From a virus, in the IMG/VR virus record IMGVR_UViG_3300042565_001021, positions 91,046-155,045 of that record: DNA of 64,000 nt; one strand, given 5' to 3'. The number at the start of each line of letters is the position of its first letter. Within the stretch, counting starts at the first letter, position 1. Both the position numbers and the translations under genes were made by a program. Shown in pieces: positions 1-64,000 of the stretch. The notes under the pieces are model-generated. The model worked only from the letters and a program-made list of their open reading frames with translations, did not search any database and was not told the origin of the DNA.

Positions 1-559
1 TCTTAAGCCATGTAAATCCTTCAGGAGTTAACCCTTCATTTTTTGAGATTTGTATTTTTACTACAGCTTTAAGACGATGTGTTACGCAGCCAATTAATGC
101 AGTAACATAACCGGGACCATTAACAAAGTTCCTAATTCCTTTTAACTCATTTCCTTTTAGTATTACTAGTGCATCAATACTGTCATCACCAATGAACGAG
201 TAGACATCTTGATCATTTATATTACAGTGATATACATCTTTACCATCTAAACTATTTACAATTTGAGATTTAGTAATTATTTGATTTTTCATATCTTGAG
301 TTATATCTAATGCAGAATGGGCGTAGTCAATTTCAGTTAACCCTTCTTCGTTTGTCATCAACTTTTTAACACGCGGCTTGAATAGCTGGACATCTCCCTT
401 ATCGGTCTTTAACACTGGCTGATTGTGCTTATCCTTCTTAAAGCCTTTGATCTCGGCAGGGCTGTTCTTAAATTTACCCTTCATTACAACATCCCCGGTT
501 TCCAATTCCGGAGGTTGGTAGGTTTCTGCACCTTCTACAATAAACTCGTTTGCTCTCAT
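1..559 (-). CDS. Hypothetical protein with capsid-targeting-like N-terminus, runs off the left edge (not in ORF track)
   Basis: ATG at 559 overlaps the stop of 556..966; reads MRANEFIVEGAETYQPPE...LMTNEEGLTEIDY... with no stop before the window edge. Confidence 0.8.
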   Translation of the reverse strand, partial: MRANEFIVEGAETYQPPELETGDVVMKGKFKNSPAEIKGFKKDKHNQPVLKTDKGDVQLFKPRVKKLMTNEEGLTEIDYAHSALDITQDMKNQIITKSQIVNSLDGKDVYHCNINDQDVYSFIGDDSIDALVILKGNELKGIRNFVNGPGYVTALIGCVTHRLKAVVKIQISKNEGLTPEGFTWLK

Positions 560-966
560 TCTTTGTTGCCACCTTTATATAGATCAGCAATACCTTTGCC
601 AAAGTCATTTCCGTTGTATATACGCATAGACGATGGGATAATATCGTTGCCTAACTCTTTAGCAAAGACATACATCTCTTTCGCAATACCTTGTCGGCGA
701 TACTCTGGCTTTACTTCGACGAATACTGCTTCTAAGTTGTTGTCTGTCACTTTGTATGTTACGTTGCCTACTTTGTTGCCTTTAGCAGTGAAGGCGTCAA
801 TGTGAAAGTTTTCGCTTGTATTAATCTTCTTAGTTGGCGAATACGGTAGCGGGCCGTGGTATGCTTTAAGCATATACTTGCCGCCGAGTATCTCTTTCGT
901 CTTTTCAAACCCGCGGCGGAATACTTGCGGGTTGATGCTGTCAGTTATGAACTCAGATGATTTCAT
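556..966 (-). CDS. GNAT-like acetyltransferase with MKSSEFITD N-terminus
   Basis: Acetyl-CoA motif A-like VEVKPEYRRQGIAKEMY. Confidence 0.7.
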   Translation of the reverse strand: MKSSEFITDSINPQVFRRGFEKTKEILGGKYMLKAYHGPLPYSPTKKINTSENFHIDAFTAKGNKVGNVTYKVTDNNLEAVFVEVKPEYRRQGIAKEMYVFAKELGNDIIPSSMRIYNGNDFGKGIADLYKGGNKE

Positions 967-1403
967 TGCACTCCTTTAATTACTAATCGCCAATCACTAA
1001 ATTTTAATCGCAACACAGTTAAGAACTGATCTTTATCTGACTCAGTCTGAAATAGTAAAGTGTTACTAAGCTTATCCCCACTAACTCGCTCACCGTCCGG
1101 AAATCGATATATCTGTCCTAAGTATTCAAAATAAAACATGTCAGTTTGATGATCTTGTAATACTACTGGACCAGAAAAGTGTTTCACTGATAATAATTTA
1201 CCAAGAGGAATAACAAGAAAACTAACTGGAGAAACCTTTGCCCCGATCTGCGGTGTAACTTGTTGCTGTTGAGCCAAGAAACTTTGAAGAATCTTAAAAT
1301 CATCATTATCCTCAAATAACTCAGGACGATCTAATAGCATAATACGGACATCCTCGTATTGCTCATCTAACACATCAATATAAGAGAACTCAGAGGATTT
1401 CAT
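963..1403 (-). CDS. Hypothetical protein (MKSSEF N-terminus)
   Basis: Overlap-coupled in operon; shared N-terminal motif. Confidence 0.7.
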   Translation of the reverse strand: MKSSEFSYIDVLDEQYEDVRIMLLDRPELFEDNDDFKILQSFLAQQQQVTPQIGAKVSPVSFLVIPLGKLLSVKHFSGPVVLQDHQTDMFYFEYLGQIYRFPDGERVSGDKLSNTLLFQTESDKDQFLTVLRLKFSDWRLVIKGVQ

Positions 1404-1825
1404 ATTTGCTGTAACACCGGAATTGATGTTAACCCTAATTCAATAGCTCGTTGCACACGGTGATTTCCGTCTATTATAAAACCATCTTTAGCTAATACCG
1501 GTGGAGTTTGAGTTAAACTTTGATAAGTAACATTTCTGGCGCGAGCCTGGTCCATTTTAAATGGATCAGAGTTAATAATATCCGTCCCTGCTTCTTGATC
1601 GCTAAACGTTCTATATCGAGATGCTTCGTCAGAACTAATATTTGTTAATTTATATTTGTGCTTAGAGATATACGTCCTATCACCTGCACCCAAATACATG
1701 TGCTCATCTAAATAATCTGCTACTACACTTCCGCGCACTATGTCACCAGGTTTGCCCCAAGCAAAGCCAACAACTCGCTTAATAAAGTCGATCAACCCCT
1801 CAGTTATGAATTCTGTCGACTTCAT
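1400..1825 (-). CDS. ParB/Srx-like domain protein (MKSTEFITE N-terminus)
   Basis: PPVL..DG.IIDGNHR...A.ELG...IPV motif; start moved to ATG 1825. Confidence 0.7.
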   Translation of the reverse strand: MKSTEFITEGLIDFIKRVVGFAWGKPGDIVRGSVVADYLDEHMYLGAGDRTYISKHKYKLTNISSDEASRYRTFSDQEAGTDIINSDPFKMDQARARNVTYQSLTQTPPVLAKDGFIIDGNHRVQRAIELGLTSIPVLQQI

Positions 1826-2235
1826 TATCTCTTCCGTGTGCAAGCAGGGTGTGAACCGTCACTCAATGATTTGCGGATTGCTTCGGAGTAGCGTGTCCAT
1901 TTCGTTAGCTCTGCGTCGCTCAGTTCCATAAAGCGATTGTCCATCTCTACCCAGGCTTTTTCAATATCCGTTAATGGTTTGTTATACTGGTATTCGTGCT
2001 CGCGGATCTTATCTTCAGCGTTGATTGCTGCTGCGCGATGCTGTACAATACACTTCTTCGCTGCTTCGCTTGCTGCACCAGAATCAAAACGGTTCTTACC
2101 TTCAAAGCGTCCAATCTCTTTGCCATCAGCAGTAGCTACGAAGGTGTTCGTTAAATCACCATCCTCGTCTTGGAGGCGGGTAATCTCATACTTTACCTTG
2201 CGAGCATCTTCTTTTAGGAATTCTTTGCTTAACAT
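1825..2235 (-). CDS. Hypothetical protein (MLSKEFLKE N-terminus)
   Basis: Coupled ORF with shared N-terminal motif. Confidence 0.7.
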   Translation of the reverse strand: MLSKEFLKEDARKVKYEITRLQDEDGDLTNTFVATADGKEIGRFEGKNRFDSGAASEAAKKCIVQHRAAAINAEDKIREHEYQYNKPLTDIEKAWVEMDNRFMELSDAELTKWTRYSEAIRKSLSDGSHPACTRKR

Positions 2236-2927
2236 TAAACGGTTTCTCCCCAGGCAGTCATTAAGTTAACCACCATGCTGTCATTGTTTGGTCCATACAA
2301 AGGGAGTAAATAAAAAGACTCAGCGTGTAGCATAACTTCGTTTTTACTTCTGACTGCTTCTTTAACTGCGCCGACTTGATAGTCCCCGTCATCAAGCATC
2401 CATTTAATGGCCCCTATTAGGTTACGGTTGTTAGTATCTCCAACCCAATAACTCTTGCTAAATCCCGCTGCGGCAACTACCTCGCTAGGATAATGGTTAA
2501 ACAAGAACATGTCGAGATGCTCAGTAAGGTCAGATATCTCGGGCGACCAACAAGCAGTAAATTCTCCTCTTGGAATGACTAATAAAGGATTGCCGTAGTC
2601 TCTAGCCATACCTTGAGATCCGGTCGCAAACAAAGCATTACTTCTGAACTTTATGCCAGTCGTTTCCTCGAAATATGCGTCGGCAATCTGATGAATAGCA
2701 AGGGGAGTATCTTTTGGCTTTCTGTTGACCGGGCACATGAGCACAGTGACTTGGTCAACACCCCTTCTTCCGTGATATAAGTCGTGCCTGTATAAGTCAA
2801 AGTCGATGGACTTTAGGTAAGGTTGACACTCGCTTTTTAGTACCTCAGCAAAACGGCGGAATTCCGGGGAGATAACAATTTCTTTCCCGGCTACAGTTAC
2901 TTCAGTTATAAATTCAGAGCTTTTCAC
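2235..2927 (-). CDS. Putative ADP-ribosyltransferase-like internal head protein (paralogue of 46493..47188 and 47205..47849)
   Basis: LYHG...R.PKDTP...FRSN..FAT...YG...CWSP..SDL...NEVM pattern shared by three genes; ART fold is inference. Confidence 0.45.
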   Translation of the reverse strand: MKSSEFITEVTVAGKEIVISPEFRRFAEVLKSECQPYLKSIDFDLYRHDLYHGRRGVDQVTVLMCPVNRKPKDTPLAIHQIADAYFEETTGIKFRSNALFATGSQGMARDYGNPLLVIPRGEFTACWSPEISDLTEHLDMFLFNHYPSEVVAAAGFSKSYWVGDTNNRNLIGAIKWMLDDGDYQVGAVKEAVRSKNEVMLHAESFYLLPLYGPNNDSMVVNLMTAWGETV

Positions 2928-2958
2928 TACTCGACATCCTTGGACATCGAGTATTTAT
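2928..2958 (-). promoter_or_regulatory. Late promoter ATAAATA overlapping an RBS-sequestering hairpin
   Basis: Minus strand ATAAATActcgatgtccaaggatgtcgagtaGTG; TACTCGA/TCGAGTA stem. Confidence 0.6.
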
Positions 2959-2962
2959 CTGT

Positions 2963-3550
2963 TTAGCGTCGAGTAATGATTTCGTCCACTAAGCCAAAGT
3001 CCAGGGCTTCTTGTGCGGACATGAAATTATCACGCTCCATGGCAGCAGCAAATTCGTCAAACGTCTTGCCTTTGCTATTGTGATCAACGTAGATCTGCGT
3101 AAGAACCTTCTTCATTTTGAGGATTTCTTCGACCTGAATAAGCATGTCCGTTGCTTGACCACGTGCACCACCGCTAGGTTGGTGAATCATGTGTCGTGCA
3201 TACGGGAGGATCATGCGCTTACCTTTCGCGCCTGCTTGAGCAAGCAACGAACCCATGCTACAGGCCTGACCCATTACGATAGTGCGAACGTCACACTTTA
3301 CGAATTGCATGGTATCGTAGATGGCCATACCTGCCGTTACGATGCCGCCCGGGGAGTTGATGTAAAAGATAATCTCTTTGTCTGCATCTTCTGCTTCAAG
3401 GAACAACATTTGCGCTACGACTACGCTAGACGACACCTCGTTTACGTCATCGTGAAGCATAACGATACGGTCTTTAAGCAAGCGACTGTAGATATCGTAG
3501 CTACGTTCGCCTTTAGCGGTTTGCTCGACTACCATTGGAATAAGGGACAC
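2963..3550 (-). CDS. clpP: ATP-dependent Clp protease proteolytic subunit
   Basis: [30 protein letters not shown] (catalytic Ser), MIHQP (His), [18 protein letters not shown]. Confidence 0.97.
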
Positions 3551-3617
3551 GGGTTACCTTTCAAATTGTTAAGTTATATACTAACATAACTGAATAGCAA
3601 AGGTCAATCTGTTTGGC

Positions 3618-3702
3618 ATAAATAAAAGTGCAGTTCGCGATGTTGAAGCATCCAACTGCCCTAGACTAACCAGGAGGCTATATGTCCAGCAATAATACTT
3701 AT
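3618..3702 (+). ncRNA. Conserved structured leader of endonuclease gene (copy 1)
   Basis: ATAAATA-AAAGT-GCAGTT-CGC-GATG-ttgaag-CATC-C-AACTGC...AGGAGG...ATG...TACTTAT. Confidence 0.65.
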
Positions 3703-4230
3703 TACGTTTACGCATATCTGCGCAATAAAGACTCAAAAACTGCTAAAGCAGGAACACCTTATTATATTGGCAAAGGATCAGGACGACGCGCCTGGGTAAC
3801 CCATAAACATAAGACCCCGGTGCCGAAAGATAAAACGTTTATTGTTCTACTTGAACAGAATTTAACTGAAGTCGGAGCATTAGCCTTAGAGAGGAGAATG
3901 ATTGCTTGGCATGGAAGAAAAGATTTAGGAACAGGCATTCTATTAAATAGAACAGACGGAGGAGACGGTTGTAGCGGAGTTATTATGTCTGAATTAACTA
4001 AAGAAAAACGTAATGCTGCGCAAAGAGGAAAGAAGTTGTCAGAAGAACATAAGAGAAAAATATCTGTCGGTTCAAAATCAAGACCGCCTATATCCGAAGA
4101 AACGAGAGAAAAATTTAGGCTACGAAACAAAAACCGGGCGCCGATGACAGCTGAAGAGAGGGTAAAATTATCAATTGCAGTAACGCAGTCATGGGCAAGA
4201 AGAAAATTACTTAAATCTTCTGCCGCTTAA
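3682..4230 (+). CDS. Free-standing GIY-YIG-like homing endonuclease with NUMOD3 repeats
   Basis: YYVYAY...PYYIGKG..RR, LNRTDGGDG, basic SEEHKRKIS/SEETREK repeats; antisense to neighbours, AT-rich. Confidence 0.85.
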   Translation: MSSNNTYYVYAYLRNKDSKTAKAGTPYYIGKGSGRRAWVTHKHKTPVPKDKTFIVLLEQNLTEVGALALERRMIAWHGRKDLGTGILLNRTDGGDGCSGVIMSELTKEKRNAAQRGKKLSEEHKRKISVGSKSRPPISEETREKFRLRNKNRAPMTAEERVKLSIAVTQSWARRKLLKSSAA

Positions 4231-4675
4231 TCCATTTGATTTCATCATATGTTGTTTTCAACGGAATACCAAAGCTTGCTAATTTCTTTCGAAATATGAA
4301 AAACGAAGGACCATGACTTAAGAGCGGAGCCCTACCTGAAGTTATTCTATCGGCGCCAAGGACCGACCATTGGTATTGATGGCACATTTCATGCGCTAGG
4401 ATCATTATCATCCATTGAATACAGAAGAACCTGTAATTTAGCTTTATCTTCGTGTAATGCTTCGGCTCAGAAAAGCCTATACACATTCCCCACACGTTTA
4501 GGTTGCGTAGGTTGATGCTTGGGTGTTTTAACTTACCGTCGAATATATGGGTATTTAATAGATCGTATGCTTGGTGCACATCTTCTATTTTAGGCTGATA
4601 CTTCTTCTTCCGCTGATAACGCTTACTAGGCAACGGAATCTTCATTAGTTCGATAAGGGAAGTAGAAGGAAGCAC
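4211..4675 (-). CDS. SprT-like zinc metalloprotease
   Basis: LAHEMCH zincin motif plus HGPSF. Confidence 0.75.
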   Translation of the reverse strand: MLPSTSLIELMKIPLPSKRYQRKKKYQPKIEDVHQAYDLLNTHIFDGKLKHPSINLRNLNVWGMCIGFSEPKHYTKIKLNYRFFCIQWMIMILAHEMCHQYQWSVLGADRITSGRAPLLSHGPSFFIFRKKLASFGIPLKTTYDEIKWIKRQKI

Positions 4676-4713
4676 ATGTTATTTAGTGCTTCGCTTCTAC
4701 TATTTTGGAGTGG

Positions 4714-5166
4714 TTAATTCCAGATTTTTACTTGGTGCTTACACAGCAGACCGGTTGTGTCCGGAGTAACGTCAATCAATAACCCGGCCTCTTGGATTAC
4801 ATACGTTCCGTTGGACAGCTCAAGAAACTTGTACTTATCCAGCATATACCAGCCTGCGTCGTACCGCCCTTCGACAGGCGTATGCGCTGCAATATTGACG
4901 AAGTAGTTATTGGTCTTCTTGTCGTGGCAGGCGTCGGTAATTTCCCAGGTCCGAAGGAGAGCGTCGATGCATCGTCCGGTAACATCTTCGTAACTTGCGG
5001 CTGGTGCTGTGGCTACTTGTTCAACGGTTGCGACCTTTGGATCTTCTTTCTGAAGTTCAGACGCAAGCCAAAACCCTCCAGCAGTCACTGCGGCCGATAC
5101 TGCAAAGACCGCAACTATTGTCAGTCCAATTCGGATTTTTCGGAAGTGTTCAGGGGGTATCATCAT
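4714..5166 (-). CDS. Hypothetical membrane-anchored protein
   Basis: N-terminal hydrophobic segment. Confidence 0.6.
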   Translation of the reverse strand: MMIPPEHFRKIRIGLTIVAVFAVSAAVTAGGFWLASELQKEDPKVATVEQVATAPAASYEDVTGRCIDALLRTWEITDACHDKKTNNYFVNIAAHTPVEGRYDAGWYMLDKYKFLELSNGTYVIQEAGLLIDVTPDTTGLLCKHQVKIWN

Positions 5167-5273
5167 TTGGTGGTTTCCTTTTGACAGCTTCTGCTACAAG
5201 AGAGACAACCGTCGGCGCCATAAGAAGCACACCGATCAGTATCCCGAGAAGCATAGCATTTTGTTCAGTGAGT

Positions 5274-5492
5274 TCACACATCGTCGTCACTTCTTTCCAC
5301 AATGAAGTTTGCGGTGGTTTGGACGATGTAATCAACTTCTTCGAACTCCACGTCTGGACGCTTGGAAAGCACGAATGCCTTCCTGGCATCACGAGTGGCG
5401 CGATCAAGGAAGACTTCGCACGGAGTGTAAAACACGCTCCAGCCCTCCCTGCTACCGTCGTCCTCGTCGTAATACAACAGGAAGACGTCCAT
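5274..5492 (-). CDS. Hypothetical early protein
   Basis: Compact ORF in packed minus-strand run. Confidence 0.6.
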   Translation of the reverse strand: MDVFLLYYDEDDGSREGWSVFYTPCEVFLDRATRDARKAFVLSKRPDVEFEEVDYIVQTTANFIVERSDDDV

Positions 5493-5495
5493 TGA

Positions 5496-5693
5496 TTACC
5501 CCTTTACCTTGTAAGGCACGGAGGTCTTCACGACCTGCTTGATGGCTTCAAGCGCCATCTCGTACGAGGCAGCGGGCACCTCGGCAATCACATACGACGC
5601 AGCTTTCTGCGTGTTGTATTGCAGTTCATAAACGGCCTTGGTAGCGGCCACCGTTACTGCTTCGTTCAAAACTACTGCTTGGGCTTTTGCCAT
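5496..5693 (-). CDS. Hypothetical early protein
   Basis: AGGAG RBS upstream. Confidence 0.65.
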   Translation of the reverse strand: MAKAQAVVLNEAVTVAATKAVYELQYNTQKAASYVIAEVPAASYEMALEAIKQVVKTSVPYKVKG

Positions 5694-5730
5694 TTTTACT
5701 ACTCCTTATTGTGCTACGGTTGAAAAACTT

Positions 5731-5991
5731 TTAGCCTTGATCCTTTTGTGCGTTAGGTTTAAGTTGCGGCTCCATTTTGATGTCGAGCTCGCGGATAGTT
5801 TCGCTTGGAAGCCAAATGCCACTCGGCACTTTTACCTGACACCCTTGCATCGGTCCCCAGCGCACAGGCAGTCCGCTGTCTTCCCACTTGCTTTGGCATT
5901 CCCACTTGGCCATTCCGTACACAAACAGGATCATAGCAGGCAGTAGAAGAATTAAAAGAATGAGCCACACGTCGCCTTTTTGCTTTTTCAT
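5731..5991 (-). CDS. Hypothetical membrane protein
   Basis: KQKG plus hydrophobic helix; GGAGG RBS. Confidence 0.65.
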   Translation of the reverse strand: MKKQKGDVWLILLILLLPAMILFVYGMAKWECQSKWEDSGLPVRWGPMQGCQVKVPSGIWLPSETIRELDIKMEPQLKPNAQKDQG

Positions 5992-6308
5992 TTGTCCTCC
6001 ACTGTGGTTAAAACTGCTCTGTCGTCTTCGACAGTTATTTCGTAGGTGTAGTCACCTTCGTCGCTCGGATGGCACAGGTAAATGTCGCCAGCGCCTTCTT
6101 TGAAGTTAGCAATCACTTGCGCGGCCAAGCAGTCCAGACCGTTAGCAAACTCGCCATCGGGCATCGTCATAGGAATTCCTTGGCCGATTGTGAAATACTT
6201 GAGATAATTTTCTAGTGTTTCTTTGAAGTCGGCTCCGTCGCAATGCTTGTAGAAAGCATACAGCGGTTTTCCTGCTTCGACAAAGCGGACCACGCAGCAG
6301 GTGCTCAT
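5988..6308 (-). CDS. Hypothetical phage protein (YxHxDG family)
   Basis: Likely start MSTCCVV; FYKHCDG...NGLDCLAAQVIA..K. Confidence 0.65.
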   Translation of the reverse strand: MSTCCVVRFVEAGKPLYAFYKHCDGADFKETLENYLKYFTIGQGIPMTMPDGEFANGLDCLAAQVIANFKEGAGDIYLCHPSDEGDYTYEITVEDDRAVLTTVEDK

Positions 6309-6309
6309 G

Positions 6310-6438
6310 CTATTCGATCCCTCGTTGTGCGTTGTGCTTCTGACGTGCGCGAGTCGCAAACTTGCCGCGCTTGACTTTGTGCTGGCCAGCGCCGCAGGTC
6401 TTTGCGTTCTTTGCGACGAAATTGCGTTGCTTAATCAT
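6310..6438 (-). CDS. Small basic protein
   Basis: MIKQRNFVAKNAKTCGAGQHKVKRGKFATRARQKHNAQRGIE. Confidence 0.55.
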   Translation of the reverse strand: MIKQRNFVAKNAKTCGAGQHKVKRGKFATRARQKHNAQRGIE

Positions 6439-6454
6439 TTTTGTCTTCTTCACT

Positions 6455-6652
6455 TTAGTCTTTGTCGGGGACGGTTTCCGCCATAACTCTTGCCTACTGC
6501 CCAGGTGCGTATACTGTACGCTGAGGTCCTGCGTCGCTGTCGATCCCGTACAGGATGTTAAGAACCCCGTAATCAGTGTTGATGTCGTCAACGTTCTCAA
6601 TGACGTCGTAGCGAGCATCGTGCGGCTTTGAGATTCTAACTGTGGTCGCCAA
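6455..6652 (-). pseudogene. Small ORF possibly interrupted by TAG (6494-6496)
   Basis: TTG start MATTVRISKPHDARYDV...VYAPGQ*ARVMAETVPDKD-TAA fills the gap between genes exactly. Confidence 0.4.
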
Positions 6653-6865
6653 TTACTTCACCTTTACCACGTAACCGTTTTCGATAGTGGCCTCGGCGTA
6701 CCAGCTGTGGGCCTGCGGATAGTGCGGCCCTTCCAGGCATACTGTGCCTTGCTTGGGTTCGTTGCCGCCGAATGGCCCTGGTTGATAGATGCGGACCTTC
6801 TCGCCTGCGGCAACAGCTTCCTTCAGCGCCTTCTTCGTTTTGAAATTCGTTGTCGTGTACATATT
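6653..6865 (-). CDS. Hypothetical early protein
   Basis: MYTTTNFKTKKALKEAVAAG...EGPHYP.AH.WYA; likely start near 6862. Confidence 0.7.
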   Translation of the reverse strand, partial: NMYTTTNFKTKKALKEAVAAGEKVRIYQPGPFGGNEPKQGTVCLEGPHYPQAHSWYAEATIENGYVVKVK

Positions 6866-7155
6866 TACATGCTCCAGTAAAGGTTGGTCGAAGGATCGCA
6901 AGGACCGCCTTGATCAGACCTGCGGATGAGCACCGGCTTGCCGCTCATCATGTTTGTCACTGTGACCAGCGGATCGTGTTTCATCGAAAAGTCTTCGTAG
7001 GTCATCACAACCCACTGCGCGGTGTTGCCGTATTCCTTGTTCAAACGTGCCGCTACGCCTTTCGCGCCGCGTTCGGTGTCGTAGGAGGCCGAACCGTATT
7101 TGCCGGGCTTGCGGTAAAGTCGCTCAGTTCCGACATTCATTATCACGTAACTCAT
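6865..7155 (-). CDS. Hypothetical early protein
   Basis: Start MSYVIM follows a promoter/RBS cassette; ends CDPSTNLYWSM. Confidence 0.7.
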   Translation of the reverse strand: MSYVIMNVGTERLYRKPGKYGSASYDTERGAKGVAARLNKEYGNTAQWVVMTYEDFSMKHDPLVTVTNMMSGKPVLIRRSDQGGPCDPSTNLYWSM

Positions 7156-7215
7156 TTGTTGCTCCGTTTTGTTAGCGTATGAGCGTATTATACAGCCATT
7201 TCGCTCAAAGGTCAA
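7156..7215 (-). promoter_or_regulatory. Early sigma70 promoter-RBS cassette
   Basis: TTGACC-17nt-TATAAT-acgctcatacgctaacaaaacGGAGcaacaaATG. Confidence 0.85.
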
Positions 7216-7218
7216 CCA

Positions 7219-7407
7219 TTATTTGCAAGTAGCAACCTTGCCGTCGGGCATGTATTTTACAGTGACACCAGACGTGAATTGGAGATACAGAACGCCATCC
7301 ACGCATGTCTGCGTTCCGCCGCCAGTTATAGCGGAGATATTGCGATCAACGACGCCGCAGGCAGACAGTGACAGGACAGCAGCAAGGATAAGGAGTGTGG
7401 TTTTCAT
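7219..7407 (-). CDS. Small lipoprotein
   Basis: Lipobox LSAC after signal peptide. Confidence 0.7.
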   Translation of the reverse strand: MKTTLLILAAVLSLSACGVVDRNISAITGGGTQTCVDGVLYLQFTSGVTVKYMPDGKVATCK

Positions 7408-7419
7408 TTTGTTTCCTTT

Positions 7420-7797
7420 TTAGAGGTACATCATTTCTTCGGAGTTGCGCTTGGCAGTGGCCGCAGCGTCAAAGTCCCAGTTCCTCCAGCAAAACGCATT
7501 CAGGTCCAGCCTGTGCGTCCGTGCCATCCTGGAGCCCGGGTACGCAACAATGGTCACGCACTTCTCAGTGATTTTGGTGATCGTCCCGGTGTAGGACAAG
7601 TTGTAGGAATCGTATTCGGCTTCGTCGCCGACGCGCAGGGTGACGCCTTGCTTGATGCTGCCGTCTTTTTGCGCTTTGTGGATTGTGATGCTGTCGTAAC
7701 CGCCTTTGACGAACTTGCCAAAGTAAGCCTGGTATTCGGTGGGGGAAGCAGGATAAATCGTGCCGTGGAATTTGCGGGCTTTGGACATGACGATCAT
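7420..7797 (-). CDS. Hypothetical early protein
   Basis: Directly follows promoter/RBS cassette. Confidence 0.7.
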   Translation of the reverse strand: MIVMSKARKFHGTIYPASPTEYQAYFGKFVKGGYDSITIHKAQKDGSIKQGVTLRVGDEAEYDSYNLSYTGTITKITEKCVTIVAYPGSRMARTHRLDLNAFCWRNWDFDAAATAKRNSEEMMYL

Positions 7798-7889
7798 TTG
7801 CTTTTCTCCGTTACGTTATTCAATAAAGCTATTATACGCTCTTTTTAGGAAAAGTCAACCGAAATCTTAGGCGTTGTAAGTCATTGATT
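7798..7889 (-). promoter_or_regulatory. Early sigma70 promoter cassette with upstream 14-mer GTAAGTCATTGATT
   Basis: TTGACT-16nt-TATAAT-agctttattgaataacgtaacGGAG; 14-mer at 7876-7889. Confidence 0.8.
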
Positions 7890-8081
7890 ACCTTCGGGTT
7901 TTATGTCTTTAAGATTGACCCATTTGTCACCTATTAGTATCTCAATGTCTCCGTTTTGGTACAAACGGAACACTCCGAGGTCAGTGACGCGCTCAGTATA
8001 TGGCGGCGGAGTAGTCTGGTCTGGCATTGAAATATTTACGCCAGATTGCTGTAGAAAAAAGCTGAGCGTTAACTCAAAAGA

Positions 8082-8102
8082 AAAGCCCGTCAACCGGGCT
8101 TT
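8082..8102 (-). terminator. Intrinsic terminator
   Basis: AAAGCCCG/CGGGCTTT stem followed by a T-run on the minus strand. Confidence 0.65.
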
Positions 8103-8126
8103 CCTGTATTACTGCCTGTTAAAGCA

Positions 8127-8612
8127 TTAGGCTCCGCTGTAATCGATCGGAGGAGTAGCTGGTCCAGGAACCATAACAACAGTCTTAACGACCTTTGTTC
8201 CAGTTGAGTTAAACTTCTTGCCTGGTGGCACAAGAGCTTCGTCGAACGGGTAGAACGTCGAAGTTGCGTTATCTGTTGCTGCGCCTTCTTGTGTTCCGTT
8301 GTTGTAAGTCTTGCCGTCTTCCTTAAACATAACCTTTAGGTCATAAGCAGGATCGGTATTTGCGATGTCTCCGGTGTCGCCAACGCGGGACGGTGCTGCT
8401 GCCGCTGAGTCTAAAGCTACAACCTTAACGATTGTGGAATCGCCCAAATCTACAGTTGCACCTGCTGCAACAGTTACTTCGTCGAATGGGTAAAAAGTTG
8501 ATGTCGCGTTATCGACTGCTGTCCCTTCTTGAGTACCGTTGTTGTAGGTCTTGCCTTCGATCTTGAACATTACCTTTTCTGGTCCTGCGCTTCCATTTGT
8601 GTATGAGCTCAT
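8127..8612 (-). CDS. Late (probably virion) protein with internal duplication
   Basis: KVMFK..GKTYNNGTQEG.A.DNATSTFYPFDE occurs twice; own CTAAATA promoter, RBS and terminator. Confidence 0.75.
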   Translation of the reverse strand: MSSYTNGSAGPEKVMFKIEGKTYNNGTQEGTAVDNATSTFYPFDEVTVAAGATVDLGDSTIVKVVALDSAAAAPSRVGDTGDIANTDPAYDLKVMFKEDGKTYNNGTQEGAATDNATSTFYPFDEALVPPGKKFNSTGTKVVKTVVMVPGPATPPIDYSGA

Positions 8613-8721
8613 TTCTTAATTCTCCTATAGTTGTCTATTACGACATACAATTATTTAGTCTAAGTTAACAACAACTATTATTTTTCTACCTTTTTTGAGG
8701 AGAAATATGCGTATATTTTGA

Positions 8722-8916
8722 TTACAGCCATTTTAGCTTAAACATTAGGAATTCTGCTTCGGTTTTGAACGCAAAGTTTCGCATACCAACTCGCTTCCCA
8801 GATTGAGTAGCCGTACACCATTGTTCCATGTCATTCAATGTTGGCATTTGTGTATCGGAAGTGTCTATTTTAACCATGATGTAGTTTTCGGTGTATGCTA
8901 CTTCTTTAATTTTCAT
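8722..8916 (-). CDS. FxxExD..FxLxW family small protein
   Basis: Ends FKTEAEFLMFKLKWL. Confidence 0.75.
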   Translation of the reverse strand: MKIKEVAYTENYIMVKIDTSDTQMPTLNDMEQWCTATQSGKRVGMRNFAFKTEAEFLMFKLKWL

Positions 8917-9292
8917 TTTTGCCCGACCAAATTAAAGCAAACCATACAGCATCTTTTTCTTGCGTGAAGCTAAACGTAACAGGTGCCCATCCTACAGCCT
9001 TCCATGAGCGTTTGCTTTTGATGTTATGATAACACCAGTCAACCCGTGGGTCCACATCAGTTACATACTTTACCATTTTTGGCACTGTAATATGGTACTT
9101 CATTTTCTGCTCGGCCCAGGTCAGAGCAAACAAAACCGCGTCTGCTTCTTTATAGAACCAGAATCGCACTGGTTGATAACACGAGTAATCCCACTCGGCA
9201 TAGTTCATTCGTTCAAGACACCAATGGATGCGCGGGTCCTGAGCTTCTAATCGAGTATCTGGCAAATCTATCATGTGGGAACACCTCTTCAT
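8906..9292 (-). CDS. FxxExD..FxLxW family, two fused units
   Basis: FYKEADAVLFALTW and FTQEKDAVWFALIW; both units contain DPR..WC. Confidence 0.75.
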   Translation of the reverse strand: MKRCSHMIDLPDTRLEAQDPRIHWCLERMNYAEWDYSCYQPVRFWFYKEADAVLFALTWAEQKMKYHITVPKMVKYVTDVDPRVDWCYHNIKSKRSWKAVGWAPVTFSFTQEKDAVWFALIWSGKNEN

Positions 9293-9714
9293 GATCCACC
9301 CCACCGCAGCGCGAACCACATGAAATCTTTTTCGTCTTTGAACGCGAAGAACACGTAATCGAGGCCGCCGATATCGTTGAGGCAGTAACCGTTATATTCT
9401 GTTTTAATCACCCGGTGGACGTCATAGCGGTACTTGTGCTTTATATTTTCTTTACACCAGTTATCCATTTCATCTAATGCTTGTAACCAGTCGCCGTACT
9501 TTGTCCAAATGTCTCCGAGCGGATCTTCAAACGTGCGAACGTAAGGATACCCCTCATACCAATTTGTAATTTGGGTTGCTCGGTAAATGACATCGGGGTC
9601 AAACCTACGTGCGTATTCCTCTTCGGACTCGCACCCGTTCTTTTTTAGAAACCTTTTTCGTTTCTTCTCGTGATATTTTTTCGAGAGAGTTTCAAAGTAA
9701 CCTTTTAAGACCAT
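9289..9714 (-). CDS. FxxExD..FxLxW family protein
   Basis: Ends FKDEKDFMWFALRWGGS. Confidence 0.75.
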   Translation of the reverse strand: MVLKGYFETLSKKYHEKKRKRFLKKNGCESEEEYARRFDPDVIYRATQITNWYEGYPYVRTFEDPLGDIWTKYGDWLQALDEMDNWCKENIKHKYRYDVHRVIKTEYNGYCLNDIGGLDYVFFAFKDEKDFMWFALRWGGS

Positions 9715-9953
9715 TTTAGAGAAAACATGATTAGTTGCTGCTCGTCAACGAAACGAATCATAGCCTTTTTATTCAACTTAACGATTTCTGCTCCGCCGTA
9801 TTCTTCAAATAGCCAATCTCGAAAAGCTTTTCCTTCACCGTAATTAGAAGGAATATAGTACCTACCTATACCTAATCCGTGCGGCGGATCTATGTTGCGA
9901 CTCTCGTACCAATGGAGCAGCACCTTTGCGCCGATAGGGTTATACGGTATCAT
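9705..9953 (-). CDS. FxxExD..FxLxW family protein
   Basis: Ends FVDEQQLIMFSLKWS. Confidence 0.7.
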   Translation of the reverse strand: MIPYNPIGAKVLLHWYESRNIDPPHGLGIGRYYIPSNYGEGKAFRDWLFEEYGGAEIVKLNKKAMIRFVDEQQLIMFSLKWS

Positions 9954-9961
9954 TGAATATT

Positions 9962-10177
9962 TTACGACCATCGCAGTAGAAACAGCATACGTTCTTTGTC
10001 ATCACGAAATCTAAATGCGTTAAACGAGAGTCTTACTCCGCAGTCGTTTTCTTTACACCAAATTTCAAGCTCGTCAAGCATAGTGCTCATTCGCACAGCT
10101 CTATCGCCTGCTACAGCAAACACAGAGATCTCAGAAACTCCGAGAGTGACAAACTCTAATTTTTTGCCGAACGACAT
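9962..10177 (-). CDS. FxxExD..FxLxW family protein
   Basis: Ends FRDDKERMLFLLRWS. Confidence 0.75.
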   Translation of the reverse strand: MSFGKKLEFVTLGVSEISVFAVAGDRAVRMSTMLDELEIWCKENDCGVRLSFNAFRFRDDKERMLFLLRWS

Positions 10178-10178
10178 T

Positions 10179-10466
10179 TTAGTGTAGCGTGTGAGTTTTA
10201 TACCCTTGAATCAGCACCTGGAGTCTCAGAAGCTCAGCTGTTACCTCGGGCGCAAGAGAAGCAATGGTTGCCTCGTGGATCCGAATCGCTTTCATGTTCT
10301 CGTCAAACTCGAGAAATGCCCCGCAGTAAAAGCACAGCGAAACATCGCCTGGTGCTGGGCCGCCCTGGCCTTCTTGCGAAGGAGAAGCAGCATCCAGCAT
10401 TGATTCACAGCAAGGGCAAGTGACCTCTGGCAATAATGTTACTTCTGGTTCAAAAGACGAAGTCAT
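10179..10466 (-). CDS. Putative zinc-ribbon protein
   Basis: CPCC...CFYC. Confidence 0.6.
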   Translation of the reverse strand: MTSSFEPEVTLLPEVTCPCCESMLDAASPSQEGQGGPAPGDVSLCFYCGAFLEFDENMKAIRIHEATIASLAPEVTAELLRLQVLIQGYKTHTLH

Positions 10467-11571
10467 GGTATTTGCTCTTTTGCTTGGTAAAGGTAACAGT
10501 TGCGCCTTTGTCGTTGGAGTAAGTAAACGCTCCGGTTGCTGCGTCGATCTTCTTCAGATTCAGGTAAGTGAATTGGAAGTTTGCGCCTTCTGCGGGCAGC
10601 TTCGGATCTGTTGTAGATTTAGCAACAGCGGTGGCACCTTGAACCGATGGAGCATCTTCGTCGTCATCAGTACCGTAGTAGTTGATGTGGAAGCGATCCT
10701 TGGATAGCGGGTTGCTTTCCATAGTCTTCGGGTGGTAAATCCCTTCCGGTACATCGATACCGTTGATCTTCATTGTGATGTCGTAAACGCCGCCGTCGTC
10801 GGACTGTGGCTTTGCGTTCAGCATCTTCATTGCTTCTTGTGCTGTTTCACCGTAGCGGTTCATTTCTTCAACAAGCGACTTCAGCATGTCGAAGTTGAAT
10901 GCGCTGAACATAGAGCTAATGCGGCAGATGTTTTCGATCTGCTCTTTGTTCTTGAGGTTCTCTTCGCAGTATTCGGTAATGAATTCAGTTTCGAGTCCGT
11001 GGAAATCAAGCATGTAAAAGATTCGACCTGGACGGTTGCGCATGTGGGAATCAATGCGCCACTTGTCGTTACAGGTGAGCACGAACAGTTTTTTACTTGG
11101 GAATACGCCGTCGAGCAGTGTCAGGATAGCGGATTGTTCGTCGGCGTCGTAGACCTTTTCGAACTCGTCGAACAGGATCATACAAGGCTGTTGAATGCTT
11201 TGGATTAGTGTGTTGAACTTTTCGCCGTTCCATGCGGTGTTGATGATAATAGTTGGCATGTCTTGCGCAGCACAAGCGATAGAAAGAGACTTTGCGAGCA
11301 GCGTCTTGCCGGAACCTTTTTCGCCTGTTAGCAGAACACCGGTCGTCGCTGGCCGGTCGTTGAATGTGTTCATGATGCGTTCTGTGTGACGCAGGGTGTC
11401 GCCGTACACTTTGTGCTTCAGTTCGAAGTCGTCAATGGACTCGAAGTAGAAGTTTTCGTACTGGTCCATTTTAATTGTGTAGTTGCCGGGAGGCAGGGCC
11501 GGAGTTAGGTTTAGAACCTCGTCGTCATAAGGAACAAAAGTGTTTCCGGATTTCCTAAATTGGGTAGCCAT
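10450..11571 (-). CDS. AAA+ ATPase
   Basis: Walker A GEKGSGKT, Walker B ILFDEFEK, RNRPGRI arginine finger. Confidence 0.9.
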   Translation of the reverse strand: MATQFRKSGNTFVPYDDEVLNLTPALPPGNYTIKMDQYENFYFESIDDFELKHKVYGDTLRHTERIMNTFNDRPATTGVLLTGEKGSGKTLLAKSLSIACAAQDMPTIIINTAWNGEKFNTLIQSIQQPCMILFDEFEKVYDADEQSAILTLLDGVFPSKKLFVLTCNDKWRIDSHMRNRPGRIFYMLDFHGLETEFITEYCEENLKNKEQIENICRISSMFSAFNFDMLKSLVEEMNRYGETAQEAMKMLNAKPQSDDGGVYDITMKINGIDVPEGIYHPKTMESNPLSKDRFHINYYGTDDDEDAPSVQGATAVAKSTTDPKLPAEGANFQFTYLNLKKIDAATGAFTYSNDKGATVTFTKQKSKYHDFVF

Positions 11572-11635
11572 TTGTCGCTTTCTTTAAATGATAAAACATT
11601 ATATGCTACTTTGTGTTTTTGAGCAAGTATTTTGG

Positions 11636-11893
11636 TTATCGCGGTCCGGTGCTTCCCGTTCCTGTATCAAATGGCCATCTGGCTCGGGGAGCTTTATCTA
11701 ACAAGTGCCCAGCAAGTAACAGGAACCAAGCTAAATCTTTTTCATTCGCAAAATAAAACTCGTCGTTGTTTGTCCTTGACCAACGGACATATTCTAAGCC
11801 AAAATGATCCTGGCAGATTTTAGTCACTTCGAAAAAGTGCGCCCCGTAAGTGTTTGGCGCTTTGAACCAGTGTTCGAAAATTACTTCTTTCAT
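11636..11893 (-). CDS. FxxExD..FxL family protein
   Basis: FANEKDLAWFLLLAG. Confidence 0.7.
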   Translation of the reverse strand: MKEVIFEHWFKAPNTYGAHFFEVTKICQDHFGLEYVRWSRTNNDEFYFANEKDLAWFLLLAGHLLDKAPRARWPFDTGTGSTGPR

Positions 11894-12207
11894 TTCTTTA
11901 GCGGAATGTAAGGAGCGTAGAATGCTGCTCCCTCATAACCAACCATTAAAGAAGACGTGTTGGACAGATGGCTACCTGTCAGGGCAAACCAGGTTATGTC
12001 CTTCTTGTAGCGAAACTGGAGAACACCACCAAATGTTAGCCTCCAGTTGCCGTGGTTGTCTCTTGTCTTTTTAGTAGCGTGGTTGTAGGATGTGCTGTGC
12101 TCTGGTCCAAAATGCTGAGTACATAACTGCCGTACTTCCTCACGCTTGTACGAGTACCTGCCTTCAGCTTCGTACCATGATACTTTAGTTTTAGTTTTCT
12201 TGCTCAT
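11890..12207 (-). CDS. FxxExD..FxL family protein
   Basis: FRYKKDITWFALTGS. Confidence 0.7.
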   Translation of the reverse strand: MSKKTKTKVSWYEAEGRYSYKREEVRQLCTQHFGPEHSTSYNHATKKTRDNHGNWRLTFGGVLQFRYKKDITWFALTGSHLSNTSSLMVGYEGAAFYAPYIPLKK

Positions 12208-12428
12208 TATGACCACCTCAGCAAAAACATTTCACGATCCTCGTCGCGCTCAAAGTATATCTGACCAAAAATGTTGTCAAAGAAATAACTTCCTATGCCT
12301 TCATATTCTTCTAACCAGTCCAACTGCCGCAAGACATTCTCGTCTTTTCTCGGATCCCATAATGCTGCCCCGCTGTTAATAACAGGTTGCCAGTCGGTGC
12401 CTATCATTCCGTTTAGTTCTCGTCTCAT
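12207..12428 (-). CDS. FxxExD..FxLxW family protein
   Basis: Ends FERDEDREMFLLRWS. Confidence 0.75.
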   Translation of the reverse strand: MRRELNGMIGTDWQPVINSGAALWDPRKDENVLRQLDWLEEYEGIGSYFFDNIFGQIYFERDEDREMFLLRWS

Positions 12429-12655
12429 GACCATTTCAGTAAAAACATTTCACGATCTTCGTCGCGTTCAAAGTAATACAGCTTGAAATGCGGATCGGAA
12501 TAGTATTTTCCTAACCCTTCATACTCAGCTAGCCATATTTCAATCTGAATACCTTCAAACGAAATTCCGCTAAGATAGTCAAAGTCAATTAGCTCTCTTT
12601 CGAGATTCACGCACTGCCACTCGGTGCCAATCATCCCGTTAGTTTCGCGTTCCAC
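12425..12655 (-). CDS. FxxExD..FxLxW family protein (recent duplicate of 12207..12428)
   Basis: Ends FERDEDREMFLLKWS; shares RExNGMIGTxWQ. Confidence 0.75.
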   Translation of the reverse strand: MERETNGMIGTEWQCVNLERELIDFDYLSGISFEGIQIEIWLAEYEGLGKYYSDPHFKLYYFERDEDREMFLLKWS

Positions 12656-12657
12656 TG

Positions 12658-12882
12658 CTACTCCAACCATAGTAATGAAAACATCATAGCATCCTTTTCG
12701 TCAGCAAAGTAATAAGTGGTTATCCAGTCCTCTTTGTTGCGTGACGCCGATTCATTGACGACAAACTTACCCCTGCCCACTACGTTACAAGCCCAGGCAT
12801 ATCTATCTTTAGGAGCACCTGGACCAGATCGTTTGCCAGAGTTCCCTTGAAGTTTTACCGGGTAAGGAAATTCAACTTTCAT
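12658..12882 (-). CDS. FxxExD..FxLxW family protein
   Basis: Ends FADEKDAMMFSLLWLE. Confidence 0.75.
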   Translation of the reverse strand: MKVEFPYPVKLQGNSGKRSGPGAPKDRYAWACNVVGRGKFVVNESASRNKEDWITTYYFADEKDAMMFSLLWLE

Positions 12883-13091
12883 GTATTTCCCCATTTAAGA
12901 GCAAACATAACAGCGTCTTTCTCTTGTTGGAACAAGTATTCGCTGCGACAAAACCCTCCGGAAACACAGTCCCACTCTACTTCTTTTTTACCTAAGTGTT
13001 TCCTAGCCCAGGCAATCCGCTCCGATCCAATCCGCCCGTTTTTAACTATAATAGAGAACGGATAATAAGTTTTTTGTTTAAGAGTTGTCAT
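12879..13091 (-). CDS. FxxExD..FxLxW family protein
   Basis: Ends FQQEKDAVMFALKWGNT. Confidence 0.75.
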   Translation of the reverse strand: MTTLKQKTYYPFSIIVKNGRIGSERIAWARKHLGKKEVEWDCVSGGFCRSEYLFQQEKDAVMFALKWGNT

Positions 13092-13282
13092 TATGCCCAC
13101 CTCAACGCAAACAGCACGGCATCTTGTTCGTTGTAGAATACAAATGTTTTGTTAGCATCAAAATACCACGTAGACGGCGACGGCCGTCCAAACTGATCAA
13201 ACGCCCAAGCCCAGCATTCTAAAATACCGTCTCTCTCGCGATACATGCGGCGTTTCTCATCGCTTATAGTAAATTTATTCAT
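13091..13282 (-). CDS. FxxExD..FxLxW family protein
   Basis: Ends FYNEQDAVLFALRWA. Confidence 0.75.
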   Translation of the reverse strand: MNKFTISDEKRRMYRERDGILECWAWAFDQFGRPSPSTWYFDANKTFVFYNEQDAVLFALRWA

Positions 13283-13488
13283 TTTACCCACCTTAACGCA
13301 AACAGCATGGCGTCTTTCTCATCTCTAAACGCATAAAGTCCAGAATAACAACACTTCCATCGTTCGGGCACGTCGCCGAACATTTCCATCGTCCACTTTA
13401 TTCTTTCTTGGTCTGGATTCGTATCGCAGTGAACAGCGTAAGGAAACTTAAAACTGTCTGGAAGAAGGTCGAGTTCGTCAGTTTTCAT
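13279..13488 (-). CDS. FxxExD..FxLxW family protein
   Basis: Ends FRDEKDAMLFALRWVK. Confidence 0.75.
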   Translation of the reverse strand: MKTDELDLLPDSFKFPYAVHCDTNPDQERIKWTMEMFGDVPERWKCCYSGLYAFRDEKDAMLFALRWVK

Positions 13489-13709
13489 TTAACCCACCTC
13501 AGAGCGAACAGAACAGCGTCTGATTCTTTTTCAAAGGAAAACGTAAGTGGCCCGTATCCTGTGTCTTCGTCTTCATGGGTGCTAGTCATTCGTCCGGTTA
13601 TGTTCTTTGCTACCCAGCAAGCAGACCCTTGCATAACGCATTCGGTCCAGTTGTCAACAATGACGTTATACGGATACGGTGCCCATGGCAATTTTCTGTT
13701 CACAGCCAT
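13485..13709 (-). CDS. FxxExD..FxLxW family protein
   Basis: Ends FEKESDAVLFALRWVK. Confidence 0.75.
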   Translation of the reverse strand: MAVNRKLPWAPYPYNVIVDNWTECVMQGSACWVAKNITGRMTSTHEDEDTGYGPLTFSFEKESDAVLFALRWVK

Positions 13710-14236
13710 TTTGCGAACAGCTCCTTAAATTCTTCTTCGGTTAGGTCACCTACGTCCTTGCCTTCCGGCAGGAACACGCATTCAGCACCGTACTTAGCAA
13801 GCTTCTTACCTGCTGCGTCGCCCTGAACACAAGCTACCTTCCGCTGCGGCATCCCCATCAGCCAACCAGTTAGATGCTTTGGGTTGTTGCCCATTACAGC
13901 AACAGCAGGCAGACCGTGCCAGTGTAGCCGAGCAGCGTCAAACACGCCTTCGGTCAGGAACAGAAACTTGTCCGTCCAGCGTACAGTTTCGAGACCCCAC
14001 ACAGCCAGGTGAGCGTCTTTGCTTGCGCAAGGCTTGGTTACCCAGCTAAAGTATTTCTGTAGCTTTGGGTCGCCTACTTCCTTCTTAGGCTGTGACGGAG
14101 AATACGTCTGAAACCCAACTGCCTGCCCAGATAAATTCCATAACATCACAGTCATCATTTTATCTGTCACCGTAAGGCTACTATACCGCTGCGGGTCAAA
14201 ATAACGACTACGTAGATGAGTTAGCATTTTATCCAT
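13700..14236 (-). CDS. TOPRIM-domain (primase-like) protein lacking a zinc finger
   Basis: FLTEGVFDA...AVAVMG...GDAAG...KDVGD; TTGACA/TATAAT promoter at 14243-14271. Confidence 0.7.
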   Translation of the reverse strand: MDKMLTHLRSRYFDPQRYSSLTVTDKMMTVMLWNLSGQAVGFQTYSPSQPKKEVGDPKLQKYFSWVTKPCASKDAHLAVWGLETVRWTDKFLFLTEGVFDAARLHWHGLPAVAVMGNNPKHLTGWLMGMPQRKVACVQGDAAGKKLAKYGAECVFLPEGKDVGDLTEEEFKELFAKWL

Positions 14237-14280
14237 GTTTGTATTATACATGAAAATTTACTAAATGTCAACCAAAAAAG

Positions 14281-14358
14281 ATAAATAAGTGTGGACCACG
14301 GAGTTCGCCGCTCCCGCCCACTCTAACGCTATAAGGAGCAATCAGCATGTATATTTAT
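14281..14358 (+). ncRNA. Conserved structured leader of endonuclease gene (copy 2)
   Basis: ATAAATA-AGT-GTGGAC-CAC-GGAG-ttcgccg-CTCC-C-GCCCAC-TCTAACGCTataaggAGCaatcagcATG..TATTTAT. Confidence 0.65.
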
Positions 14359-14964
14359 ACTTCAGAACAAGTAAGACCATATGTTTATATGGGAATTCAT
14401 AAAGTAACCGGTGAGATTTACATAGGTTATCGTGAAGCAAACTCAACTCCGTCACACCTTGATATCTTCGAATATCGGACTTCGTCTAAGATAGTTAAAC
14501 CGAAGTTTGATGATTATACCTGGTATATAGTAGCAGAGTTCATAACAGGTGATGCGGCTTATGACTTTGAACAACAATTGATATTTGAAAATTGGGATAG
14601 TCCTCTTCTGTTAAACAGAAGCTGTCAATTTGGTCATCAGAAAAGATTTAAGTGTTCAAATAAAGGAAGAAAACAATCAGACAGTCATATCGCAAAGCTG
14701 ACTGAGATTCGTAAAAATAGGACACTTCCGGCTGATTTCGGCGCAAAGGTCTCGGCTGGTCTCAAAGGAAAACCGAAATCCGAAGAGCATAAGATAAAAA
14801 CAGGTAATGCCTTTCGAGGGATCCCTCGAACTGAAGAAACTAAGCAAAAAATTAAAGAGAAAAGAGCTCTTCAGGTAATAACACATGAATCAAGAATTAA
14901 AGCCGCAGCGACCCGAGCAAGAAACTTAGCATTGAAAAGTCAACCAAAAGAAATGGGCCCATAA
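14347..14964 (+). CDS. Free-standing GIY-YIG homing endonuclease with NUMOD3 repeats
   Basis: YVYMGIHKVTGEIYIGYR; KPKSEEHKIK and RTEETKQKI repeats. Confidence 0.8.
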   Translation: MYIYTSEQVRPYVYMGIHKVTGEIYIGYREANSTPSHLDIFEYRTSSKIVKPKFDDYTWYIVAEFITGDAAYDFEQQLIFENWDSPLLLNRSCQFGHQKRFKCSNKGRKQSDSHIAKLTEIRKNRTLPADFGAKVSAGLKGKPKSEEHKIKTGNAFRGIPRTEETKQKIKEKRALQVITHESRIKAAATRARNLALKSQPKEMGP

Positions 14965-14974
14965 AGAGCCCATT
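14952..14974. terminator. Hairpin terminator between convergent genes
   Basis: AATGGGC/GCCCATT stem. Confidence 0.55.
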
Positions 14975-14998
14975 GCTTGGGAGGTGCGTTGTTGCTTA

Positions 14999-15217
14999 TT
15001 AGGCTGCGATTTTCCAGTTCTTCTGAACTTCGGCTGTGATCTTATCAAAGCCCGAAGCGTAAATGTCAGCTAGGTTACACTGAAGGTTGATTGCTTGCGC
15101 AAGTGCGTCCTTCACTTCAACGTTAGGAACATAGCTAAGGCCTAGCGTTGCGACACGGCGGGATTGCTCGATCATTTCTGCTGCGGTCATAGTTGCGATT
15201 TTTGTAATATCAAACAT
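14999..15217 (-). CDS. Small helical phasin-like protein
   Basis: Amphipathic Ala-rich helices, AGGAG RBS, PhaR-like boxes upstream. Confidence 0.45.
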   Translation of the reverse strand: MFDITKIATMTAAEMIEQSRRVATLGLSYVPNVEVKDALAQAINLQCNLADIYASGFDKITAEVQKNWKIAA

Positions 15218-15235
15218 TTGTAAATCTCCTTTTAG

Positions 15236-15325
15236 TTAGATGTAGTAGCATTCTGCGAACCTACGGGTGGATCGACTATCAAACTTTGACAGCCAAACCA
15301 AAAGCTTCTCAATACGGTTATACAT
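15236..15325 (-). CDS. 29-aa small ORF (not in track)
   Basis: AGGAG RBS then MYNRIEKLLVWLSKFDSRSTRRFAECYYI. Confidence 0.45.
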   Translation of the reverse strand: MYNRIEKLLVWLSKFDSRSTRRFAECYYI

Positions 15326-15336
15326 TTTGTAACTCC

Positions 15337-15384
15337 TATGCTGTGGTGCACAATATTATTTAGCTTTTTGTGCACCACAGCATA
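15337..15384. promoter_or_regulatory. 17-bp perfect inverted repeat flanking a CTAAATA late promoter; PhaR-box-like
   Basis: TATGCTGTGGTGCACAA-14nt-TTGTGCACCACAGCATA. Confidence 0.6.
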
Positions 15385-15413
15385 TTTTTGCTACCGTTTT
15401 TGAAGGATTTTGA

Positions 15414-16427
15414 TTAGCTAACCAGCGGGCCGTCGACCCACCTTGCCCCCCCGAGCGAAACCCAAAAGATCGGGTGCCCAATTTGCGGGTTGCTGTTGAA
15501 CAGGATTAGCCCAGGTTTTTCGTTATGTGTTGGGCGGGTTGCTGTGCTACCGATTTGAGTGTCCCCTACATTGAGGCGATCCACGGTTACTGAGCCATCT
15601 ATTTCTAAGGTCAAGTTTTCTTTGTTATTTGCGCTTAAAACTACTCGTTGCTCGCGTAAAGAGCCTACAACCGAGACGTCTTTTCGCAGTTTTCGCACCG
15701 TAACTTCACAGCCGTCGTCCCAGACTGATAGAGCACAAGACGGTTCTTCTGTGTTAATTCCAACTCGTCCATTCTGGACATAAAGAGAGTTATTTGCTAA
15801 AGACGTTGCTCCGCGCACAATTAATTCGCGTAGCTCTCCTAAACGTTGTAAGTTTGAATCGGTAATAGAACGGCCGATCCTGTTTCCAACTATAACTTCT
15901 TTACCGTTTAATGTAAGTTTAGAAGTGTCGATTCCTTCTTTTTGGACCTGATCAAATAACAGGTTAGCATACTGTAAGAAGAACTCTTTATCCATCGATA
16001 ACTTTAGCAAGCCCGCGGCGTGTTGGACTAGGTCTTTGTAAAACGGTGAGTCAGATGGGATTTCGCCAGTTAGGATTAAGTCTCCATCGACTGTTAGGTT
16101 GCCCTTAACTTCGACACTAGATACTACCAGGTTATTTTCTACTACTGTGTTATCGTCGAGAATAGTTATACGGCAGTCAGTGGCATCGTCTTGAATTCCT
16201 GTACTACCAAAGTTCTTAATAATCCCGCCAATGATACGATCGCCGGATAGCATCACTGAGTCTAGTTTAACGAGCCTTGAAACTTCTTTTACAACAGTTT
16301 CGTTCAGATCAATTTGACCAAGCTTACGCATCACGTCAGCTTGTACTTGTTTTGCTATTTGTTCTTGTAGCTTAGTTACAAACGATCCGGTTAGTTCGGC
16401 GGCGATTTCGTCTATTTTAGAACTCAC
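15414..16427 (-). CDS. Hypothetical, probably virion-associated protein
   Basis: Beta-rich repeats (V.GNL.V.G, RVGINT..P) typical of tail/fibre proteins. Confidence 0.55.
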   Translation of the reverse strand: MSSKIDEIAAELTGSFVTKLQEQIAKQVQADVMRKLGQIDLNETVVKEVSRLVKLDSVMLSGDRIIGGIIKNFGSTGIQDDATDCRITILDDNTVVENNLVVSSVEVKGNLTVDGDLILTGEIPSDSPFYKDLVQHAAGLLKLSMDKEFFLQYANLLFDQVQKEGIDTSKLTLNGKEVIVGNRIGRSITDSNLQRLGELRELIVRGATSLANNSLYVQNGRVGINTEEPSCALSVWDDGCEVTVRKLRKDVSVVGSLREQRVVLSANNKENLTLEIDGSVTVDRLNVGDTQIGSTATRPTHNEKPGLILFNSNPQIGHPIFWVSLGGARWVDGPLVS

Positions 16428-16741
16428 TGCGCTGTATCCTTGATTCTACTTTCTATAATTTCGTAAAAGGAATCTAGCTCGCCACCAAACTTTCCTTTAA
16501 GGTGCGCAATGCCTTCTGCGACAGTAACGTAATCTTGTCTATTCCAAGCGTCAACTAGTGCCTGATGAATGCGAGAATAACGCTCTATGTCAGGCATCTC
16601 TCCTAACGCAATAGCTTCTGCTGGTACTACGCAGAATGCTGTTACTGGATCTCTATCCTCGACTTGGAAGGTTTCAAGTTCTAAAACACTGTGTCGGTTT
16701 CTTAGCTCTTCAGCTACATCTCTACCAAATATAATATGCAT
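16424..16741 (-). CDS. Hypothetical protein
   Basis: ATAAATA 5 nt before the ATG. Confidence 0.7.
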   Translation of the reverse strand: MHIIFGRDVAEELRNRHSVLELETFQVEDRDPVTAFCVVPAEAIALGEMPDIERYSRIHQALVDAWNRQDYVTVAEGIAHLKGKFGGELDSFYEIIESRIKDTAQ

Positions 16742-16753
16742 ACAACTATTTAT

Positions 16754-17341
16754 TCACTGTTTCAGCTGCTGAAATTTTTCCATAAACAGTTTGTAAGAGG
16801 TAAGGGAATCGAGCGGAGCATTAAAGCTCTGTAGTCGCTCTAAGGAAACTTCGGGCATGTCTGGCCAATGCTTGCCACGACTTGGCATGAACGCATGGGC
16901 TTCAATCTTTTGTGCTATCTTGTCGGCTTTCTTAATAAGAGCCTCTTCTTCGGGCGTTGGAGGTTCTAAGGTCATAGCCTTGTAAACGGCAGTCATCAGC
17001 CCGGCTTCAATCTGCTTAATAATAGGTCGAAGCTTAGGAATGCGTTTCACTGGGCTTGGCCAGTCCCCAGTGTAAATCTCTGCTGCGTCGTGTAACAATG
17101 CCAGCAATATAACTCGGGCTGAATCTTTAGTCAATCCGTAATACCGGTCATGCTCAAGTAACGCGGCAACCTCGTCGGCAACAAACATTGAGTGTTGGGC
17201 AACATTATACGCGACTACAGTGATTGTATGACCACAGAACCGAGGCATGCGCGATAGTCCCCAGGCGATATCCTCGATATTAATTGTGCTTGGGTCAGGG
17301 TTCTCTAAGTCGACGAGTTGCCCCGTTACTGTTTCAAGCAT
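16754..17341 (-). CDS. HD-domain phosphohydrolase (YfbR/YfdR-like deoxynucleotidase)
   Basis: DIAWGLSRMPRFCGH...VAQHS...LLHDAAEIYTGD.PSPVK. Confidence 0.85.
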   Translation of the reverse strand: MLETVTGQLVDLENPDPSTINIEDIAWGLSRMPRFCGHTITVVAYNVAQHSMFVADEVAALLEHDRYYGLTKDSARVILLALLHDAAEIYTGDWPSPVKRIPKLRPIIKQIEAGLMTAVYKAMTLEPPTPEEEALIKKADKIAQKIEAHAFMPSRGKHWPDMPEVSLERLQSFNAPLDSLTSYKLFMEKFQQLKQ

Positions 17342-17342
17342 A

Positions 17343-17831
17343 TCATCTAGCCAAGCCGCAAGATTTTATCATAGTGATTAGCTGATGTGTCGGAGTGTCT
17401 GCTCCATACGTAATAACTTCGTATTTGCCTTCTTCGTTATAGTAGAAGGCATCCTCAGGACTAAAGCCTGCCTCGGCTAAATCTGTTTTAACCGCAGTTT
17501 TGTAATCCATTGCTCCCCAAATGCGCTCCGGCAGGACGATCCCGCAACAAGTGACCAACCCATTTAACGAGTCGGCGTCTTCAGCAAACGACCCTGTTGG
17601 GAATTCTCTCTCGAGGGTTAGCCTGGCAAGTTTCTCTAGGATGTCTACGCTTGCGCCACCGTTTAAGATGATAAGTGTCTTGTCTTTAGTTGCCCATTCG
17701 TGTAACATAGTTTTCTGCGTATCAGTCTGCCAATTGTCAGTAAACATGTTAGCGACTAAGTGAGCAGTCTGTACGCCTTGTTGAATAGACGACAGGTAAA
17801 AGTTTACGAACGAGTATAGTCGGTAGTTCAT
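17343..17831 (-). CDS. Pth2-like peptidyl-tRNA hydrolase fold protein
   Basis: LSSIQQGVQTAH...EW...KTLIIL pattern of phage PTH2-like proteins; start MNYRL. Confidence 0.5.
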   Translation of the reverse strand: MNYRLYSFVNFYLSSIQQGVQTAHLVANMFTDNWQTDTQKTMLHEWATKDKTLIILNGGASVDILEKLARLTLEREFPTGSFAEDADSLNGLVTCCGIVLPERIWGAMDYKTAVKTDLAEAGFSPEDAFYYNEEGKYEVITYGADTPTHQLITMIKSCGLAR

Positions 17832-18361
17832 TTCTTCTTTACCCCGCATTGTTTGTAGATTGCCTGAACGCCTTTTGCTTGCGAATAGGCATCAGCTAAC
17901 GCATTGTGCGCTTGAGAGTTGCTTGTCTTGAAGGAATAGTCGCCCATGTCGCCTACTGTGCGGCTGTCACGGATTCTCCAGTATTCCCACGGACACGGCT
18001 TGCCAAGCTGCTTATACATGTGCTGAAGAATAAGGATGTCGAACAAAGGTCCTTGTGCCCAAATCTTGTCAGCACCTACAATGTAGCGGCTAATCTGATT
18101 AGTGAACTCATCCATACTGATCCGGCCGTCCTCCCCCATGGCTTCATCTTGTGCGGCTTGTGGCTGTCGCATCCACCAGTCCATTGTGCTCGGATCAACG
18201 ACCCGGCCGCGTTCAGTTTGCTCTTCTACGTCGACGCGGATATATAACGGCATGTTCGGTTCCGCATCGCTGTACGGATCAAACTTTACCGCACCGAAGG
18301 TGAGAACTACTGCGTCCTCACCTGTTGCGCAGGTTTCAAGGTCTAACATGAGTTGAGCCAT
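17828..18361 (-). CDS. DEDDh 3'-5' exonuclease (Rv2179c-like)
   Basis: MLDLET...WAQG..FD.IL...RDSRT...HNALADA. Confidence 0.85.
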   Translation of the reverse strand: MAQLMLDLETCATGEDAVVLTFGAVKFDPYSDAEPNMPLYIRVDVEEQTERGRVVDPSTMDWWMRQPQAAQDEAMGEDGRISMDEFTNQISRYIVGADKIWAQGPLFDILILQHMYKQLGKPCPWEYWRIRDSRTVGDMGDYSFKTSNSQAHNALADAYSQAKGVQAIYKQCGVKKK

Positions 18362-18362
18362 C

Positions 18363-18674
18363 TTAGATTACCGGCTCCAATCTCACCAAAAGTGGAAATC
18401 CATTGTTGCGAGCAAGCATCGTTACTTCAACGCCTTTTTGCTCTGCTAGCTCATACGGCAGAACAGCAACTACAGCAGATCCGTCAACGTGGATCTTTTC
18501 GCAAATATCAGCGGCTGACTCTGGAGAATGATCGAATACCTCGACCAGGCTCATAACTACGAATTCCATTGTCGTAGTTTCGTCGTTGATGTAGATGACG
18601 TTAAACAAGGGAGGCGGCTTTAAATCTAGCTTCGGCTTAATTTTTTCTTTAATTCCAATGTCGGCGTGTGCCAT
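18363..18674 (-). CDS. clpS: ATP-dependent Clp protease adaptor ClpS
   Basis: PPLFNVIYINDETTTMEFVV..L...F...IH..GSAVV...E.AEQK...FPL. Confidence 0.9.
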   Translation of the reverse strand: MAHADIGIKEKIKPKLDLKPPPLFNVIYINDETTTMEFVVMSLVEVFDHSPESAADICEKIHVDGSAVVAVLPYELAEQKGVEVTMLARNNGFPLLVRLEPVI

Positions 18675-18705
18675 TTTGTGTTACCTGTTTTGTGAGGTGA
18701 AGGTA

Positions 18706-18945
18706 TTACAGTATGCTACAGATAAGGCGTAAAGCTTTGACTGCGGTTTCAAGGAGCCGCTTCTGCGCGTCTGTCTCGGCTGCGTCTTGGAGCTTTTTTA
18801 AGTCTAGCAGTTGATCGCTTAGGTTCTTGAATTCTTCTTCGTTAATCTGATTAGAGTTCAGTAGCGTCTTGTATCTGCTAACTCGAGCAGCGAGCTCTGC
18901 CACTTGTCTGTCTTCGTGGTTTAGAAGTTCGTTAAGGTTCATCAT
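18706..18945 (-). CDS. Hypothetical helical protein
   Basis: GGAG RBS; follows the lipoprotein gene. Confidence 0.6.
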   Translation of the reverse strand: MMNLNELLNHEDRQVAELAARVSRYKTLLNSNQINEEEFKNLSDQLLDLKKLQDAAETDAQKRLLETAVKALRLICSIL

Positions 18946-18946
18946 T

Positions 18947-19333
18947 TTAATTGTGACTCCTTGCTCCGAGAGCATATAGAATAGTGCTGGCTGCGGTTCT
19001 CATGTTCTCAGCTGACTCTTTACAATAAACTACGCTGCCGCCTACCTTAAATCGCAACACCAAGCCTGCCATAGTCGAAGCGAACTCTTTTGATACTTCG
19101 TCTGGACGATGACCTGCGTAGATAACCGCAGTGTTCGACAGTTGCCGCATTACTTCGTGCTCTGCTCGTTCCTTGTTAGTATCTCCGCAAGCACCGTTGA
19201 GCTTAACTGCGCGATCAGACATAGACACATAGGTCATGTATTCTTGGTTGTCGAACCTAGCAGTAAATGCTCCACACCCTGCCAGGGCAGTAACTACGGC
19301 CATAGCCGTAAGTAACTTGATATATGGTTTCAC
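18947..19333 (-). CDS. Lipoprotein
   Basis: Lipobox LAGC. Confidence 0.7.
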   Translation of the reverse strand: MKPYIKLLTAMAVVTALAGCGAFTARFDNQEYMTYVSMSDRAVKLNGACGDTNKERAEHEVMRQLSNTAVIYAGHRPDEVSKEFASTMAGLVLRFKVGGSVVYCKESAENMRTAASTILYALGARSHN

Positions 19334-19408
19334 CTAATTCTCCTTATATAACATACTACGGGATTTGCCGTAGTAAGTCAATCTTTTTGGTTAATATTTC
19401 TGTTTTGG

Positions 19409-19996
19409 TTATATCTCTTCAAACAAGGTCTCAGCATACCAAACCCACCCTTGGCCACGATTATTTACATCTTCTGAAAAGTAATTCTTACCTGGACCCA
19501 ACTTAGTTGATTCGAACATGTAACATAAGTCTGGATCATTGATCGGCTCTACTAGCTTGGTCTTTTCTCCAGTTATCTTATTCAATACAGACGGAGTAGC
19601 CATTCCATATTTTCCTAACGAATTGATTAACTCTTGCCCTCCGGCGAAAATAGCTCCATCTGCTATAACTGGATCCTTAGCAAATTCTTTAACTGCGTAG
19701 AGTAACCATTTAATCGCTGAAGTTTTTCTAAAGGTTGGAACTATGTAAATTAGATCAATATGAGAATAAATGTTGCCTAGTAGCCTGTCTCGACTAATCT
19801 TAACAAACCCTATTAACAATGCCTGATCTTTTTTAAGAATCAAGTATTTGTCTTTTTCCCAAAGCGATAATGTTTCTGAGACCTCAGTTATTTTTACAGC
19901 ATCGTCTATCTCGGCATTGATGAACTGATGATCTACTTTATCATCTGGAAATTCCCCGAACTGCGTTGCTTCGGGCGTAAACTCATTCGACTTCAT
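19409..19996 (-). CDS. GNAT-like protein with MKSNEFTPE N-terminus
   Basis: IDLIYIVPTFRKT motif-A-like segment; AT-rich. Confidence 0.5.
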   Translation of the reverse strand: MKSNEFTPEATQFGEFPDDKVDHQFINAEIDDAVKITEVSETLSLWEKDKYLILKKDQALLIGFVKISRDRLLGNIYSHIDLIYIVPTFRKTSAIKWLLYAVKEFAKDPVIADGAIFAGGQELINSLGKYGMATPSVLNKITGEKTKLVEPINDPDLCYMFESTKLGPGKNYFSEDVNNRGQGWVWYAETLFEEI

Positions 19997-20241
19997 TAAT
20001 ATTTCTGTTTTGGTAAAGAATCGCCTGCCAACTTACGTTCCCAACGCTTCTTAGCTTGGCTAGCAGCCCGCTTTCTTTTGGTCGTCGGTTTTTCGTAAGA
20101 CTCGCGCTCGCGCAGTTCAATCATTAAACCGCTGTCTTGTATCTTGTTTCTAAACTTGCGCATTGCTGCTTCAAACTTGCCTTCAGCGACATACACCTTC
20201 GATCCTGGCGCCATCGGCGGCACATAGTTATTTTGAGACAT
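19996..20241 (-). CDS. rpsU: Ribosomal protein bS21
   Basis: VYVAEGKFEAAMRKF...G...ELRERESYEKPTTKRKR...AKKRW.RKL. Confidence 0.9.
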   Translation of the reverse strand: MSQNNYVPPMAPGSKVYVAEGKFEAAMRKFRNKIQDSGLMIELRERESYEKPTTKRKRAASQAKKRWERKLAGDSLPKQKY

Positions 20242-20611
20242 TCTTATCCTTTAAGGTAAATTGCGCGAAAAAATCTATCGGCTTTTCAATTTTGTTATTA
20301 TTCATTATAAACTTCTTTTGACCATAATAAAAGTTTTTTGGGTTAACTACTAGCCGGTCTTTTATCTCGCTGCAAACAGTATTTACGGTGTTCACTATAA
20401 CCGTGTTAGATTTCTCAACCACTTTGTTTAGCCATTCTTCGTCGTTCATCTCTGCCCGATAAAGATACACGTTGAACTGGCGTTCCGAATACTGTAAGAA
20501 AAGTGCTAAGTCGTCAACTTCTTCCAATGTAGGGTCGATGACGACTACACTATACGCTCGTCCTTTTACAACATCAGGTGGAGTAACTAATTTACTTAGG
20601 CGTTTGTTCAT
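20228..20611 (-). CDS. Hypothetical protein
   Basis: Coupled ORF upstream of bS21. Confidence 0.7.
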   Translation of the reverse strand: MNKRLSKLVTPPDVVKGRAYSVVVIDPTLEEVDDLALFLQYSERQFNVYLYRAEMNDEEWLNKVVEKSNTVIVNTVNTVCSEIKDRLVVNPKNFYYGQKKFIMNNNKIEKPIDFFAQFTLKDKNVSK

Positions 20612-22184
20612 TTAAATACGCTGCGATCTGATCTTGTTCAGTTTGACTAAGATCGTCAATGTCGTACTCTCCGCTTTCGACTTTAGAAAGCAAAAGCTTG
20701 ATATACTCTTTATCGTAAGCATAAGTGTCAGTAACGTTTTTATCAACCTGGAACCAGTTTTCACCGCTCCATTTAAATAATGTGCTAGGAACCATATCAA
20801 CACGCAAGAACAAGTCTCCGGCCTCAGGATCTTTCGGGAATGTTACTCCAAAGTGGGCATTACCTCCCTTAGGGAAATTTTCAGGTAATCCTTCTAACGG
20901 TGGAAGAACTATTTTATGCTTTGCTGGAAACTGCGGCAGTGGCTGAGGATCCGCACTTACAGTAAGGCTGGTCACCTCGGGCGTTTGTTCGTCTGTCGGG
21001 AGCGTTTCCAGCAAATTCGCTGCGTTGTTTTGAATAATAGCCGAAATCTCTTTACTTTCTCCAGGTTGTTCAAGGATAAGCTCTACTGCTTTTTCTAAAT
21101 CTCCGTTAAGACGCGCAATTTCTGCGTCACGAGCTGCTATTGCTTCCTCGGCCTTTTGCTGCTCTACTGCCTGTTCAGCAGCAATCTGAATAATCTCTGC
21201 TTGCCGGGCCTGCTCTGCCTCTGCGGCACACTCGGCTCGGGTTGCTGCGATTGCTTCTTCAACAAGCTTTAGCATCTCATCTTCGGATGGGGAAGGAATA
21301 GGTTCCGGTGGTAGCATGAGAGCAACAGGAACAGAATCCGCCTGAGCCTGTAATGCTGCTAGCTCTGCTGCCTCTTTTGTTTCTTCGATCTGCTCAATTA
21401 TTTCGTCGTGCTTCTTTTTACGCCTATCAAGCTTAGACCAGTCAATAGACGAGGTTGCTGCTAGGATTAGAACAATGGCAAGTGGATCAAACACAAACAC
21501 AATGATTATGATTACCCACCGAACGGCCGATTCTAATAGATTATGATCAGGGTTGTCGCCGTAAATTAGCGCAGCCACGTACCTAATAGGCCCGACCTCC
21601 GCTTCTACTTTACGGAACTGACTTGCGACTGGCGCTCGTTCTTCTTGTAGTTTCGTGATTGTCTTTTGCGCGGCATCAATGTCTTTCTGTAATGCTGCGC
21701 GTTCTTTAGCTTGCGACCTGCGCAAGTTAGCTGACCTAGTAGCACCGGTGTCATCGGTCGTTCTGGCCATTGTTTGATCAACTGCGCTGTCAAGCTGAAC
21801 TAGTGCCTTACGCGCCGAGGCGATGTTGTCTTTTTGTGTTAGTATCTTCTCATCGTATAACGCAACTTGGGCCTGTATGTCACCAGACGGCACAGCTTGT
21901 TCTAAGTGGGCTTTTGAAAGGAATCCGAAGATACCCATTGAGGTAATGAACATCAACACGCCAACAGCAACCGTTAGATAGGATTTGATTTTCCAATCGG
22001 CACGTGACCAGTTGTAGTGTAACCAAACTGTAGAAACAACTTTGCCGAGTTCTAATGCTATTCCCATAACGATAATAGGAATAACAGCCGCGGCAAAGAT
22101 TGCTGTGAGACCGACTACTGAATACCAAGCGGCAATGAAAGATATCGAAAGAGCCGTTAAAAGAGTTATAAGACCTAGAATCAA
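20592..22184 (-). CDS. Multi-pass membrane coiled-coil protein
   Basis: Several TM helices, a coiled coil, and an FGVTFP..P..GDLFLRVD tail; start moved to TTG 22184 after GGAG. Confidence 0.8.
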   Translation of the reverse strand: MILGLITLLTALSISFIAAWYSVVGLTAIFAAAVIPIIVMGIALELGKVVSTVWLHYNWSRADWKIKSYLTVAVGVLMFITSMGIFGFLSKAHLEQAVPSGDIQAQVALYDEKILTQKDNIASARKALVQLDSAVDQTMARTTDDTGATRSANLRRSQAKERAALQKDIDAAQKTITKLQEERAPVASQFRKVEAEVGPIRYVAALIYGDNPDHNLLESAVRWVIIIIVFVFDPLAIVLILAATSSIDWSKLDRRKKKHDEIIEQIEETKEAAELAALQAQADSVPVALMLPPEPIPSPSEDEMLKLVEEAIAATRAECAAEAEQARQAEIIQIAAEQAVEQQKAEEAIAARDAEIARLNGDLEKAVELILEQPGESKEISAIIQNNAANLLETLPTDEQTPEVTSLTVSADPQPLPQFPAKHKIVLPPLEGLPENFPKGGNAHFGVTFPKDPEAGDLFLRVDMVPSTLFKWSGENWFQVDKNVTDTYAYDKEYIKLLLSKVESGEYDIDDLSQTEQDQIAAYLNEQTPK

Positions 22185-22203
22185 AAGTAATGCTCCAAAA
22201 AAG

Positions 22204-22289
22204 ATAAATAATAGTGCAGTTCGCGATACGCAAATATCCAACTGCCTTAGTCATCCTTGGGAGGATATATGACCAACACTACTATTTAT
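22204..22289 (+). ncRNA. Conserved structured leader of endonuclease gene (copy 3)
   Basis: ATAAATA-ATAGT-GCAGTT-CGC-GATA-cgcaaa-TATC-C-AACTGC...GGAGG..ATG..CACTACTATTTAT. Confidence 0.65.
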
Positions 22290-22835
22290 GATAACACTAC
22301 TGCCACAAAAACACAAGAGTTTAAGCCAACTTACCTATACATAAAACAGCATAATGTTACCGGATTGAAGTATTTCGGTAAAACCATTAGTAGCGATCCT
22401 GTTAAATATAAAGGTTCTGGGTTAATGTGGAAAAGACACCTTAAGAAACACGGAAATAACGTTACAACTACTTGGTTGAGGTTGTTTACTGATCAAAAAG
22501 AGTTAACTGAATTTGCTCTCGACTTTTCAAAAGAAAATAACATTATCGAATCCAAGGAATGGGCAAACTTATTATTTGAAGATGGAGTTGCCGGCGGGTT
22601 TGGTGGTCATACTATTAAAGGTAGAAAGTTAGGTCCTATGTCTGAAGAACATAAAAGAGCACTATCTATTGCTAATCGTGGAAAAGGTCGCCCACCTATT
22701 TCAGAAGAAACCAGAGTTAAAATGTCAGCAGCAAGAAAAGGGAAGCCGGCTGCAAATGCCGGAAAGAAGCACTCCGAAGAAGCCAGGCGCAAAATATCTG
22801 AGGCCAGAAAAAGATACCTTAGTAAGGTCTTATAA
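22269..22835 (+). CDS. Free-standing GIY-YIG-like homing endonuclease with NUMOD3 repeats
   Basis: PTYLYIKQH..TGLKYFGKT...YKGSG..W..HL; SEEHKR/SEETR/SEEARRKISEA repeats. Confidence 0.85.
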   Translation: MTNTTIYDNTTATKTQEFKPTYLYIKQHNVTGLKYFGKTISSDPVKYKGSGLMWKRHLKKHGNNVTTTWLRLFTDQKELTEFALDFSKENNIIESKEWANLLFEDGVAGGFGGHTIKGRKLGPMSEEHKRALSIANRGKGRPPISEETRVKMSAARKGKPAANAGKKHSEEARRKISEARKRYLSKVL

Positions 22836-22871
22836 TTTCCGGGGGCGACCGTAACTCAAATATTACGGCGA

Positions 22872-23225
22872 TTATACCTGCCAAGGTCTACCAAGAGTAG
22901 GAGCAACCAAACCGGTGTTTAGCACGTTGAGTGGGCGGTGGTCGTAGTTGGTTGGCCAAACTGGTTCGGCCGCAGCAGTTGTTCCGGCGACCGTGCACTT
23001 GTAGTAATGACCGTTTGATGGTACTCGGACATACTCGTTTAACAGGTATGCTGTAGAGACTTTCCAATCTCTAAAAGTAGTAGGGACGAATACTTGAAAC
23101 TGCCAGGTTGTGCCTCCGCTAACTACCATAGGTAGGGCTGCTGATCGTGCGGCATCAGCCAAAGCCAACTTAGCTGTCCTGCGGTCTGCTTTGTCGACGA
23201 GATGAGAAATTCCGTTGCTTGACAT
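22872..23225 (-). CDS. Late protein with a carbohydrate-binding-like virion module
   Basis: W..STAY....VRVPSNGHYYKCTVAGTT...EPVWPT. Confidence 0.6.
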   Translation of the reverse strand: MSSNGISHLVDKADRRTAKLALADAARSAALPMVVSGGTTWQFQVFVPTTFRDWKVSTAYLLNEYVRVPSNGHYYKCTVAGTTAAAEPVWPTNYDHRPLNVLNTGLVAPTLGRPWQV

Positions 23226-23251
23226 ACTGTAAGTCTCCTTACAGTATTTAT
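23224..23251 (-). promoter_or_regulatory. Late promoter in the 5' arm of a 10-bp RBS-sequestering hairpin
   Basis: ATAAATActgtaaGGAGActtacagtATG; ATACTGTAAG/CTTACAGTAT. Confidence 0.75.
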
Positions 23252-23271
23252 CCTGACGGAAGAGTTACTGC

Positions 23272-23448
23272 TTAGTTCGCGCGGAGTTGTTCGATTTCGA
23301 CATAGGCGCACTTGCGCACGTTAACCGCTTCGATTACAGCGTCGTCGAACGGATTGTCGTATATGGAGATCAAGTCCTGATACAGTTCCATGATCTCAGC
23401 CTCATCAACGTTGGCGTCAGTGATCTGGTGTATGAGTTTGTGTGCCAT
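23272..23448 (-). CDS. Hypothetical early protein (not in track)
   Basis: MAHKLIHQITDANVDEAEIMELY...; TTGACC/TATAAT promoter and GGAG RBS at 23449-23511. Confidence 0.7.
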   Translation of the reverse strand: MAHKLIHQITDANVDEAEIMELYQDLISIYDNPFDDAVIEAVNVRKCAYVEIEQLRAN

Positions 23449-23547
23449 TTTGGATCTCCGGTTGTTTTCTTACTATGAATACATTATACTACCATTTGCC
23501 AAAAAGGTCAACTGGTATTTTACGCTAGTATTTAGCTGAAAATCCCT

Positions 23548-23853
23548 TTATTTGCGCTGAGTTAGCACGATCATCATCTGTAACTTGCTGGCTTTATCGA
23601 GCATTCCATTAATGTAGTCGCCCCATTCTCTTTCTAGGCGCTTACGCTTTTCCTTTACAGCAGGAGGTCCAGGACGATGTAACATGTTACAATACCTTGT
23701 CCAATGATGTAGGTGCTCGACGTCAATGCGAAACAGAATGGCTTGAACCTTTCTGTAATCTTCGTATGCGTCTTGATCGTAAATTGGACCAGCAAGTGAG
23801 AACATTGTTTTCACGTGCGGCCATTCTCGAGGATGATTGATGTAACGTTCCAC
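23548..23853 (-). CDS. Hypothetical protein
   Basis: Packed ORF. Confidence 0.6.
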   Translation of the reverse strand: MERYINHPREWPHVKTMFSLAGPIYDQDAYEDYRKVQAILFRIDVEHLHHWTRYCNMLHRPGPPAVKEKRKRLEREWGDYINGMLDKASKLQMMIVLTQRK

Positions 23854-23855
23854 GT

Positions 23856-24182
23856 TTACTTGATCTTGTTAGCCAGGATACCGAACGTCAAGTACTTCTC
23901 AACGTCATCTTTGAAATACGGAAATATCGAGAACAGCTGGAATGCGTCGACCTCGGTATACTTGCCACGATTCGCAGCATCCTTCGACCGCATTACCTTG
24001 TCTTGCTCGTTTTGTCCGGCCCACCCTTTGCCGTACCGCTTGAACTGGAGCGTCTTACCGCGAGCACCCCAACCTGCGTAATAAACGCCGTCGACCTCGA
24101 ACGCAGTCCACACCTTGTCGTGCTTGCTGCCGTCGCGATCAGTCTTGTTACACCAGCCAATGAATCGATAGTTGATTTCCAT
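23856..24182 (-). CDS. WGR-like domain protein
   Basis: HDKVW...WGARG...K...KY pattern. Confidence 0.55.
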   Translation of the reverse strand: MEINYRFIGWCNKTDRDGSKHDKVWTAFEVDGVYYAGWGARGKTLQFKRYGKGWAGQNEQDKVMRSKDAANRGKYTEVDAFQLFSIFPYFKDDVEKYLTFGILANKIK

Positions 24183-24385
24183 GTTACTTTCTTTTAAAAG
24201 TTATTGTTGACGAGGTCCTGGATATTCCGCAATGCTAGCGAAGCGTCGCTGCTGTTGCGTGACATCCTGCCCCATTCGCACCAAGCGTTAATTCGAACGT
24301 TGATGTTCTCTTCGGTGTCCTCGGCTATTTCACGCAGCCCAAGGAAAATCGCTTTTTGTTCGGTCATTCCCATGTTAGTTCATCC

Positions 24386-24598
24386 TCACTTCGGGGCCTT
24401 ATACGGAGTAAAGTCCCCGAATTCTTTATCGAGCGCACCATTAACGTAGCCGCGCAGTCCGTAGGTCATGTTAAGTGACTTGTACCACTTCTCCTCTTTA
24501 CACCGAGCCGCCCACCACTTGTCATAGGCTGCTTGACTGTCGTAGAGCTTGTGTTTGCTCTTTGAGCCGTAAAAGTAAATTTCGATCTTGTAGCTCAT
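24386..24598 (-). CDS. Hypothetical protein
   Basis: Likely start MSYKIE. Confidence 0.55.
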   Translation of the reverse strand: MSYKIEIYFYGSKSKHKLYDSQAAYDKWWAARCKEEKWYKSLNMTYGLRGYVNGALDKEFGDFTPYKAPK

Positions 24599-24752
24599 TC
24601 TGGGACGCACCTAGCAGTAGGAACAGCAAGGAGGCGTTTTGCTTCTTCACACGCTGCCGGCGAGCTAAACTCTCCAACGTTTACCCATCCTGTGTGAACA
24701 GAATACCGCTCAGCAGCAAGAACCTGCCAAATAAACAGAATCGTAATCGTTG

Positions 24753-25088
24753 TCATAGTTTCACTCCGAGTGCCTTGATTTCATCCGGGTCAAGCTTGGA
24801 AAGTGCCCGCGCCTTTAATTCTTCCTTGCGACGTTTGGCTTCTTCTCGTTGTGCGTGTCGTTCTGCGCGGGCTTGGGCCTCGGCCGCAGCTTTCGCATCG
24901 GCTTCTTTATGCTTCTTCCACCAGTTGCGCACTTCCTCGTCGCCGAGCAGAATAAAGTCTTCAACTCCTTGGCGTTCGAGCTCTTGCATTGCTTTACAGG
25001 CAATACGAGCAAGGCGATCGATTTGTTCTTGGTCAGCAGCCGATCGTTGGCTACTAGGAAAGTCATCTTCGTAACTTCTGCAAGGCAT
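24753..25088 (-). CDS. Hypothetical early protein
   Basis: Ends ALSKLDPDEIKALGV; promoter cassette at 25089-25153. Confidence 0.7.
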   Translation of the reverse strand: MPCRSYEDDFPSSQRSAADQEQIDRLARIACKAMQELERQGVEDFILLGDEEVRNWWKKHKEADAKAAAEAQARAERHAQREEAKRRKEELKARALSKLDPDEIKALGVKL

Positions 25089-25336
25089 GATGTTTTTCGA
25101 TTCTGTTTTGTTAGCGTGTTTTACATTATACGCTGAAGTTGGTTAAAGGTCAACCAAATTCATTTCATCAACCCACACGGGTCAGAAATCTTTGCGTTGG
25201 AAGCCGCAGTCTTCGCCCAGTTCTGCACAAACGCCTGGGCGTCGGCGAGCTCTTTGGTTTCTTGCGCAGTAAGCTTCCAGACTTTCTTGCGTTCGGTAAG
25301 CTTCAGGCAGGTTGCAGCAGCGGTCATAATGTCCAT

Positions 25337-25534
25337 TTAATGGCCTTTCCTTTCGGCTAGCACTTTCTTGAATGCCTTATTCGTCAGGTTAAACACTTTC
25401 TGGGAATCTGTTTCGTAAATGAACGCAACTAGGTCAAAGTCCATCCCGTAGAACGGGCTATTCATCGAACCGGACATGTGGTTATGGTAGGCGTCTTCCG
25501 CCATCCGTTCAATTACGTGGCTTATGAGTTTCAT
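25337..25534 (-). CDS. Hypothetical early protein
   Basis: GAGG RBS. Confidence 0.6.
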   Translation of the reverse strand: MKLISHVIERMAEDAYHNHMSGSMNSPFYGMDFDLVAFIYETDSQKVFNLTNKAFKKVLAERKGH

Positions 25535-25535
25535 T

Positions 25536-26045
25536 TTATCCCTCGTTCTGCATTGCGTTGATCATGTGCTGACGCGCAGGATTCTCCATCGCGCAGCGGG
25601 CCACGAACTTGTTCAGCTCGTCGGTGCGCGTCTGTTCGGCGTCGCCCTCGGCTTCCATGCGCTGCATTTCGCGCTCCGCGTTCATCGCCTCCGCGGCGTT
25701 GCCGACATCAACCGCAGGAGCAGCGACCGGAGCAGCCTTAGCTTTCGCTTCAGCAGCCAGGGCCAGTTGCTTCCAGTACACGCCGATGCGCATGTTACCG
25801 CACTTCATCGGCTTGCGCCAGTAAGCGATCTGCTTGGCAGTCAAGTAGCCTTTGCGCAGGTAGAACTGCGCCATCGAAGTGCCCATCCGCGCATGGCACG
25901 GGCGGAAACCTTCGCCGTTCAAGTATTTGGTGTTTTCTTGCGCCTGCTCGTCACGCGTCTGATGCTCGTTCAGGACGACCAGCGCCCTTGCTACGGCCTT
26001 GTCGTTCTCGCGCAGTAGCTTGCACAAGGTGTCTTTGTTAAGCAT
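25536..26045 (-). CDS. Hypothetical early protein
   Basis: Follows the promoter/RBS cassette at 26046-26106. Confidence 0.75.
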   Translation of the reverse strand: MLNKDTLCKLLRENDKAVARALVVLNEHQTRDEQAQENTKYLNGEGFRPCHARMGTSMAQFYLRKGYLTAKQIAYWRKPMKCGNMRIGVYWKQLALAAEAKAKAAPVAAPAVDVGNAAEAMNAEREMQRMEAEGDAEQTRTDELNKFVARCAMENPARQHMINAMQNEG

Positions 26046-26106
26046 TTTGTTGCTCCGTATCGTTAGCGTATGAGCGTATTATACAGCCATTTTGCCAAAA
26101 GGTCAA
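26046..26106 (-). promoter_or_regulatory. Early sigma70 promoter-RBS cassette (near-copy of 7156-7215)
   Basis: TTGACC-17nt-TATAAT-acgctcatacgctaacgatacGGAGcaacaaaATG. Confidence 0.85.
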
Positions 26107-26357
26107 CCTTTTTCTTCCTCGAACATTTCGACTGGAAACAGGTATCCGTGCACCGGTACATGGCGGACACGCTTGGCGCTAAAGTAGCAAACCTCCGGGA
26201 AGTACGAGCGAAAGACGGACTGCATGATGTAGGTCGCTTCGACGCCGTAGCGCCGCAGAATCTCGGCGCGTTTGAAATATTCTTTGTCCCACCATGCGCC
26301 CGTGCGTGGCACTTGCATGTCACGCAGGATTTGCGGCTTCGGAGTGTACTTGAACAT
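26103..26357 (-). CDS. Hypothetical early protein
   Basis: Start MFKYTPK. Confidence 0.6.
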   Translation of the reverse strand: MFKYTPKPQILRDMQVPRTGAWWDKEYFKRAEILRRYGVEATYIMQSVFRSYFPEVCYFSAKRVRHVPVHGYLFPVEMFEEEKG

Positions 26358-26359
26358 TC

Positions 26360-26515
26360 TTAGCAGCGGGCAGTGAGTTGCTTGGGCGCTGCGAAAGTGG
26401 TGTTGCAAACGGTAACCTTCACGCCTTCAGCGTTGAAGTAGGAAGTGTATTTCGGGGCCTTTGCGGCTTTGGTAGCGCCCGGCTTTGTTAACTTCACTTC
26501 GCGCATCTTGGGCAT
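26360..26515 (-). CDS. 51-aa basic early protein (not in track)
   Basis: MPKMREVKLTKPGATKAAKAPKYTSY...; follows the promoter/RBS cassette. Confidence 0.65.
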   Translation of the reverse strand: MPKMREVKLTKPGATKAAKAPKYTSYFNAEGVKVTVCNTTFAAPKQLTARC

Positions 26516-26810
26516 TTTGTTGCTCCGTTGTGTTATTCAATAAAGCTATTATACAGCCTTTTACCAAAAAGTCAACCAAAACTTGCGCAGTGTCAGAAGT
26601 GAATTCTCTTTAAAATCAACAACTTGTAAGTCATTGATTCTACACAGGGTAGCGAGTGCGGCGGAATAGGCGACGTAAGTCATTGATTTATATAGGCCAG
26701 ATTTTTGTAAGTCATTGATTTATAAAGGCCATTTATCTCACGTTTTGGTTGACTTTTTGGCAAAAGAGCGTATAATAGCTTTATTGAATAACGCAACGGA
26801 GTAAAAGCAA
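26516..26810. promoter_or_regulatory. Divergent early promoter pair with three direct 14-mer repeats
   Basis: Minus-strand -35 at 26570-26575, plus-strand -35 at 26749; GTAAGTCATTGATT at 26626, 26675 and 26707. Confidence 0.8.
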
Positions 26811-27125
26811 ATGGCAAGAGCACGTAAAGCCCGCAGCGACAGAAACCACATGCTGTATGTCTTGACTAACGTGGTTACTGGCGAGCAGTATGTGGGCCTC
26901 ACAGTAGGCGACACGCAAAAGGCGCTTAAGGTTCGCGTTCAAAAACACATCCGCCGCGCACTGACAGAAGGCCGTAACTGGACACTGTGCAAAGCGATCC
27001 GCGAACACGGTGCTAAAAACTTTGAAATGGGCATCCTGCAAGTCGTGCGTGGTAAATTACTAGCGCATCGTACAGAGCTCGAGATGATCCGCGTTAACAA
27101 CCCTGCGCTGAACACCGCCAAGTAA
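26811..27125 (+). CDS. Stand-alone GIY-YIG domain protein (early)
   Basis: YVLTNVVTGEQYVG...R.QKH...E...I...PALN; no NUMOD tail. Confidence 0.7.
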   Translation: MARARKARSDRNHMLYVLTNVVTGEQYVGLTVGDTQKALKVRVQKHIRRALTEGRNWTLCKAIREHGAKNFEMGILQVVRGKLLAHRTELEMIRVNNPALNTAK

Positions 27126-27136
27126 GGAGCAGCAAA

Positions 27137-27331
27137 ATGACAGACGTTACCAAAATCGACTACCGCAGCTTGAGAATGCTGGGTACGGCACACCTGCGCA
27201 GCAACCTCGAAAACCTCGAAGCTGTGCTGGCCGAGGGCGAAAAGGTTGACATGCAACTGGTACGCGAAACGCGCCTCGAGCTGCAACGGCGCAGAGACTA
27301 CCCGCAGTTCAGAGCCCCGACACGTTTTTAA
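27137..27331 (+). CDS. Hypothetical early protein
   Basis: AGGAG RBS. Confidence 0.65.
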   Translation: MTDVTKIDYRSLRMLGTAHLRSNLENLEAVLAEGEKVDMQLVRETRLELQRRRDYPQFRAPTRF

Positions 27332-27341
27332 GGAGTTATCA

Positions 27342-27605
27342 ATGAATACTGCTATACGAGAGCTGGTTGTCAAGGCATTGCAAGAAGTTCCGTACGAAAA
27401 AATTCAACCGCCGCTTTCATCCTCGGTTGAATACGACGAAATTTACATACCGCTCGTATTCGCAGAAAAGTTCGCTGAGCTTATTGCCAGAGAATGTTTA
27501 GCTGTATGCGACAGCGTTGAAGCTGACGAAGAACTGCCCGGGTTGGGCAACGGTGCATTAGTTTGTGGCATCGAAATTCGAGCAAAGTTTGGGATTAAAG
27601 AATGA
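27342..27605 (+). CDS. Hypothetical phage protein
   Basis: AGGAG RBS, start MNTAIRE; EKFAELIAREC...I..KFG pattern. Confidence 0.7.
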   Translation: MNTAIRELVVKALQEVPYEKIQPPLSSSVEYDEIYIPLVFAEKFAELIARECLAVCDSVEADEELPGLGNGALVCGIEIRAKFGIKE

Positions 27606-27786
27606 ACGACACCAACAAGCCTCAAAAGGCAGAGAACGGCAAAAAGGTCGCAGTCCAAAAGTATGCGACTGATACCTGTAACCATTCGTTCAAGCTTGTT
27701 TATACAGCTCCGCACGGACGCTGGTCCGCTTACAAGTGCGAAGTGTGCGGTTTGCAAAAAATATTCGATACAGTGAGTTAAGAAAA

Positions 27787-27954
27787 ATGACCACGTTGCG
27801 TGAAATCATCGAAGGGTTTGAATACGACTTGTCGGAATATGAAAGCCCGGGTGGTTACCAGGACGCGGAATACTATGTGCGTTGCCGGGCAAAGGCAGAC
27901 CTGCTCGAAGACGTTATCCGCACGTTGAAGGATTTCGAAAAGGAACAGAAATGA
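27787..27954 (+). CDS. Hypothetical protein
   Basis: Likely start MTTLRE. Confidence 0.55.
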   Translation: MTTLREIIEGFEYDLSEYESPGGYQDAEYYVRCRAKADLLEDVIRTLKDFEKEQK

Positions 27955-28310
27955 CAGTTCAAGACACAACCAGCCCGGCATATATGTATGCTCGGCGCAA
28001 AGAAAAGGAAGCAAAAATGACAACCAAGAGATACACAAACGACGCAAGCCACAGCCGGTTCTACGTGTTTCGGCACAAGACGGTCGACGGGGTGCAAACG
28101 ATGGAACACGCTCACAACGACGGCGATCCCGAACATGACTTTGTTTGGAAGAACGGCTTCTTCACCGCAGAATTGTTTGACGAAGTTACTGCTGATCAAG
28201 TTGCTTTCAATGCTGCCCGCGTTGGCCGGGAATTGAAGGACGGCTTCACTTACTGTATAGGTAAGGTGTTCGTTGAAGTAGACGGGCATTTCCAGATCCA
28301 GGTGTTCTAA
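27951..28310 (+). CDS. Hypothetical protein
   Basis: Start at ATGA overlap (or 28018). Confidence 0.55.
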   Translation: MTVQDTTSPAYMYARRKEKEAKMTTKRYTNDASHSRFYVFRHKTVDGVQTMEHAHNDGDPEHDFVWKNGFFTAELFDEVTADQVAFNAARVGRELKDGFTYCIGKVFVEVDGHFQIQVF

Positions 28311-28472
28311 CATGAATATCTGGATCGTAGTAGCCGGCGTATGCATATTTATCATCTCTGTCTTTATCTTTGGCTTCATTGTTGGGCGCGAGTACGAAAA
28401 AGATAAGCAGCCACCAGTAGCAAGCAAAAACGACAGAGATGACTTTAGTCAGTTTCCACCGAGGAGAAACCA

Positions 28473-28889
28473 TTGAAAAAGCCAATCGGCGGATGCCGTA
28501 CTGATGGACACAGCGGCTTGTGGTCAAACGTGGCTGCTAACGTAACTATTACACGACTCGAAATACCGTACCTAGACGGAGAGTCGCTGTTAGATTCCCG
28601 TTTTGGCGAGCTGCGGGTGTATTTTGACGAGTCCTGGGATACGCACAACGACGGCCTGATCTACACTGACAAAACCTGGATAGCTGACTTCCGTGCTCTG
28701 CTCGTTAAGAAAGGCTTCTCAGCACGGGCCGCAGAGGCAATCGAATACAGCGAAGCAGGAATGCAAGGAGACGAATACGTTAGCTTAGACATTGGTGATC
28801 CGTTCATTATCGAATGCGATACATTTATCAACTTTACTAACGGCAACAAACCCAAAGGTGTTACTGTTGAGGTAACGGCGTTCGACTAA
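28473..28889 (+). CDS. Hypothetical phage protein
   Basis: GELRVYFD..W....GLIYTD...YSEAGMQG. Confidence 0.7.
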   Translation: MKKPIGGCRTDGHSGLWSNVAANVTITRLEIPYLDGESLLDSRFGELRVYFDESWDTHNDGLIYTDKTWIADFRALLVKKGFSARAAEAIEYSEAGMQGDEYVSLDIGDPFIIECDTFINFTNGNKPKGVTVEVTAFD

Positions 28890-28910
28890 GCATCCAGAGA
28901 TAAATAATGA

Positions 28911-29684
28911 ATGCGAGCAAACGAATTCATCATTGAAGGTCCTGTAGCACCAGTTTCCCAGGACAAAGAACAAATATTTAAACAGGTCTGGAATCACGAA
29001 TTTGAAGAGCCAGGCAACCTGTGGGACGATCACGGCTACGATCGCCCTGAGGATATAGAAAACCCATTTACGATAGACAATAAGCTTAGGCACGTCGGTA
29101 CTGGTGCCGAAGCGGCAGTAGTTCGCTACGACGACGCAAACTCAGTATTTAAAATCATTGGTACTTATCAACAGCTTGGGCAAAATGCTCATCTCCAGTA
29201 CCTGTTAGCAACTAAAAAGTATGCTGGGTCAAATCCTTACCTCCCAAGAATCCTAAGCTTTAACGAAGTCCCGCAGATTTCAGGTAAGAACAAAAGCGTA
29301 AAAGGGTATGCTGTCAGGATGGAACGTTTATTTCCTTTTGACACCTCTTACAAAGGTGCGGCTACTCCAGAAATGGAGATTATGCTACAGAAAATATTCG
29401 GACCCGACTTTGTATCATACATGGAAAACACTAACCATTTTACCCGATACATCAAATACGCCATTAACGGAAAATTAGCTTACTTAGTAATTGATCCGCA
29501 GTTCAAACAAGCAGCAGAACTTATTATCGCAGTAGCAAAGCAGATGGATTCGCAATACGATGTTGATACTCTAATAGACTTACACATCGGAAACATAATG
29601 ATTCGCCCGACTAAGTTTGGACCACAGCTTGTATTGTCTGATCCGTTATATAACGGCGGCGAACACCTAAGAACATCATCATGA
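28911..29684 (+). CDS. Protein-kinase-like enzyme with MRANEFIIE N-terminus
   Basis: GTGAEAAV, VFKI, MERL, DLHIGNIM, LSDP; ATAAATA at 28900. Confidence 0.7.
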   Translation: MRANEFIIEGPVAPVSQDKEQIFKQVWNHEFEEPGNLWDDHGYDRPEDIENPFTIDNKLRHVGTGAEAAVVRYDDANSVFKIIGTYQQLGQNAHLQYLLATKKYAGSNPYLPRILSFNEVPQISGKNKSVKGYAVRMERLFPFDTSYKGAATPEMEIMLQKIFGPDFVSYMENTNHFTRYIKYAINGKLAYLVIDPQFKQAAELIIAVAKQMDSQYDVDTLIDLHIGNIMIRPTKFGPQLVLSDPLYNGGEHLRTSS

Positions 29685-30862
29685 ATCTAAATCAAATCAG
29701 ACCACAATTTGTTATCGTGATAGGAGGCGCGGGATCAGGCAAAAATTACTTTATTTCAAATGATCCTACCTACTCAAAGTTTTTACTCGTTGATGTAGAT
29801 GCTATAAAAGGCGAGCTCGGTGTTGGCCCAGCTATTTCCGCAATTAAGCCAATGCTCGAAAAAGCCTTTGCCGAAAAGAAGAACGTAGCTCACCCAACAA
29901 CTGGCACGAACCTAAAGGCACAGCAGAACAAGTTAGCTCTCGCACAAAGGAACGGATACTCAACGACCATAGTATTAGTTGATACTCCAATTGACCAAGC
30001 AATAGCGCAAGTGCGGAAACGCTACAGAGAAGGCGGACACGACGTCGCGCTTGACAAGATTGTTAGTTCAAACAAGTTAGCCCGAGAGAACTTCGAAGCT
30101 CTTAAAGGGTTAGCTGATAACGCAATTGTAACAGGTAACGAGACTAACGAAGCTGCTCTTCCGTATGCTGACCCGGCAGAGCAGGCCAAATACCAACGGG
30201 TGTGGCATGCCGACCGAATTTCGGACCCAGCTGATTTTTCATCCTCTTACTACAATAAATCTAATCCGTTTCTGACTCCGGCGCACAGAAAGATTCACGA
30301 CGACGGATACGAGCTACTAGGGTCGGGGGTAGAAGCAGTAGTTGTTCGCAAACCAGGTGACAACTCGGTTGTTAAGATATTCGGAACGGAGAAAGCAATT
30401 AGAGACTGCGCAGCTATGCAATACCTTTTACTGAGCCGAAAATACTCTAACGTTAATCCTTACTTCCCTAAGATAACTTCAGTTCAACAAGTCAAAGCAC
30501 CTGCAGCAGGTAACATAATGTTCGCTATTCATATGGAACATCTGACAGAGTCAATGAGTGCAAACGGGTTTGATATAGAGGTAATTTTTAAAACAATCTT
30601 TACAGACCAATACTTAGAGCGATTTACAGGCGTTGCTTCTAAGGGTATCGCAACTCAATTAGCGTATGCTGTTAGTTCAGCTGTAGACGGGACCATACAT
30701 CCTACTAAAATAAAAGACCGGAATTTCCTTAATGCTGCTGCGCTAATCAACAAAGTTTATAGAAAGAGTGACGCCGGAATCGACTTACACAGTGGTAACA
30801 TTATGATTCGTTACTCTGACGTTGGTCCGCAGTTGGTAATTACCGATCCAGTAATTGATTAG
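29681..30862 (+). CDS. P-loop kinase (AAA_33/zeta-like) fused to a protein-kinase-like domain
   Basis: GGAGSGKN...R..EGGHDV; GSGVEAVV, MEHL, DLHSGNIM, ITDP. Confidence 0.7.
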   Translation: MNLNQIRPQFVIVIGGAGSGKNYFISNDPTYSKFLLVDVDAIKGELGVGPAISAIKPMLEKAFAEKKNVAHPTTGTNLKAQQNKLALAQRNGYSTTIVLVDTPIDQAIAQVRKRYREGGHDVALDKIVSSNKLARENFEALKGLADNAIVTGNETNEAALPYADPAEQAKYQRVWHADRISDPADFSSSYYNKSNPFLTPAHRKIHDDGYELLGSGVEAVVVRKPGDNSVVKIFGTEKAIRDCAAMQYLLLSRKYSNVNPYFPKITSVQQVKAPAAGNIMFAIHMEHLTESMSANGFDIEVIFKTIFTDQYLERFTGVASKGIATQLAYAVSSAVDGTIHPTKIKDRNFLNAAALINKVYRKSDAGIDLHSGNIMIRYSDVGPQLVITDPVID

Positions 30863-31086
30863 TGAATGGTGTGTTCGTAGATTTGGTTTGGGTGTTCGAT
30901 ACCAAACACCTTACAAATCTCTTTTACGGATTCCGGAAGTTCCATACAATGTTCAGGCATAAAGACGGACTTTAAGTTTCCGTCTGCGTCAAGAATGAAC
31001 CCGTAGTCCTCAGAAGTAATCTCATCATCGTCTATTAGGTCTGCGTCGACTTCTTCAAACTCTACTGTTGCTGATTTGTTGGACAT
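30859..31086 (-). CDS. Small acidic protein
   Basis: Coupled ORF. Confidence 0.65.
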   Translation of the reverse strand: MSNKSATVEFEEVDADLIDDDEITSEDYGFILDADGNLKSVFMPEHCMELPESVKEICKVFGIEHPNQIYEHTIH

Positions 31087-31729
31087 TGACTACTCCTTCG
31101 ATAGTGATGAACCGCTTATAGTACTTTAGGACGTTCTCAAGAAGGTGCCTAACTACTATGTGATTTGCTCCGAACGCTTCTACGTAAGACTTGTATAAAG
31201 CGGTCTTTACTACATTCTTTCCGGATATCTTCTCCGGACATTCCTTTAAGAAAATCTCTGCTGCGATGCTGTATCCGTATGCTTCTATTTCGTCTGTGCT
31301 ACCTAAATACTCTTGATTCTCGCGCAAGGCTTTGTCTTCTTTAGCACTAACAAAAAAGGTAGGTCCAAGATCAAAGTCTCTTGCCCTGTACTGCTCTTGG
31401 TGTACTAGTTCGTGTCCGATACATTCAACTACGCAAAGAGAAATAGACGGCCAGTCAATATCTTGGAATCGAATAGTTTTTTGTTTAGGTGAATATGTTA
31501 CATAGATGCTAACTGATGGCAAACCTGCTTGATCCTCAAACGGATCATACAATCCGCCTATTACAATATCGTTCTTATCTACTTTGCTATCTCGTTTAGT
31601 AAACAAACGAATCTCGTCGGTGCCTACTACTTTGCGCATCTTTTTTGTTAACTCAGTGACAGCCATCCTGCTCGTCGTTAACGAACCTAATTCCAACATC
31701 TTAGCGTAGCTGTCACGAATTGGTATCAC
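31055..31729 (-). CDS. Putative zincin metallopeptidase
   Basis: HELVH...EYL...DEIEAY. Confidence 0.6.
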   Translation of the reverse strand: MIPIRDSYAKMLELGSLTTSRMAVTELTKKMRKVVGTDEIRLFTKRDSKVDKNDIVIGGLYDPFEDQAGLPSVSIYVTYSPKQKTIRFQDIDWPSISLCVVECIGHELVHQEQYRARDFDLGPTFFVSAKEDKALRENQEYLGSTDEIEAYGYSIAAEIFLKECPEKISGKNVVKTALYKSYVEAFGANHIVVRHLLENVLKYYKRFITIEGVVNVQQISNSRV

Positions 31730-31737
31730 ATAATTAC

Positions 31738-32373
31738 TTATCTCTTTCTGTAAAAGATGTGGTCGTCAATTTGCGTAACGAAATGAAGTTGCTTACCCCA
31801 GGACGGAGAGACGTACGATGCGTGATAATTAGTAGCACCTTCAGTGATATCTACTATCATTTCTTTCTTAGAAAGAAGTTCGGTTGCTGCTTTCACGCTT
31901 TGCGTCCAGGTAACGCTGTTCTTGTCAATACCTTTTCTGTTATCTTCGCAGAGCCACGAGAACTGGCACACAGTCGTCTTCAGACTGTTTACCCCTTCAT
32001 AAATAACACCACAGACGGTATTTGGGTAACCAGGTGCTTTCGCCCGGTTTAAGACTACTTGGCCTACTGCCAGTTTCCCGACATAGCTTTGATTACCTGC
32101 CTCGTAGTAAATGTTCTCAGACATACACTTCAAGTCATCTTTCGGAACTTCGATTACTTTCGGCTTGTTATCTGAAAACTGCTTTGTTACTGAGTCAATT
32201 TTGCTCTGTAACGATACTGATTCTAATAGTCGATTAAACGAGTAGCTAGTGCTTTGCGTAGTAGTCTCGATATAAGTTTTAATAGTGGCCTGCTTAGCCG
32301 ACATCGAGAAAAATACAACTAACCAAACGAGTATTGCAAACGACAACTTTCCTTGGAATATACTTCGTTCCAT
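31738..32373 (-). CDS. SleB-like cell wall hydrolase (Hydrolase_2)
   Basis: NIYYEAGNQ..GKLAVGQVVLNR...P.TVCGVI...CQFSW...GAT.YHA.YV.P.W...HIFY. Confidence 0.9.
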   Translation of the reverse strand: MERSIFQGKLSFAILVWLVVFFSMSAKQATIKTYIETTTQSTSYSFNRLLESVSLQSKIDSVTKQFSDNKPKVIEVPKDDLKCMSENIYYEAGNQSYVGKLAVGQVVLNRAKAPGYPNTVCGVIYEGVNSLKTTVCQFSWLCEDNRKGIDKNSVTWTQSVKAATELLSKKEMIVDITEGATNYHASYVSPSWGKQLHFVTQIDDHIFYRKR

Positions 32374-32492
32374 GTTGGGTCTCCTTTTTGCGCTTCGTTT
32401 CAGGTATTTTAACCTGTTTGTTATTTACTTCATACAATCATATATTATAGTAGCACATAACTACTAAATTACCTAGTATTTTGGCTAGGTAA

Positions 32493-33440
32493 CTACGACA
32501 ACAACGGTGGTAAATTCTCTCCGTTTGCACCTCCGTGGCTATAAGGCGGGCCACCTGTGTAGGTCCACATTGTTTTCGCCCCACCTCTTGGCGCAGTTTT
32601 GTAAGATACGTGTACCCAGCCTACTCCGGATGATCCTGACCGTTCGTAAATTACTTGCGTAAATGGCAATCCGGAATCTACTATCCATTTGAACATTTCG
32701 ATTGTTCCGTTTACGCTTCCTGCTACTTGTATATCGGCAGCAAGCCCAAGTCCGTGGTCGGTATTGCCTTTTCCTCCAGACACTGGTCGCCAGCCACTTG
32801 TGATCGAAAACTTATGTGCGGTGTATATCGGGTCTAATATCGCTGTGCACAACGATGCCCAATTACAACAAATCTGCTTGGCTGTTAAACCGCGTTGAGC
32901 TACTGGAATACCTTTACAGTCAGCTAGTTTAAAATACTTACTAACCGGTATCCTTGTTTCCTGAGCAGTAATAACATCTGGAAACTGTTCGCACCCTACA
33001 GGGTCAGGAACAGGAGCAACTGGTGCGCCTGCTTGCGGTTCGGTACTCATCGCCGGTGATGCTACTTCTTCAGCGGCCGAAGCTTTAACTTGCGCTTCTG
33101 GCGTGTTATCGTACACGGTGGCCCCTCCTACTAGGTAAACTCCTGGTTCTACTACTGCGAATACTGGAAATGGACTGTCTCCAACAAACACATTAGGTGA
33201 ACCAGTAGTTGGGTGACCACAAGTTGCTACGTCACCCAATCGACTAGTTGGAATGCCATTTGTTATGACCACCGGAGATCCAGTAGCCATAACTGGAGAT
33301 TGATGTTTTCCTTTTCCGTGCGGAGCAACTGGGTCTCCGATGCGAGCCTGCTGGGCTCCATTAGTGGTAACGTTCGACGATCCAACTAGGATTACACCAC
33401 CAGCAACATCTATTCCTCTACGCGCAGCTCCTCTTGACAT
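32493..33440 (-). CDS. PAAR-domain protein fused to a peptidase M15-like domain
   Basis: GS.NV..NG...ARIGD...H...GS..V..NG.P..RLGD..TCGH...GSPNVF; ITSGWR...H..G.AAD...WVHVS. Confidence 0.8.
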   Translation of the reverse strand: MSRGAARRGIDVAGGVILVGSSNVTTNGAQQARIGDPVAPHGKGKHQSPVMATGSPVVITNGIPTSRLGDVATCGHPTTGSPNVFVGDSPFPVFAVVEPGVYLVGGATVYDNTPEAQVKASAAEEVASPAMSTEPQAGAPVAPVPDPVGCEQFPDVITAQETRIPVSKYFKLADCKGIPVAQRGLTAKQICCNWASLCTAILDPIYTAHKFSITSGWRPVSGGKGNTDHGLGLAADIQVAGSVNGTIEMFKWIVDSGLPFTQVIYERSGSSGVGWVHVSYKTAPRGGAKTMWTYTGGPPYSHGGANGENLPPLLS

Positions 33441-33442
33441 GA

Positions 33443-34066
33443 TCAAGAGTAATCGTCGTAACTACTAACAGTCCCGCCGCTACTTACAATGTTTCCAATG
33501 TTACTATAATGTGAAGAGTCATATGGGAGAGGAGTAGGATCTGTCATTTCTGCCTCTACATCTGCTAGCTCTCCGGACTTTCGTAGTGCGTTTATCGTAG
33601 CAGCACGATCAAGAGCATAGATGTCACTGTTACTGCTTACTGTAACAATTCCATAATCTTCGTTTGACGCTCTGTCTCGTATATCTTGTATATCTTTGCT
33701 TATCACTATTTGAGTACCGTGGATCAATGCTACGTTACTATTAAGCGACACAAAATCACTGTGGATCAATGCTACGTTACTATTGAGTTGGGCGTCGGAT
33801 AGTTCTTTAATTTTAGCAGACACTGACGCCGCAGCATTTTGATACGAAATAGCATATTCAAACTCACTACTAATAGAAGAACTAACTTCGCCAACATTGC
33901 CAATGTTAGCAAGGTTCCCTGTTACGTTAGCTAAAAACTGAAATTCGGATGAAAACGTGTCCGGACCTATAACTGAGAAGGACGACGGGTTTCTGGCTAT
34001 AGTGAATGTGCCAAACTCTGAAGTTATCGTTGCTATGTTTCCAAACTCGATATTTACTAACGGCAT
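33443..34066 (-). CDS. Hypothetical virion protein with a 24-bp internal direct repeat
   Basis: GTGGATCAATGCTACGTTACTATT near 33719 and 33761 (NSNVALIH twice); GN/AN-rich. Confidence 0.6.
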   Translation of the reverse strand: MPLVNIEFGNIATITSEFGTFTIARNPSSFSVIGPDTFSSEFQFLANVTGNLANIGNVGEVSSSISSEFEYAISYQNAAASVSAKIKELSDAQLNSNVALIHSDFVSLNSNVALIHGTQIVISKDIQDIRDRASNEDYGIVTVSSNSDIYALDRAATINALRKSGELADVEAEMTDPTPLPYDSSHYSNIGNIVSSGGTVSSYDDYS

Positions 34067-34091
34067 TAATAGATTCCTCTAGACACTATAT

Positions 34092-34406
34092 TTATACGAT
34101 AATGCCTGGCTTACGAACCGTTTGAATACCAGTTGTCTTCTCACGGTAATGGTCAGCTAACTGATCAACTGTTTCGCCGTGGAGCATAACATGCTTCTTG
34201 TCAAGACGAATGTTTTTTCCTGCCTCAACTGAGAACAAGGCCGGCATTAAAACTATTCCGTTCTGTGACGGAACAATAGCTAACGGTGTAGTGATGGTAA
34301 AGCTATCCTCGTCGTCGCTAACCACCCTGGCTACAATCTCGTCTCCGTTTAAAATTTTAAATGAGACTATCTTCTCTGCTTCATACTTTTGTTTTTCTAC
34401 TAACAT
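34092..34406 (-). CDS. Hypothetical Sm/SH3-like protein
   Basis: IVSFKILNGDEIVARV...Y...TTGI. Confidence 0.65.
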   Translation of the reverse strand: MLVEKQKYEAEKIVSFKILNGDEIVARVVSDDEDSFTITTPLAIVPSQNGIVLMPALFSVEAGKNIRLDKKHVMLHGETVDQLADHYREKTTGIQTVRKPGIIV

Positions 34407-35002
34407 GGTTTTCCTTTATTTGGGTTATACCATAAGCCGGTATATGGCATTAAAAGTGAATCTTCATTCATTAAGTTCTGCGACGGATAATGATCATGTC
34501 TTTCTAGTATCCACATATATCTGTACAAGCTCGGGTCAGATTCATCTTCAGGGTACATATCGACCCGAGTGACTGCTGGGTCAATGATACGTTCTGTCTT
34601 AGTATCAAACACCATTGGTTTCATGCCTAAGGCGGGCAACGTCTTAGTCCATAATACTCGACCTGCCCAAGATTGTTCGTTGTCACTTTGAATTGATTTA
34701 ACGAATTTTTCCTTTACGTGCTTGTACAATTTTCCTGCCAGTTGCAATCCTTTATACGGGGAATAAGAAGCTACGTTCTTTGCCTGCCATACTTTACCGT
34801 TAATATGGGTAACAAAGGTCGCAATCGCAGCAATCTTCTTTTCGTCGTCAACTAAGATCAACGTTCTAACATTACCTTGTTCAGCATAGTACAAGATAAA
34901 CTGTTCAAAGGATCCACGAGGAGAAGAGACAGCAAGACGCTTTTCAGCTTCGCTGTACGGAAATTCTAGATCTCCTACCATCTCTATCTCGTCGATCTTC
35001 AT
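34400..35002 (-). CDS. GNAT-like protein with MKIDEIE N-terminus
   Basis: WQAKNV...YKG..LA.KLY...SD.EQS..G..LW. Confidence 0.5.
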   Translation of the reverse strand: MKIDEIEMVGDLEFPYSEAEKRLAVSSPRGSFEQFILYYAEQGNVRTLILVDDEKKIAAIATFVTHINGKVWQAKNVASYSPYKGLQLAGKLYKHVKEKFVKSIQSDNEQSWAGRVLWTKTLPALGMKPMVFDTKTERIIDPAVTRVDMYPEDESDPSLYRYMWILERHDHYPSQNLMNEDSLLMPYTGLWYNPNKGKPC

Positions 35003-35004
35003 TG

Positions 35005-36888
35005 TTAACCTATCTCGCAGATCCCAGACGTACATGCGAGCATCTGAGCACCTTCGACGTTATCTGTTGCTTCGAGAAATGCGTCCCAAACAATGTTTGG
35101 CATCTTAGCAGCCATTTCGTTGTATTGTTCTTCGTTGATCTCTTGGTACGGTGCTTGACGGTAGCTGTGATCAGAATGTGGTAGGAAGCTAACTCCGCCG
35201 ATATCGTTAAAATTCTCGTAAACCCAGCTACCAACTTCTAACCATTCTGTTTCACGCACATATACAGTGATAGACGGGTTATGCTCGCACCAGTGTTTCT
35301 TGAAGACCAAATAGTGCTCTAACTGCTCGATTGCGGTCATATCATTGCGGAAAACGGCGTGATCTGGAGCCTTTTGTGGGAAAGAAAAGACCCAAGTAGA
35401 ATCTGGCTTGGTCACATCATCTTCACACGGAACACCTGCGTCTTTTAGAAATTGTCCAAGCGGATCCTTCTTGTCTTGACGAACTGTGCGAACATAGTAT
35501 TGTGAATAGCGGGTGTGGATTCCTGACGACGAATCAACTAATTGCGAGACTGTGCCGCTTGGTTTGATAGTTGTGATTGCTGCTGATTGATTAATGCTTA
35601 GCTTTTCTGCCCATTCTTTATTTGTGTCGATTGCTGTTTGACGTAAAATATCACACCATTCAGCTAATAGCTCAGAACCTTTGCGCCCAGACATAATCTG
35701 GTGATCCATAATACCAGTAAGCGACACGCCCAACAATCTTTCTTCTTCGCAATTTTTTTTCCAGATGTTGCGTATATATTTGAAATCTACTAGAGTAGCT
35801 TGGAATGTGCCAAGGATTGTAGCATAGCGGACTTTGTCAATTAGACGCTCTAATGTATCGCCGTCGCGAATGATAACTTCGCTTAGATTACAGAACTCGT
35901 TTGGCCGAAGTAAGATCTCACCACAAGGATTAGTACCAAACTCAATGCCGTCTGTTTCGCGCCGGCCTGTTGCTTTTGCTTGCTTGTTAGCAGACACACG
36001 ATTAAAGATACCGCGTTCGCCGGACTTGCTGTCGTAAAGTGACAGCCATTCCTTCATAAACACGCCGATCTCTGGTTTCTCTGTATAGGCTACGCTGTTG
36101 TTCGCAAGAGCGCGGTGTTGGTAATCAACCCACCACTGTCCGTTCTTAGCGTTCTGCATACGTGTGTCGGAGAGATTTGAGAGGGAGATGAGAGCAGAAC
36201 GACGGACGCCGCCTACGACAACTATCTCTCCGACTTTACACATTAGGTCGTGACACTCTAACGAGTTTAGCTTACGACCTGCTGCATTCTTAAATGTTGC
36301 TACTGTAAATTCTAATAGCTCGTTAAGCGGTGCTGGGCCTGAACTACGACCACCAAATGTCTTCAAACGTGCGCCAGCTGGACGAAGCTTAGTAAGATCC
36401 CACTTAGGAACCTTGCCTTGATACAGCAAAGTAATCAGTTCGTGTAAGCACGTTGCCCAACCGAGCTTGCTGTCTTTGACGAAGATTGTTGTGTCTGTGT
36501 CGTAGAACTCGTCACTAATAACAGGTAGCTGATTAACATACTGTCGCTCAACGCTGAACCCCAACCCTGTGCCGTTCATGAGAATGTATAGTGCTTCACT
36601 GAACGACTTGATGTTATCTACTGCGATGTATGAGCAGTTATATCCTGAGATGTTATCGCGCTCTAACGCTGGACCTGCTGTCATCAATGATCGCATTGAT
36701 GGCATTACTTCCATGTCTAAAATGTGTGATCTAATTCCGTTGTTTAAAACTGCTGCGTATTCTGGAAACTTGCCTGTGTAAAAATCTATTAACCTCTGTA
36801 CTGTTTCGTCCCAATTTTCTCTGCGACTCTTGTCATCTATAAATCGTGCGTACCTACTCTTGTGAATGTAAAGCCGATAGTTATCCAT
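35005..36888 (-). CDS. nrdJ: Class II (adenosylcobalamin-dependent) ribonucleotide reductase
   Basis: YNCSY, VVVGGVRRSA, TNPCGEI, CNLSEV, IKPSGTVS, C-terminal CTSGIC; no beta-subunit gene adjacent. Confidence 0.9.
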   Translation of the reverse strand: MDNYRLYIHKSRYARFIDDKSRRENWDETVQRLIDFYTGKFPEYAAVLNNGIRSHILDMEVMPSMRSLMTAGPALERDNISGYNCSYIAVDNIKSFSEALYILMNGTGLGFSVERQYVNQLPVISDEFYDTDTTIFVKDSKLGWATCLHELITLLYQGKVPKWDLTKLRPAGARLKTFGGRSSGPAPLNELLEFTVATFKNAAGRKLNSLECHDLMCKVGEIVVVGGVRRSALISLSNLSDTRMQNAKNGQWWVDYQHRALANNSVAYTEKPEIGVFMKEWLSLYDSKSGERGIFNRVSANKQAKATGRRETDGIEFGTNPCGEILLRPNEFCNLSEVIIRDGDTLERLIDKVRYATILGTFQATLVDFKYIRNIWKKNCEEERLLGVSLTGIMDHQIMSGRKGSELLAEWCDILRQTAIDTNKEWAEKLSINQSAAITTIKPSGTVSQLVDSSSGIHTRYSQYYVRTVRQDKKDPLGQFLKDAGVPCEDDVTKPDSTWVFSFPQKAPDHAVFRNDMTAIEQLEHYLVFKKHWCEHNPSITVYVRETEWLEVGSWVYENFNDIGGVSFLPHSDHSYRQAPYQEINEEQYNEMAAKMPNIVWDAFLEATDNVEGAQMLACTSGICEIG

Positions 36889-37044
36889 TTTTCTCTCTTA
36901 TAAAAACGTTGTTTAGTATTTACTGCTGGTACGGATCCGACAACGAATTCTCCGCCCATTACTGCCTCTCTTTTTGTGTTTGCTTCTTACTTATGACTTA
37001 GCGATGAAGGTAATACTGAATATATAATACCCCGATGAAATGGA

Positions 37045-38694
37045 CTAAATTAGTGTCCGCGTTGTGACTTTAAACGTTGCTGAGTTGCCGCCTAAAGTTG
37101 ATGCGTTAGTATCGTAAGTGAGGATAACGTTGGCTCCTGACACTGACGGAACCATGCTAATACCAAAGTCAGTGGTTTCAACGTACTCATCTTCGTATGT
37201 TACATCAACACCATCTGTGGTTATCTTCATTATTCCGGTTCTCTTATCATTGACGGACGCAATTGCGTAATCAAGGATAATAGGCGCATATCCAACACCG
37301 ATAACTACTGTGTCGGTCTGATTGTCCAACAATGAAACAAAATCTAAATTGCTAGTTATCTGCCCACCAAGCTGTAGGCCACCGTTACTTAATGTCGCAA
37401 AGCCCAAGTTGTTATTAAAGTTAATAAGAATTGCATCGGTTAGTAATCTTTCTTCAAATGTGTCTCCGATACTATAGCTATTTTTACCATTGTAGTCAAT
37501 GACTGAATAGACTGCCGACCCAGGAGCAGGGCTTCCCTGACGGCCAACGTTTATGTAGCTATTGAATGCGCTAACAATGTTGACCGCGCCAGCGGTAATA
37601 GTATCTAGTTGTGTACCTGAACTAGTTGATCTGATACCTTGTCTAAACACTTCGTTGAATGTCGAATGCGTGATTCTAACTCCCGACGGCGGAACTGTGC
37701 CGCCTACGTCATTGTCTCCTACTTCGGCGCCTTGATACAACTTATGGAAGTAGCTATTAGTTATGCTTACATCTCGTACTCCATTTATACTGTTTGTAAT
37801 GTACAGACCGTACGTCGTAGCGACGAAGTCACATTGGTTAAACACTAATCTATTAGATTGCTGGGCGCCACTAACTGACGCATCTAACCTAACTCCGGCA
37901 GTACCAGACCCTACTACAACCGGCATTGTTGACCAGTCTGTAGTGAAGTGCGAATTCTGCAGAGTCCAAGTCGTATACTGAAAGCGGACTCTCGAAAAAT
38001 AACCATCTTGCACGCCGTCAAACTTAACGATATCTCTAGTATTAGAAGTATGCGCGATAGTTAAATCTTCAATTTCTATATTGCCTCGCGTAATACCTGG
38101 GACCTCAACTGCTACTAATGCGCTTGTTTCGGCAGCATCGGTTTGAATAATAAACGTAGAATTTTTTCCGTCACCTTTTAACTTTACGTAAGGTAGCATT
38201 CTGATTACATCACCAGTTAAAACGTATGTACCTGCTGGAATATGTAACGTGCGACGAAGTCTTGGATTTGCTACTAAACTATTTGATAATCCAGCTTCCA
38301 TATGAAGCTCAGTTATTGCGCGATTAAACGCATCTACATCGTTTGTATCCCCATCTCCCACTCCGCCAAAATCTCTAAAATTAACTATGTCATCGAATTT
38401 GTTTTGCATCGAGCGCTCTGCCGGAGCAAGAGCACTGGGACCAGTCTGTACTGCATACCCGCCAGCTTCCTCACCGCGAAATGTGTACCCGCTTTCGAAG
38501 TCTAGGATATTGCTTTCAGTGGTTAAAATTTCAGTATTGCCGATTTGTGGAGCACCTTCTGTCGTGTCACCGTTGCCAATGAAAAGCTGACGCGTATCTA
38601 AGCACCAGCCAAGTTCTGCGCTTGCTAGTGGTCGTGGAAGGTCGTTGTAAAGTCCTCTACGGGACTGAATACGGGAGATTTGAAGAATAGCCAA
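37045..38694 (-). CDS. Virion/tail protein with pectate-lyase-like beta-helix
   Basis: N-terminal I..RRG...LP...AELGW..D...LFIGNG; DFGGVGDG..D..AF..AI...PAGTY. Confidence 0.75.
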   Translation of the reverse strand: MAILQISRIQSRRGLYNDLPRPLASAELGWCLDTRQLFIGNGDTTEGAPQIGNTEILTTESNILDFESGYTFRGEEAGGYAVQTGPSALAPAERSMQNKFDDIVNFRDFGGVGDGDTNDVDAFNRAITELHMEAGLSNSLVANPRLRRTLHIPAGTYVLTGDVIRMLPYVKLKGDGKNSTFIIQTDAAETSALVAVEVPGITRGNIEIEDLTIAHTSNTRDIVKFDGVQDGYFSRVRFQYTTWTLQNSHFTTDWSTMPVVVGSGTAGVRLDASVSGAQQSNRLVFNQCDFVATTYGLYITNSINGVRDVSITNSYFHKLYQGAEVGDNDVGGTVPPSGVRITHSTFNEVFRQGIRSTSSGTQLDTITAGAVNIVSAFNSYINVGRQGSPAPGSAVYSVIDYNGKNSYSIGDTFEERLLTDAILINFNNNLGFATLSNGGLQLGGQITSNLDFVSLLDNQTDTVVIGVGYAPIILDYAIASVNDKRTGIMKITTDGVDVTYEDEYVETTDFGISMVPSVSGANVILTYDTNASTLGGNSATFKVTTRTLI

Positions 38695-38723
38695 TTTAGT
38701 TAATCCTTAGTTCTATTAACTAT

Positions 38724-39410
38724 TTATGCTTGCGTAAAGTATTTTTCTAAACGGTCCCACCATATAGTCTCGTATTTGTCCCACTCTGCACCTTCAAGTA
38801 CGAATTCTTGGTACTCGCAGGCTCTACTGCACATTAGAACCACGCCCTGGCGAATGTTAGTGCCAAACATGTGGTTGTGCGCTAATCCGTAAGCCACTAA
38901 TTGTGCAAAATAGTCGTCAATCCACTCTCGTTTCTTGGGCTTATTTGTTTGTTTAAAATCGATAATCGACTCTTGCTGCTTCCACACACCAGCTAAGTCT
39001 GTAGATCCAGCATACAGTCCAGAGTAGAAGAGAGAAAGCTCATTACCCCAACATTCATCTAAATGGACTAGCCCTTTCTGAATGATCTCTTGTGCCATTG
39101 GGTGCGCAATCTGTTGCACTTTGTTTGTACCGGGCAACTTCGGAGTACCGCGACAATAATTTTCTAACATAGAATGCATGACAGTTCCGGTACCGGCGGC
39201 CTCAGTAGTGATGGTTTGAGCTTGTTGGTGGCCTACTCGTTTTCGCCAATTTTGTAATGCGGCCTTAGATTCTTCAGACTTGGTTTTATCGAGCACCGTT
39301 GTAACCGAGGGGACTTTATTTCCGTCTGGTAAGCAATAGTGACGCTTGCCGTCAACTGTTTCTCTTTTTAGTGGTTGGTAGTTAAATTTGGGTGTTTGTT
39401 GTGTAATCAT
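38724..39410 (-). CDS. PD-(D/E)xK exonuclease
   Basis: VPSVTTVL...GT..H...E...YAGSTD...IIDFKQ...Y..QL.AY; likely start MITQ. Confidence 0.85.
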   Translation of the reverse strand: MITQQTPKFNYQPLKRETVDGKRHYCLPDGNKVPSVTTVLDKTKSEESKAALQNWRKRVGHQQAQTITTEAAGTGTVMHSMLENYCRGTPKLPGTNKVQQIAHPMAQEIIQKGLVHLDECWGNELSLFYSGLYAGSTDLAGVWKQQESIIDFKQTNKPKKREWIDDYFAQLVAYGLAHNHMFGTNIRQGVVLMCSRACEYQEFVLEGAEWDKYETIWWDRLEKYFTQA

Positions 39411-39452
39411 ATAGATCATTATACATAATCTATTATGCAAAGAGCAATACTT

Positions 39453-39857
39453 TTATGCTCGATTATCAGACGCAGAATGTGCCATAGATTTAACGACTTC
39501 GGTTGGGTCTTGCTCGTGTCCGCCGGTTTCTTCTTCGTCGTCTCCAAATTCTTCGTCGTCGAGTTCAGATTCGGACTTAAATTCTACTGTATCGCGGTTA
39601 AAGTTCTTGATCAAAGCTTTTACTGCTTCGTCGTTTTCGTATGCGTCAACTAGCGTTTCGTAAGTGAAGGTATTGTCACCGGCATTTTGAACAAGCTGGA
39701 TTAAGCTGTTAGTGCGCAACTTAGTTGGGACTTCTTTATCGTCACCGCGCTTCTTCAGGTACATTAGCACAGGAAGAAGGTTTGTTGAAAGAGATCCTTC
39801 TCCGGCTAGTTGTTCTTCTGGGCTTACGTCTTCTCGGATGATTTCGTTGATTTTCAA
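39453..39857 (-). CDS. Hypothetical acidic protein (MKINEIIRE N-terminus)
   Basis: TTG start at 39857; C-terminus V.SMA.SA resembles that of the next gene. Confidence 0.7.
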   Translation of the reverse strand: MKINEIIREDVSPEEQLAGEGSLSTNLLPVLMYLKKRGDDKEVPTKLRTNSLIQLVQNAGDNTFTYETLVDAYENDEAVKALIKNFNRDTVEFKSESELDDEEFGDDEEETGGHEQDPTEVVKSMAHSASDNRA

Positions 39858-39858
39858 T

Positions 39859-40317
39859 TTATATCCCGCGATCGCGGCTGGCAGCACGACCAGCCATGCC
39901 ACCTACAGTAGCATCCTTCTCTTTAGCTTGCTTGTTTGGATCTTCATTCTTGACTGACATGTTCTTAAACTTGATTTTCTTGTCGTCAATGCTGTCGATC
40001 ATGCTGCGGATTTCCGGTGACTTCTTGTTGATAGCGATTAGATCAGCTAGATTAACTGGCTTCTTAGCAAGCTCAATTACTTTAGATATAAAAGGTAGGA
40101 TTTCAACTTGTGCGTGGCCTTGACCTTTGTATTCGTCACATACCCGCTTAACAGCATTGATCATCTTCGTGTCAGCGTTAGACGAAAGTTCCATTTCTGG
40201 CTCATTGAAATTGTCTAGACCAGGATCTTCTAAATCTACAGACGGTTCCGGAAAATCGTCATCTGCCCAGTTAATGTCGGCATCTAAACCTTCGACAATA
40301 ATTTCGTTAATCTTCAT
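39859..40317 (-). CDS. Hypothetical protein (MKINEIIVE N-terminus)
   Basis: Paralogue-like of 39453..39857 (V..MA..A end). Confidence 0.7.
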   Translation of the reverse strand: MKINEIIVEGLDADINWADDDFPEPSVDLEDPGLDNFNEPEMELSSNADTKMINAVKRVCDEYKGQGHAQVEILPFISKVIELAKKPVNLADLIAINKKSPEIRSMIDSIDDKKIKFKNMSVKNEDPNKQAKEKDATVGGMAGRAASRDRGI

Positions 40318-40319
40318 GC

Positions 40320-41048
40320 TTAACGTCTTTCTCGCCCTAATTCTTCTGGGCCGCCTGCTGCTGCATCCATTGCATCAAACCCGTCGCCTTCTGCCGGTGG
40401 CTCTTCCATGCCCATATCGTCGCCTGCCATTGGGTCTGCCCCCATCGTCGGGTCTGCTCCCATGCCGCCTGCCATTGGATCAGCTGGCATACCCATTGGA
40501 GCTGCTGCGCCTTCGCCTGTTAGTGCACGAGCTGCGCCATCTAGCTGCTCGCGTGTTTGTCCTAGTGTGCCAGACAACGTTGTTAGGACCTGCCCGACTG
40601 ATGCCTTAAACGCTTCTGCTTGCTCCATACCAATTTGATCACGGATGGAATCGATTAGTGCCGGTAGCTGCTCGTTCTGCATCTTACCAACTTTCTCGAT
40701 CATGTCTTGTGCTGTGTCGACCATGTCTTTAGCAGCAAGAATGGCTTCTGCTTGACCGAGCTCACCTTCTTTAAGCTTACGGCGTTGCTGCTGGCCTTTA
40801 TACGCATCGATCCAGCGTGATAGCCCTTCGTAAACGATAAGCATCTCTAGGTACTGCGGATTCTTCTCGGCAGTATGGATAGCACTTGATTTGCGAATAG
40901 AGTTTACTGTCTCCATAATCTTATTGCGCATAGCTTGTGCTTTTGGCAATGTGATGGAGTCATAATCTAGCTTAAACCCGAATCTCGACTCGGTAACTTT
41001 GTTTAATTTCTTCATCGAAGGCTTGTTTGTCATGTCAGTTAGTTTCAT
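40320..41048 (-). CDS. Possible prohead core/scaffold-like protein
   Basis: Helical, LKE site, low-complexity MGADP/acidic tail; function inferred. Confidence 0.4.
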   Translation of the reverse strand: MKLTDMTNKPSMKKLNKVTESRFGFKLDYDSITLPKAQAMRNKIMETVNSIRKSSAIHTAEKNPQYLEMLIVYEGLSRWIDAYKGQQQRRKLKEGELGQAEAILAAKDMVDTAQDMIEKVGKMQNEQLPALIDSIRDQIGMEQAEAFKASVGQVLTTLSGTLGQTREQLDGAARALTGEGAAAPMGMPADPMAGGMGADPTMGADPMAGDDMGMEEPPAEGDGFDAMDAAAGGPEELGRERR

Positions 41049-41065
41049 TTTAGAATTCCTAAGTC

Positions 41066-41563
41066 CTATATTATGTATTTAGCCTTAACAAGAATTTTTT
41101 CTAATTCTTGTTTGGCCTTCGTTAACCTATCCTTTGCGTCTGCGTATCTACTACTAAACAAATCGATCTTAAAGCTGTCGTGGCAAAAGTGAGCATTGTC
41201 TAGCTTTACTCTAAATGTTGCTTTTTCTACATCTAACTTCCCTACAAAGCTGTCTAACTCATGTAGCTCTTTTGCTTCGGAGATCCTTAATACATGAACT
41301 AACGCACAATAAACAATGGCACTTCTTTTATCTACAAACTCCAAGTCTCCAACCTTCCAACATACTTGCGAGACTTTTGTTACCTTCTTTGTTCCTACCG
41401 TGTAGTCTCCGTTTGCTAGTTCTACTGCTACTGGGTACCTACTTGTTTGCTGTAATTCAGCTAAAGCTTTTGCTGTCCAGCTTGCTACCCGCTGATAGCC
41501 ATAATCTACTATCGGCGTCGTGTTATCTAATTTTTTTGGAGTATGTGATTTTGCCTTCAACAT
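41066..41563 (-). CDS. Hypothetical protein
   Basis: Operon ORF. Confidence 0.65.
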   Translation of the reverse strand: MLKAKSHTPKKLDNTTPIVDYGYQRVASWTAKALAELQQTSRYPVAVELANGDYTVGTKKVTKVSQVCWKVGDLEFVDKRSAIVYCALVHVLRISEAKELHELDSFVGKLDVEKATFRVKLDNAHFCHDSFKIDLFSSRYADAKDRLTKAKQELEKILVKAKYII

Positions 41564-41735
41564 TCTTTTTCCTGGTTAGTACCTCTTTGGATACAAGTTG
41601 GTTTGCTAAGAGCTGTTCTCTTGGTTCTAGGTCTGACTTTAGTATAGTAGCATCTTCGTTAAACTTACTCAATACTTCGGCTTCCTCGTTGTTTAAGGGC
41701 AAATTCAATCCGGTTAAAAGTTCGACTATTTTCAT
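41523..41735 (-). CDS. Hypothetical small protein
   Basis: ATAAATA 4 nt before the ATG. Confidence 0.65.
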   Translation of the reverse strand: MKIVELLTGLNLPLNNEEAEVLSKFNEDATILKSDLEPREQLLANQLVSKEVLTRKKNVEGKITYSKKIR

Positions 41736-41750
41736 TCAGTATTTATGCTG

Positions 41751-42185
41751 CTAGATTGAAAACGGTTCAAAGTATATATTGGTATTTGGACCAGATACTA
41801 TAAAGGTCGGCACCGGTATTGCTACCGTTTCGTCTAGCCCTGTAATAACTGGAACATTAACAAAGTCTGCTTCTAGTGTTCCATATGGTCTGGATGACCC
41901 CTTAAACACATCTTCCTGCTCTGTGCTAAACTTAAATGTCCAAACGCTCTGAACTCCTGCGTAGTTACTTCCGAAACTAGACCCTGTTACATCTAAGCTA
42001 ACAATTTGTGGATCACTAAGCGTTAATAGTTGCGTTCTTAAGGAGAGAACTTGAACTAAGGTCTCAAAATTTCTTTGCTGATTTCTTTCTTTTGTCTGGA
42101 CCGAGGCGACTATGTTTGTTTGGGTAATATCAACTAACGAGTAGCCGATGTTCATTCTTAAAAGTATTGCGTCGGAACTTAACAT
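41751..42185 (-). CDS. Hypothetical late protein
   Basis: YSLVDIT.T...NQQRNFET; late promoter upstream. Confidence 0.65.
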   Translation of the reverse strand: MLSSDAILLRMNIGYSLVDITQTNIVASVQTKERNQQRNFETLVQVLSLRTQLLTLSDPQIVSLDVTGSSFGSNYAGVQSVWTFKFSTEQEDVFKGSSRPYGTLEADFVNVPVITGLDETVAIPVPTFIVSGPNTNIYFEPFSI

Positions 42186-42210
42186 TGTGTACTATTTATG
42201 GGCCGTAAAA

Positions 42211-42234
42211 ATAGGGACTTAGAAAAGTCCCTAT
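42211..42234 (-). terminator. Intrinsic terminator
   Basis: ATAGGGACTT/AAGTCCCTAT stem plus T-run. Confidence 0.7.
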
Positions 42235-42253
42235 CTTTAGTTTGTTACTTGGA

Positions 42254-42634
42254 TTAAGCTAGTTTGAATGCTGCTGTAGCTGCTGTAGTAGCGCCTAAGA
42301 CAACACCATTAACAGTTCCAAGACCTTGGATTGCTGTTTGTAGGTCACCGTCTGTCCAACCAGTTGCGTCAACTGCTACGCTTAGAATCAAACCACCTGT
42401 TGCTAAACAATATGCAACTGTAGATGCCTTAACTTGGATTGTACGTAGAATTGCTTCGATTGTTCCACCTGTTCCAAACTGTGCTGTGTTGTCTGCTGCA
42501 AGTGTAACCTTGTAGAATGTTAGACCACGACCGACTACTGAGATTGTTTGATTAATGGAAGCTGCGCCTGTTTCAGCGATATCAACGTTTGATACACCAG
42601 CTGCGGTTCCATGTACACGAGTAACTTCTGCCAT
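42254..42634 (-). CDS. Small virion structural protein
   Basis: A/T/G-rich; own late promoter, strong AGGAG RBS and terminator. Confidence 0.6.
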   Translation of the reverse strand: MAEVTRVHGTAAGVSNVDIAETGAASINQTISVVGRGLTFYKVTLAADNTAQFGTGGTIEAILRTIQVKASTVAYCLATGGLILSVAVDATGWTDGDLQTAIQGLGTVNGVVLGATTAATAAFKLA

Positions 42635-42716
42635 TTTATTTCTCCTAATTTAAAGTACAGCTCAAATGCTGCATACTTTTATTTAGTCCAGATTACGAAA
42701 ATCACCGTTTTCGTGG

Positions 42717-44624
42717 TTAGAATTCGTCGGATCCTAACACGGCCGGCCCATACCATTCTGTTACCCTGTGTTTATTCTGTCTGTTAATACGTGTTATCAT
42801 TTCGTTTATTGATTCTTTAACGGCTTTTGGCGTAGCTAAACACACTAAGTCGTCGTGTTGATTAAACACCTCCGATGGTGTTATATTAGGTAATACTTCG
42901 TTACTAATTAGATTATATCCACATACTGTGTATCGACCATGCCTGTATAGTTTTTCCCAAAGCCCTTTACTACCGCCTAGACCACCCTCAGTTAAATTTG
43001 TGTCTGACAAAACTGATAATCCGTCATTCATTATAGCATAGTCATACAAGTAAGTTCCGAATCCTTGCGACTTATACTTTTCTTCAATTTGTACTAATCT
43101 AACCTGCCACAAAGAACTATTATATTTTTCTAATTGTAAAAGACCAACTAACGTATTACGTATCGGAGATTGAGGATCAAATAACCCGTAGTATAGCTCG
43201 TCCCCTTTTGTAATCTTTTTTAACTCTAATCCGTGAACTTCGTGAATAACAGGTGTACCTAGTGGAAAATATGTAGATTTGTATGAGATATCGTTGTCCC
43301 TAATAGGGCTCGTAATTGCTTCCAATGTTAGGTCTTCGTCTTCCTTGTTTCTTTCATAGTCACGAAGCTTATCGAAGTATCCGTTGTTCCTTATTGTCTT
43401 AAAGGCCAGGTTCTCAACGCTAAACTCGCCTTCGCGCTCTAGTCCCGCCCTACGCATTCTGCGGATGTGTTCCCACAGGTCGTCAATTTCTTGTTGGTCA
43501 GTCTCAGAGGCATCACTGATAAGCAAGTCTATCTGCTGCATAATGCCTTCTGCTTTAGCTTGGACGTTGCTGTCGTCATACGTCGGTTTCTCGTATGTTG
43601 GTTTCTTAATCCATTCGTCGTGATACAACGAGTAGATACCGTTTGCTACGAGTTGATTTTCTTTCGCATTGACGTCTTCCGCATAGAGCTCAACGTTGAA
43701 CCCTTTAACTGTGATTTCGTGTCCGGAGTTCCAGAGGGACTTTTTAGCCCGTAGGAAGGGTTCGGTGAGAGGGTTTTCTTCTCCCAGCTTTCGCGCATCA
43801 ACCAATACGTGTAAATCCAGATCGGACTGGCTAGTGTAATTGTATCCGCAATTGCTTCCCGTAATAATGTAATCGACGATTCTGATTTGTTCGACATCAA
43901 TGAACTCCGAAAACTTGTTTGCTATTTTAGCTAGTGCGTCTTTAACGTCTGACTTTAGTTCTTCACCATCCCATAGTGCTGGGTTAAGGGTATCGCTGTA
44001 TGCTAGTTTAGTATCAACAAACTCGCGTATTGGTTGTCGTGTAGGTTCAACGCTCTCTACCTTGTAGGATTGTTTGAACCACAAGTAAATATCAACGTTG
44101 CCTGCTCGCTTATCAAATTCGCGACGTAAGATCTGAGTAAGTTGTACTTTGTTAGAATAAGTAAGATTATCCCAGTTACCGACGTCGCGGCGCAGTTGCC
44201 TAAACAGGGCATTGCTTTGTATGCGCAAGTATTCCTCAAGCTTCCAAAAGAACGTTGCGTCGTCGCTGTTGCTTTTCTGCCTTGACCTAATGTTTTGTAG
44301 ATAGCGATTGATCTGGAACAACGGAATAGACACCCTGTCGTTTACTTTGATATAGTGCTTGAACGTGTCCTGGTTGTTCAGAATTGCTAATAGGTTACCT
44401 AAGTCGGTTCCGGCGTAGTGTGTGTTGTCGTATGTGTTATAGACTAGCGTTTGATCAGCGTACCTAGACATAAGGTCTCTGTCAGATATACGATACACTT
44501 CGATCATCATAAAAATCAGGTAAATGATGCCTGCGATTTCCTCAGCAGACTTACCTTTAACGTTATCCGGGCCAAAGAACATGCGTGCTTCATATAAATA
44601 TTCAATAAAAGGAAGTTTTAACAT
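42717..44624 (-). CDS. Multidomain protein: helical N-terminus + nucleotidyltransferase + GNAT-like domain
   Basis: ITGSNCGYNY..SDLDLH; C-terminal WQVRLVQIEEKYKSQGFGTYLY. Confidence 0.65.
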   Translation of the reverse strand: MLKLPFIEYLYEARMFFGPDNVKGKSAEEIAGIIYLIFMMIEVYRISDRDLMSRYADQTLVYNTYDNTHYAGTDLGNLLAILNNQDTFKHYIKVNDRVSIPLFQINRYLQNIRSRQKSNSDDATFFWKLEEYLRIQSNALFRQLRRDVGNWDNLTYSNKVQLTQILRREFDKRAGNVDIYLWFKQSYKVESVEPTRQPIREFVDTKLAYSDTLNPALWDGEELKSDVKDALAKIANKFSEFIDVEQIRIVDYIITGSNCGYNYTSQSDLDLHVLVDARKLGEENPLTEPFLRAKKSLWNSGHEITVKGFNVELYAEDVNAKENQLVANGIYSLYHDEWIKKPTYEKPTYDDSNVQAKAEGIMQQIDLLISDASETDQQEIDDLWEHIRRMRRAGLEREGEFSVENLAFKTIRNNGYFDKLRDYERNKEDEDLTLEAITSPIRDNDISYKSTYFPLGTPVIHEVHGLELKKITKGDELYYGLFDPQSPIRNTLVGLLQLEKYNSSLWQVRLVQIEEKYKSQGFGTYLYDYAIMNDGLSVLSDTNLTEGGLGGSKGLWEKLYRHGRYTVCGYNLISNEVLPNITPSEVFNQHDDLVCLATPKAVKESINEMITRINRQNKHRVTEWYGPAVLGSDEF

Positions 44625-45232
44625 TAGATACCTTTATGCATTGCGATAACATGCTTATTTAATTGTGGCCAGGAAAATTCTTTCCTACAATATAAACAAC
44701 TGCATTTTTCAAATCTACGACCAATATTCGGGTCAACGTATCCTTCTTGTGCGTTTCTTATCTTAATAGTTGCTTTTCGGCGAGCAATGACTTCCTCAGA
44801 TAACGGTTGTCCTTTATTGATTGGTGCTCTGCCAGTTTTAATTCCTTTTCGTCCACTTGGTTTACCCCTAATAGGTGATATCCTTCCTTTTAAGCTGCCG
44901 CCACCTAATCCGTTTTCAACTACTATATTAGCCCAAATCGGGGAGTCAACAATATTTTCTCGAATTGAAAAACTAACTGCAAATTCTTTTAAATCCACCT
45001 TATCATAGAATAAGCAATACCAGAGGGTAATCACATGCTCTGCTCCAAATTCGTTAAGGTGCTTGAGCCATTCGGTGCCCGACCCTAAATATTTTTCAAC
45101 ATTAGTATCGGTCCTATAGGTTTTGCCGAAATATAACTTACCAGTTATTGTATGCTGCTTTATAAATAGATAGGTTGGTCTCAAAGTTTGTTGTTGGCGA
45201 AGCGGGCTCGAATAAATACCTTTGCTGGACAT
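44624..45232 (-). CDS. Free-standing GIY-YIG-like homing endonuclease
   Basis: PTYLFIKQH.ITGKLYFGKT...YLGSG..W..HL; C-terminal CSCLYC; start moved to ATG 45232 after GGGAG. Confidence 0.8.
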   Translation of the reverse strand: MSSKGIYSSPLRQQQTLRPTYLFIKQHTITGKLYFGKTYRTDTNVEKYLGSGTEWLKHLNEFGAEHVITLWYCLFYDKVDLKEFAVSFSIRENIVDSPIWANIVVENGLGGGSLKGRISPIRGKPSGRKGIKTGRAPINKGQPLSEEVIARRKATIKIRNAQEGYVDPNIGRRFEKCSCLYCRKEFSWPQLNKHVIAMHKGI

Positions 45233-45310
45233 ACTAATCTCCCTGATTAAATAATTATGTCTAGAGCAAGCAGATGTTGATGCATCGTGGCTTGCACTAA
45301 TCGTATTTAT
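45212..45310 (-). ncRNA. Conserved structured leader of endonuclease gene (copy 4)
   Basis: ATAAATA-CGATTAGT-GCAAGC-CAC-GATG-catcaa-CATC-T-GCTTGC-TCTAGAC...GGGAG..ATG..TATTTAT. Confidence 0.6.
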
Positions 45311-45366
45311 CCAAGGTAGTATCCGTGCCTCTGTTAACTCTTCTTTAATGAACGGTAGCAGAGACA

Positions 45367-46506
45367 TCAATGATTTCCGAAGTTAGCTGCGCTAAAGTGT
45401 AAGCGATTGACGAGCTTGATGTAACCGCCTTCATCGAACAATACATATCCCTCGCCTCCACGCTCGCCATTGATATGAGCATAGACGCCGTTGTTGTTAT
45501 TGTCGAGCTGGCCAATGATATCGTGTTTTAAGCTAGTAACTGCGTCAAATACGTTAAAGATAGCCTTCAGTCCTGCTGGGTTTGCTTTAATGTACTCTTG
45601 AACCTTGGCAACCATTGGTTTAGACAGCTTAGGATTTTGTTGGACCCAGGTTCCAAACTTTGATGCCAGGTTATCCAGGTCGCGGATCTTAGTTTGCTGG
45701 TTAACAAATGTATAAAGCATATCAGGTAACCCAGACATCTTGTTAGCTTGAAGCGTTTCTGTGTTTAAGAACCCGTCAATTGCCTTGGCGTTCTTCCTGA
45801 CATAATCAGTTGTCTCTTTAAACTTACGCTTGTCCATCTGTACATCGCCTTGTACCTTAATCTCCGGGCCTAATACGCAGAGCTGGCTGTTAATGTTAAG
45901 TCCTGCTGTTGTTTTTAGCGGCTCAGGCACCTTATCTTCTGTTGTTTTACAGTAGCCGTGCACTGCGAAGCCAGCTTGCCCTTGTCCAACACGATGACCA
46001 AGCTCTGTTGTCTTATCGATCTCGTATTTTGTAGTACCTTCGCCAAACACAAACGACTTACCGTTGTCCTGTAAGTTACCAGGCCACCACATTACGTCGC
46101 CTTTGACAAATCCTTTGTAACCCGGCGGAAACGCTGATTCCATAATTGGCCACAATGCTGCTATCTTGCTTAGGAATTCTTCGTTTCCGCCCTTGCTGCG
46201 CTTCTGGGCCAAGAAGTCTTTCACAGAAGTGTACAGCCCGTTGTATCCTTTAGCTGTCCATCCTGCCATATCTGTCATAATAAACGTACCACTAACGTCG
46301 CGGCCTGCGAACAAAGCAACTTGTCCATCCCACTTAATAGTAAGGGCAGTATCTCTTGTTTTAGGCAGATGCTTGAAGCTGTTAATCACACGTAATGCTC
46401 CAGCACTACCTTCGTAGAAGATGATGTCTTCAGCGTGGGCCATTCCTACTTCGTTTAGTTTGAAGGTAGGCTTCCTGTTTTCTACAATAATTTCACTTAT
46501 TTTCAT
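45367..46506 (-). CDS. Ligase-like nucleotidyltransferase-motif protein (MKISEIIVE N-terminus)
   Basis: TIKWDG, KGD, GEGYV, KLVNR. Confidence 0.55.
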   Translation of the reverse strand: MKISEIIVENRKPTFKLNEVGMAHAEDIIFYEGSAGALRVINSFKHLPKTRDTALTIKWDGQVALFAGRDVSGTFIMTDMAGWTAKGYNGLYTSVKDFLAQKRSKGGNEEFLSKIAALWPIMESAFPPGYKGFVKGDVMWWPGNLQDNGKSFVFGEGTTKYEIDKTTELGHRVGQGQAGFAVHGYCKTTEDKVPEPLKTTAGLNINSQLCVLGPEIKVQGDVQMDKRKFKETTDYVRKNAKAIDGFLNTETLQANKMSGLPDMLYTFVNQQTKIRDLDNLASKFGTWVQQNPKLSKPMVAKVQEYIKANPAGLKAIFNVFDAVTSLKHDIIGQLDNNNNGVYAHINGERGGEGYVLFDEGGYIKLVNRLHFSAANFGNH

Positions 46507-47188
46507 TATAAGAAATTTCCGTCATGTAAGCACTAACATCATCGTAATACCCAGGCCTGTCGTCGTCATCGTCTACGTTAGACTTAACTAAGTAGTATCC
46601 GTCGGGCGCATGTATCATTACTTCGTTCTTGCTTTTAATTGCTTCTTGTAACCCATCAGTTCTGTATCCGCTATCTTCAAGAACAGCTATTACGTCTTCA
46701 GCATAGGCTTCTTTGTTAAATTCCTGAGTAGGAAAACTGTTGGGGTATAGAGGATCGGCAACTGTCATATAATAGTAGGACATCTCAAGATGTCCTACTT
46801 TGCTATATGTTAAATCAGATACGTCTGGTGACCAGCATATCGTAAATTCTCCGATCGGAAACAATATGTGGGCAGCACCGTACTCTGTAGATTGAATCGC
46901 ATCGTTGCAAGCAAATGTAGCATTTGACCTAAATCGGATTCCAAACTTCTTTAAGAAATAGTCGTCGCATATCTGATGTAACTCAAGAGGAGTATCTAAC
47001 GGCGTACGGTTAACTGGCAACGGTTGAAACGAAAAATTCGGTAGTCTTTTACGAACTCCGCGATATAACTTATTATAGGAAGGATCCCCAAGCTGAGACA
47101 GATACGGATTACAATCGGTTAAGATTTTAATCGCAGCATCTTTAGCTTTTACTCCAACTGCTTCGAGGATAATTTCGGCTACTTTCAT
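46493..47188 (-). CDS. ART-like paralogue (MKVAEIILE N-terminus)
   Basis: LYRG...R.PLDTP...FRSNATFA...YG...FPIG...CWSP..DL...NEVM. Confidence 0.5.
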   Translation of the reverse strand: MKVAEIILEAVGVKAKDAAIKILTDCNPYLSQLGDPSYNKLYRGVRKRLPNFSFQPLPVNRTPLDTPLELHQICDDYFLKKFGIRFRSNATFACNDAIQSTEYGAAHILFPIGEFTICWSPDVSDLTYSKVGHLEMSYYYMTVADPLYPNSFPTQEFNKEAYAEDVIAVLEDSGYRTDGLQEAIKSKNEVMIHAPDGYYLVKSNVDDDDDRPGYYDDVSAYMTEISYNENK

Positions 47189-47204
47189 GGTATCGTATTT
47201 ATCC

Positions 47205-47849
47205 TTACTGGACTGGCCAAGGTCCGCCAAGAAACAGGGCCTTGTACATCTTTCTTCCATCAGCGTACCATCCTTGGTCGCGCATTAGCGCATACATGTC
47301 GAGTATGTAATACGACTTACAGTAGATCATAATCTCTTTGTATGAAAACACCGCAGTAGTTAAGTCTTCGTTAAGCTTGTATTCAGCACGGTCCATTGAA
47401 TCATACACCTCTTCAGCAATCTCTCTTGCTGAGAGCTTTTGCCCGGTTAGATGATGAAATTGATCGGTCAAATCACGAACTTTGTGCGACCAGCAGTAAT
47501 CGAATTGTCCTATCGGAAACACCATAAAAGGCGTACCAAACGACGAAGCCGATCCTTCCGACCCTGTTGTGAATATAGTATGCTGCTGTCTGAACGGGAT
47601 CTTAAACTTCTTATTCAAGTAAGACATCATGTATGTGTTAATGATAGCCGGAGTATCGCGAGGACTACGAAATTGTTCAGTCGCCACTGTGGAAAAGATA
47701 GTACCTGCGTTTCGAGCATGAGATAATCCACGCCACATTGGTTCTTCACATTGTGATAAGAAAGGTTGGCAGCTTCGTTTAATTTGCGAAACTACTCCAT
47801 CTGCATCAACGCTTCCTAATGCTTCTGTTAATACCTCACAGACTTTCAT
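47205..47849 (-). CDS. ART-like paralogue (MKVCEVLTE N-terminus)
   Basis: MWRG...RSPRDTP...FTT...FG...FPIG..YCWS..DL...EIM. Confidence 0.5.
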   Translation of the reverse strand: MKVCEVLTEALGSVDADGVVSQIKRSCQPFLSQCEEPMWRGLSHARNAGTIFSTVATEQFRSPRDTPAIINTYMMSYLNKKFKIPFRQQHTIFTTGSEGSASSFGTPFMVFPIGQFDYCWSHKVRDLTDQFHHLTGQKLSAREIAEEVYDSMDRAEYKLNEDLTTAVFSYKEIMIYCKSYYILDMYALMRDQGWYADGRKMYKALFLGGPWPVQ

Positions 47850-48601
47850 CTGACTAAAATGTTCTGTATCTGCCTGAACCAACTCGGCGACCCTGCCGGA
47901 GCAGACTCAGGTAAGCGGAGTAGGTTCTTTTTAGCAGCTTCTCTTGCTTGTGCTAGCTTCTCTTCTTTTCGTGGATCGTTTGCTAATGCTTTCAGTATCG
48001 TCTTCACTGACGCAAGGTCAGCTCCAGTAGCATTAGGGTTTAACAAGATCTTCGCTACTGCGTCCTTGTCATTGGCAACTACTTCATTCGTCGTACGATC
48101 TACTAACTTTCCTTCAAACGGACTAAACTTTAGGCCTAAAGCTTTTGCTATAGATGAATACAGAATAAACAGCTCTCCACCCTTAAACTCTGGGTCGTTG
48201 TATTGTCCTGATAGTCCGTGCTGGTGAAACGGTGCTACTCGGCTTGCGTCTGGAATGACCATTACATCAACTTGAACAAAGGATCCATCAGGGACTGGCA
48301 TACGAACGTGAACGTTGCGACCAGAAAGCGCACATTGAAACCCTTTAGCTTCGATAAACTTACGCAATGCTACCTTAGCTTGCTTTTCGTCTTTAGCGTT
48401 AAAGAACTGCTGTATTTCAGCAGCATCTACGAACACATCCATGTCACCAGATTCTACCTTATAGCCGGCTGAGCCAATGTGAGGTATGATCTTAATACCG
48501 TCCGGCATCAGACCTTGTATGTCATTGATGATCTTTGGAACGTATTCCTTCTTAATCGCAGTTACATCATCAAATACGTTACCACCTTCTGTTAAAATCA
48601 T
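47846..48601 (-). CDS. Pol-beta-superfamily nucleotidyltransferase-like protein
   Basis: IGSAG...SGDMDVFVD...VQVDVM. Confidence 0.6.
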   Translation of the reverse strand: MILTEGGNVFDDVTAIKKEYVPKIINDIQGLMPDGIKIIPHIGSAGYKVESGDMDVFVDAAEIQQFFNAKDEKQAKVALRKFIEAKGFQCALSGRNVHVRMPVPDGSFVQVDVMVIPDASRVAPFHQHGLSGQYNDPEFKGGELFILYSSIAKALGLKFSPFEGKLVDRTTNEVVANDKDAVAKILLNPNATGADLASVKTILKALANDPRKEEKLAQAREAAKKNLLRLPESAPAGSPSWFRQIQNILVR

Positions 48602-49623
48602 TTCTTAGGCTTCCTTACACTCCACGGCACTCCACCGGCCGATTCGGCAGTAGCGGGTTCTCTAGTTTTCTGTCTAGCAGGATTATAAGCCGACGGTGCA
48701 GGAGCTGGCGCAAAAGTAGGCATAGGGGCAGGATTGCGTGTGTTTGTTTTTACTGTTGGCGCATTAGCTTTCCATCCAGTATTATAGCTCGGAGCAGGTG
48801 CAGCAGCAGGCACAGGCGGAGGAACTGAAGCGGCAGGAGCAGCAACTACTTCGGGCTCAGCGTAATCAGGATTGTTGTACTTGTTCCATGTGTTTAACTG
48901 TTGCTGGTATCTCTTCTTGTATTCTTTTACTTCGCGTGGATTTGCTCCGGCCGGGATTTCTAGCTTAGGCTTTGTTGATGTGGATGCAGTATTTTGAGCC
49001 AACATCTGATTAGCTATTGTTTCATAGGACGGATCCCCCGGTTTTAACGGTTTCTGCCCTTTTCCTACTACAATCGGGTCACCGTGCTTAAATGTAGCAG
49101 GAATCGCAGCAGGAATCGCAGCAGGAGTCGCAGGTGTGTATTCGATGTCTGGCAACTCTCTTTTTCCAGTGGTTGCCGCTGGTTCAGCTGCAGGAGCAGG
49201 AGCAGGTTCAGCTGCAGGAGCAACAGGTTCAGCTGCAGGAGCAGTGGCCTTTTTAGCTCTTGCTTGTACCGGAGTGCCTAATCGCTCTAAGTTTGCTGCA
49301 TTGAGAATATACTGAAGAACATTATTTGGATCGTTTGCTCCAACTAACTTACCTTTTGTGTATTTGCCACCCAGGTACTTCTCTAGGTACCTGTCCAGGT
49401 GACCTTTAATTTGATTATCCGTAGAGTTAGCTGGAATAGAAGGAGCAATTTCAGTTTGCCACCTTTTTAGAATATCGTTTGCCCAGTCATTAATGTTTCC
49501 TTTTGCCATACCAGTCCTAAAGTTGGCTGCTCCTTTACCGGACGGCATACCTGCAATGCCGGCGCCAACTGCTTTTACAGTATCCCAGAATCCCTCGTTT
49601 ATCACTATCTCGTTAACCTTCAT
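48598..49623 (-). CDS. Pro/Ala-rich protein (MKVNEIVINE N-terminus)
   Basis: APAAEP repeats near 49180-49245. Confidence 0.7.
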   Translation of the reverse strand: MKVNEIVINEGFWDTVKAVGAGIAGMPSGKGAANFRTGMAKGNINDWANDILKRWQTEIAPSIPANSTDNQIKGHLDRYLEKYLGGKYTKGKLVGANDPNNVLQYILNAANLERLGTPVQARAKKATAPAAEPVAPAAEPAPAPAAEPAATTGKRELPDIEYTPATPAAIPAAIPATFKHGDPIVVGKGQKPLKPGDPSYETIANQMLAQNTASTSTKPKLEIPAGANPREVKEYKKRYQQQLNTWNKYNNPDYAEPEVVAAPAASVPPPVPAAAPAPSYNTGWKANAPTVKTNTRNPAPMPTFAPAPAPSAYNPARQKTREPATAESAGGVPWSVRKPKK

Positions 49624-49862
49624 TCTTTAAGTCTCCTAACCCCACGGGAGAACTTTGCAGAGTCTTGTCCTTTAATGCTGTTGATTAGCCTGCGCTCAAG
49701 ATCCGCAGCAACATCCTCGGGATAAGACTCGCGAATCAAGTTTATCAGATTAATAGCACCTTGGATAATGTTGTTCGCTCTACTTTCGATGAGATTTTCC
49801 TTGTCGCGTAGATTTACTAAGTTATCTAACTCTTCGAGGATTGATCTCGTTCTCTTTTGCAA
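49620..49862 (-). CDS. Hypothetical late protein
   Basis: Late promoter/hairpin at 49867-49888. Confidence 0.7.
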   Translation of the reverse strand: MQKRTRSILEELDNLVNLRDKENLIESRANNIIQGAINLINLIRESYPEDVAADLERRLINSIKGQDSAKFSRGVRRLKE

Positions 49863-49897
49863 AATTTAGCTCCTTATGAACTATTTATCTGATTCAG

Positions 49898-51334
49898 TTA
49901 ATTGTTCTGTCGGAGATTAGCTAACATGCTCTTCAGTTTAGTAGCCTGAACTTCTGCCACCGGAGACTTAGTTATTTCACCTGTTTCGGGATCTATTGTC
50001 TCTTTAACGGCAGCATTTGTAACTGACTTACCTTTAATCTTACCTAATATGTTGCTTGCTGCGTTAGGGTTCGGTGCAGAGCTCTCTTCGCCCGCATCTA
50101 CAATGCGCAACGACTCTACGTTAAAGTCAAGATCGACCTTCATGCCAACACCGCTTGAGCTACGTGTTTTAAGTAGCTGTAACTGATACTTGCCGCGCTC
50201 ACGCATTGCCCTACTTGTAAAAATACCAAACACGTTGTCTGCTGTGTTGATCTTACTGATACCACCGCTAATGTGGCTGTGGTCAAACTCTACTTCATCA
50301 ACTGCGGATCTGTTTAGCTGCGATGCTGTAATAAACAGAACATTTAATTCCTTAGCTAGGTTGCGCAACTCTTCAGACACATACTTGTCCTTAACGAACA
50401 GGTCATTTGGGCTTACCTTAGCAGTTACTGGCATAAGCAAGTCTAAGTAGTCTACCATTAGGAAATCTACCTTCGTACCAGTTTGAACTTGGAATTCCTT
50501 AATGTAGCTGCGAATGTCGTTAACTGTGCTCTGTGCCGGCATATACTTGACTTGGAACGCGCCAGACTTCTTACCTGCCATCGCTACCTTCAGCTCTACA
50601 TCATCTAAGTTCTTGAAAATCTCTTTAGTGCTTACGTTTGCTACCATGCTGTCGATACGCATAGAGCATAAGCCCTCGCTTAGTTCTAGTGTTAGGTAAA
50701 TACCGTTCAGTCCTGCCGTAAACCAGTTTACGCTAATGTTCTGCATGAACAACGATTTTCCACTACCAGAGCCGCCCGCGAAGATGTTTAGCTCGCCCCT
50801 GTTCATACCACCAAACAATGCCCTGTCGAGTGCCGGCCATCCTGTGCTAACTTGTCCATTACCTGCTTTGATTGCCATCAGTCTTTCGCGCGGATTTTTA
50901 AAGTAATCTGTGCCGATGTCTTTAACAAGTCCGATCTGCACCGCATCCTTGATAAGCTTCTCAACGGGAGAAAACTCTCCCTTCTCAATCAAATCTGCCG
51001 ACTTTAGAATTGCCCGTTCAAGTTCTTTCCTGCGGCTAAAATTCTCAAACTCTTCTAAGAACCATCCCTGATGCTCATCACCTAATCCAGTAGTTGCTTT
51101 AAGCTCGATTCCTGTAACAGCATTTACCTGGGCAACTGTTGGCATTGCCTTGTGCTTATCTACATGCTCTTTTAGAAACCGTGCAGTATCTTTAAGGGAT
51201 CTATCAAAGTTATCTGCGTTGTAGATATTCTGAACCCGGACGTAAGACTCTGGATTGTCGATCATCATCTCTAAGAACAACTTCTGCAAATCAGCAGAAT
51301 AGTTTTTTACATTTGTTGGTTGTTTTTCGTTCAT
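49898..51334 (-). CDS. Replicative DnaB/gp41-like helicase
   Basis: GGSGSGKS, LELSE, VDYLDL, TASQLNR, KTRSS. Confidence 0.92.
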   Translation of the reverse strand: MNEKQPTNVKNYSADLQKLFLEMMIDNPESYVRVQNIYNADNFDRSLKDTARFLKEHVDKHKAMPTVAQVNAVTGIELKATTGLGDEHQGWFLEEFENFSRRKELERAILKSADLIEKGEFSPVEKLIKDAVQIGLVKDIGTDYFKNPRERLMAIKAGNGQVSTGWPALDRALFGGMNRGELNIFAGGSGSGKSLFMQNISVNWFTAGLNGIYLTLELSEGLCSMRIDSMVANVSTKEIFKNLDDVELKVAMAGKKSGAFQVKYMPAQSTVNDIRSYIKEFQVQTGTKVDFLMVDYLDLLMPVTAKVSPNDLFVKDKYVSEELRNLAKELNVLFITASQLNRSAVDEVEFDHSHISGGISKINTADNVFGIFTSRAMRERGKYQLQLLKTRSSSGVGMKVDLDFNVESLRIVDAGEESSAPNPNAASNILGKIKGKSVTNAAVKETIDPETGEITKSPVAEVQATKLKSMLANLRQNN

Positions 51335-51343
51335 ATTTTTCCT

Positions 51344-52219
51344 TTACTTAGTGCAGCAAAACTTACATGCTGGCAATTTTTGTTCTTCTAACTTATCTAA
51401 AAATGTTCGGTACTTGGATCCGTCAGCTAAGTGGTAAGAGAGGGGCGAATTCCTTATGTGAAACTCTGGATTGAGTTCAAACTGTGTTCCTCTAACCAGT
51501 CTGTAATCTGCTGCATAACAACAAGGATAAAAATATCCAGCAGCTGATACGAAATGAGCATTAAGAGTCTGTTTGCACTCTGGAGCAAATATTTGTGTAG
51601 TTCCCGGTCTTGGTCTCGACCAACCTACACTCGGTTTTAAGTAATCGTTTTCTATCCATCTACCAGACGTAACAATACGAAACTCGTCTACTCCCAAGGT
51701 CAGTGCGTCTGCTCGAGCATCGTGAATTGTATCTTCGTTAAAGCTAAACGGAATGTACTTCCACATAACCTTAGCAGGAGAATTGACCATTGCTCGTATT
51801 CCTATTTCAATGGTCTTCCAGTCTGCATTTATTCTGTACTTCGTAAAATTATATGGAGTACCGTCGATCGAAAAAATAATCGTATCCTCTGGTCGCACTA
51901 TCTGAGCAAATTTGCTCCACCATTCAGAAGACTTATAACTGCCGTTAGTCATAACTTCAATTCGGGCTGCGCCTCGATCCGTAAAGCCTTTGTATATTTC
52001 CAAAAACTCACTGTGGTAAATAGGATCACCTAAGTTACCGCTCAGTAACACTAAACAGCTCGATAAATCTACATCAAGGAACTTAAACAAGTCGGTTGGG
52101 TTTATGTCCTCTTTCTTAATCGTCCCGTACTCATTGATTACGTCGGTCCGAGCACATCGAGGACACTTAAGGGGACATCGGGTAGTTATTTCTAAGTGAA
52201 GACTTGTTAGTAGAGTCAT
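51344..52219 (-). CDS. Radical SAM protein with SPASM/Twitch-like tail
   Basis: CPLKCPRC; GNLGDP; TNG; FSIDG; YPCC...CKFC. Confidence 0.88.
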   Translation of the reverse strand: MTLLTSLHLEITTRCPLKCPRCARTDVINEYGTIKKEDINPTDLFKFLDVDLSSCLVLLSGNLGDPIYHSEFLEIYKGFTDRGAARIEVMTNGSYKSSEWWSKFAQIVRPEDTIIFSIDGTPYNFTKYRINADWKTIEIGIRAMVNSPAKVMWKYIPFSFNEDTIHDARADALTLGVDEFRIVTSGRWIENDYLKPSVGWSRPRPGTTQIFAPECKQTLNAHFVSAAGYFYPCCYAADYRLVRGTQFELNPEFHIRNSPLSYHLADGSKYRTFLDKLEEQKLPACKFCCTK

Positions 52220-53256
52220 GCAAATTTCCTTCTCATCAACTTAATCTTTAGCTCGCTTGTTTCAACAGAATCGACGATGGTTTTTAACACGAACAATTTT
52301 CCGTATTTTATAACAGCATCGTTTATATCGCTACACGTTTCTGACCACACAGGAAACGATACCGACCATCCATGTGCTAACGCTATATCGACTAAGTTCT
52401 GTCCGGTCTTGTTCCAATCCGGTACTACTATAATTTCTCTGTCTAAGTTCTCAATGATATCTACTTGTTGCTTCGTTACTTCGGCCTTCATTACTGCCAC
52501 TGCATCAATACTTAGCGCATCAAACACACCTTCACAAACAATCACAAACTTCTGATTCTTTAACTGCTTATCTACGTTAAACACGTATCCAGAGTCAAAC
52601 TGGTTGTAGTATTTTGGTGTTATTCCATCGATTGTTGCGCGAGCAGTATAACCTATTATCTCGTTGTTCCAAGTGAAAGGAACGATGACTCGTTTGTTTA
52701 GTTTGTGCTCTGTTATGTCAGTTACGTAAAAGTCGTATTTCTGCATGTTGATGCTTCGGCAATTTACGTAAGTAATAGCTCTTGTAAAGTCTGCCGGCCA
52801 TATATGGCTGTTATCTTTAAGCTCGTAAAATTCTACCATCCCTAAGAAGCTGACAGATTCTTCTGGCAAAGGAACCTTCTTAAATTCGACCTTTAGGTCT
52901 TCTTTTTTTTCGACAGGTTTAACTAAGCCTAATGCTTCTTGTCGTTGCGCTTCGCGCAATGCTTCGAGCTTTAACCTGTAAATCTCAAGGTCATCAACTC
53001 CTAACCATTTAAGTAACTTCTGAAACTTAAACGGTAGAGCATAGCCTGGAACGTAAGATGCCTTAAACTGACAGTTGAAGCAATGAAAGCTGACCGTCCC
53101 GTCGCCGTTTATGATCAGGCCGCCGCGACCTCTTGTGTCCTGGGATTCACCGTTATGAGGACAGCAAACAGCATTGCCTGTTATCCACCCCTTAGAGGCG
53201 GTGCGTGTTTTTCGCCCAGTCTTCCAAGCGGCAAGAACTGTATCTTGAATAATCAT
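52216..53256 (-). CDS. DNA primase (gp61-like)
   Basis: Zn-binding CC.H...HCFNC; TOPRIM CEGVFDA, PDW, DIND. Confidence 0.85.
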   Translation of the reverse strand: MIIQDTVLAAWKTGRKTRTASKGWITGNAVCCPHNGESQDTRGRGGLIINGDGTVSFHCFNCQFKASYVPGYALPFKFQKLLKWLGVDDLEIYRLKLEALREAQRQEALGLVKPVEKKEDLKVEFKKVPLPEESVSFLGMVEFYELKDNSHIWPADFTRAITYVNCRSINMQKYDFYVTDITEHKLNKRVIVPFTWNNEIIGYTARATIDGITPKYYNQFDSGYVFNVDKQLKNQKFVIVCEGVFDALSIDAVAVMKAEVTKQQVDIIENLDREIIVVPDWNKTGQNLVDIALAHGWSVSFPVWSETCSDINDAVIKYGKLFVLKTIVDSVETSELKIKLMRRKFA

Positions 53257-53294
53257 ACAATAATTATACGCAACTGGAGGTCAGGATGTCAAAT

Positions 53295-54077
53295 TTATGC
53301 GCGGTATAATATCTTCGAAACTTCGCCCGAATCGGCTGTTATTTCGAATCTAACAGCAGTATAAACTCCGTTAAAATTGTAGAAGGTTGGAACCACTTGA
53401 TCTACAAACGGTAAGGTAGAAACCGTTGCCCAATTTAGCGTAACGTTACCAATGTTGCCAACTGTAGGCAGCGTGTCTAACGTGCTTTGGACAGCCACGT
53501 TTCCAGTAAAGTTCTCAAAGTAGAACTGTGCTGTGTGGTGTGCTGATTGCTGCCTAGACGGTGTGTCACTTGTAATGGCCGACGTGAATACGTTGGTGTT
53601 GCTGGTCGTTGGTATCTGCACGTTGATGCTTGGGTTAAACTTTGGATAGTGTCCGTCACGTAGCTCAATTTCCCCGCGCACACCGTAGTTATCGTCTGCG
53701 TAAAGAACTTGCTCTGAACCGTATGGATCGGTTATGCTCAGGCTATACTTGTAGCGTGGGTTAGATAGGTCGATCAAATCAAAGTCAGATAACGTAGCAG
53801 TAATCACGCCAACGTTAGCGTCGACTGCCGTCATTGCTTTGCTCACTACAACCGAGCTCTCATCGTCGGATAGCATATTAAAGGTTAGGTCCCAGTCAGT
53901 GACGTTAACTGGTTTCTGGTCGCTGTTTTTAACGGTAAAACGAATAACGTTATCAACCCCTTTGTAAAGTTTAACAGTTCTCGTGTACAAGATTCGGTTC
54001 CTTAAGGTTAGTGTTGGGTCGATGTTAAATTGAACCTCGACTTCATTTGGATAATAGTAGGCATTAACGGTTTGCAT
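53295..54077 (-). CDS. Hypothetical late virion protein
   Basis: KLYKGVDN.I.F.VKN.DQKP; ATAAATA 5 nt before ATG 54077. Confidence 0.65.
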   Translation of the reverse strand: MQTVNAYYYPNEVEVQFNIDPTLTLRNRILYTRTVKLYKGVDNVIRFTVKNSDQKPVNVTDWDLTFNMLSDDESSVVVSKAMTAVDANVGVITATLSDFDLIDLSNPRYKYSLSITDPYGSEQVLYADDNYGVRGEIELRDGHYPKFNPSINVQIPTTSNTNVFTSAITSDTPSRQQSAHHTAQFYFENFTGNVAVQSTLDTLPTVGNIGNVTLNWATVSTLPFVDQVVPTFYNFNGVYTAVRFEITADSGEVSKILYRA

Positions 54078-54130
54078 TGTAATATTTATCCAGAATAATA
54101 CAAACGGAAAATCAAAACATAAATAATGCT

Positions 54131-54505
54131 GTGACCAGTGCTTACTTACCTCTAATAGAAAAACATCCTTTTTTAACATACCTCGTTCATAGCGGCAATG
54201 ACTACGTAGGCGTAATTCAGAACGTCGATGATACGATTACAACTATCTATGACTTTAGTGTCCTCAAATCAACAGACGAGAAGAAGATATTCTTAGAACT
54301 GGCTGAATCTTGGTGGTGGGAAAGCAACAGGATCATACCTATCAACGTGTTCCTAAAACAAGAATGGGTTATGTTCAGACCAACGCTTAAAACGTTTAAC
54401 TCAAAAGACGTTGAGATTAAGTGCGGACCTTGCGTTAGCTTAAAAGAGATGGCACTCAGTAGATCTAAGCGCAGATCGATTACGTTAGTTCGCAGGATAC
54501 TTTAA
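54131..54505 (+). CDS. Hypothetical conserved phage protein
   Basis: WWWESNR.IPIN; ATAAATA 5 nt before the GTG. Confidence 0.75.
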   Translation: MTSAYLPLIEKHPFLTYLVHSGNDYVGVIQNVDDTITTIYDFSVLKSTDEKKIFLELAESWWWESNRIIPINVFLKQEWVMFRPTLKTFNSKDVEIKCGPCVSLKEMALSRSKRRSITLVRRIL

Positions 54506-54733
54506 CAGCAGCATAGTAAGAGTCTGGTCGTCGCATTCTACGTATTCAATAACGTTAGTAGGCCCGGTTGAAACTACGTCTATGCTCCATTCGTCACGCA
54601 GCCATTGGTAAAACTTGTCGTCATACAAATACATGCCCGCCTCTTTCTTTAATTCTCGCAGAATGTGCGACCAAGAGACAGGGACATACCAGCCGCGCGC
54701 ACCGGGTATCGGGTTAGTCAGGTAGTGTCTCAT
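54485..54733 (-). CDS. Hypothetical protein, distant member of the FxxExD..LxW family
   Basis: Ends DDQTLTMLLLKY. Confidence 0.55.
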   Translation of the reverse strand: MRHYLTNPIPGARGWYVPVSWSHILRELKKEAGMYLYDDKFYQWLRDEWSIDVVSTGPTNVIEYVECDDQTLTMLLLKYPAN

Positions 54734-55301
54734 TGAGAAGATTCATGTTTACTACAACTAAGTGTGAATAGGCACAGGCGTGCGCTTGTTTAAATGCGTA
54801 ACTTCCATCAGTTGGTTTCTCCCAAATCGTCTTAGCTACCTCTGACCAAGATTTTCCTATTAGGTGCTTCTTGCTGGGACGAATCATCGCAATGAACATC
54901 ATTAAGCGAGGAATGCTATCAATGACATCAGGTAAGCTAGAAATAACATCGAAGTAATTACCGATGTGTATTAACTTCTCGCAGAACTCTTGCTCGTATA
55001 ACTTCTCCCACGGCGGTTCAGTTGTCATTAAATGAACGAGATGCTCTTCCGACTTTACTTGCTCATATACAGATACGTTGAGCACATCGACTTTAAAGTA
55101 TCCGCGTTCTTCAGCTTCCTTATAGTCCAAGGTTGATCGCAGATTATGATCGTGCGGGATTTCTGTAAAGTACACGCCAGATGCGTGATTAGTTAGCTTT
55201 CCATCGTTTCGCAGTATGCTTGCGGAATAGTGTTTGAAAGGTGCTAACGCTATCTCGCGAGATGCTACGTCAATGTCGATGTCACTGTTAAACTTTGTCA
55301 T
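54714..55301 (-). CDS. Minimal DnaE (Pol III alpha, family C) catalytic core
   Basis: SDIDID, HASGV, GYFKVDVL, IRP, YAFKQAHACAY. Confidence 0.8.
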   Translation of the reverse strand: MTKFNSDIDIDVASREIALAPFKHYSASILRNDGKLTNHASGVYFTEIPHDHNLRSTLDYKEAEERGYFKVDVLNVSVYEQVKSEEHLVHLMTTEPPWEKLYEQEFCEKLIHIGNYFDVISSLPDVIDSIPRLMMFIAMIRPSKKHLIGKSWSEVAKTIWEKPTDGSYAFKQAHACAYSHLVVVNMNLLNETLPD

Positions 55302-55352
55302 TATTTATGATAACATAGCTGATGAAGAATATCAAAATTTCTGGCAGAATAG

Positions 55353-55433
55353 ATAAATAGTAGTGCGGGTCGCGATACTGATAATATCCACCCACTCTAA
55401 TCGCTTATAGGAGCAACCAGCATGTCTATTTAT
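55353..55433 (+). ncRNA. Conserved structured leader of endonuclease gene (copy 5)
   Basis: ATAAATA-GTA-GTGCGGGT-CGC-GATA-ctgataa-TATC-C-ACCCAC-TCTAATCGCTtataggAGCaaccagcATGtcTATTTAT. Confidence 0.65.
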
Positions 55434-56123
55434 AGTATCTACAGAATAACTAATCTTTTAACGAATAAAGTATATATCGGGTTTACTTCCGATCCAGAGC
55501 AACGATGGGCAAAACATTGTTCGTGCAGTAAAAGGAAATCTTCTAAACTATTATACAACTCTATTCGCAAACACGGATTAGAAAATTTTACATTTGACAT
55601 TATATACCAGTCTCGAGATTTAACGCATACTAAAAATATTATGGAGAATTATTTTATCAACGAATATAATTCTTATGTTGGACATAAAAATTCCAATGGT
55701 TATAATATGACCTTAGGCGGAGACGGAGGAGACACCTCGTCTAGCCCAAAATATAAATCAGGAATAATAAGAAGAGGCAATAGTGACTGGAGGTTAAAGT
55801 GTAGCATAAGTAAGCTCGGTAGAAATTTAAGGCCACAAACAAAAGAACATATACAAAACCGAGTTCTTTCTCGGTCCGGAAAACCTAACATAAAAAGACT
55901 AACTAAAGAGCAATGCGTAAACATGGCGCGGGATGGAGACACAAATGGACATGCTAAACAATGGTGCTTTATGTCTCCATTTAATGAGAAATTTATCATC
56001 CAAGGACAATTTCAGCAATTCTGTAAAGAGCACGACTTAGAATATTCCGGAATGAAGAAAATAGCAAAAGGCGGCCAAGCTAAGAAAGGCAAAAACTTAG
56101 GATGGTCTGTATTTGAATTATAA
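55422..56123 (+). CDS. Free-standing GIY-YIG homing endonuclease
   Basis: IYRITNLLTNKVYIGFT...RW..H...E..FI...GYNMTLGGDG. Confidence 0.9.
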   Translation: MSIYSIYRITNLLTNKVYIGFTSDPEQRWAKHCSCSKRKSSKLLYNSIRKHGLENFTFDIIYQSRDLTHTKNIMENYFINEYNSYVGHKNSNGYNMTLGGDGGDTSSSPKYKSGIIRRGNSDWRLKCSISKLGRNLRPQTKEHIQNRVLSRSGKPNIKRLTKEQCVNMARDGDTNGHAKQWCFMSPFNEKFIIQGQFQQFCKEHDLEYSGMKKIAKGGQAKKGKNLGWSVFEL

Positions 56124-56789
56124 ATTTGCCTCTAAACACACCTCCTTTATATACTCGGCGTCTGCTACATAATCAGTAAATTTCTTCCCCCAGTAAACAG
56201 GATCTATAAAACGATAGGTTAAACTTACTTGTTCTTCATTTAACGCTTCAATAAAAGCCACGCCCGAAGAACTAAGGTAGATGATCCAAGGGCTAATGCG
56301 ACCATTTACTACCATGTTACACACTTTGTTTGCTGCGCCTTCGCGGAAGATGTTGTTAAAGCTCTTACCGTTCTCATCTGCCCAGCGTTGCATTTCCATA
56401 AACGATCGCTCTAACGCAACCGTAGGATGCTCTTTCCGTAGCTGTTCATAAAGGTACTCGTCGTAGAAAGCCTCTTTTGTCCATTGGTCGAGCTTCTTGT
56501 TGTTCTTTAGCAAAGAGTTCGTAAAGCCAACTGGATCAATTGCTCGTATCTGAACAAGGTATTGCCCATACTTTACAAACGCTGAATAATACGGCGATTC
56601 AACAAAATCACCATACGTCTTTGTCTTGCTGCTACCTTGTGTCATTGTGTAGAATTGTAGGTACGAGTTAAAGCCGAGTCGAACACCGGCTTCGTTCTCT
56701 TGCTGCCAGCGGCGACGAGGTTCACAGAGGTGGGCAGAAAGTGTACTTTCTTTTCGGAACTCTTTCTGACAATATTTACAGGTTGCCAC
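56118..56789 (-). CDS. Hypothetical protein with N-terminal zinc finger
   Basis: CKYC..EF....L..HLC. Confidence 0.7.
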   Translation of the reverse strand: MATCKYCQKEFRKESTLSAHLCEPRRRWQQENEAGVRLGFNSYLQFYTMTQGSSKTKTYGDFVESPYYSAFVKYGQYLVQIRAIDPVGFTNSLLKNNKKLDQWTKEAFYDEYLYEQLRKEHPTVALERSFMEMQRWADENGKSFNNIFREGAANKVCNMVVNGRISPWIIYLSSSGVAFIEALNEEQVSLTYRFIDPVYWGKKFTDYVADAEYIKEVCLEANL

Positions 56790-56796
56790 TTAGTTT

Positions 56797-57270
56797 TTAA
56801 CCCAACTCTTTTTTAATCTGTTCCTTCGTCCATCCAAGTTCTTCAGCTAACTTCTTTACATCTTTTGCGTCGTTTAACGAAGCCAACAGGTCTACATCGC
56901 TTTCCTTCATGTCAGGATATAAGGTAGCTAAAAATTTTTCAACTTTGGCTGTTGTTCCGCCTTCTTTCTTCTTCATACCAAGCCACGGATGATACTGCTT
57001 ACCCATCCCCGGTGATATCGTAGTTGCTGCTAACCAGTTCAGTTTGTCGTGCTTAGTTTTATTGATGTCAAAGTAGTGTTTGTTTAGCCGCAAGTTAGTA
57101 GACTGTAGGTAATACTCTTGTAAGTCTGCGGAGCCTTGAACCGATGCTCCCCAGCGTATCATCAAGTATGAACTAAACTTTTTCTTTTCTTCGTCAGACA
57201 GATTATCGTAGAACTCACGATCCTTTCTGTCCAAAGCTAACATTTCATTGGCGATATCAAGCTTACTCAT
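56797..57270 (-). CDS. Possible clamp-loader small subunit (gp62-like)
   Basis: K.FS.YL..RW..S...N...N pattern, in replication cluster; start MSKLD. Confidence 0.4.
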   Translation of the reverse strand: MSKLDIANEMLALDRKDREFYDNLSDEEKKKFSSYLMIRWGASVQGSADLQEYYLQSTNLRLNKHYFDINKTKHDKLNWLAATTISPGMGKQYHPWLGMKKKEGGTTAKVEKFLATLYPDMKESDVDLLASLNDAKDVKKLAEELGWTKEQIKKELG

Positions 57271-57357
57271 CACTCGTCCTTCATTACCGTCGGCTTCTAA
57301 GAAAGGTAAAAAATACACATAGATCCAGTAACTGGTCGTCGTTATATGGCATAATGT

Positions 57358-57861
57358 CTACCAGCACTTCCCGTAATCTACAATCTCACTTTGTCGGCTA
57401 ATGTCTTTAACAAAGTACGCACAAAGAGGTTTACTCCCATGTTCAGTTAACGGTACTGCTAACATTTGTCCTGGCTTCAGCTTTGGGAAATACCATTTAA
57501 CATCTTGGTAGATGTCGATTACTTCAACTGGATAAAACACAGGGCTAAATCCTGTAAGTGGATTAAAACAAAACACCTTAAATCCCCTGTCATTCACACT
57601 CGTCAGCGGCACAACCTCAAGGTCACCTAAGTCCGGCTCTCCGATTAGAATCTGCCAGTCAATAGGCATGCGGATTACTTCGTCGCCTATACGCAATACA
57701 AGAGCAGGACTGTTAAAGCTCTCAAGGAAAATAAGCGGAATGTAAAAGTAGTCTGGCTCTTTCGGATTGCTGTTGTCAAGTACGCAGAAGCGTAAGTCAT
57801 CTACCTCATCTGGTATCTCGTTCATTTCGTGCGCTTTGTTGTCAAGCGTAAGTATTCTCAT
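57358..57861 (-). CDS. Hypothetical conserved protein
   Basis: Coupled to the helicase gene. Confidence 0.7.
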   Translation of the reverse strand: MRILTLDNKAHEMNEIPDEVDDLRFCVLDNSNPKEPDYFYIPLIFLESFNSPALVLRIGDEVIRMPIDWQILIGEPDLGDLEVVPLTSVNDRGFKVFCFNPLTGFSPVFYPVEVIDIYQDVKWYFPKLKPGQMLAVPLTEHGSKPLCAYFVKDISRQSEIVDYGKCW

Positions 57862-59336
57862 TTGGTTCCTTTAGTGACTGGTTCCCATTCTACCTTTTCG
57901 ATTGTGTAAGGATAGTTGGCTTCTGTATAAAACTGTTTGCGTTTTGTTAAATGTCTCTTGGCAAATTTACAAGTCGAAGTGACGTCGTATATATCAACGA
58001 AGTCTTTGTCTTCTGCTTTACGAATACCCCGACCAATGCTTTGGATAACCCGTACGAAAGACTTACCAGGCTCAATAAGCACAAGGTTAAAAATGCGAGG
58101 CACGTTGATGCCAACAGCAGCGATACCATACGTACATACAGTGACGCCGTTGTCATTAGTTGCGATACTGTCATACTGGTCCTTTCGTTTATCTGACTTA
58201 GTTGCCCCACTTAGGAAGACCGCTCCAGGAATACAGTTGACCAAGGCTTTACCTGGATCAACTCGGTCAATGAGGACTAAGGTGTTTCCTGTTGTGCTAA
58301 TTTGCTGAATCAGCTTTGCCATGTAATAAAGGCGACCTTCTGTTTCCAACAGATACTTTAGCTCGTCCGGATACTTCTTAAACTCTGCGTAATCGATCAT
58401 CTGTACAATATTGACATGACAGTTCGACAAGATACCTTTGTCCTGTAGCTCGCTTGCTCTAACTGTTCCTACTACTTCACCCACTGATACTCTCAGCGAA
58501 TACTTCTCAAAGTCTTCTTTCGGGATAGTTCCAGTAATACCTAAACGAATAGGAATGCGAGACATAGGACCTGTCATCATACCGAGCAAAGCATCAGCTT
58601 TAAGCCCGTGGCACTCGTCAATCATTACGCATACAACACCGTCAATGAATTCGCTGAATGGTACCTGTGCTTCTCCTGATTTAGTTTTCTTAAACATAGA
58701 GTTCAAGCTTTGCCAAGTACAAATAGTGTGCGTCTTATCGTATTCTTTTCGTGTGCCAAAGAATACACCAACATCTAACCCCATGTTTATGTAATCGGCT
58801 TCGGTCTGAAGAACTAAGTCTTTACTCGGAACGACTACAACTGTGCGACCATAAGGCTCGAACTTGTGGCTAAGAACTGCTGTTAGGATCGTTTTACCGA
58901 AGCCAGTTGCCAGGCACTGAATGCTTTGCGTATTGTTTAGGAAGATGTTTATTGCTTCGACTTGGTCGTCGCGCAGCTCAATTGGTTGTCCGGCGAACCG
59001 GTGTCCTTCTGGCCATTTAATATGCGAGTAACTATCTTCTGCTACTTCGACGAACTCAAACTGTGAACCGTAATCTCGCAAATCCTCAAGTTCGATGTTG
59101 TAACCTTCGCTATCAAGGATCGGCAAGATTTCCGGCAAGAGATTGATGTAGGTTTGCAGTGAAAGAGAACAAAAAGATTTTTTCCCGTCCCAGCGGCCCA
59201 ATTTTACAGCTGGCGTATATCTAGCTCCGGGTATCTCAAACTTAAACTTGTTAGATAACTTTTTTCTAACAGCAAGGTCTACCCCTGTGATCTGACAATT
59301 TGTCTCTGACTCAATGATAATCTTACACGTTGCCAT
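57858..59336 (-). CDS. UvsW-like superfamily 2 helicase
   Basis: LRDDQ, ATGFGKT, DECH, TGT, QSIGRGIR. Confidence 0.9.
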   Translation of the reverse strand: MATCKIIIESETNCQITGVDLAVRKKLSNKFKFEIPGARYTPAVKLGRWDGKKSFCSLSLQTYINLLPEILPILDSEGYNIELEDLRDYGSQFEFVEVAEDSYSHIKWPEGHRFAGQPIELRDDQVEAINIFLNNTQSIQCLATGFGKTILTAVLSHKFEPYGRTVVVVPSKDLVLQTEADYINMGLDVGVFFGTRKEYDKTHTICTWQSLNSMFKKTKSGEAQVPFSEFIDGVVCVMIDECHGLKADALLGMMTGPMSRIPIRLGITGTIPKEDFEKYSLRVSVGEVVGTVRASELQDKGILSNCHVNIVQMIDYAEFKKYPDELKYLLETEGRLYYMAKLIQQISTTGNTLVLIDRVDPGKALVNCIPGAVFLSGATKSDKRKDQYDSIATNDNGVTVCTYGIAAVGINVPRIFNLVLIEPGKSFVRVIQSIGRGIRKAEDKDFVDIYDVTSTCKFAKRHLTKRKQFYTEANYPYTIEKVEWEPVTKGTK

Positions 59337-59362
59337 AATATCCTAAAAGTAAATGAAACGAG

Positions 59363-59442
59363 ATAAATAATAGTGTCGATCGCGATACTGGACATATCCA
59401 CCGACTCTAACGCTTTCAAGGAGCAATCAGCATGATATTTAT
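59363..59442 (+). ncRNA. Conserved structured leader of endonuclease gene (copy 6)
   Basis: ATAAATA-ATAGT-GTCGAT-CGC-GATA-ctggaca-TATC-C-ACCGAC-TCTAACGCTttcaaggAGCaatcagcATGaTATTTAT. Confidence 0.65.
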
Positions 59443-60130
59443 CACTAACAAATACACTATATGGTATAATAGCATCATAGCCAATGCTAAAGCAAGAACT
59501 TTGGTAGATGAATATACCGAACGACATCATATTATTCCTAAATCTTTAGGTGGCGATAATTCAAAAGAGAACTTGGTCAAACTTACTGCTCGTGAACACT
59601 TTATTTGCCATTGGCTACTTATTAAAATGATTTCAAATAAGGTCTTACTACATAAAATGCAGTTTGCGTTAAATTCGTTTAGACGAACAAGTAAAAATCA
59701 ACACCGACATATTCTTTCTTCAAGACAATATGAAACAGTTCGGAAACAAGTCTCGATCGCTCGCAGTCAATCTCAATTAGGAAACACGTTTGCATTAGGA
59801 TTTAAGCAGTCACCGGAAACTATAGCTAAACGTGTTGCTAAGGTCACCGGAATGAAAAAGAAGAAGTGGAGTGCCGGACAGTGTAAACGTCTAAGTGACG
59901 CCACTAAAGGAAAGCCAAAACCTCTGGGGTTTGCTGAGCAAGTATCTGCTCGACGCAAAGGAATGCCAAGTCCGTTAAAAGGAAGAAAAGTGGGCCCGTA
60001 CCCAGAAGAACGAAAACAAAAATTACGCATTCCTAAAAAGAAACTAACATGTCCGCATTGTAATAAAGAAGGCGGGTCCAGTAATATGAAAAGATATCAC
60101 TTTAACAACTGTAAATCACTCATCGTCTAG
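59432..60130 (+). CDS. Free-standing HNH homing endonuclease
   Basis: ERHHIIPKSLGG.N...NLV.LTAREHFICH; C-terminal CPHC...H..NC. Confidence 0.9.
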   Translation: MIFITNKYTIWYNSIIANAKARTLVDEYTERHHIIPKSLGGDNSKENLVKLTAREHFICHWLLIKMISNKVLLHKMQFALNSFRRTSKNQHRHILSSRQYETVRKQVSIARSQSQLGNTFALGFKQSPETIAKRVAKVTGMKKKKWSAGQCKRLSDATKGKPKPLGFAEQVSARRKGMPSPLKGRKVGPYPEERKQKLRIPKKKLTCPHCNKEGGSSNMKRYHFNNCKSLIV

Positions 60131-61247
60131 GAAGTGGAGCACATAGATACACTATCTTCTCCGCCTTATTCATAAAGTCCTTCTTTCCTACAGAGTGCAT
60201 CAAATTCGCATAGCTAACCAGAAGCGGTAATCTACCTTCCCAGTCGGTTAGCACTTTATTAGTGTATATGACTTTAGCTGAATAGTCAATGGCTGATTCA
60301 GGTGTTTTGAGGTTTATGAGGCTAATCTCTGACGGATCAAAAAACTGCTCGTATAGAGTAGTATCTGGGGTCAGGAAATTCGGATTATAAACTACAATTG
60401 GCAACCTGTTCACCGCAATCGCCCATTCAACTACTTTGCCTACTGTGTATTTATTCGCATCATTGGCGAAGTCGATTACTTTACCTTGACACAGCTTCAA
60501 AAATTCTGGACTCTCGTTTGCTTTGACAATTTCCGAGATCTCGTCACTTATCGTGTATCCAAGCGGGCCAGCAGAGTCGATAAGAGCCATTGCGTTATCG
60601 AATCCGATGTTGGCCTCAATGTACTCTCGCATTGAGTCTGGTGCGTTTTCAATATACAGCTTTTTGTCGGCGCTGAATTTTAGCTGTATAGCAAACGGTG
60701 TCTTCTCGACTTCGAGAATTGCGTCAAACAACACCTGAACGTCTGGACTAACAAAAATGCGATTAGCATTAGAGTATCCTACTAACCAGCTAACGTTAAA
60801 TTCTGTAATGGCAGAACACCAGGCCCGTTCATCTTGAGACCACTGGATACTGCCTTGTGCTTCTTGAACAAAGGTCTTTACATCGTTGATCATCTTCTCG
60901 TTGAATGGGAATCGAAGCATAAGCTTGTCGTCTTTTCGCGTGAGGCTTGAGGAACGATCGACTACACGCTGACCAAGCTTATACAGCTTTTGGTCTGGTT
61001 GGTCGATGCCTTGCTTCGTTAACTGTCGGGCATAAGTGGCAATGATCTTTTCTGCCAGCGTCGCCTGTCTGTCAGTAAGACCTTTGCCTTGCTGTATTTG
61101 CTCGCTTACACTTGTTAGGAACCCAACGTCGTAGTTAGCGAGAGAAAGGGGAGACTTCGGCATAAAAGTCCAAGACTTTTTTCCGGCCTTGTCCATGTAT
61201 CCGGACATGTATTCGAGGTACTCCTCGATGTATTGGAACTTAATCAT
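60120..61247 (-). CDS. Hypothetical conserved protein
   Basis: Long ORF in operon. Confidence 0.7.
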   Translation of the reverse strand: MIKFQYIEEYLEYMSGYMDKAGKKSWTFMPKSPLSLANYDVGFLTSVSEQIQQGKGLTDRQATLAEKIIATYARQLTKQGIDQPDQKLYKLGQRVVDRSSSLTRKDDKLMLRFPFNEKMINDVKTFVQEAQGSIQWSQDERAWCSAITEFNVSWLVGYSNANRIFVSPDVQVLFDAILEVEKTPFAIQLKFSADKKLYIENAPDSMREYIEANIGFDNAMALIDSAGPLGYTISDEISEIVKANESPEFLKLCQGKVIDFANDANKYTVGKVVEWAIAVNRLPIVVYNPNFLTPDTTLYEQFFDPSEISLINLKTPESAIDYSAKVIYTNKVLTDWEGRLPLLVSYANLMHSVGKKDFMNKAEKIVYLCAPLPRR

Positions 61248-61524
61248 TTTTGTGTCCGTATTTGAGTAGGTACATGGTTAGGTTAGGACCATCAAGCAGA
61301 ACTGATTCGCCGGGATAACGAAGCTTTCCTTGATTTTTAACTTCGTTACCTTTCCAGTCAGTCACCCAGGCTGCTTCTTTCAGGTCAACTACTCGTATCT
61401 GTTTTTCACCCATGCCCGTAATTCGTCCAATCATGAGGGAGGTTATTCCTTTTGGTATTGCAACAGGATCTCCAATTTTAAGCGACCTGCCAATTGCGTC
61501 TACATGTTCGTATTCTTTAGCCAT
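61240..61524 (-). CDS. Hypothetical protein
   Basis: D.IGR.L.IGD.VA. Confidence 0.65.
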   Translation of the reverse strand: MAKEYEHVDAIGRSLKIGDPVAIPKGITSLMIGRITGMGEKQIRVVDLKEAAWVTDWKGNEVKNQGKLRYPGESVLLDGPNLTMYLLKYGHKND

Positions 61525-61751
61525 TATAGTAAGTCCGCCGGGTCGCCCGGTTCAGGTTCCATGTATCCAGAAGTTATTTCGCCACCAGCTAAGCCACCAA
61601 ACCCTTCGACCTCGACGGACCCTTTAACTAGACCAAGCGGTTTTAGCGCCTTCTCTAGCGCAGCAATAAATTCCTTTTCGCTTATAGGTCGGGTAGCAGT
61701 AAAGAGAACCGCACCGTCACAGCGGTGATAGAACGGTTGTTTATTTGTCAT
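61524..61751 (-). CDS. Hypothetical protein
   Basis: Coupled ORF. Confidence 0.55.
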   Translation of the reverse strand: MTNKQPFYHRCDGAVLFTATRPISEKEFIAALEKALKPLGLVKGSVEVEGFGGLAGGEITSGYMEPEPGDPADLL

Positions 61752-61938
61752 TTTTATTTTCTTTCTTCTTGTTAGGCGCTTCTTCGCATTTTGCGTATCC
61801 GTCTTTAATTCTTGCGTTGACTTTCTTCTCGTCTACCTGACAAGCCGCCATGGTTTGGTATTCAAATTTTCGCACAACCTCACAATCGCCTCCCCAGAGG
61901 ATTCCGACACAAACTACTAGAATGTAAGTTGCGTTCAT
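61741..61938 (-). CDS. Small exported/membrane protein
   Basis: Hydrophobic N-terminus, Cys pattern. Confidence 0.55.
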   Translation of the reverse strand: MNATYILVVCVGILWGGDCEVVRKFEYQTMAACQVDEKKVNARIKDGYAKCEEAPNKKKENKNDK

Positions 61939-61942
61939 TACC

Positions 61943-62146
61943 TTACCACGGGTCCTTTCCTCGTTCTGCCGTTAGCCAACCGAGCTCCCACTGATACTTG
62001 CGACTGTAGTCTTTTAGCTCGTGGTCTGGCTCTGGGTTGTCTGCTAACGGTACGCCTGCTTTGAATGCTTCATACCCCTTGAGCCGACACGCCTTGTCGG
62101 AGGCCCGTAGGTAAGCTGCCTCTCCTTCATATGCTTGGCACATCAC
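61943..62146 (-). CDS. Hypothetical protein
   Basis: GY.AF..G....NP...W..GW. Confidence 0.6.
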   Translation of the reverse strand: MMCQAYEGEAAYLRASDKACRLKGYEAFKAGVPLADNPEPDHELKDYSRKYQWELGWLTAERGKDPW

Positions 62147-62370
62147 TTATCCTCCGATAGTTTGTAGAGTGGTGTGCAAAGATGGTGGGGAGAAGTACCA
62201 CAGTCACCATCAGGGTGTTGGTATGCAGAAGGCCCACCATCTTTGATATGCTCCAGACAGGCTTGCCATCCATCAAAGGCGCATTGCTTGGCACCCTCCG
62301 AAGAAATGACCACTTGCATATACTTGCTGGCATTCCACCACCTCTCAAACGCTTCACGCATCGCGCTCAC
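62143..62370 (-). CDS. Hypothetical protein
   Basis: REAFE.W...AF.GWQA. Confidence 0.6.
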   Translation of the reverse strand: MSAMREAFERWWNASKYMQVVISSEGAKQCAFDGWQACLEHIKDGGPSAYQHPDGDCGTSPHHLCTPLYKLSEDK

Positions 62371-62858
62371 TTCAACTCCTCTGGTATCTCAACCTCGTCG
62401 CCCAGCTTAGATGACACGTAGCAGCGCATGGCGGCGATGAGTGGGGTGGGGCCGTTGCCTGACACTCCATCAGGAGTTGATGCTCTCCACAAAGGTGAGC
62501 CATCCTTTGCACGATACTGGATACCTTCGGAAGAAGGTGCGCGAAGCGTAATCCCCTCCCGCTCAATGATCGGGCCTCCTTGCGCCCAGTCGGTTGAATA
62601 AGGTTCAGGGGCGAGTTCAGTAATGGGGCATTGCTCATGTGTTTCGTAGTCTGATGCCCATGTGCGAAGTGCGCCGCTTCCGTCTTCAAAATTCATCTTT
62701 GGATGATGGCAATACTGGATAGCATCATCCCTACCTTGACGCTCCTCGTAATACTTGCAGTCGAAACACCGCGACGGTTTTTGTCCGAGAGTGTTCATGC
62801 ACTTCGCCACCAGATAGTCGATCATGAGCGGTGTTGCTTCACTGCTTTTGGTTTTCAT
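62367..62858 (-). CDS. NinX-like phage protein
   Basis: YSTDWAQGGPIIERE...GPTPLIAAMRCYV.SKLG. Confidence 0.7.
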   Translation of the reverse strand: MKTKSSEATPLMIDYLVAKCMNTLGQKPSRCFDCKYYEERQGRDDAIQYCHHPKMNFEDGSGALRTWASDYETHEQCPITELAPEPYSTDWAQGGPIIEREGITLRAPSSEGIQYRAKDGSPLWRASTPDGVSGNGPTPLIAAMRCYVSSKLGDEVEIPEELK

Positions 62859-63129
62859 TTTCAATACCCCTCACGTATTCGTTAAGTTGTTCTTGAAGGT
62901 TAGCTATGTCGTGACAGGCGGTATCCCAACTGGCTTTTGCTGTCCTCGCATCCTCTTCCCATCGTGTCCGCTCCGCTGTCATGGCGGCGAGTTCAAGAAA
63001 TAATTCCTGATTCTTACCACCAAGAGCGTGTCCAGTAGCTATATGAGCATCCTTTTCCGTCATAAGCTCACGGCGCAAGGCTTCGATCTGTGCTTCTTGT
63101 CGCAACACAACTTCTTCAGGACTTGGCAT
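62839..63129 (-). CDS. Hypothetical coiled-coil protein
   Basis: Coupled ORF. Confidence 0.55.
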   Translation of the reverse strand: MPSPEEVVLRQEAQIEALRRELMTEKDAHIATGHALGGKNQELFLELAAMTAERTRWEEDARTAKASWDTACHDIANLQEQLNEYVRGIENENQKQ

Positions 63130-63637
63130 CGCTTTGCTCCTTCTCGTAGGCTGCGATCATAGCTTTATATACAAGCCCAATGTCTAGTGACGTGCCGCAA
63201 TCAATCATTGCTTGAAGCATAATTTTTCCTTCCTCCCATTGCCTTTCAGTCGGCTCTCTCGGCACCATCACCATGTCAGCAGGGATAGGAGCGGGGTGGA
63301 GGTAGAGTTGAGCACCAAGTACCAGCCCATTCTCTCCTAGCGGTTCGTAATTGCTAAGATACAAGTCGTCGGTTTGAAGTGTTGTGTAGTCTGATTGCTC
63401 CGTCCTTGTATCAACACAAGCCACCGGCTCCTGTTCCTTGCACAGTTCGTCACGGATGCGGGTGGCGAAGTCGGTTACAGCTACGACCTCATCCATGAAG
63501 GTTTCGATCTTTTCATCCAACCACATTATTTCGTTTAGCTTGGACTGCTTCGCCACTCTCAGCGCCATTGCTTCAAAGGTTTCCTTCTCGTTCAGGTCGT
63601 ACTGGGTTTGTCCGTGCGGTAGGTCTTTCATTGTCAA
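63116..63637 (-). CDS. Hypothetical protein
   Basis: QEPVA...LY..P...VMVPREPT...YKAMIAA. Confidence 0.6.
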   Translation of the reverse strand: MTMKDLPHGQTQYDLNEKETFEAMALRVAKQSKLNEIMWLDEKIETFMDEVVAVTDFATRIRDELCKEQEPVACVDTRTEQSDYTTLQTDDLYLSNYEPLGENGLVLGAQLYLHPAPIPADMVMVPREPTERQWEEGKIMLQAMIDCGTSLDIGLVYKAMIAAYEKEQSDAKS

Positions 63638-64000
63638 AACTCCTTGTATGGGTTACCGACGTTGATAACCTTCATTCCCAGTTCCATCCAGCGGCGACAC
63701 ATAACAGGGCGGTCATCAACAACTGCGACCACGTTGTACTTGTGAGCAACATGAGCCCAGAACAGTTCTTCCTTGATCTCGGCGTCCTTGCGCATATCAC
63801 CTGCGGCGCGCATAAACAGCTCGTCGTAGAGGATGTTGAACTTCTTCTCCAGCCAATGTGCTGTATCGTTGCAGCACACCCCGTCGCGTCCAGACATCAC
63901 GATCATCTTGTACCCTGCTCGCTTAAATCCGTTGAACATTTCTGCCACAACAGGATCGAGATCGTCAAGGATAACCTTATCCCATTCGAACGGGCCGCGC
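63634..64000 (-). CDS. Polynucleotide kinase/phosphatase HAD domain (PseT-like); 5' part lies outside the window
   Basis: RGPFEWDKV..D, MSGR, LFMR..GD.RKD..IKEEL, VDDR. Confidence 0.8.
   Translation of the reverse strand, partial: RGPFEWDKVILDDLDPVVAEMFNGFKRAGYKMIVMSGRDGVCCNDTAHWLEKKFNILYDELFMRAAGDMRKDAEIKEELFWAHVAHKYNVVAVVDDRPVMCRRWMELGMKVINVGNPYKEF

Follow-up and report, generated by a model that had tools for sequence, protein, structure and literature searches.

About 25 proteins (at least 25) encoded on a 155-kb contig from an uncultured giant phage of the T4 superfamily, which represents about 44% of its genome, begin with one short leader, M-(K/R)-x-x-E-(F/I)-(I/L)-x-E, after which comes a small residue. 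We consider it most likely that this leader is a propeptide akin to the capsid-targeting sequence of T4, portable between proteins and cut by the prohead protease. Because these mostly unrelated proteins share a peptide close to that used for head loading in T4, the particle of this phage is probably loaded with an unusually large set of proteins, and one that can be predicted from sequence. The principle itself goes back to T4; what is new is the scale and the cargo. Capsid targeting was already proposed in a preliminary description of this DNA, and is favored by the resemblance to the T4 leader, the terminal (I/L)-x-E, conservation in orthologs, the fusion joints, a similar start within the head gene cluster, enrichment in PA5oct virions, and late-type promoter-like motifs; the cleavage, injection, and role in takeover or counter-defense that were proposed with it are, in this phage, purely what we infer.

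The tagged gene set

All 18 N termini listed in the preliminary description are present in the window (the whole 64,000-nucleotide stretch that was analyzed), with 17 of the genes on the minus strand and one, starting at 28911, on the plus strand. The full nine-residue motif M-[KR]-x-x-E-[FI]-[IL]-x-E is matched by about 14 of the 18, and 4 to 5 carry half of it only; the partial or divergent forms are those at 1403, 35002, 41735, 44624 (MLKLPFIEYLYE), and 48601 (MILTE), and these forms are also kept in their orthologs. Two genes have non-ATG starts (GTG at 2927 and TTG at 39857), both backed by orthologs. Seven further tagged genes lie upstream of the window on the same contig, and the whole-contig set comprises the consensus on about 20 proteins and partial forms on about 5. 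Of 20 tags, 15 have glutamate at position 9 and 15 have I or L at position 7, and the leaders of this phage come in two flavors, MK(I/V)xE(I/V)I and M(K/R)(A/S)xEFI. The features, in window coordinates, are as follows.

2..559, minus: tagged, MRANEFIVE then G; cut by the window edge (whole gene, 261 aa, contig 90819-91604)
556..966, minus: tagged, MKSSEFITD; 136 aa, sub-threshold GNAT matches
963..1403, minus: partly tagged, MKSSEFSYIDVLDE; 146 aa, paralog of contig gene 27748-28209
1400..1825, minus: tagged, MKSTEFITE then G; 141 aa, C-terminal DGNHR, weak ParB-like match
1825..2235, minus: tagged, MLSKEFLKE then D; 136 aa
2235..2927, minus: tagged, MKSSEFITE then V, GTG start; 230 aa, first of its array, paralogs starting at 47188 and 47849
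2952..2959, minus: GATAAATA, late-type promoter-like motif at the head of the array running from 2927 to 2
19409..19996, minus: tagged, MKSNEFTPE then A; 195 aa, sub-threshold GNAT match
28899..28906, plus: GATAAATA motif immediately 5' of the plus-strand gene at 28911
28911..29684, plus: tagged, MRANEFIIE then G; 257 aa, weak match to a T7 gp0.7-like kinase PHROG
34400..35002, minus: partly tagged, MKIDEIEMVG; 200 aa, orthologs start MKINEIEL
39453..39857, minus: tagged, MKINEIIRE then D, TTG start; 134 aa, orthologs with ATG and MKISEIICE
39859..40317, minus: tagged, MKINEIIVE then G; 152 aa
41523..41735, minus: partly tagged, MKIVELL; 70 aa, matches phrog_16215 "virion structural protein"
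41740-41747: CATAAATA motif by the MKIVELL gene
42717..44624, minus: divergent leader, MLKLPFIEYLYE then AR; 635 aa, orthologs start MKxLPFIxELxEAR; body possibly an NTP_transf_2 enzyme, a lead only
45367..46506, minus: protein C, tagged, MKISEIIVE then N; 379 aa, DUF6267, ligase-like nucleotidyltransferase (predicted)
46493..47188, minus: tagged, MKVAEIILE then A; 231 aa
47196-47203: GATAAATA by the MKVAEIILE gene
47205..47849, minus: tagged, MKVCEVLTE then A; 214 aa
47846..48601, minus: protein B, short leader MILTE then GGN; 251 aa, Pol-beta superfamily nucleotidyltransferase (predicted)
48598..49623, minus: protein A, tagged, MKVNEIVINE then G; 341 aa, fused with protein B in relatives
49882..49889, minus: GATAAATA motif at the head of the array running from 49862 to 47849, just downstream of a DnaB-like helicase gene

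Enrichment of the leader and selection on the peptide

The strict motif stands at the N terminus of 15 of 254 open reading frames against an expectation of about 0.3 (Poisson P of ~2e-20), as calculated from the rate of the motif away from N termini (1.8e-4 per residue) over all 1752 candidate starts. A degenerate DNA pattern for the tag has 10 matches on the contig, 9 of them on the gene strand, and its reversed control has none; the closer relatives G001 and G002 contain 8 strict matches to the DNA pattern each, all on the gene strand, and more distant relatives contain 0 to 2. Within the tag, synonymous codons vary freely (AAA/AAG/AGA/CGA, GAA/GAG, TTT/TTC, and ATT/ATC/ATA), and selection therefore acts on the peptide.

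That the bodies behind the leader are unrelated, as first described, is largely true; BLAST recovers only two groups of paralogs: the gene starting at 1403 pairs with contig gene 27748-28209, and the gene starting at 2927 groups with those starting at 47188 and 47849. The two tagged bodies that were modeled differ in fold, with protein B being PolX-like and protein C putatively ligase-like.

Promoter-like motifs

The statement that tagged genes are mostly under ATAAATA promoters does not hold for close range, where such a motif lies within 100 nt upstream of only 4 tagged genes, but holds for array-wide position: going upstream from the 23 tagged genes on the minus strand, the first promoter-like motif encountered is [GCT]ATAAATA in 22 cases and a sigma-70-like site in none. 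Untagged genes divide almost evenly (69 with [GCT]ATAAATA nearest versus 73 with a sigma-70-like site; Fisher P = 6e-7). For TATAAATA itself, no enrichment was found, nor for sigma-70-like sites in the cluster at 39 to 50 kb; the relevant promoter-like motif is [GC]ATAAATA, heading gene arrays. By analogy with T4, [GCT]ATAAATA would act as a late promoter in these phages. The ATAAATA-type motif also precedes a tail-spike-like gene (37045-38694).

Orthologs, fusions, and relatives

Orthologs on related IMG/VR contigs retain the tag while their bodies are at 25 to 75% identity, and one and the same ortholog alternates between the MKIxEII and MRAxEFI flavors. In some relatives, protein B is joined to protein A or to protein C, and the (I/L)-x-E motif of the tagged proteins persists at the joints of these A+B and B+C fusions, which read KLLE/SMITE, GMTPLVE, GMTIIVE, GYTPLIE, or MQSLVE; in L047 and L015 the joint lacks even a Met.

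A link to the head comes from PA5oct and about 25 related contigs, in which the gene lying between those for the portal and the S77 protease specifies a protein of 66 to 79 residues with the start MK[AS][KR][ED]LL[VT]E. In PA5oct this protein starts MKINDIITE and is annotated as a structural protein detected by ESI-MS/MS. Across PA5oct, 6 of the 11 genes starting M[KR]xx[ED][FILV] are flagged as detected by ESI-MS/MS, compared with 93 of 461 (20%) overall (P = 0.012; virion proteomics from PMC7318152), and the remaining 5 of the 11 proteins with tag-like starts went undetected in virions.

Neither a Peptidase_S77 gene nor a full gp23 (capsid) gene was found on this contig, with its 44% of the genome, or on five related fragments. 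An S77 protease is present in PA5oct, and the search also brought up two complete relatives, G006 and G007. Their helicases share only about 50% identity with that of this phage, and the protease is therefore assigned by way of relatives at that distance.

Predicted cargo

The cargo initially suggested comprised GNATs, kinases, nucleotidyltransferases, and ART-like and ParB-like enzymes, among which the nucleotidyltransferases are well supported by motif conservation and structure comparison of proteins B and C. For GNATs there are sub-threshold matches only, for kinases a weak PHROG match only (the gene at 28911), and for ParB-like proteins a weak match together with the DGNHR motif (gene 1400..1825); for ART-like enzymes we found no support.

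(i) Protein B carries the catalytic signature IGSAGxKVESGDMDV, in which G43, G46, S51, G52, D53, and D55 are invariant and S44 and A45 nearly so. Its structure model (pLDDT of 80) is closest in Foldseek to Pol lambda and Pol mu (E = 3e-6, probability of 1.0, TM of 0.45 to 0.50), such that the hG[GS]...DxD signature is predicted to lie on a Pol-beta-like palm. The leader Glu and the following GGN are also invariant, and the short "leader" of this protein may thus be a mere part of the enzyme.

(ii) Protein C contains the motifs KxDG, GGEGYV, and KLVNR. Among 55 homologs, K58, D60, and G61 are invariant (W59 nearly so), as are GGEGYV (residues 350 to 355) and, within KLVNR (364 to 368), K364, V366, and R368; as read from the sequence, these correspond to a ligase-type motif I (KxDG, with the catalytic lysine) and to the later EG-type and K-x-K-type motifs. 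RNA and DNA ligases make up nearly all of the top VIA-align rows, but the Z scores are just 4.7 to 6.2 (rmsd of 4.3 to 5.5 over 156 to 199 residues), and Foldseek returned no match with an E value of ≤0.001. Residues 1 to 22 are disordered in the model (pLDDT of 89). Of 106 full-length DUF6267 homologs, 102 begin with M[KR]xx[ED][FILV], a start retained even at 33% identity; the linker from tag to fold varies from 16 to 70 residues, and a second conserved LxE is situated right before the fold. The homologs from cultured cyanophages are without the tag.

Proposed mechanism and alternatives

We infer for this phage a series of steps comprising core binding, cleavage, packaging, ejection, and function. 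Late in infection, the tagged proteins, encoded in arrays behind the [GC]ATAAATA late-type motifs, would bind through their leaders to the scaffolding core of the assembling prohead and be enclosed by the shell, whereupon the gp21-family (Peptidase S77) prohead protease of the phage would cut after the Glu of (I/L)-x-E. Once mature, the proteins would stay alongside the DNA inside the head and probably exit with it at infection. The lineage would have widened this device from the handful of internal proteins of T4 to a set of 25 or more, encoded on 44% of a genome, with a cargo including a putative PolX-like nucleotidyltransferase and a putative ligase-like enzyme that, in some relatives, may form one fused precursor with the cutting motif at the joint.

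Points against this mechanism include the negative search for a protease gene on this contig, the listed N termini that match half of the motif only, the lack of enrichment of TATAAATA, and the fact that several tagged bodies are DNA-metabolism-type enzymes encoded beside helicase and primase genes, proteins B and C among them. The leader might instead sort or regulate these proteins toward some destination outside the capsid, acting as a degron, as a zymogen-type leader that a cytoplasmic protease removes, or as a docking site for a replication or repair assembly, with its likeness to the T4 tag reflecting only a shared short amphipathic peptide. Since the cyanophage homologs of protein C are untagged, the tagged proteins could be cytoplasmic enzymes whose leader is used in some other way; likewise, T4 gp61.1, a small protein encoded beside the primase gene, starts MKTFKEFIKE, and nearly half of the tag-like PA5oct proteins escape detection in virions. 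We nonetheless regard such a destination as unlikely: the same type of start is found, clade-wide, on the small protein whose gene lies between portal and prohead protease and which is present in PA5oct virions; the cutting rule of gp21 closes the motif and is kept at fusion joints; the tagged genes lie behind late-type and not early-type promoter motifs; and the tag is absent from every annotated replication protein (RNR, DnaB, primase, helicases, and ATPase).

Two further explanations do without a function for the peptide as a sorting signal. An A/T-rich, weakly structured 5' coding region could boost or couple translation where Shine-Dalgarno sites are poor in long operons, as would accord with Shine-Dalgarno matches of at least 4 bases in 32% of tagged versus 55% of other genes, an A+T content of 70% in codons 2 to 9 (61% for all open reading frame starts), and the overlap of many tagged genes with the stop of the preceding gene. 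This we judge improbable, given that conservation is at the level of residues, with free synonymous variation and base-altering K/R and F/I exchanges, that (I/L)-x-E is kept inside fused proteins, where initiation is not needed (the Met-less joints of L047 and L015 included), and that a Glu at position 9 and a small residue at position 10 have no obvious role in initiation. Least credible, with very little probability in our estimation, is that the shared start has no function and was left over from common descent or from recombination among neighboring genes, in which tandem duplicates diverged except in their first codons. Many tagged genes do lie in tandem, at contig 86553-93972 and at window 39453-49623, and a few are detectable as paralogs; but the tag is carried by bodies of different predicted folds and by genes scattered over both strands (19996 and 28911), and it persists across the DUF6267 homologs while the adjoining linker varies in sequence as well as length.

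Comparison with known systems

The T4 leader cited in the preliminary description, MKTYQEFIAE, is confirmed on the T4 record as the start of both ipII and ipIII. Mullaney and Black reportedly described in 1996 that this capsid-targeting sequence (CTS) of IPII and IPIII is removed by the prohead protease gp21. Alt, gp67, and gp68 are further gp21 substrates of the T4 prohead core, and Alt is an enzyme that is packaged with its N terminus trimmed. On the T4 record, gp67 starts MEGLIE then A and gp68 starts MLLIPE then T, resembling the short leaders of protein B (MILTE then G, and MKLxE then GGN), and in PA5oct-like phages the full tag is borne by a small protein whose gene takes the place of gp67/68. 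Homology to Alt, gp67, or gp68 was not seen at the sequence level, nor does the 70-residue protein of the window (41523..41735) align with PA5oct gp333.

In T4, every internal head protein attaches to the core by a CTS of 10 to 20 residues (PMC5694885), gp21 cleaves after the Glu in I/LxE motifs (PMC12991175), and the removal of the CTS by gp21 has been reviewed (PMC3012670 and PMC5694885). The leader described here is likewise N-terminal, about 10 residues long, and borne by otherwise unrelated proteins, with an E-F-I-x-E core and (I/L)-x-E at its end; the phage belongs to the same superfamily, its relatives encode an S77 protease, and its tagged genes are associated with a late-type TATAAATA-like motif. 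It differs in being one residue shorter and in having two interchangeable flavors. Whereas the T4 genome has 3 strict EFI-type 10-mer matches (ipII, ipIII, and gp61.1), there are at least 25 carriers on 44% of the present genome, and the T4 cargo consists mostly of small basic proteins, in contrast to a putative cargo that here includes predicted enzymes of 130 to 820 residues.

phiKZ-like giants such as SPN3US process many head-internal proteins with a T4-related prohead protease, and the long propeptides of their head and ejection proteins are thought to target the prohead (PMC5694885 and PMC10052503); those propeptides, however, are mostly over 100 residues, with sites of the A/S/G-x-E type, and have no single short portable leader. 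A parallel in gene organization is provided by the internal-protein loci of T-even phages, which are hypervariable and encode diverse anti-restriction proteins with only the CTS in common (PMC3012670). Like these loci, the region at contig 86553-93972 is an array of small, fast-changing, mutually unrelated genes that have the leader alone in common, although the arrays in this phage are longer and belong to another phage family and host. Similar arrays also occur in G001 and G002.

A short leader heads many otherwise unrelated proteins

All 18 of the leader-bearing N-termini listed in the preliminary description are present where it had placed them, two of them at GTG or TTG start codons that are backed by orthologues, and when all potential starts across the contig are screened, seven more tagged genes emerge upstream of the window, among them one for a protein of 822 residues. 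The consensus of the 20 clear cases reads M1, K/R2, (I/A/S/V)3, (N/S/T/K)4, E5, F/I6, I/L7, (T/V)8, E9, G/A/S/D10. Applying the strict pattern M-[KR]-x-x-E-[FI]-[IL]-x-E recovers the heads of 15 of 254 open reading frames (ORFs); at positions other than N-termini its frequency is 1.8e-4 per residue, corresponding to about 0.3 expected matches over 1752 candidate starts, and chance is therefore rejected as the origin of the shared start. A degenerate DNA version of the tag matches the contig 10 times (9 on the gene strand), and its reversed control not at all. Because the conserved positions vary freely among synonymous codons, it is the peptide, not the RNA, that is conserved.

The leader closely resembles the start of both ipII and ipIII in the T4 record (MKTYQEFIAE), from which it differs by being one residue shorter. 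In T4, every internal head protein reaches the core of the prohead by means of a leader of 10 to 20 residues that is later removed (PMC5694885; PMC3012670), with gp21 cleaving after the Glu of I/LxE motifs (PMC12991175). Across the whole T4 genome, only ipII, ipIII, and the uncharacterised gp61.1 carry an EFI-type leader, so that the device seen here is the same in form and about ten times more widely used; shorter forms occur in T4 gp67 (MEGLIE) and gp68 (MLLIPE). The searchable published literature describes capsid targeting sequences for T4 alone, with an extension by analogy to phiKZ-like phages. The product of T4 gp61.1 (NC_000866, 18966-19130; locus L116) is a 54-residue hypothetical protein encoded next to the primase gene, and its start, MKTFKEFIKE, is a near-copy of the ipII/ipIII sequence; this likeness raises the possibility of a head-internal protein that has gone unrecognised.

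The leader behaves as a separate module

Three tagged proteins recur in what follows:
Window 48598-49623, minus strand: protein A, 341 residues
Window 47846-48601, minus strand: protein B, 251 residues
Window 45367-46506, minus strand: protein C, 379 residues, DUF6267

Orthologues in related IMG/VR contigs retain the leader even though their bodies are only 25-75% identical, and its flavour is interchangeable within a single orthologue (e.g., MKISEIIVE, VRASEFITE, or MRAKEFIIE). Among 106 full-length homologues of protein C, with identities down to 33%, 102 have the looser start M[KR]xx[ED][FILV]; in this family, 16 to 70 residues separate the tag from the first fold motif (HxED), and a second conserved L-x-E stands immediately ahead of the fold. 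Residues 1-22 of protein C are disordered in an otherwise confident AlphaFold model (pLDDT 89). Cultured T4-like cyanophages encode the same DUF6267 enzyme without any leader, which identifies the leader as an add-on. The protein bodies had been described as unrelated, and BLAST without the first 12 residues bears this out, joining only two small paralogue groups; given these few relationships and the retention of the tag by DUF6267 homologues, we also reject pure paralogy as the source of the shared start.

One DUF6267 homologue (P0004, 84% identical) is encoded on a 400-kb ENA contig. In the cultured cyanophage Synechococcus phage S-WAM1, the "cytidyltransferase" (L117:3706-4761) adjoining an untagged DUF6267 homologue starts with a T4-like leader, MRFRQFIIEA.

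Expansion of the tagged set in one phage lineage

The contig, an IMG/VR virus record, spans 155,045 bp (44% complete by CheckV), of which the window takes up bases 91046-155045, and belongs to the giant T4-superfamily phages. Its DnaB-like helicase shares about 51% identity with the one in PA5oct, a jumbo phage of Pseudomonas, and 45% with the one in Agrobacterium phage Atu_ph07; megablast of a 3.8-kb piece against phages returned zero matches. Within the window are genes for replication and nucleotide metabolism (ribonucleotide reductase, the DnaB-like helicase, primase, further helicases, and an ATPase), a tail-spike-like gene, free-standing homing-endonuclease genes, and numerous small ORFs. 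The tagged kinase-like gene at 28911-29684 is immediately followed by an untagged gene (29681-30862, plus strand) whose 393-residue product has an AAA_33/Zeta-toxin-like P-loop kinase domain and a T7 gp0.7-like kinase region.

The strict DNA pattern has 8 matches, partly in tight arrays, in each of two closer relatives whose helicases are 76% (G001) and 67% (G002) identical, compared with 0 to 2 in PA5oct and the related genomes G003, G004, and G007, and the expansion is thus specific to this sublineage. A protein-level scan of another relative, G006, yields about five plausible tagged genes.

Putative cargo and fused precursors

Searching the tagged bodies by sequence against Pfam, PHROG, and PDB yielded hits in few cases. 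The nucleotidyltransferase proposed as cargo is recognizable in protein B, which carries a Pol-beta-type signature (GS...DxD); Foldseek pairs its model with Pol lambda and Pol mu (E = 3e-6, probability 1.0). Protein C contains KxDG, GGEGYV, and KLVNR motifs with invariant key residues, and the structures closest to it are those of RNA and DNA ligases, with middling Z scores of 5-6. GNAT, kinase-like, and ParB-like cargo each returned weak matches, and the same sequence searches lent nothing to the ART-like assignment. A language-model lead suggests that a 635-residue protein may be another NTP_transf_2 enzyme; the language-model protein atlas returned nothing for the 822-residue protein.

Proteins A and B form one ORF in several relatives, joined as ...KLLE-SMITE-GGNVF or ...TLTE-GGNVF, and in another group a single ORF of about 640 residues covers proteins B and C, joined as GMTPLVE-E, GMTIIVE-N, GMMVIVE-D, GYTPLIE-Q, or MQSLVE-A. 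At these joints, the N-terminal half of the tag is gone, sometimes along with any Met, and (I/L)-x-E is retained, as expected if this element is the cutting site that frees the modules. The invariant Glu of protein B and the GGN that follows it may, however, be part of the enzyme rather than of the leader. The presence of PolX-like and ligase-like modules in one precursor suggests that B and C act together.

Fused single ORFs (A+B or B+C) of 530-650 residues
L005:1307-2891
L040:4039-5995
L047:11554-13468
L048:7262-9122

Link to head assembly

Searches for Peptidase_S77, the gp21-family prohead protease, detected no protease gene in the contig, at its 44% completeness, or in five related fragments, so that the link to a protease comes from more distant relatives. 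A Gp23 (major capsid protein) search of the contig found no capsid gene, its one match being of 30 residues inside a 113-residue ORF (G000:C1:68363-68452, L001); the five related fragments likewise lack a full gp23 gene. PA5oct encodes an S77 protease within a T4-like gene order: portal, a 73-residue protein, an acidic 270-residue protein, protease, a coiled-coil scaffold-like protein, and major head protein. The N-terminus of the 73-residue protein is MKINDIITE-G, and its annotation is that of a structural protein detected by ESI-MS/MS. In some 25 further contigs retrieved with the PA5oct protease, two of them complete genomes of about 363 kb, the gene at this position starts MK(A/S)(K/R)(E/D)LL(V/T)E-F, and small genes neighbouring it often start similarly. 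Of 11 PA5oct genes with the looser start, 6 are flagged by ESI-MS/MS, versus 93 of 461 overall (binomial P = 0.012; PMC7318152); the paper does not discuss processing or late promoters.

A 70-residue window protein considered as an orthologue of PA5oct gp333 was dropped, the two giving no alignment. The S77 protease of some relatives (L155 and L158, about 5983-6630) has a leader-like N-terminus of its own, MRQNQILSE or MRPSQILTE, which ends in L-x-E and would fit self-processing.

Interpretation of the leader

The preliminary description took the tag for a T4-like capsid targeting sequence. We consider this the best explanation, and a probable one, based on the likeness to T4, the modular behaviour, the fusion joints, and the head-gene cluster of relatives, although the protease itself is found only in more distant relatives. 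Because B and C resemble DNA-metabolism enzymes and adjoin helicase and primase genes, a use of the leader outside the capsid stands as a less probable reading. Under capsid targeting, we infer for this phage the protease, packaging, cleavage, and ejection, as well as the function of the tagged proteins. The principle is already known from T4; what is new is the size of the tagged set, the enzymes it would carry as cargo, and the occurrence of fused precursors. Should the leader act here as it does in T4, sequence alone would reveal what the virions of a large group of uncultured giant phages carry, candidate injected effectors (PolX-like, ligase-like, GNAT-like, and kinase-like) could be listed for testing against bacterial defences, and the T4 protein-packaging tool would extend to other phage chassis. 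The T4 internal-protein device would also prove to be ancient and clade-wide: it adjoins the protease gene of PA5oct-like jumbo phages and has expanded about tenfold in one lineage.

A bolder proposal, which we judge unlikely in its entirety, is that a giant T4-like lineage loads its capsid with several dozen enzymes via one short portable leader, including an injected PolX-like and ligase-like pair that would process and join DNA ends, mending incoming DNA or protecting it against host nucleases, and that in some relatives would be made as a fused precursor cut apart by the head protease. This pair would then constitute a prepackaged repair kit, a counter-defence principle undescribed for phages.

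Promoter context

Most tagged genes had been placed under ATAAATA promoters. Of 23 minus-strand tagged genes, 22 have [GCT]ATAAATA as the closest promoter-like motif on their upstream side and none has a sigma-70-like motif there, compared with 69 and 73 untagged genes, respectively (Fisher P = 6e-7). The form TATAAATA, however, is not enriched (11 sites versus 10 in the control) and is rejected as a promoter; [GC]ATAAATA is the motif that counts. ATAAATA is twice as frequent on the gene strand, peaking 23-35 nt upstream of starts, and sigma-70-like sites show no excess in the 39-50 kb cluster. By analogy with T4, the motif may be a late promoter. It also lies upstream of the tail-spike-like gene and the homing-endonuclease genes, a promoter type thus apparently common to the latter and the tagged arrays.

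[GC]ATAAATA sites ahead of every plus-strand free-standing endonuclease gene, at a distance of 60-70 nt
Window 3617-3624, plus strand
Window 14280-14287, plus strand
Window 22203-22210, plus strand
Window 55352-55359, plus strand
Window 59362-59369, plus strand

An early-type promoter cassette, (A)TGGCTGTATAATACGCTCATACGCTAAC, stands on the minus strand upstream of two different small genes (window about 7160-7200 and 26050-26090), and similar boxes, TGTATAAT, stand ahead of numerous small ORFs between 4 and 14 kb and between 23 and 28 kb of the window.

Follow-up and report, generated by a model that had tools for sequence, protein, structure and literature searches.

To our knowledge, only a few T-even cases show how free-standing homing endonuclease genes (HEGs) that invade essential phage operons are controlled, and in each of them the means is a sense-strand hairpin. 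In I-TevI, I-TevII, I-TevIII, segB and Aeh1 mobE, a hairpin in the sense RNA hides the ribosome-binding site (RBS), and a late promoter lies within the hairpin, so that late transcripts escape; a hairpin is also described for seg43(25) (PMC2988022). A different arrangement is found in IS10/Tn10, where a promoter inside the 5′ end of the gene for the DNA-cutting enzyme faces the gene's own promoter, and where RNA-OUT, a stable stem-loop antisense RNA of roughly 69 nt, is complementary to the translation-initiation region and has a stronger effect at high element copy number (PMC5006887). An antisense RNA, CfrI, has been described in cyanophage S-PM2 (Millard et al., 2010, as summarized in PMC2984593). 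The papers on PeSLs, promoter-stem-loop cassettes of T4-type phages, report no link to late promoters or HEGs (PMC2839356, PMC4122927).

A repeated cassette at the 5′ ends of nuclease genes

The window, that is, the whole 64-kb stretch of viral DNA analysed here, had been predicted to carry one structured leader in front of six endonuclease genes, and all six copies are present with the layout claimed: copies 1 (3618–3702, 57.8 bits), 2 (14281–14358, 82.7 bits), 3 (22204–22289, 50.9 bits), 5 (55353–55433, 81.5 bits) and 6 (59363–59442, 80.2 bits) on the plus strand, and copy 4 (45212–45310, 47.7 bits) on the minus strand. Copy 4 is the sole window copy that is co-oriented with its neighbours. 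A loose pattern matches the window seven times, against 0.84 matches expected, and a covariance model detects 10 full-length copies, no more, across the 155-kb contig (E-values 2e-14 to 5e-7): the six in the window and four at contig positions 11169, 46303, 47385 and 65509.

All 10 contig copies lie directly 5′ of a HEG, and the six in the window precede nuclease genes as originally predicted. On the plus strand of the window, the genes encode a GIY-YIG-like homing endonuclease of the YVYAYLR..YYIGKG type (3682–4230, 182 aa), a SegE-type GIY-YIG-like endonuclease (14347–14964, 205 aa), a NUMOD3-bearing endonuclease of the LYIKQH..GLKYFGKT class with a NUMOD3 match (22269–22835, 188 aa), a GIY-YIG homing endonuclease (55422–56123, 233 aa; Pfam GIY-YIG) and an HNH (MobE-like) homing endonuclease (59432–60130, 232 aa); on the minus strand, the gene at 44624–45232 (202 aa) belongs to the same NUMOD-type class as that at 22269–22835. 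Five of the products match phrog_314 ‘homing endonuclease’, and the HNH product shares 35% identity with T-even MobE. At least six nuclease lineages have the cassette: GIY-YIG, SegE-type, LEM-3-type, MobE-type HNH, HNH_3+AP2 and NUMOD3-only. The view of a portable, structured, covarying module that accompanies selfish nucleases of unrelated families is upheld.

The cassette, of about 85 bases, heads many unrelated selfish nuclease genes and was found by two scans at more than 200 metagenomic viral loci, a minimum count, its carriers being uncultured giant (jumbo) T4-like phages. A blastn search of 50,697 phage records with a typical cassette gave no match, nor did the covariance model match Sinorhizobium phage Phosso, Agrobacterium phage Atu_ph07, Synechococcus phage S-CRM01, Pseudomonas phage PA5oct, Vibrio phage 2.275.O or the 28–46 kb region of T4, which includes mobB, mobC and I-TevII; a nucleotide search with window positions 3000–8000 found no relative. 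Prokaryotic genomes yielded two cassette matches only, both on MAG contigs of 1.7–2 kb that give no useful clue to the host. Rfam had no match at the gathering score across the 64-kb window and none at E ≤ 10 for either strand of copy 6, consistent with the claim that this is not a described RNA family, and we found no published description of the cassette.

Fold, covariation and the strand under selection

The fold comprises two hairpins. P1 occupies positions 3630–3659, 14291–14321, 22216–22245, 45295–45266, 55365–55395 and 59375–59405 in copies 1 to 6, and P2 occupies 3661–3689 (CTAGAC/GTCCAG type), 14323–14345, 22247–22276, 45264–45225, 55397–55420 and 59407–59430. The start codon lies within P2 in copies 1 (3682) and 3 (22269); the ATG of copies 2, 4, 5 and 6 is at 14347, 45232–45230, 55422 and 59432, respectively. 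P2 had been taken for a mere segment containing the Shine-Dalgarno (SD) sequence but is a second covarying hairpin, and what had been read as a CRC bulge plus a single C/T is one base pair between two 1-nt bulges. A K-turn at this bulge was rejected on inspection, as tandem G·A pairs are absent and the middle base is paired.

The claimed covariation holds among the 10 contig copies, in which eight of the 10 stem pairs show compensatory changes and 94% of cells are paired; the observed covariation score was reached in none of 500 shuffles. The stems quoted in its favour are correct in sequence, but GTGGAC/GCCCAC and GTCGAT/ACCGAC each contain one A·C mismatch. No support was obtained for a nuclease-binding site or an element end: copies in front of similar nucleases have different stems, and one and the same cassette is found before unrelated nucleases.

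Mismatches of this kind show on which strand selection keeps the fold. Across 114 unique cassettes, the outer stem of P1 on the gene strand has 657 Watson-Crick pairs, 27 A·C and no G·U; its middle pair is G-C in 76, A-U in 13, A·C in 24 and G·U in one; and the flanking pair of P2 is A·C in 59 and G·U in one. Summed over the three tallies, the sense strand has 110 A·C mismatches versus two G·U. An A·C on the gene strand is a G·U on the opposite strand, and the P1 outer stem is 100% paired when read as the antisense strand. Mutation bias as the source of the A·C excess was rejected, because one kind of transition would have to outnumber the other more than 30-fold, at several positions and in both arms. 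The antisense fold is also the more stable in 107 of the 114 cassettes (mean −19.3 versus −14.1 kcal/mol, Wilcoxon p = 1e-19), for instance −22.9 versus −15.5 kcal/mol in copy 1 and −22.2 versus −13.0 kcal/mol in copy 5; that of copy 4 has −25.7 kcal/mol (z = −3.2).

These tallies and energies bear on whether the hairpins act in the nuclease mRNA, as a 5′-terminal stabiliser, a translational operator or a protein-binding site. The predicted sense +1 falls on the base that opens P1, SD is contained in the P2 loop and 3′ arm, and T-even HEGs do have RBS hairpins, that of seg43(25) being just 5′ of the RBS (PMC2988022), all of which would suit such a role. Against it stand the near absence of G·U from the sense strand, the weaker sense fold, and a promoter that is outside both hairpins, so that late transcripts would not be freed from them; we therefore consider this explanation very unlikely. 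The original description of the fold as a leader structure of the nuclease mRNA is not sustained, as selection maintains the fold on the opposite strand, and an inward-facing late-promoter motif within the first codons of the gene also bounds it. Because it is the strand opposite the gene that the conserved fold suits, the cassette most likely encodes a small antisense RNA by which the nuclease is restrained.

Facing late-promoter motifs and the predicted antisense transcript

The folded region lies between two facing T4-type late-promoter motifs of common geometry, TAAATA-N5-G. The sense motif ATAAATA is at 3618–3624, 14281–14287, 22204–22210, 45310–45304, 55353–55359 and 59363–59369 in copies 1 to 6. 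The second motif corresponds to codons 2–4 of the nuclease gene and reads TATTTAT on the gene strand and ATAAATA-N5-GCUG on the other; it is at 14352–14358, 22283–22289, 45218–45212, 55427–55433 and 59436–59442 in copies 2 to 6, and is degenerate in copy 1 (TACTTAT, 3696–3702) and in about 20% of cassettes. It is preceded by CAGC at 3687–3690, 14343–14346, 45227–45224, 55418–55421 and 59428–59431 in copies 1, 2, 4, 5 and 6, and by CAAC at 22274–22277 in copy 3. Among 109 cassettes selected by P1 sequence alone, TAAATA is found left of P1 in 108 and TATTTA on the right in 103, with the spacing CAGC-N5-TATTTA in 79; the spacing ATAAATA-N5-G is kept in 75 of 89, in which ATAAATA-N5 stands directly 5′ of the first base of P1, placing both hairpins downstream of the predicted start. 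GCUG is invariant in 99–100 of 101.

The second motif is constrained at the nucleotide level. It is seen in three reading frames, inside or outside the ORF, and all 60 MxIY-type ORFs have T as the third base of codon 2, where 28.5 would be expected to (p = 4e-20); 54 of the 60 use ATT for Ile, compared with a background of 43%. It is retained with a divergent upstream neighbour (77 of 87) and with a tandem one (34 of 43) and is therefore not just the neighbour's promoter. Long-range pairing of ATAAATA with TATTTAT in a read-through RNA was rejected, because the left motif may be CTAAATA or GTAAATA without a matching change on the right.

T4 and T4-like cyanophages have TATAAATA/NATAAATA as their late promoter (PMC2984593). 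ATAAATA also occurs at promoter distance before many other genes of the contig, to which PHROG mostly assigns ‘unknown’. Alongside the TATAAATA-like motif of the cassette, a distant gp55 homologue is encoded by five of five large cassette-bearing viral genomes (E-values 1e-6 to 4e-5); the contig gave no match to T4 gp55 or gp45, an absence that is uninformative because it is only 44% complete.

Transcription from the second motif would yield an antisense RNA of about 65–87 nt that starts one base before P2, covers SD and ends with P1 and a U-tract complementary to the sense promoter. The predicted transcripts run on the minus strand from 3690 to about 3618, 14346 to about 14281, 22277 to about 22204, 55421 to about 55353 and 59431 to about 59363, and on the plus strand from 45224 to 45310 for copy 4. 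Exactly two hairpins are predicted in 114 of 114 cassettes, including all six window copies, and the first paired base is nucleotide 2 in 106. The CCUU-containing loop of the first hairpin, P2as, is complementary to the SD sequence. The second, P1as, consists of 11 bp and two bulged G; AC and a tail such as UUUUAUUUAU come next, with four or five U in the first eight tail bases of most cassettes. P1as has the layout of an intrinsic terminator, a stable G+C-containing hairpin before a U-rich tract, which a simple terminator scanner misses because of the bulges.

That the limits of the fold match these promoter-predicted RNA ends to the base argues against an element acting as DNA, either a strand-specific single-stranded hairpin in homing, recombination or replication or a PeSL-like shuffling repeat. 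DNA hairpins tolerate G·T pairs too, the cassette is mobile and joined to unrelated ORFs in three frames, and PeSL cassettes mediate shuffling in T4-type phages (PMC2839356, PMC4122927). However, exact runs common to the copies of one genome are only 5–14 nt long and would make a poor recombination substrate, and PeSLs have early sigma70 promoters without a HEG link, so that this explanation seems highly improbable.

Proposed restraint of the nuclease and the fate of neighbouring genes

The cassette is probably best explained by two convergent late promoters, an antisense RNA with its own terminator, and repression of the nuclease. Each copy would be a self-contained unit of expression placed where a free-standing HEG begins, with two T4-type late promoters facing each other about 75 bp apart. 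The outer one would direct nuclease mRNA from the first base of P1, and the inner one the antisense RNA, in which P2as and P1as would be followed by a ACUUUUAUUUAU-like U-rich end, the terminator U-tract being the complement of the outer promoter. Because this RNA is perfectly complementary to the entire 5′ UTR of its own nuclease mRNA, and in one class to the start codon as well, it should pair with that mRNA. Pairing would probably begin with loop-loop contacts and would block ribosome binding or trigger decay, keeping nuclease output low; collision of polymerases between the facing promoters may contribute. Firing of both motifs, termination at P1as and repression of the nuclease by the RNA are inferences from the sequence. 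Since both promoters are of one temporal class, the RNA would be a damper only and not a timing switch.

The putative inner promoter would also point at a divergent neighbouring gene. Copy 6 and its HNH gene form a 783-bp insertion between a uvsW-like helicase gene (57858–59336, minus strand) and the gene at 60120–61247 (minus strand), whose counterparts abut in the related contig L213. The uvsW-like gene starts 26 nt beyond copy 6 with no other promoter motif between; uvsW has no promoter of its own in 52 relatives and is fused to its upstream gene in relatives. Divergent contexts make up about two thirds of those that could be classified, and the neighbour there starts a median of 44 nt past the cassette, and HEGs of T4 embed promoters for downstream host genes (PMC2988022). 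The cassette might thus be an outward late promoter with a structured leader (stabilising, processing or a leaky attenuator) that restores expression of the host gene cut off when a HEG enters an operon in opposite orientation. Yet motif and fold are retained in 34 of 43 tandem contexts, copy 4 included, although no gene lies downstream there; a hairpin and then a U-tract intervene between promoter and neighbour; and among divergent neighbours with room for one, 39 of 46 possess a sigma70-like or TAAATA motif of their own past the hairpin and U-tract, which fits termination or insulation at the predicted P1as. Nor is the U-tract weaker where a host gene lies downstream, its quality not differing between contexts (p = 0.71). 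We regard this reading as unlikely, and it may coexist with an antisense role. In about a quarter of divergent contexts, including the uvsW-like gene, the neighbour's start codon is less than 35 nt past the cassette and no promoter of its own is present; efficient termination there would be polar, and therefore P1as may be leaky or otherwise employed.

A broader and tentative proposal, which we consider unlikely, is that the cassette is a two-way adaptor by which HEGs settle in essential operons, combining nuclease restraint, damping across cassettes and resupply of the host gene. One small RNA would hold the nuclease in check; through GCUG, the CCUU loop and UUAGAG, its invariant unpaired or loop segments, it could dampen the other cassettes of the genome, with damping that grows with cassette number, as multicopy inhibition for HEGs; and the outward promoter would read through a leaky terminator to resupply the gene severed by the insertion. 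If true, no system controlling copy number and polarity would have been described for homing endonucleases before it.

For at least six nuclease lineages at hundreds of loci of jumbo T4-like phages, one compact module appears to offer a dedicated structured cis-antisense RNA solution, with the logic of restraint used by transposons such as IS10. Confirmation would bring the catalogues a widespread phage RNA family, and would also provide a sequence tag for locating HEGs and their insertion sites in viromes, and a small natural bidirectional promoter/terminator part. The A·C versus G·U test also illustrates that a covarying hairpin before a gene need not be in that gene's mRNA.

Unlike the T-even RBS hairpins, the cassette has its promoter outside both hairpins and a further promoter motif convergent with it; selection acts on the antisense fold, and P1 is upstream of SD, which lies mainly in the P2 loop. 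As far as the summary in PMC2984593 describes it, CfrI resembles the predicted RNA in lying opposite a HEG of a T4-like phage with which it is co-expressed, but it is about 225 nt long, links the HEG to psbA and occurs at a single locus, whereas the cassette is repeated, portable, two-hairpinned and placed at the HEG start. PeSLs are likewise short repeated modules of promoter and stem-loop (terminator) scattered over T4-type genomes; they flank ORFans and have an early sigma70-type promoter and a terminator that share one strand (PMC2839356, PMC4122927), in contrast to the late-type motifs on both strands of the cassette, which has no −35/−10 pair. IS10 RNA-OUT has no sequence or structure homology to the predicted cassette RNA; the cassette's cargo is phage homing endonucleases of several families, both its promoters are late-type motifs, and its RNA would have two hairpins and a terminator that makes use of the sense promoter's complement. 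Like IS10, however, it is predicted from sequence to place a convergent promoter motif in the 5′ end of the regulated gene and to direct a short, stably folded antisense transcript against the translation-initiation region.

Cassette copies in the source contig

All six copies of the element that the original prediction placed ahead of six endonuclease genes are present (window positions 3618, 14281, 22204, 45310 on the minus strand, 55353 and 59363), each with the layout claimed; a loose cassette pattern gives seven matches in the 64-kb window, compared with 0.84 expected. Four further copies lie beyond the window, at contig positions 11169, 46303, 47385 and 65509, as revealed by an ATAAATA scan of the whole contig, and a covariance model recognizes exactly ten contig copies, all full length (E 2e-14 to 5e-7). 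Covariation of the stems, also claimed, is evident among these ten copies: the two nested stems comprise 10 pairs, of which 8 have changed in a compensatory way, 94% of the cells are paired, and the observed covariation was matched by none of 500 shuffles. The 155,045-bp IMG/VR contig, of which the window is the final 64 kb, has a CheckV completeness of 44% and hence derives from an uncultured phage with a genome of about 350 kb. Nearly all genes are carried on the minus strand.

A nuclease gene follows every copy. Those of the window agree with the assignment of five GIY-YIG-type enzymes and one HNH enzyme: five match phrog_314 "homing endonuclease" (one with a Pfam GIY-YIG domain, one with NUMOD3 and the rest GIY-YIG-like by sequence), and the sixth, of HNH type, shares 35% identity with T-even MobE. 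Outside the window, a GIY-YIG-like homing endonuclease gene (HEG) of phrog_314/15526 on the main coding strand (G000:C1:6248-6949 of the source contig, minus) has ATAAATA and a Shine-Dalgarno (SD) sequence without the hairpin cassette, and is a natural control.

The anatomy of the cassette differs in two respects from that first described. The "CRC bulge" and "single C/T" are present in the sequence but pair with each other, so that the first hairpin, P1, has a helix of 11 bp interrupted by two single-base bulges; among the matches listed (114 unique cassettes), this middle pair reads G-C in 76, A-U in 13, A.C in 24 and G.U in 1 on the gene strand. The "SD-containing segment" does contain the SD, but is itself a second covarying hairpin, P2, with arms including ACATT/AATGT, TGATT/AATCA, ATGCT/AGCAT and TGTCT/AGACA, and with the SD sequence AAGG in its loop. 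P2 reaches outward as far as two invariant triplets, CTA within CTCTAA and CAG within CAGC. TATTTA(T), which is the promoter motif in reverse complement, is found 3-5 bases past the start codon in 89/114 cassettes among the matches listed.

The folded strand and the two facing promoter motifs

Non-Watson-Crick cells on the gene strand are almost all A.C: the P1 outer stem has 27 A.C and no G.U, the P1 middle pair 24 and 1, and the pair flanking the P2 core 59 and 1. The cassette filter accepted G.T among the pairs and scored A.C as mismatched, and its bias therefore opposes the excess seen. A.C becomes G.U when the opposite strand is read, and in the antisense reading the P1 outer stem is paired in 100% of cells, the middle pair in 98% and the inner stem in 99%. 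Since the A.C events occur at several positions, in both arms and in many stem sequences, they reflect selection, and mutation bias as their source is ruled out by the same spread. Among the matches listed, the antisense minimum-free-energy fold consists of exactly two hairpins (P2as and P1as) in 114/114 unique cassettes and is more stable than the sense fold in 107/114 (mean -19.3 vs -14.1 kcal/mol, p 1e-19). The six window copies, with antisense energies of -15 to -25.7 and sense energies of -12 to -22 kcal/mol, have the same two-hairpin architecture.

The flanks were examined in 109 cassettes, among the matches listed, picked by the commonest P1 sequence alone with the flanks unconstrained. 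In this set TAAATA stands at the left in 108/109 and TATTTA at the right in 103/109, with mirrored spacings (ATAAATA-N5-G of P1 in 75/89, CAGC-N5-TATTTA in 79/109). The antisense strand thus reads ATAAATA-N5-GCUG, in which GCUG is kept in 99-100 of 101 cassettes among the matches listed. The right-hand motif can stand in any of the three reading frames (ATG-NN-TATTTAT, ATG-A-TATTTAT and ATG-TATTTAC), and in one ORF class it lies 14 nt inside the ORF because the start codon is 9 nt further upstream, with CCAGC-N5-TATTTAT unchanged. Among 60 MxIY-type ORFs, codon 2 ends in T in every one (60/60 vs 28.5 expected, p 4e-20), and the codons ATT for Ile and TAT for Tyr are each used in 54/60 (vs 43% and 70%, respectively); the right-hand motif is therefore constrained as nucleotides.

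In T4 and T4-like cyanophages, the late promoter that depends on gp55 has the sequence TATAAATA/NATAAATA (PMC2984593). ATAAATA also precedes some 18 other genes of the contig, 16-36 nt from SD-ATG, and a distant gp55 homologue is encoded in 5/5 large cassette-bearing genomes. The gp55-like matches in these genomes (G001-G005; e.g. G003:C1:156280-156492) lie within ORFs of about 300 aa, compared with 185 aa for T4 gp55, an indication that this group of phages has an extended late sigma factor.

A putative antisense RNA and the neighbouring genes

If the T4 late-promoter rule for start sites, which is established, holds here, the antisense transcript would start at the G of GCUG. This G is one base ahead of P2as, and the first paired base is nt 2 in 106/114 cassettes among the matches listed. 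On the 3′ side of P1as are AC and then a U-rich run, the complement of the sense promoter; judged by its sequence, P1as with this run has the form of an intrinsic terminator. The predicted antisense RNA (asRNA) of the window copies is 66-87 nt long and perfectly complementary to its own nuclease mRNA over the stretch between the 5′-terminal base of the mRNA and the last base ahead of AUG; in the MSS/MTS class the complementarity spans the AUG too. Its P2as loop holds an anti-SD sequence. Most simply, the asRNA would pair with this mRNA and so repress the nuclease at the level of translation or stability, and collision of convergent polymerases may add to the effect. It is reasonably probable that the cassette encodes an antisense RNA restraining its nuclease, with promoter activity, termination and repression all inferred from sequence.

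Within the genome, cognate duplexes have energies of -107 to -141 kcal/mol and non-cognate duplexes a mean of -44 kcal/mol, and exact runs common to the copies are only 5-14 nt; therefore, each predicted asRNA would be mainly specific to its own gene. The invariant segments leave room for possible cross-talk between cassettes.

The main rival or complement to this antisense repression is that the antisense-strand promoter and hairpins serve the adjoining host gene, which appears rather unlikely. The upstream neighbour is divergent in 87 and tandem in 43 of 130 classifiable contexts among the matches listed, and the right-hand motif is kept in 89% of divergent and 79% of tandem contexts. Five of the six window copies are divergent, with neighbours encoding head-maturation protease, primase-like, structural-protein-like, DNA-polymerase-like and UvsW-like helicase proteins. 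A leader role is favoured by the site at uvsW. The related viral contig L213 (UvsW 78% identical; compared over L213:1-1330) provides an empty site, in which uvsW adjoins the homologue of window gene 60120-61247 with no intergenic space; the window, as the filled site, carries between these genes, in opposite orientation, a 783-bp insertion of HNH gene plus cassette (59337-60119). A fully efficient P1as terminator would therefore sever uvsW from its native transcript, which favours a leaky terminator or an added neighbour-feeding role for the inward-lying promoter. Neither the cassette nor ATAAATA was found upstream of uvsW in 52 relatives. At its stop codon the HNH ORF runs 11 nt into the 3′ end of gene 60120-61247.

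Against service to the neighbour, U-tract quality is alike across contexts, and, among the matches listed, 39/46 divergent neighbours with gaps of at least 35 nt have their own sigma70-like (23) or TAAATA (20) motif past the U-tract. The neighbour of the contig 65509 copy has a perfect TTGACA-N17-TATAAT; that of copy 5 (window 54714-55301, a 195-aa "DNA polymerase" family protein, phrog_11778) has, within the 51-nt gap, a sigma70-like promoter of its own (TTGATA-N17-TATCAT with TG), and ATAAATA abuts its start codon.

Two primase-like genes are present in the window (13700-14251 and 52216-53256). The match of the first product (183 aa) to primase profiles is limited to their C-terminal part and its gene adjoins HEG copy 2, so that the primase may have been split or duplicated at HEG insertion. 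A 635-aa protein (window 42717-44624) resembles in its middle part, at 37-41% identity, nucleotidyltransferase-like proteins from Synechococcus phages of freshwater and marine origin.

Distribution and comparison with known systems

Two IMG/VR pattern scans gave at least 119 and at least 120 loci. Both stems form in 118 of the matches listed in the first, and the covariance model matches 107 sites in 100 loci among the matches listed. Each of five large viral genomes, which are 259-525 kb in size and 73-100% complete, has 2-13 copies, and at least six N-terminal classes are represented among the ORFs after the cassette: GIY-YIG, SegE-type GIY-YIG, LEM-3-type GIY-YIG, MobE-type HNH, HNH_3+AP2 and NUMOD3-only. 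Matches at L019:698-795 and L081:6124-6201 (53 and 43 bits), which lack a following ORF of at least 60 aa, may be relics after nuclease gene loss. A search of 185,579 prokaryotic genomes located the commonest variant on two very small MAG contigs only (L298 and L299; 1.7 and 2.0 kb, binned with a Mucilaginibacter and a Bacteroidetes MAG), which are probably mis-binned viral DNA; the bins hint weakly at most at Bacteroidota hosts. No cultured carrier phage was found by blastn of a typical cassette against 50,697 phage records or by applying the model to several named phages, no Rfam family matched even at E<=10, and a full-text literature search found no published description.

PeSL cassettes are early promoters joined to terminators without a link to HEGs (PMC2839356, PMC4122927), whereas the present cassette is HEG-tied. 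T-even HEGs (I-TevI/II/III, segB and Aeh1 mobE) are held in check by a sense-strand hairpin, which hides the RBS, and by a late promoter within the hairpin (PMC2988022); the cassette has neither arrangement. CfrI of S-PM2, as summarised in PMC2984593, is an antisense RNA opposite a HEG, a position it shares with the putative RNA of the cassette, but it is confined to one locus of 225 nt. Among working systems the nearest analogue is IS10 RNA-OUT/RNA-IN (PMC5006887), which has no homology to the cassette; the repression proposed for the cassette would follow the RNA-OUT logic.
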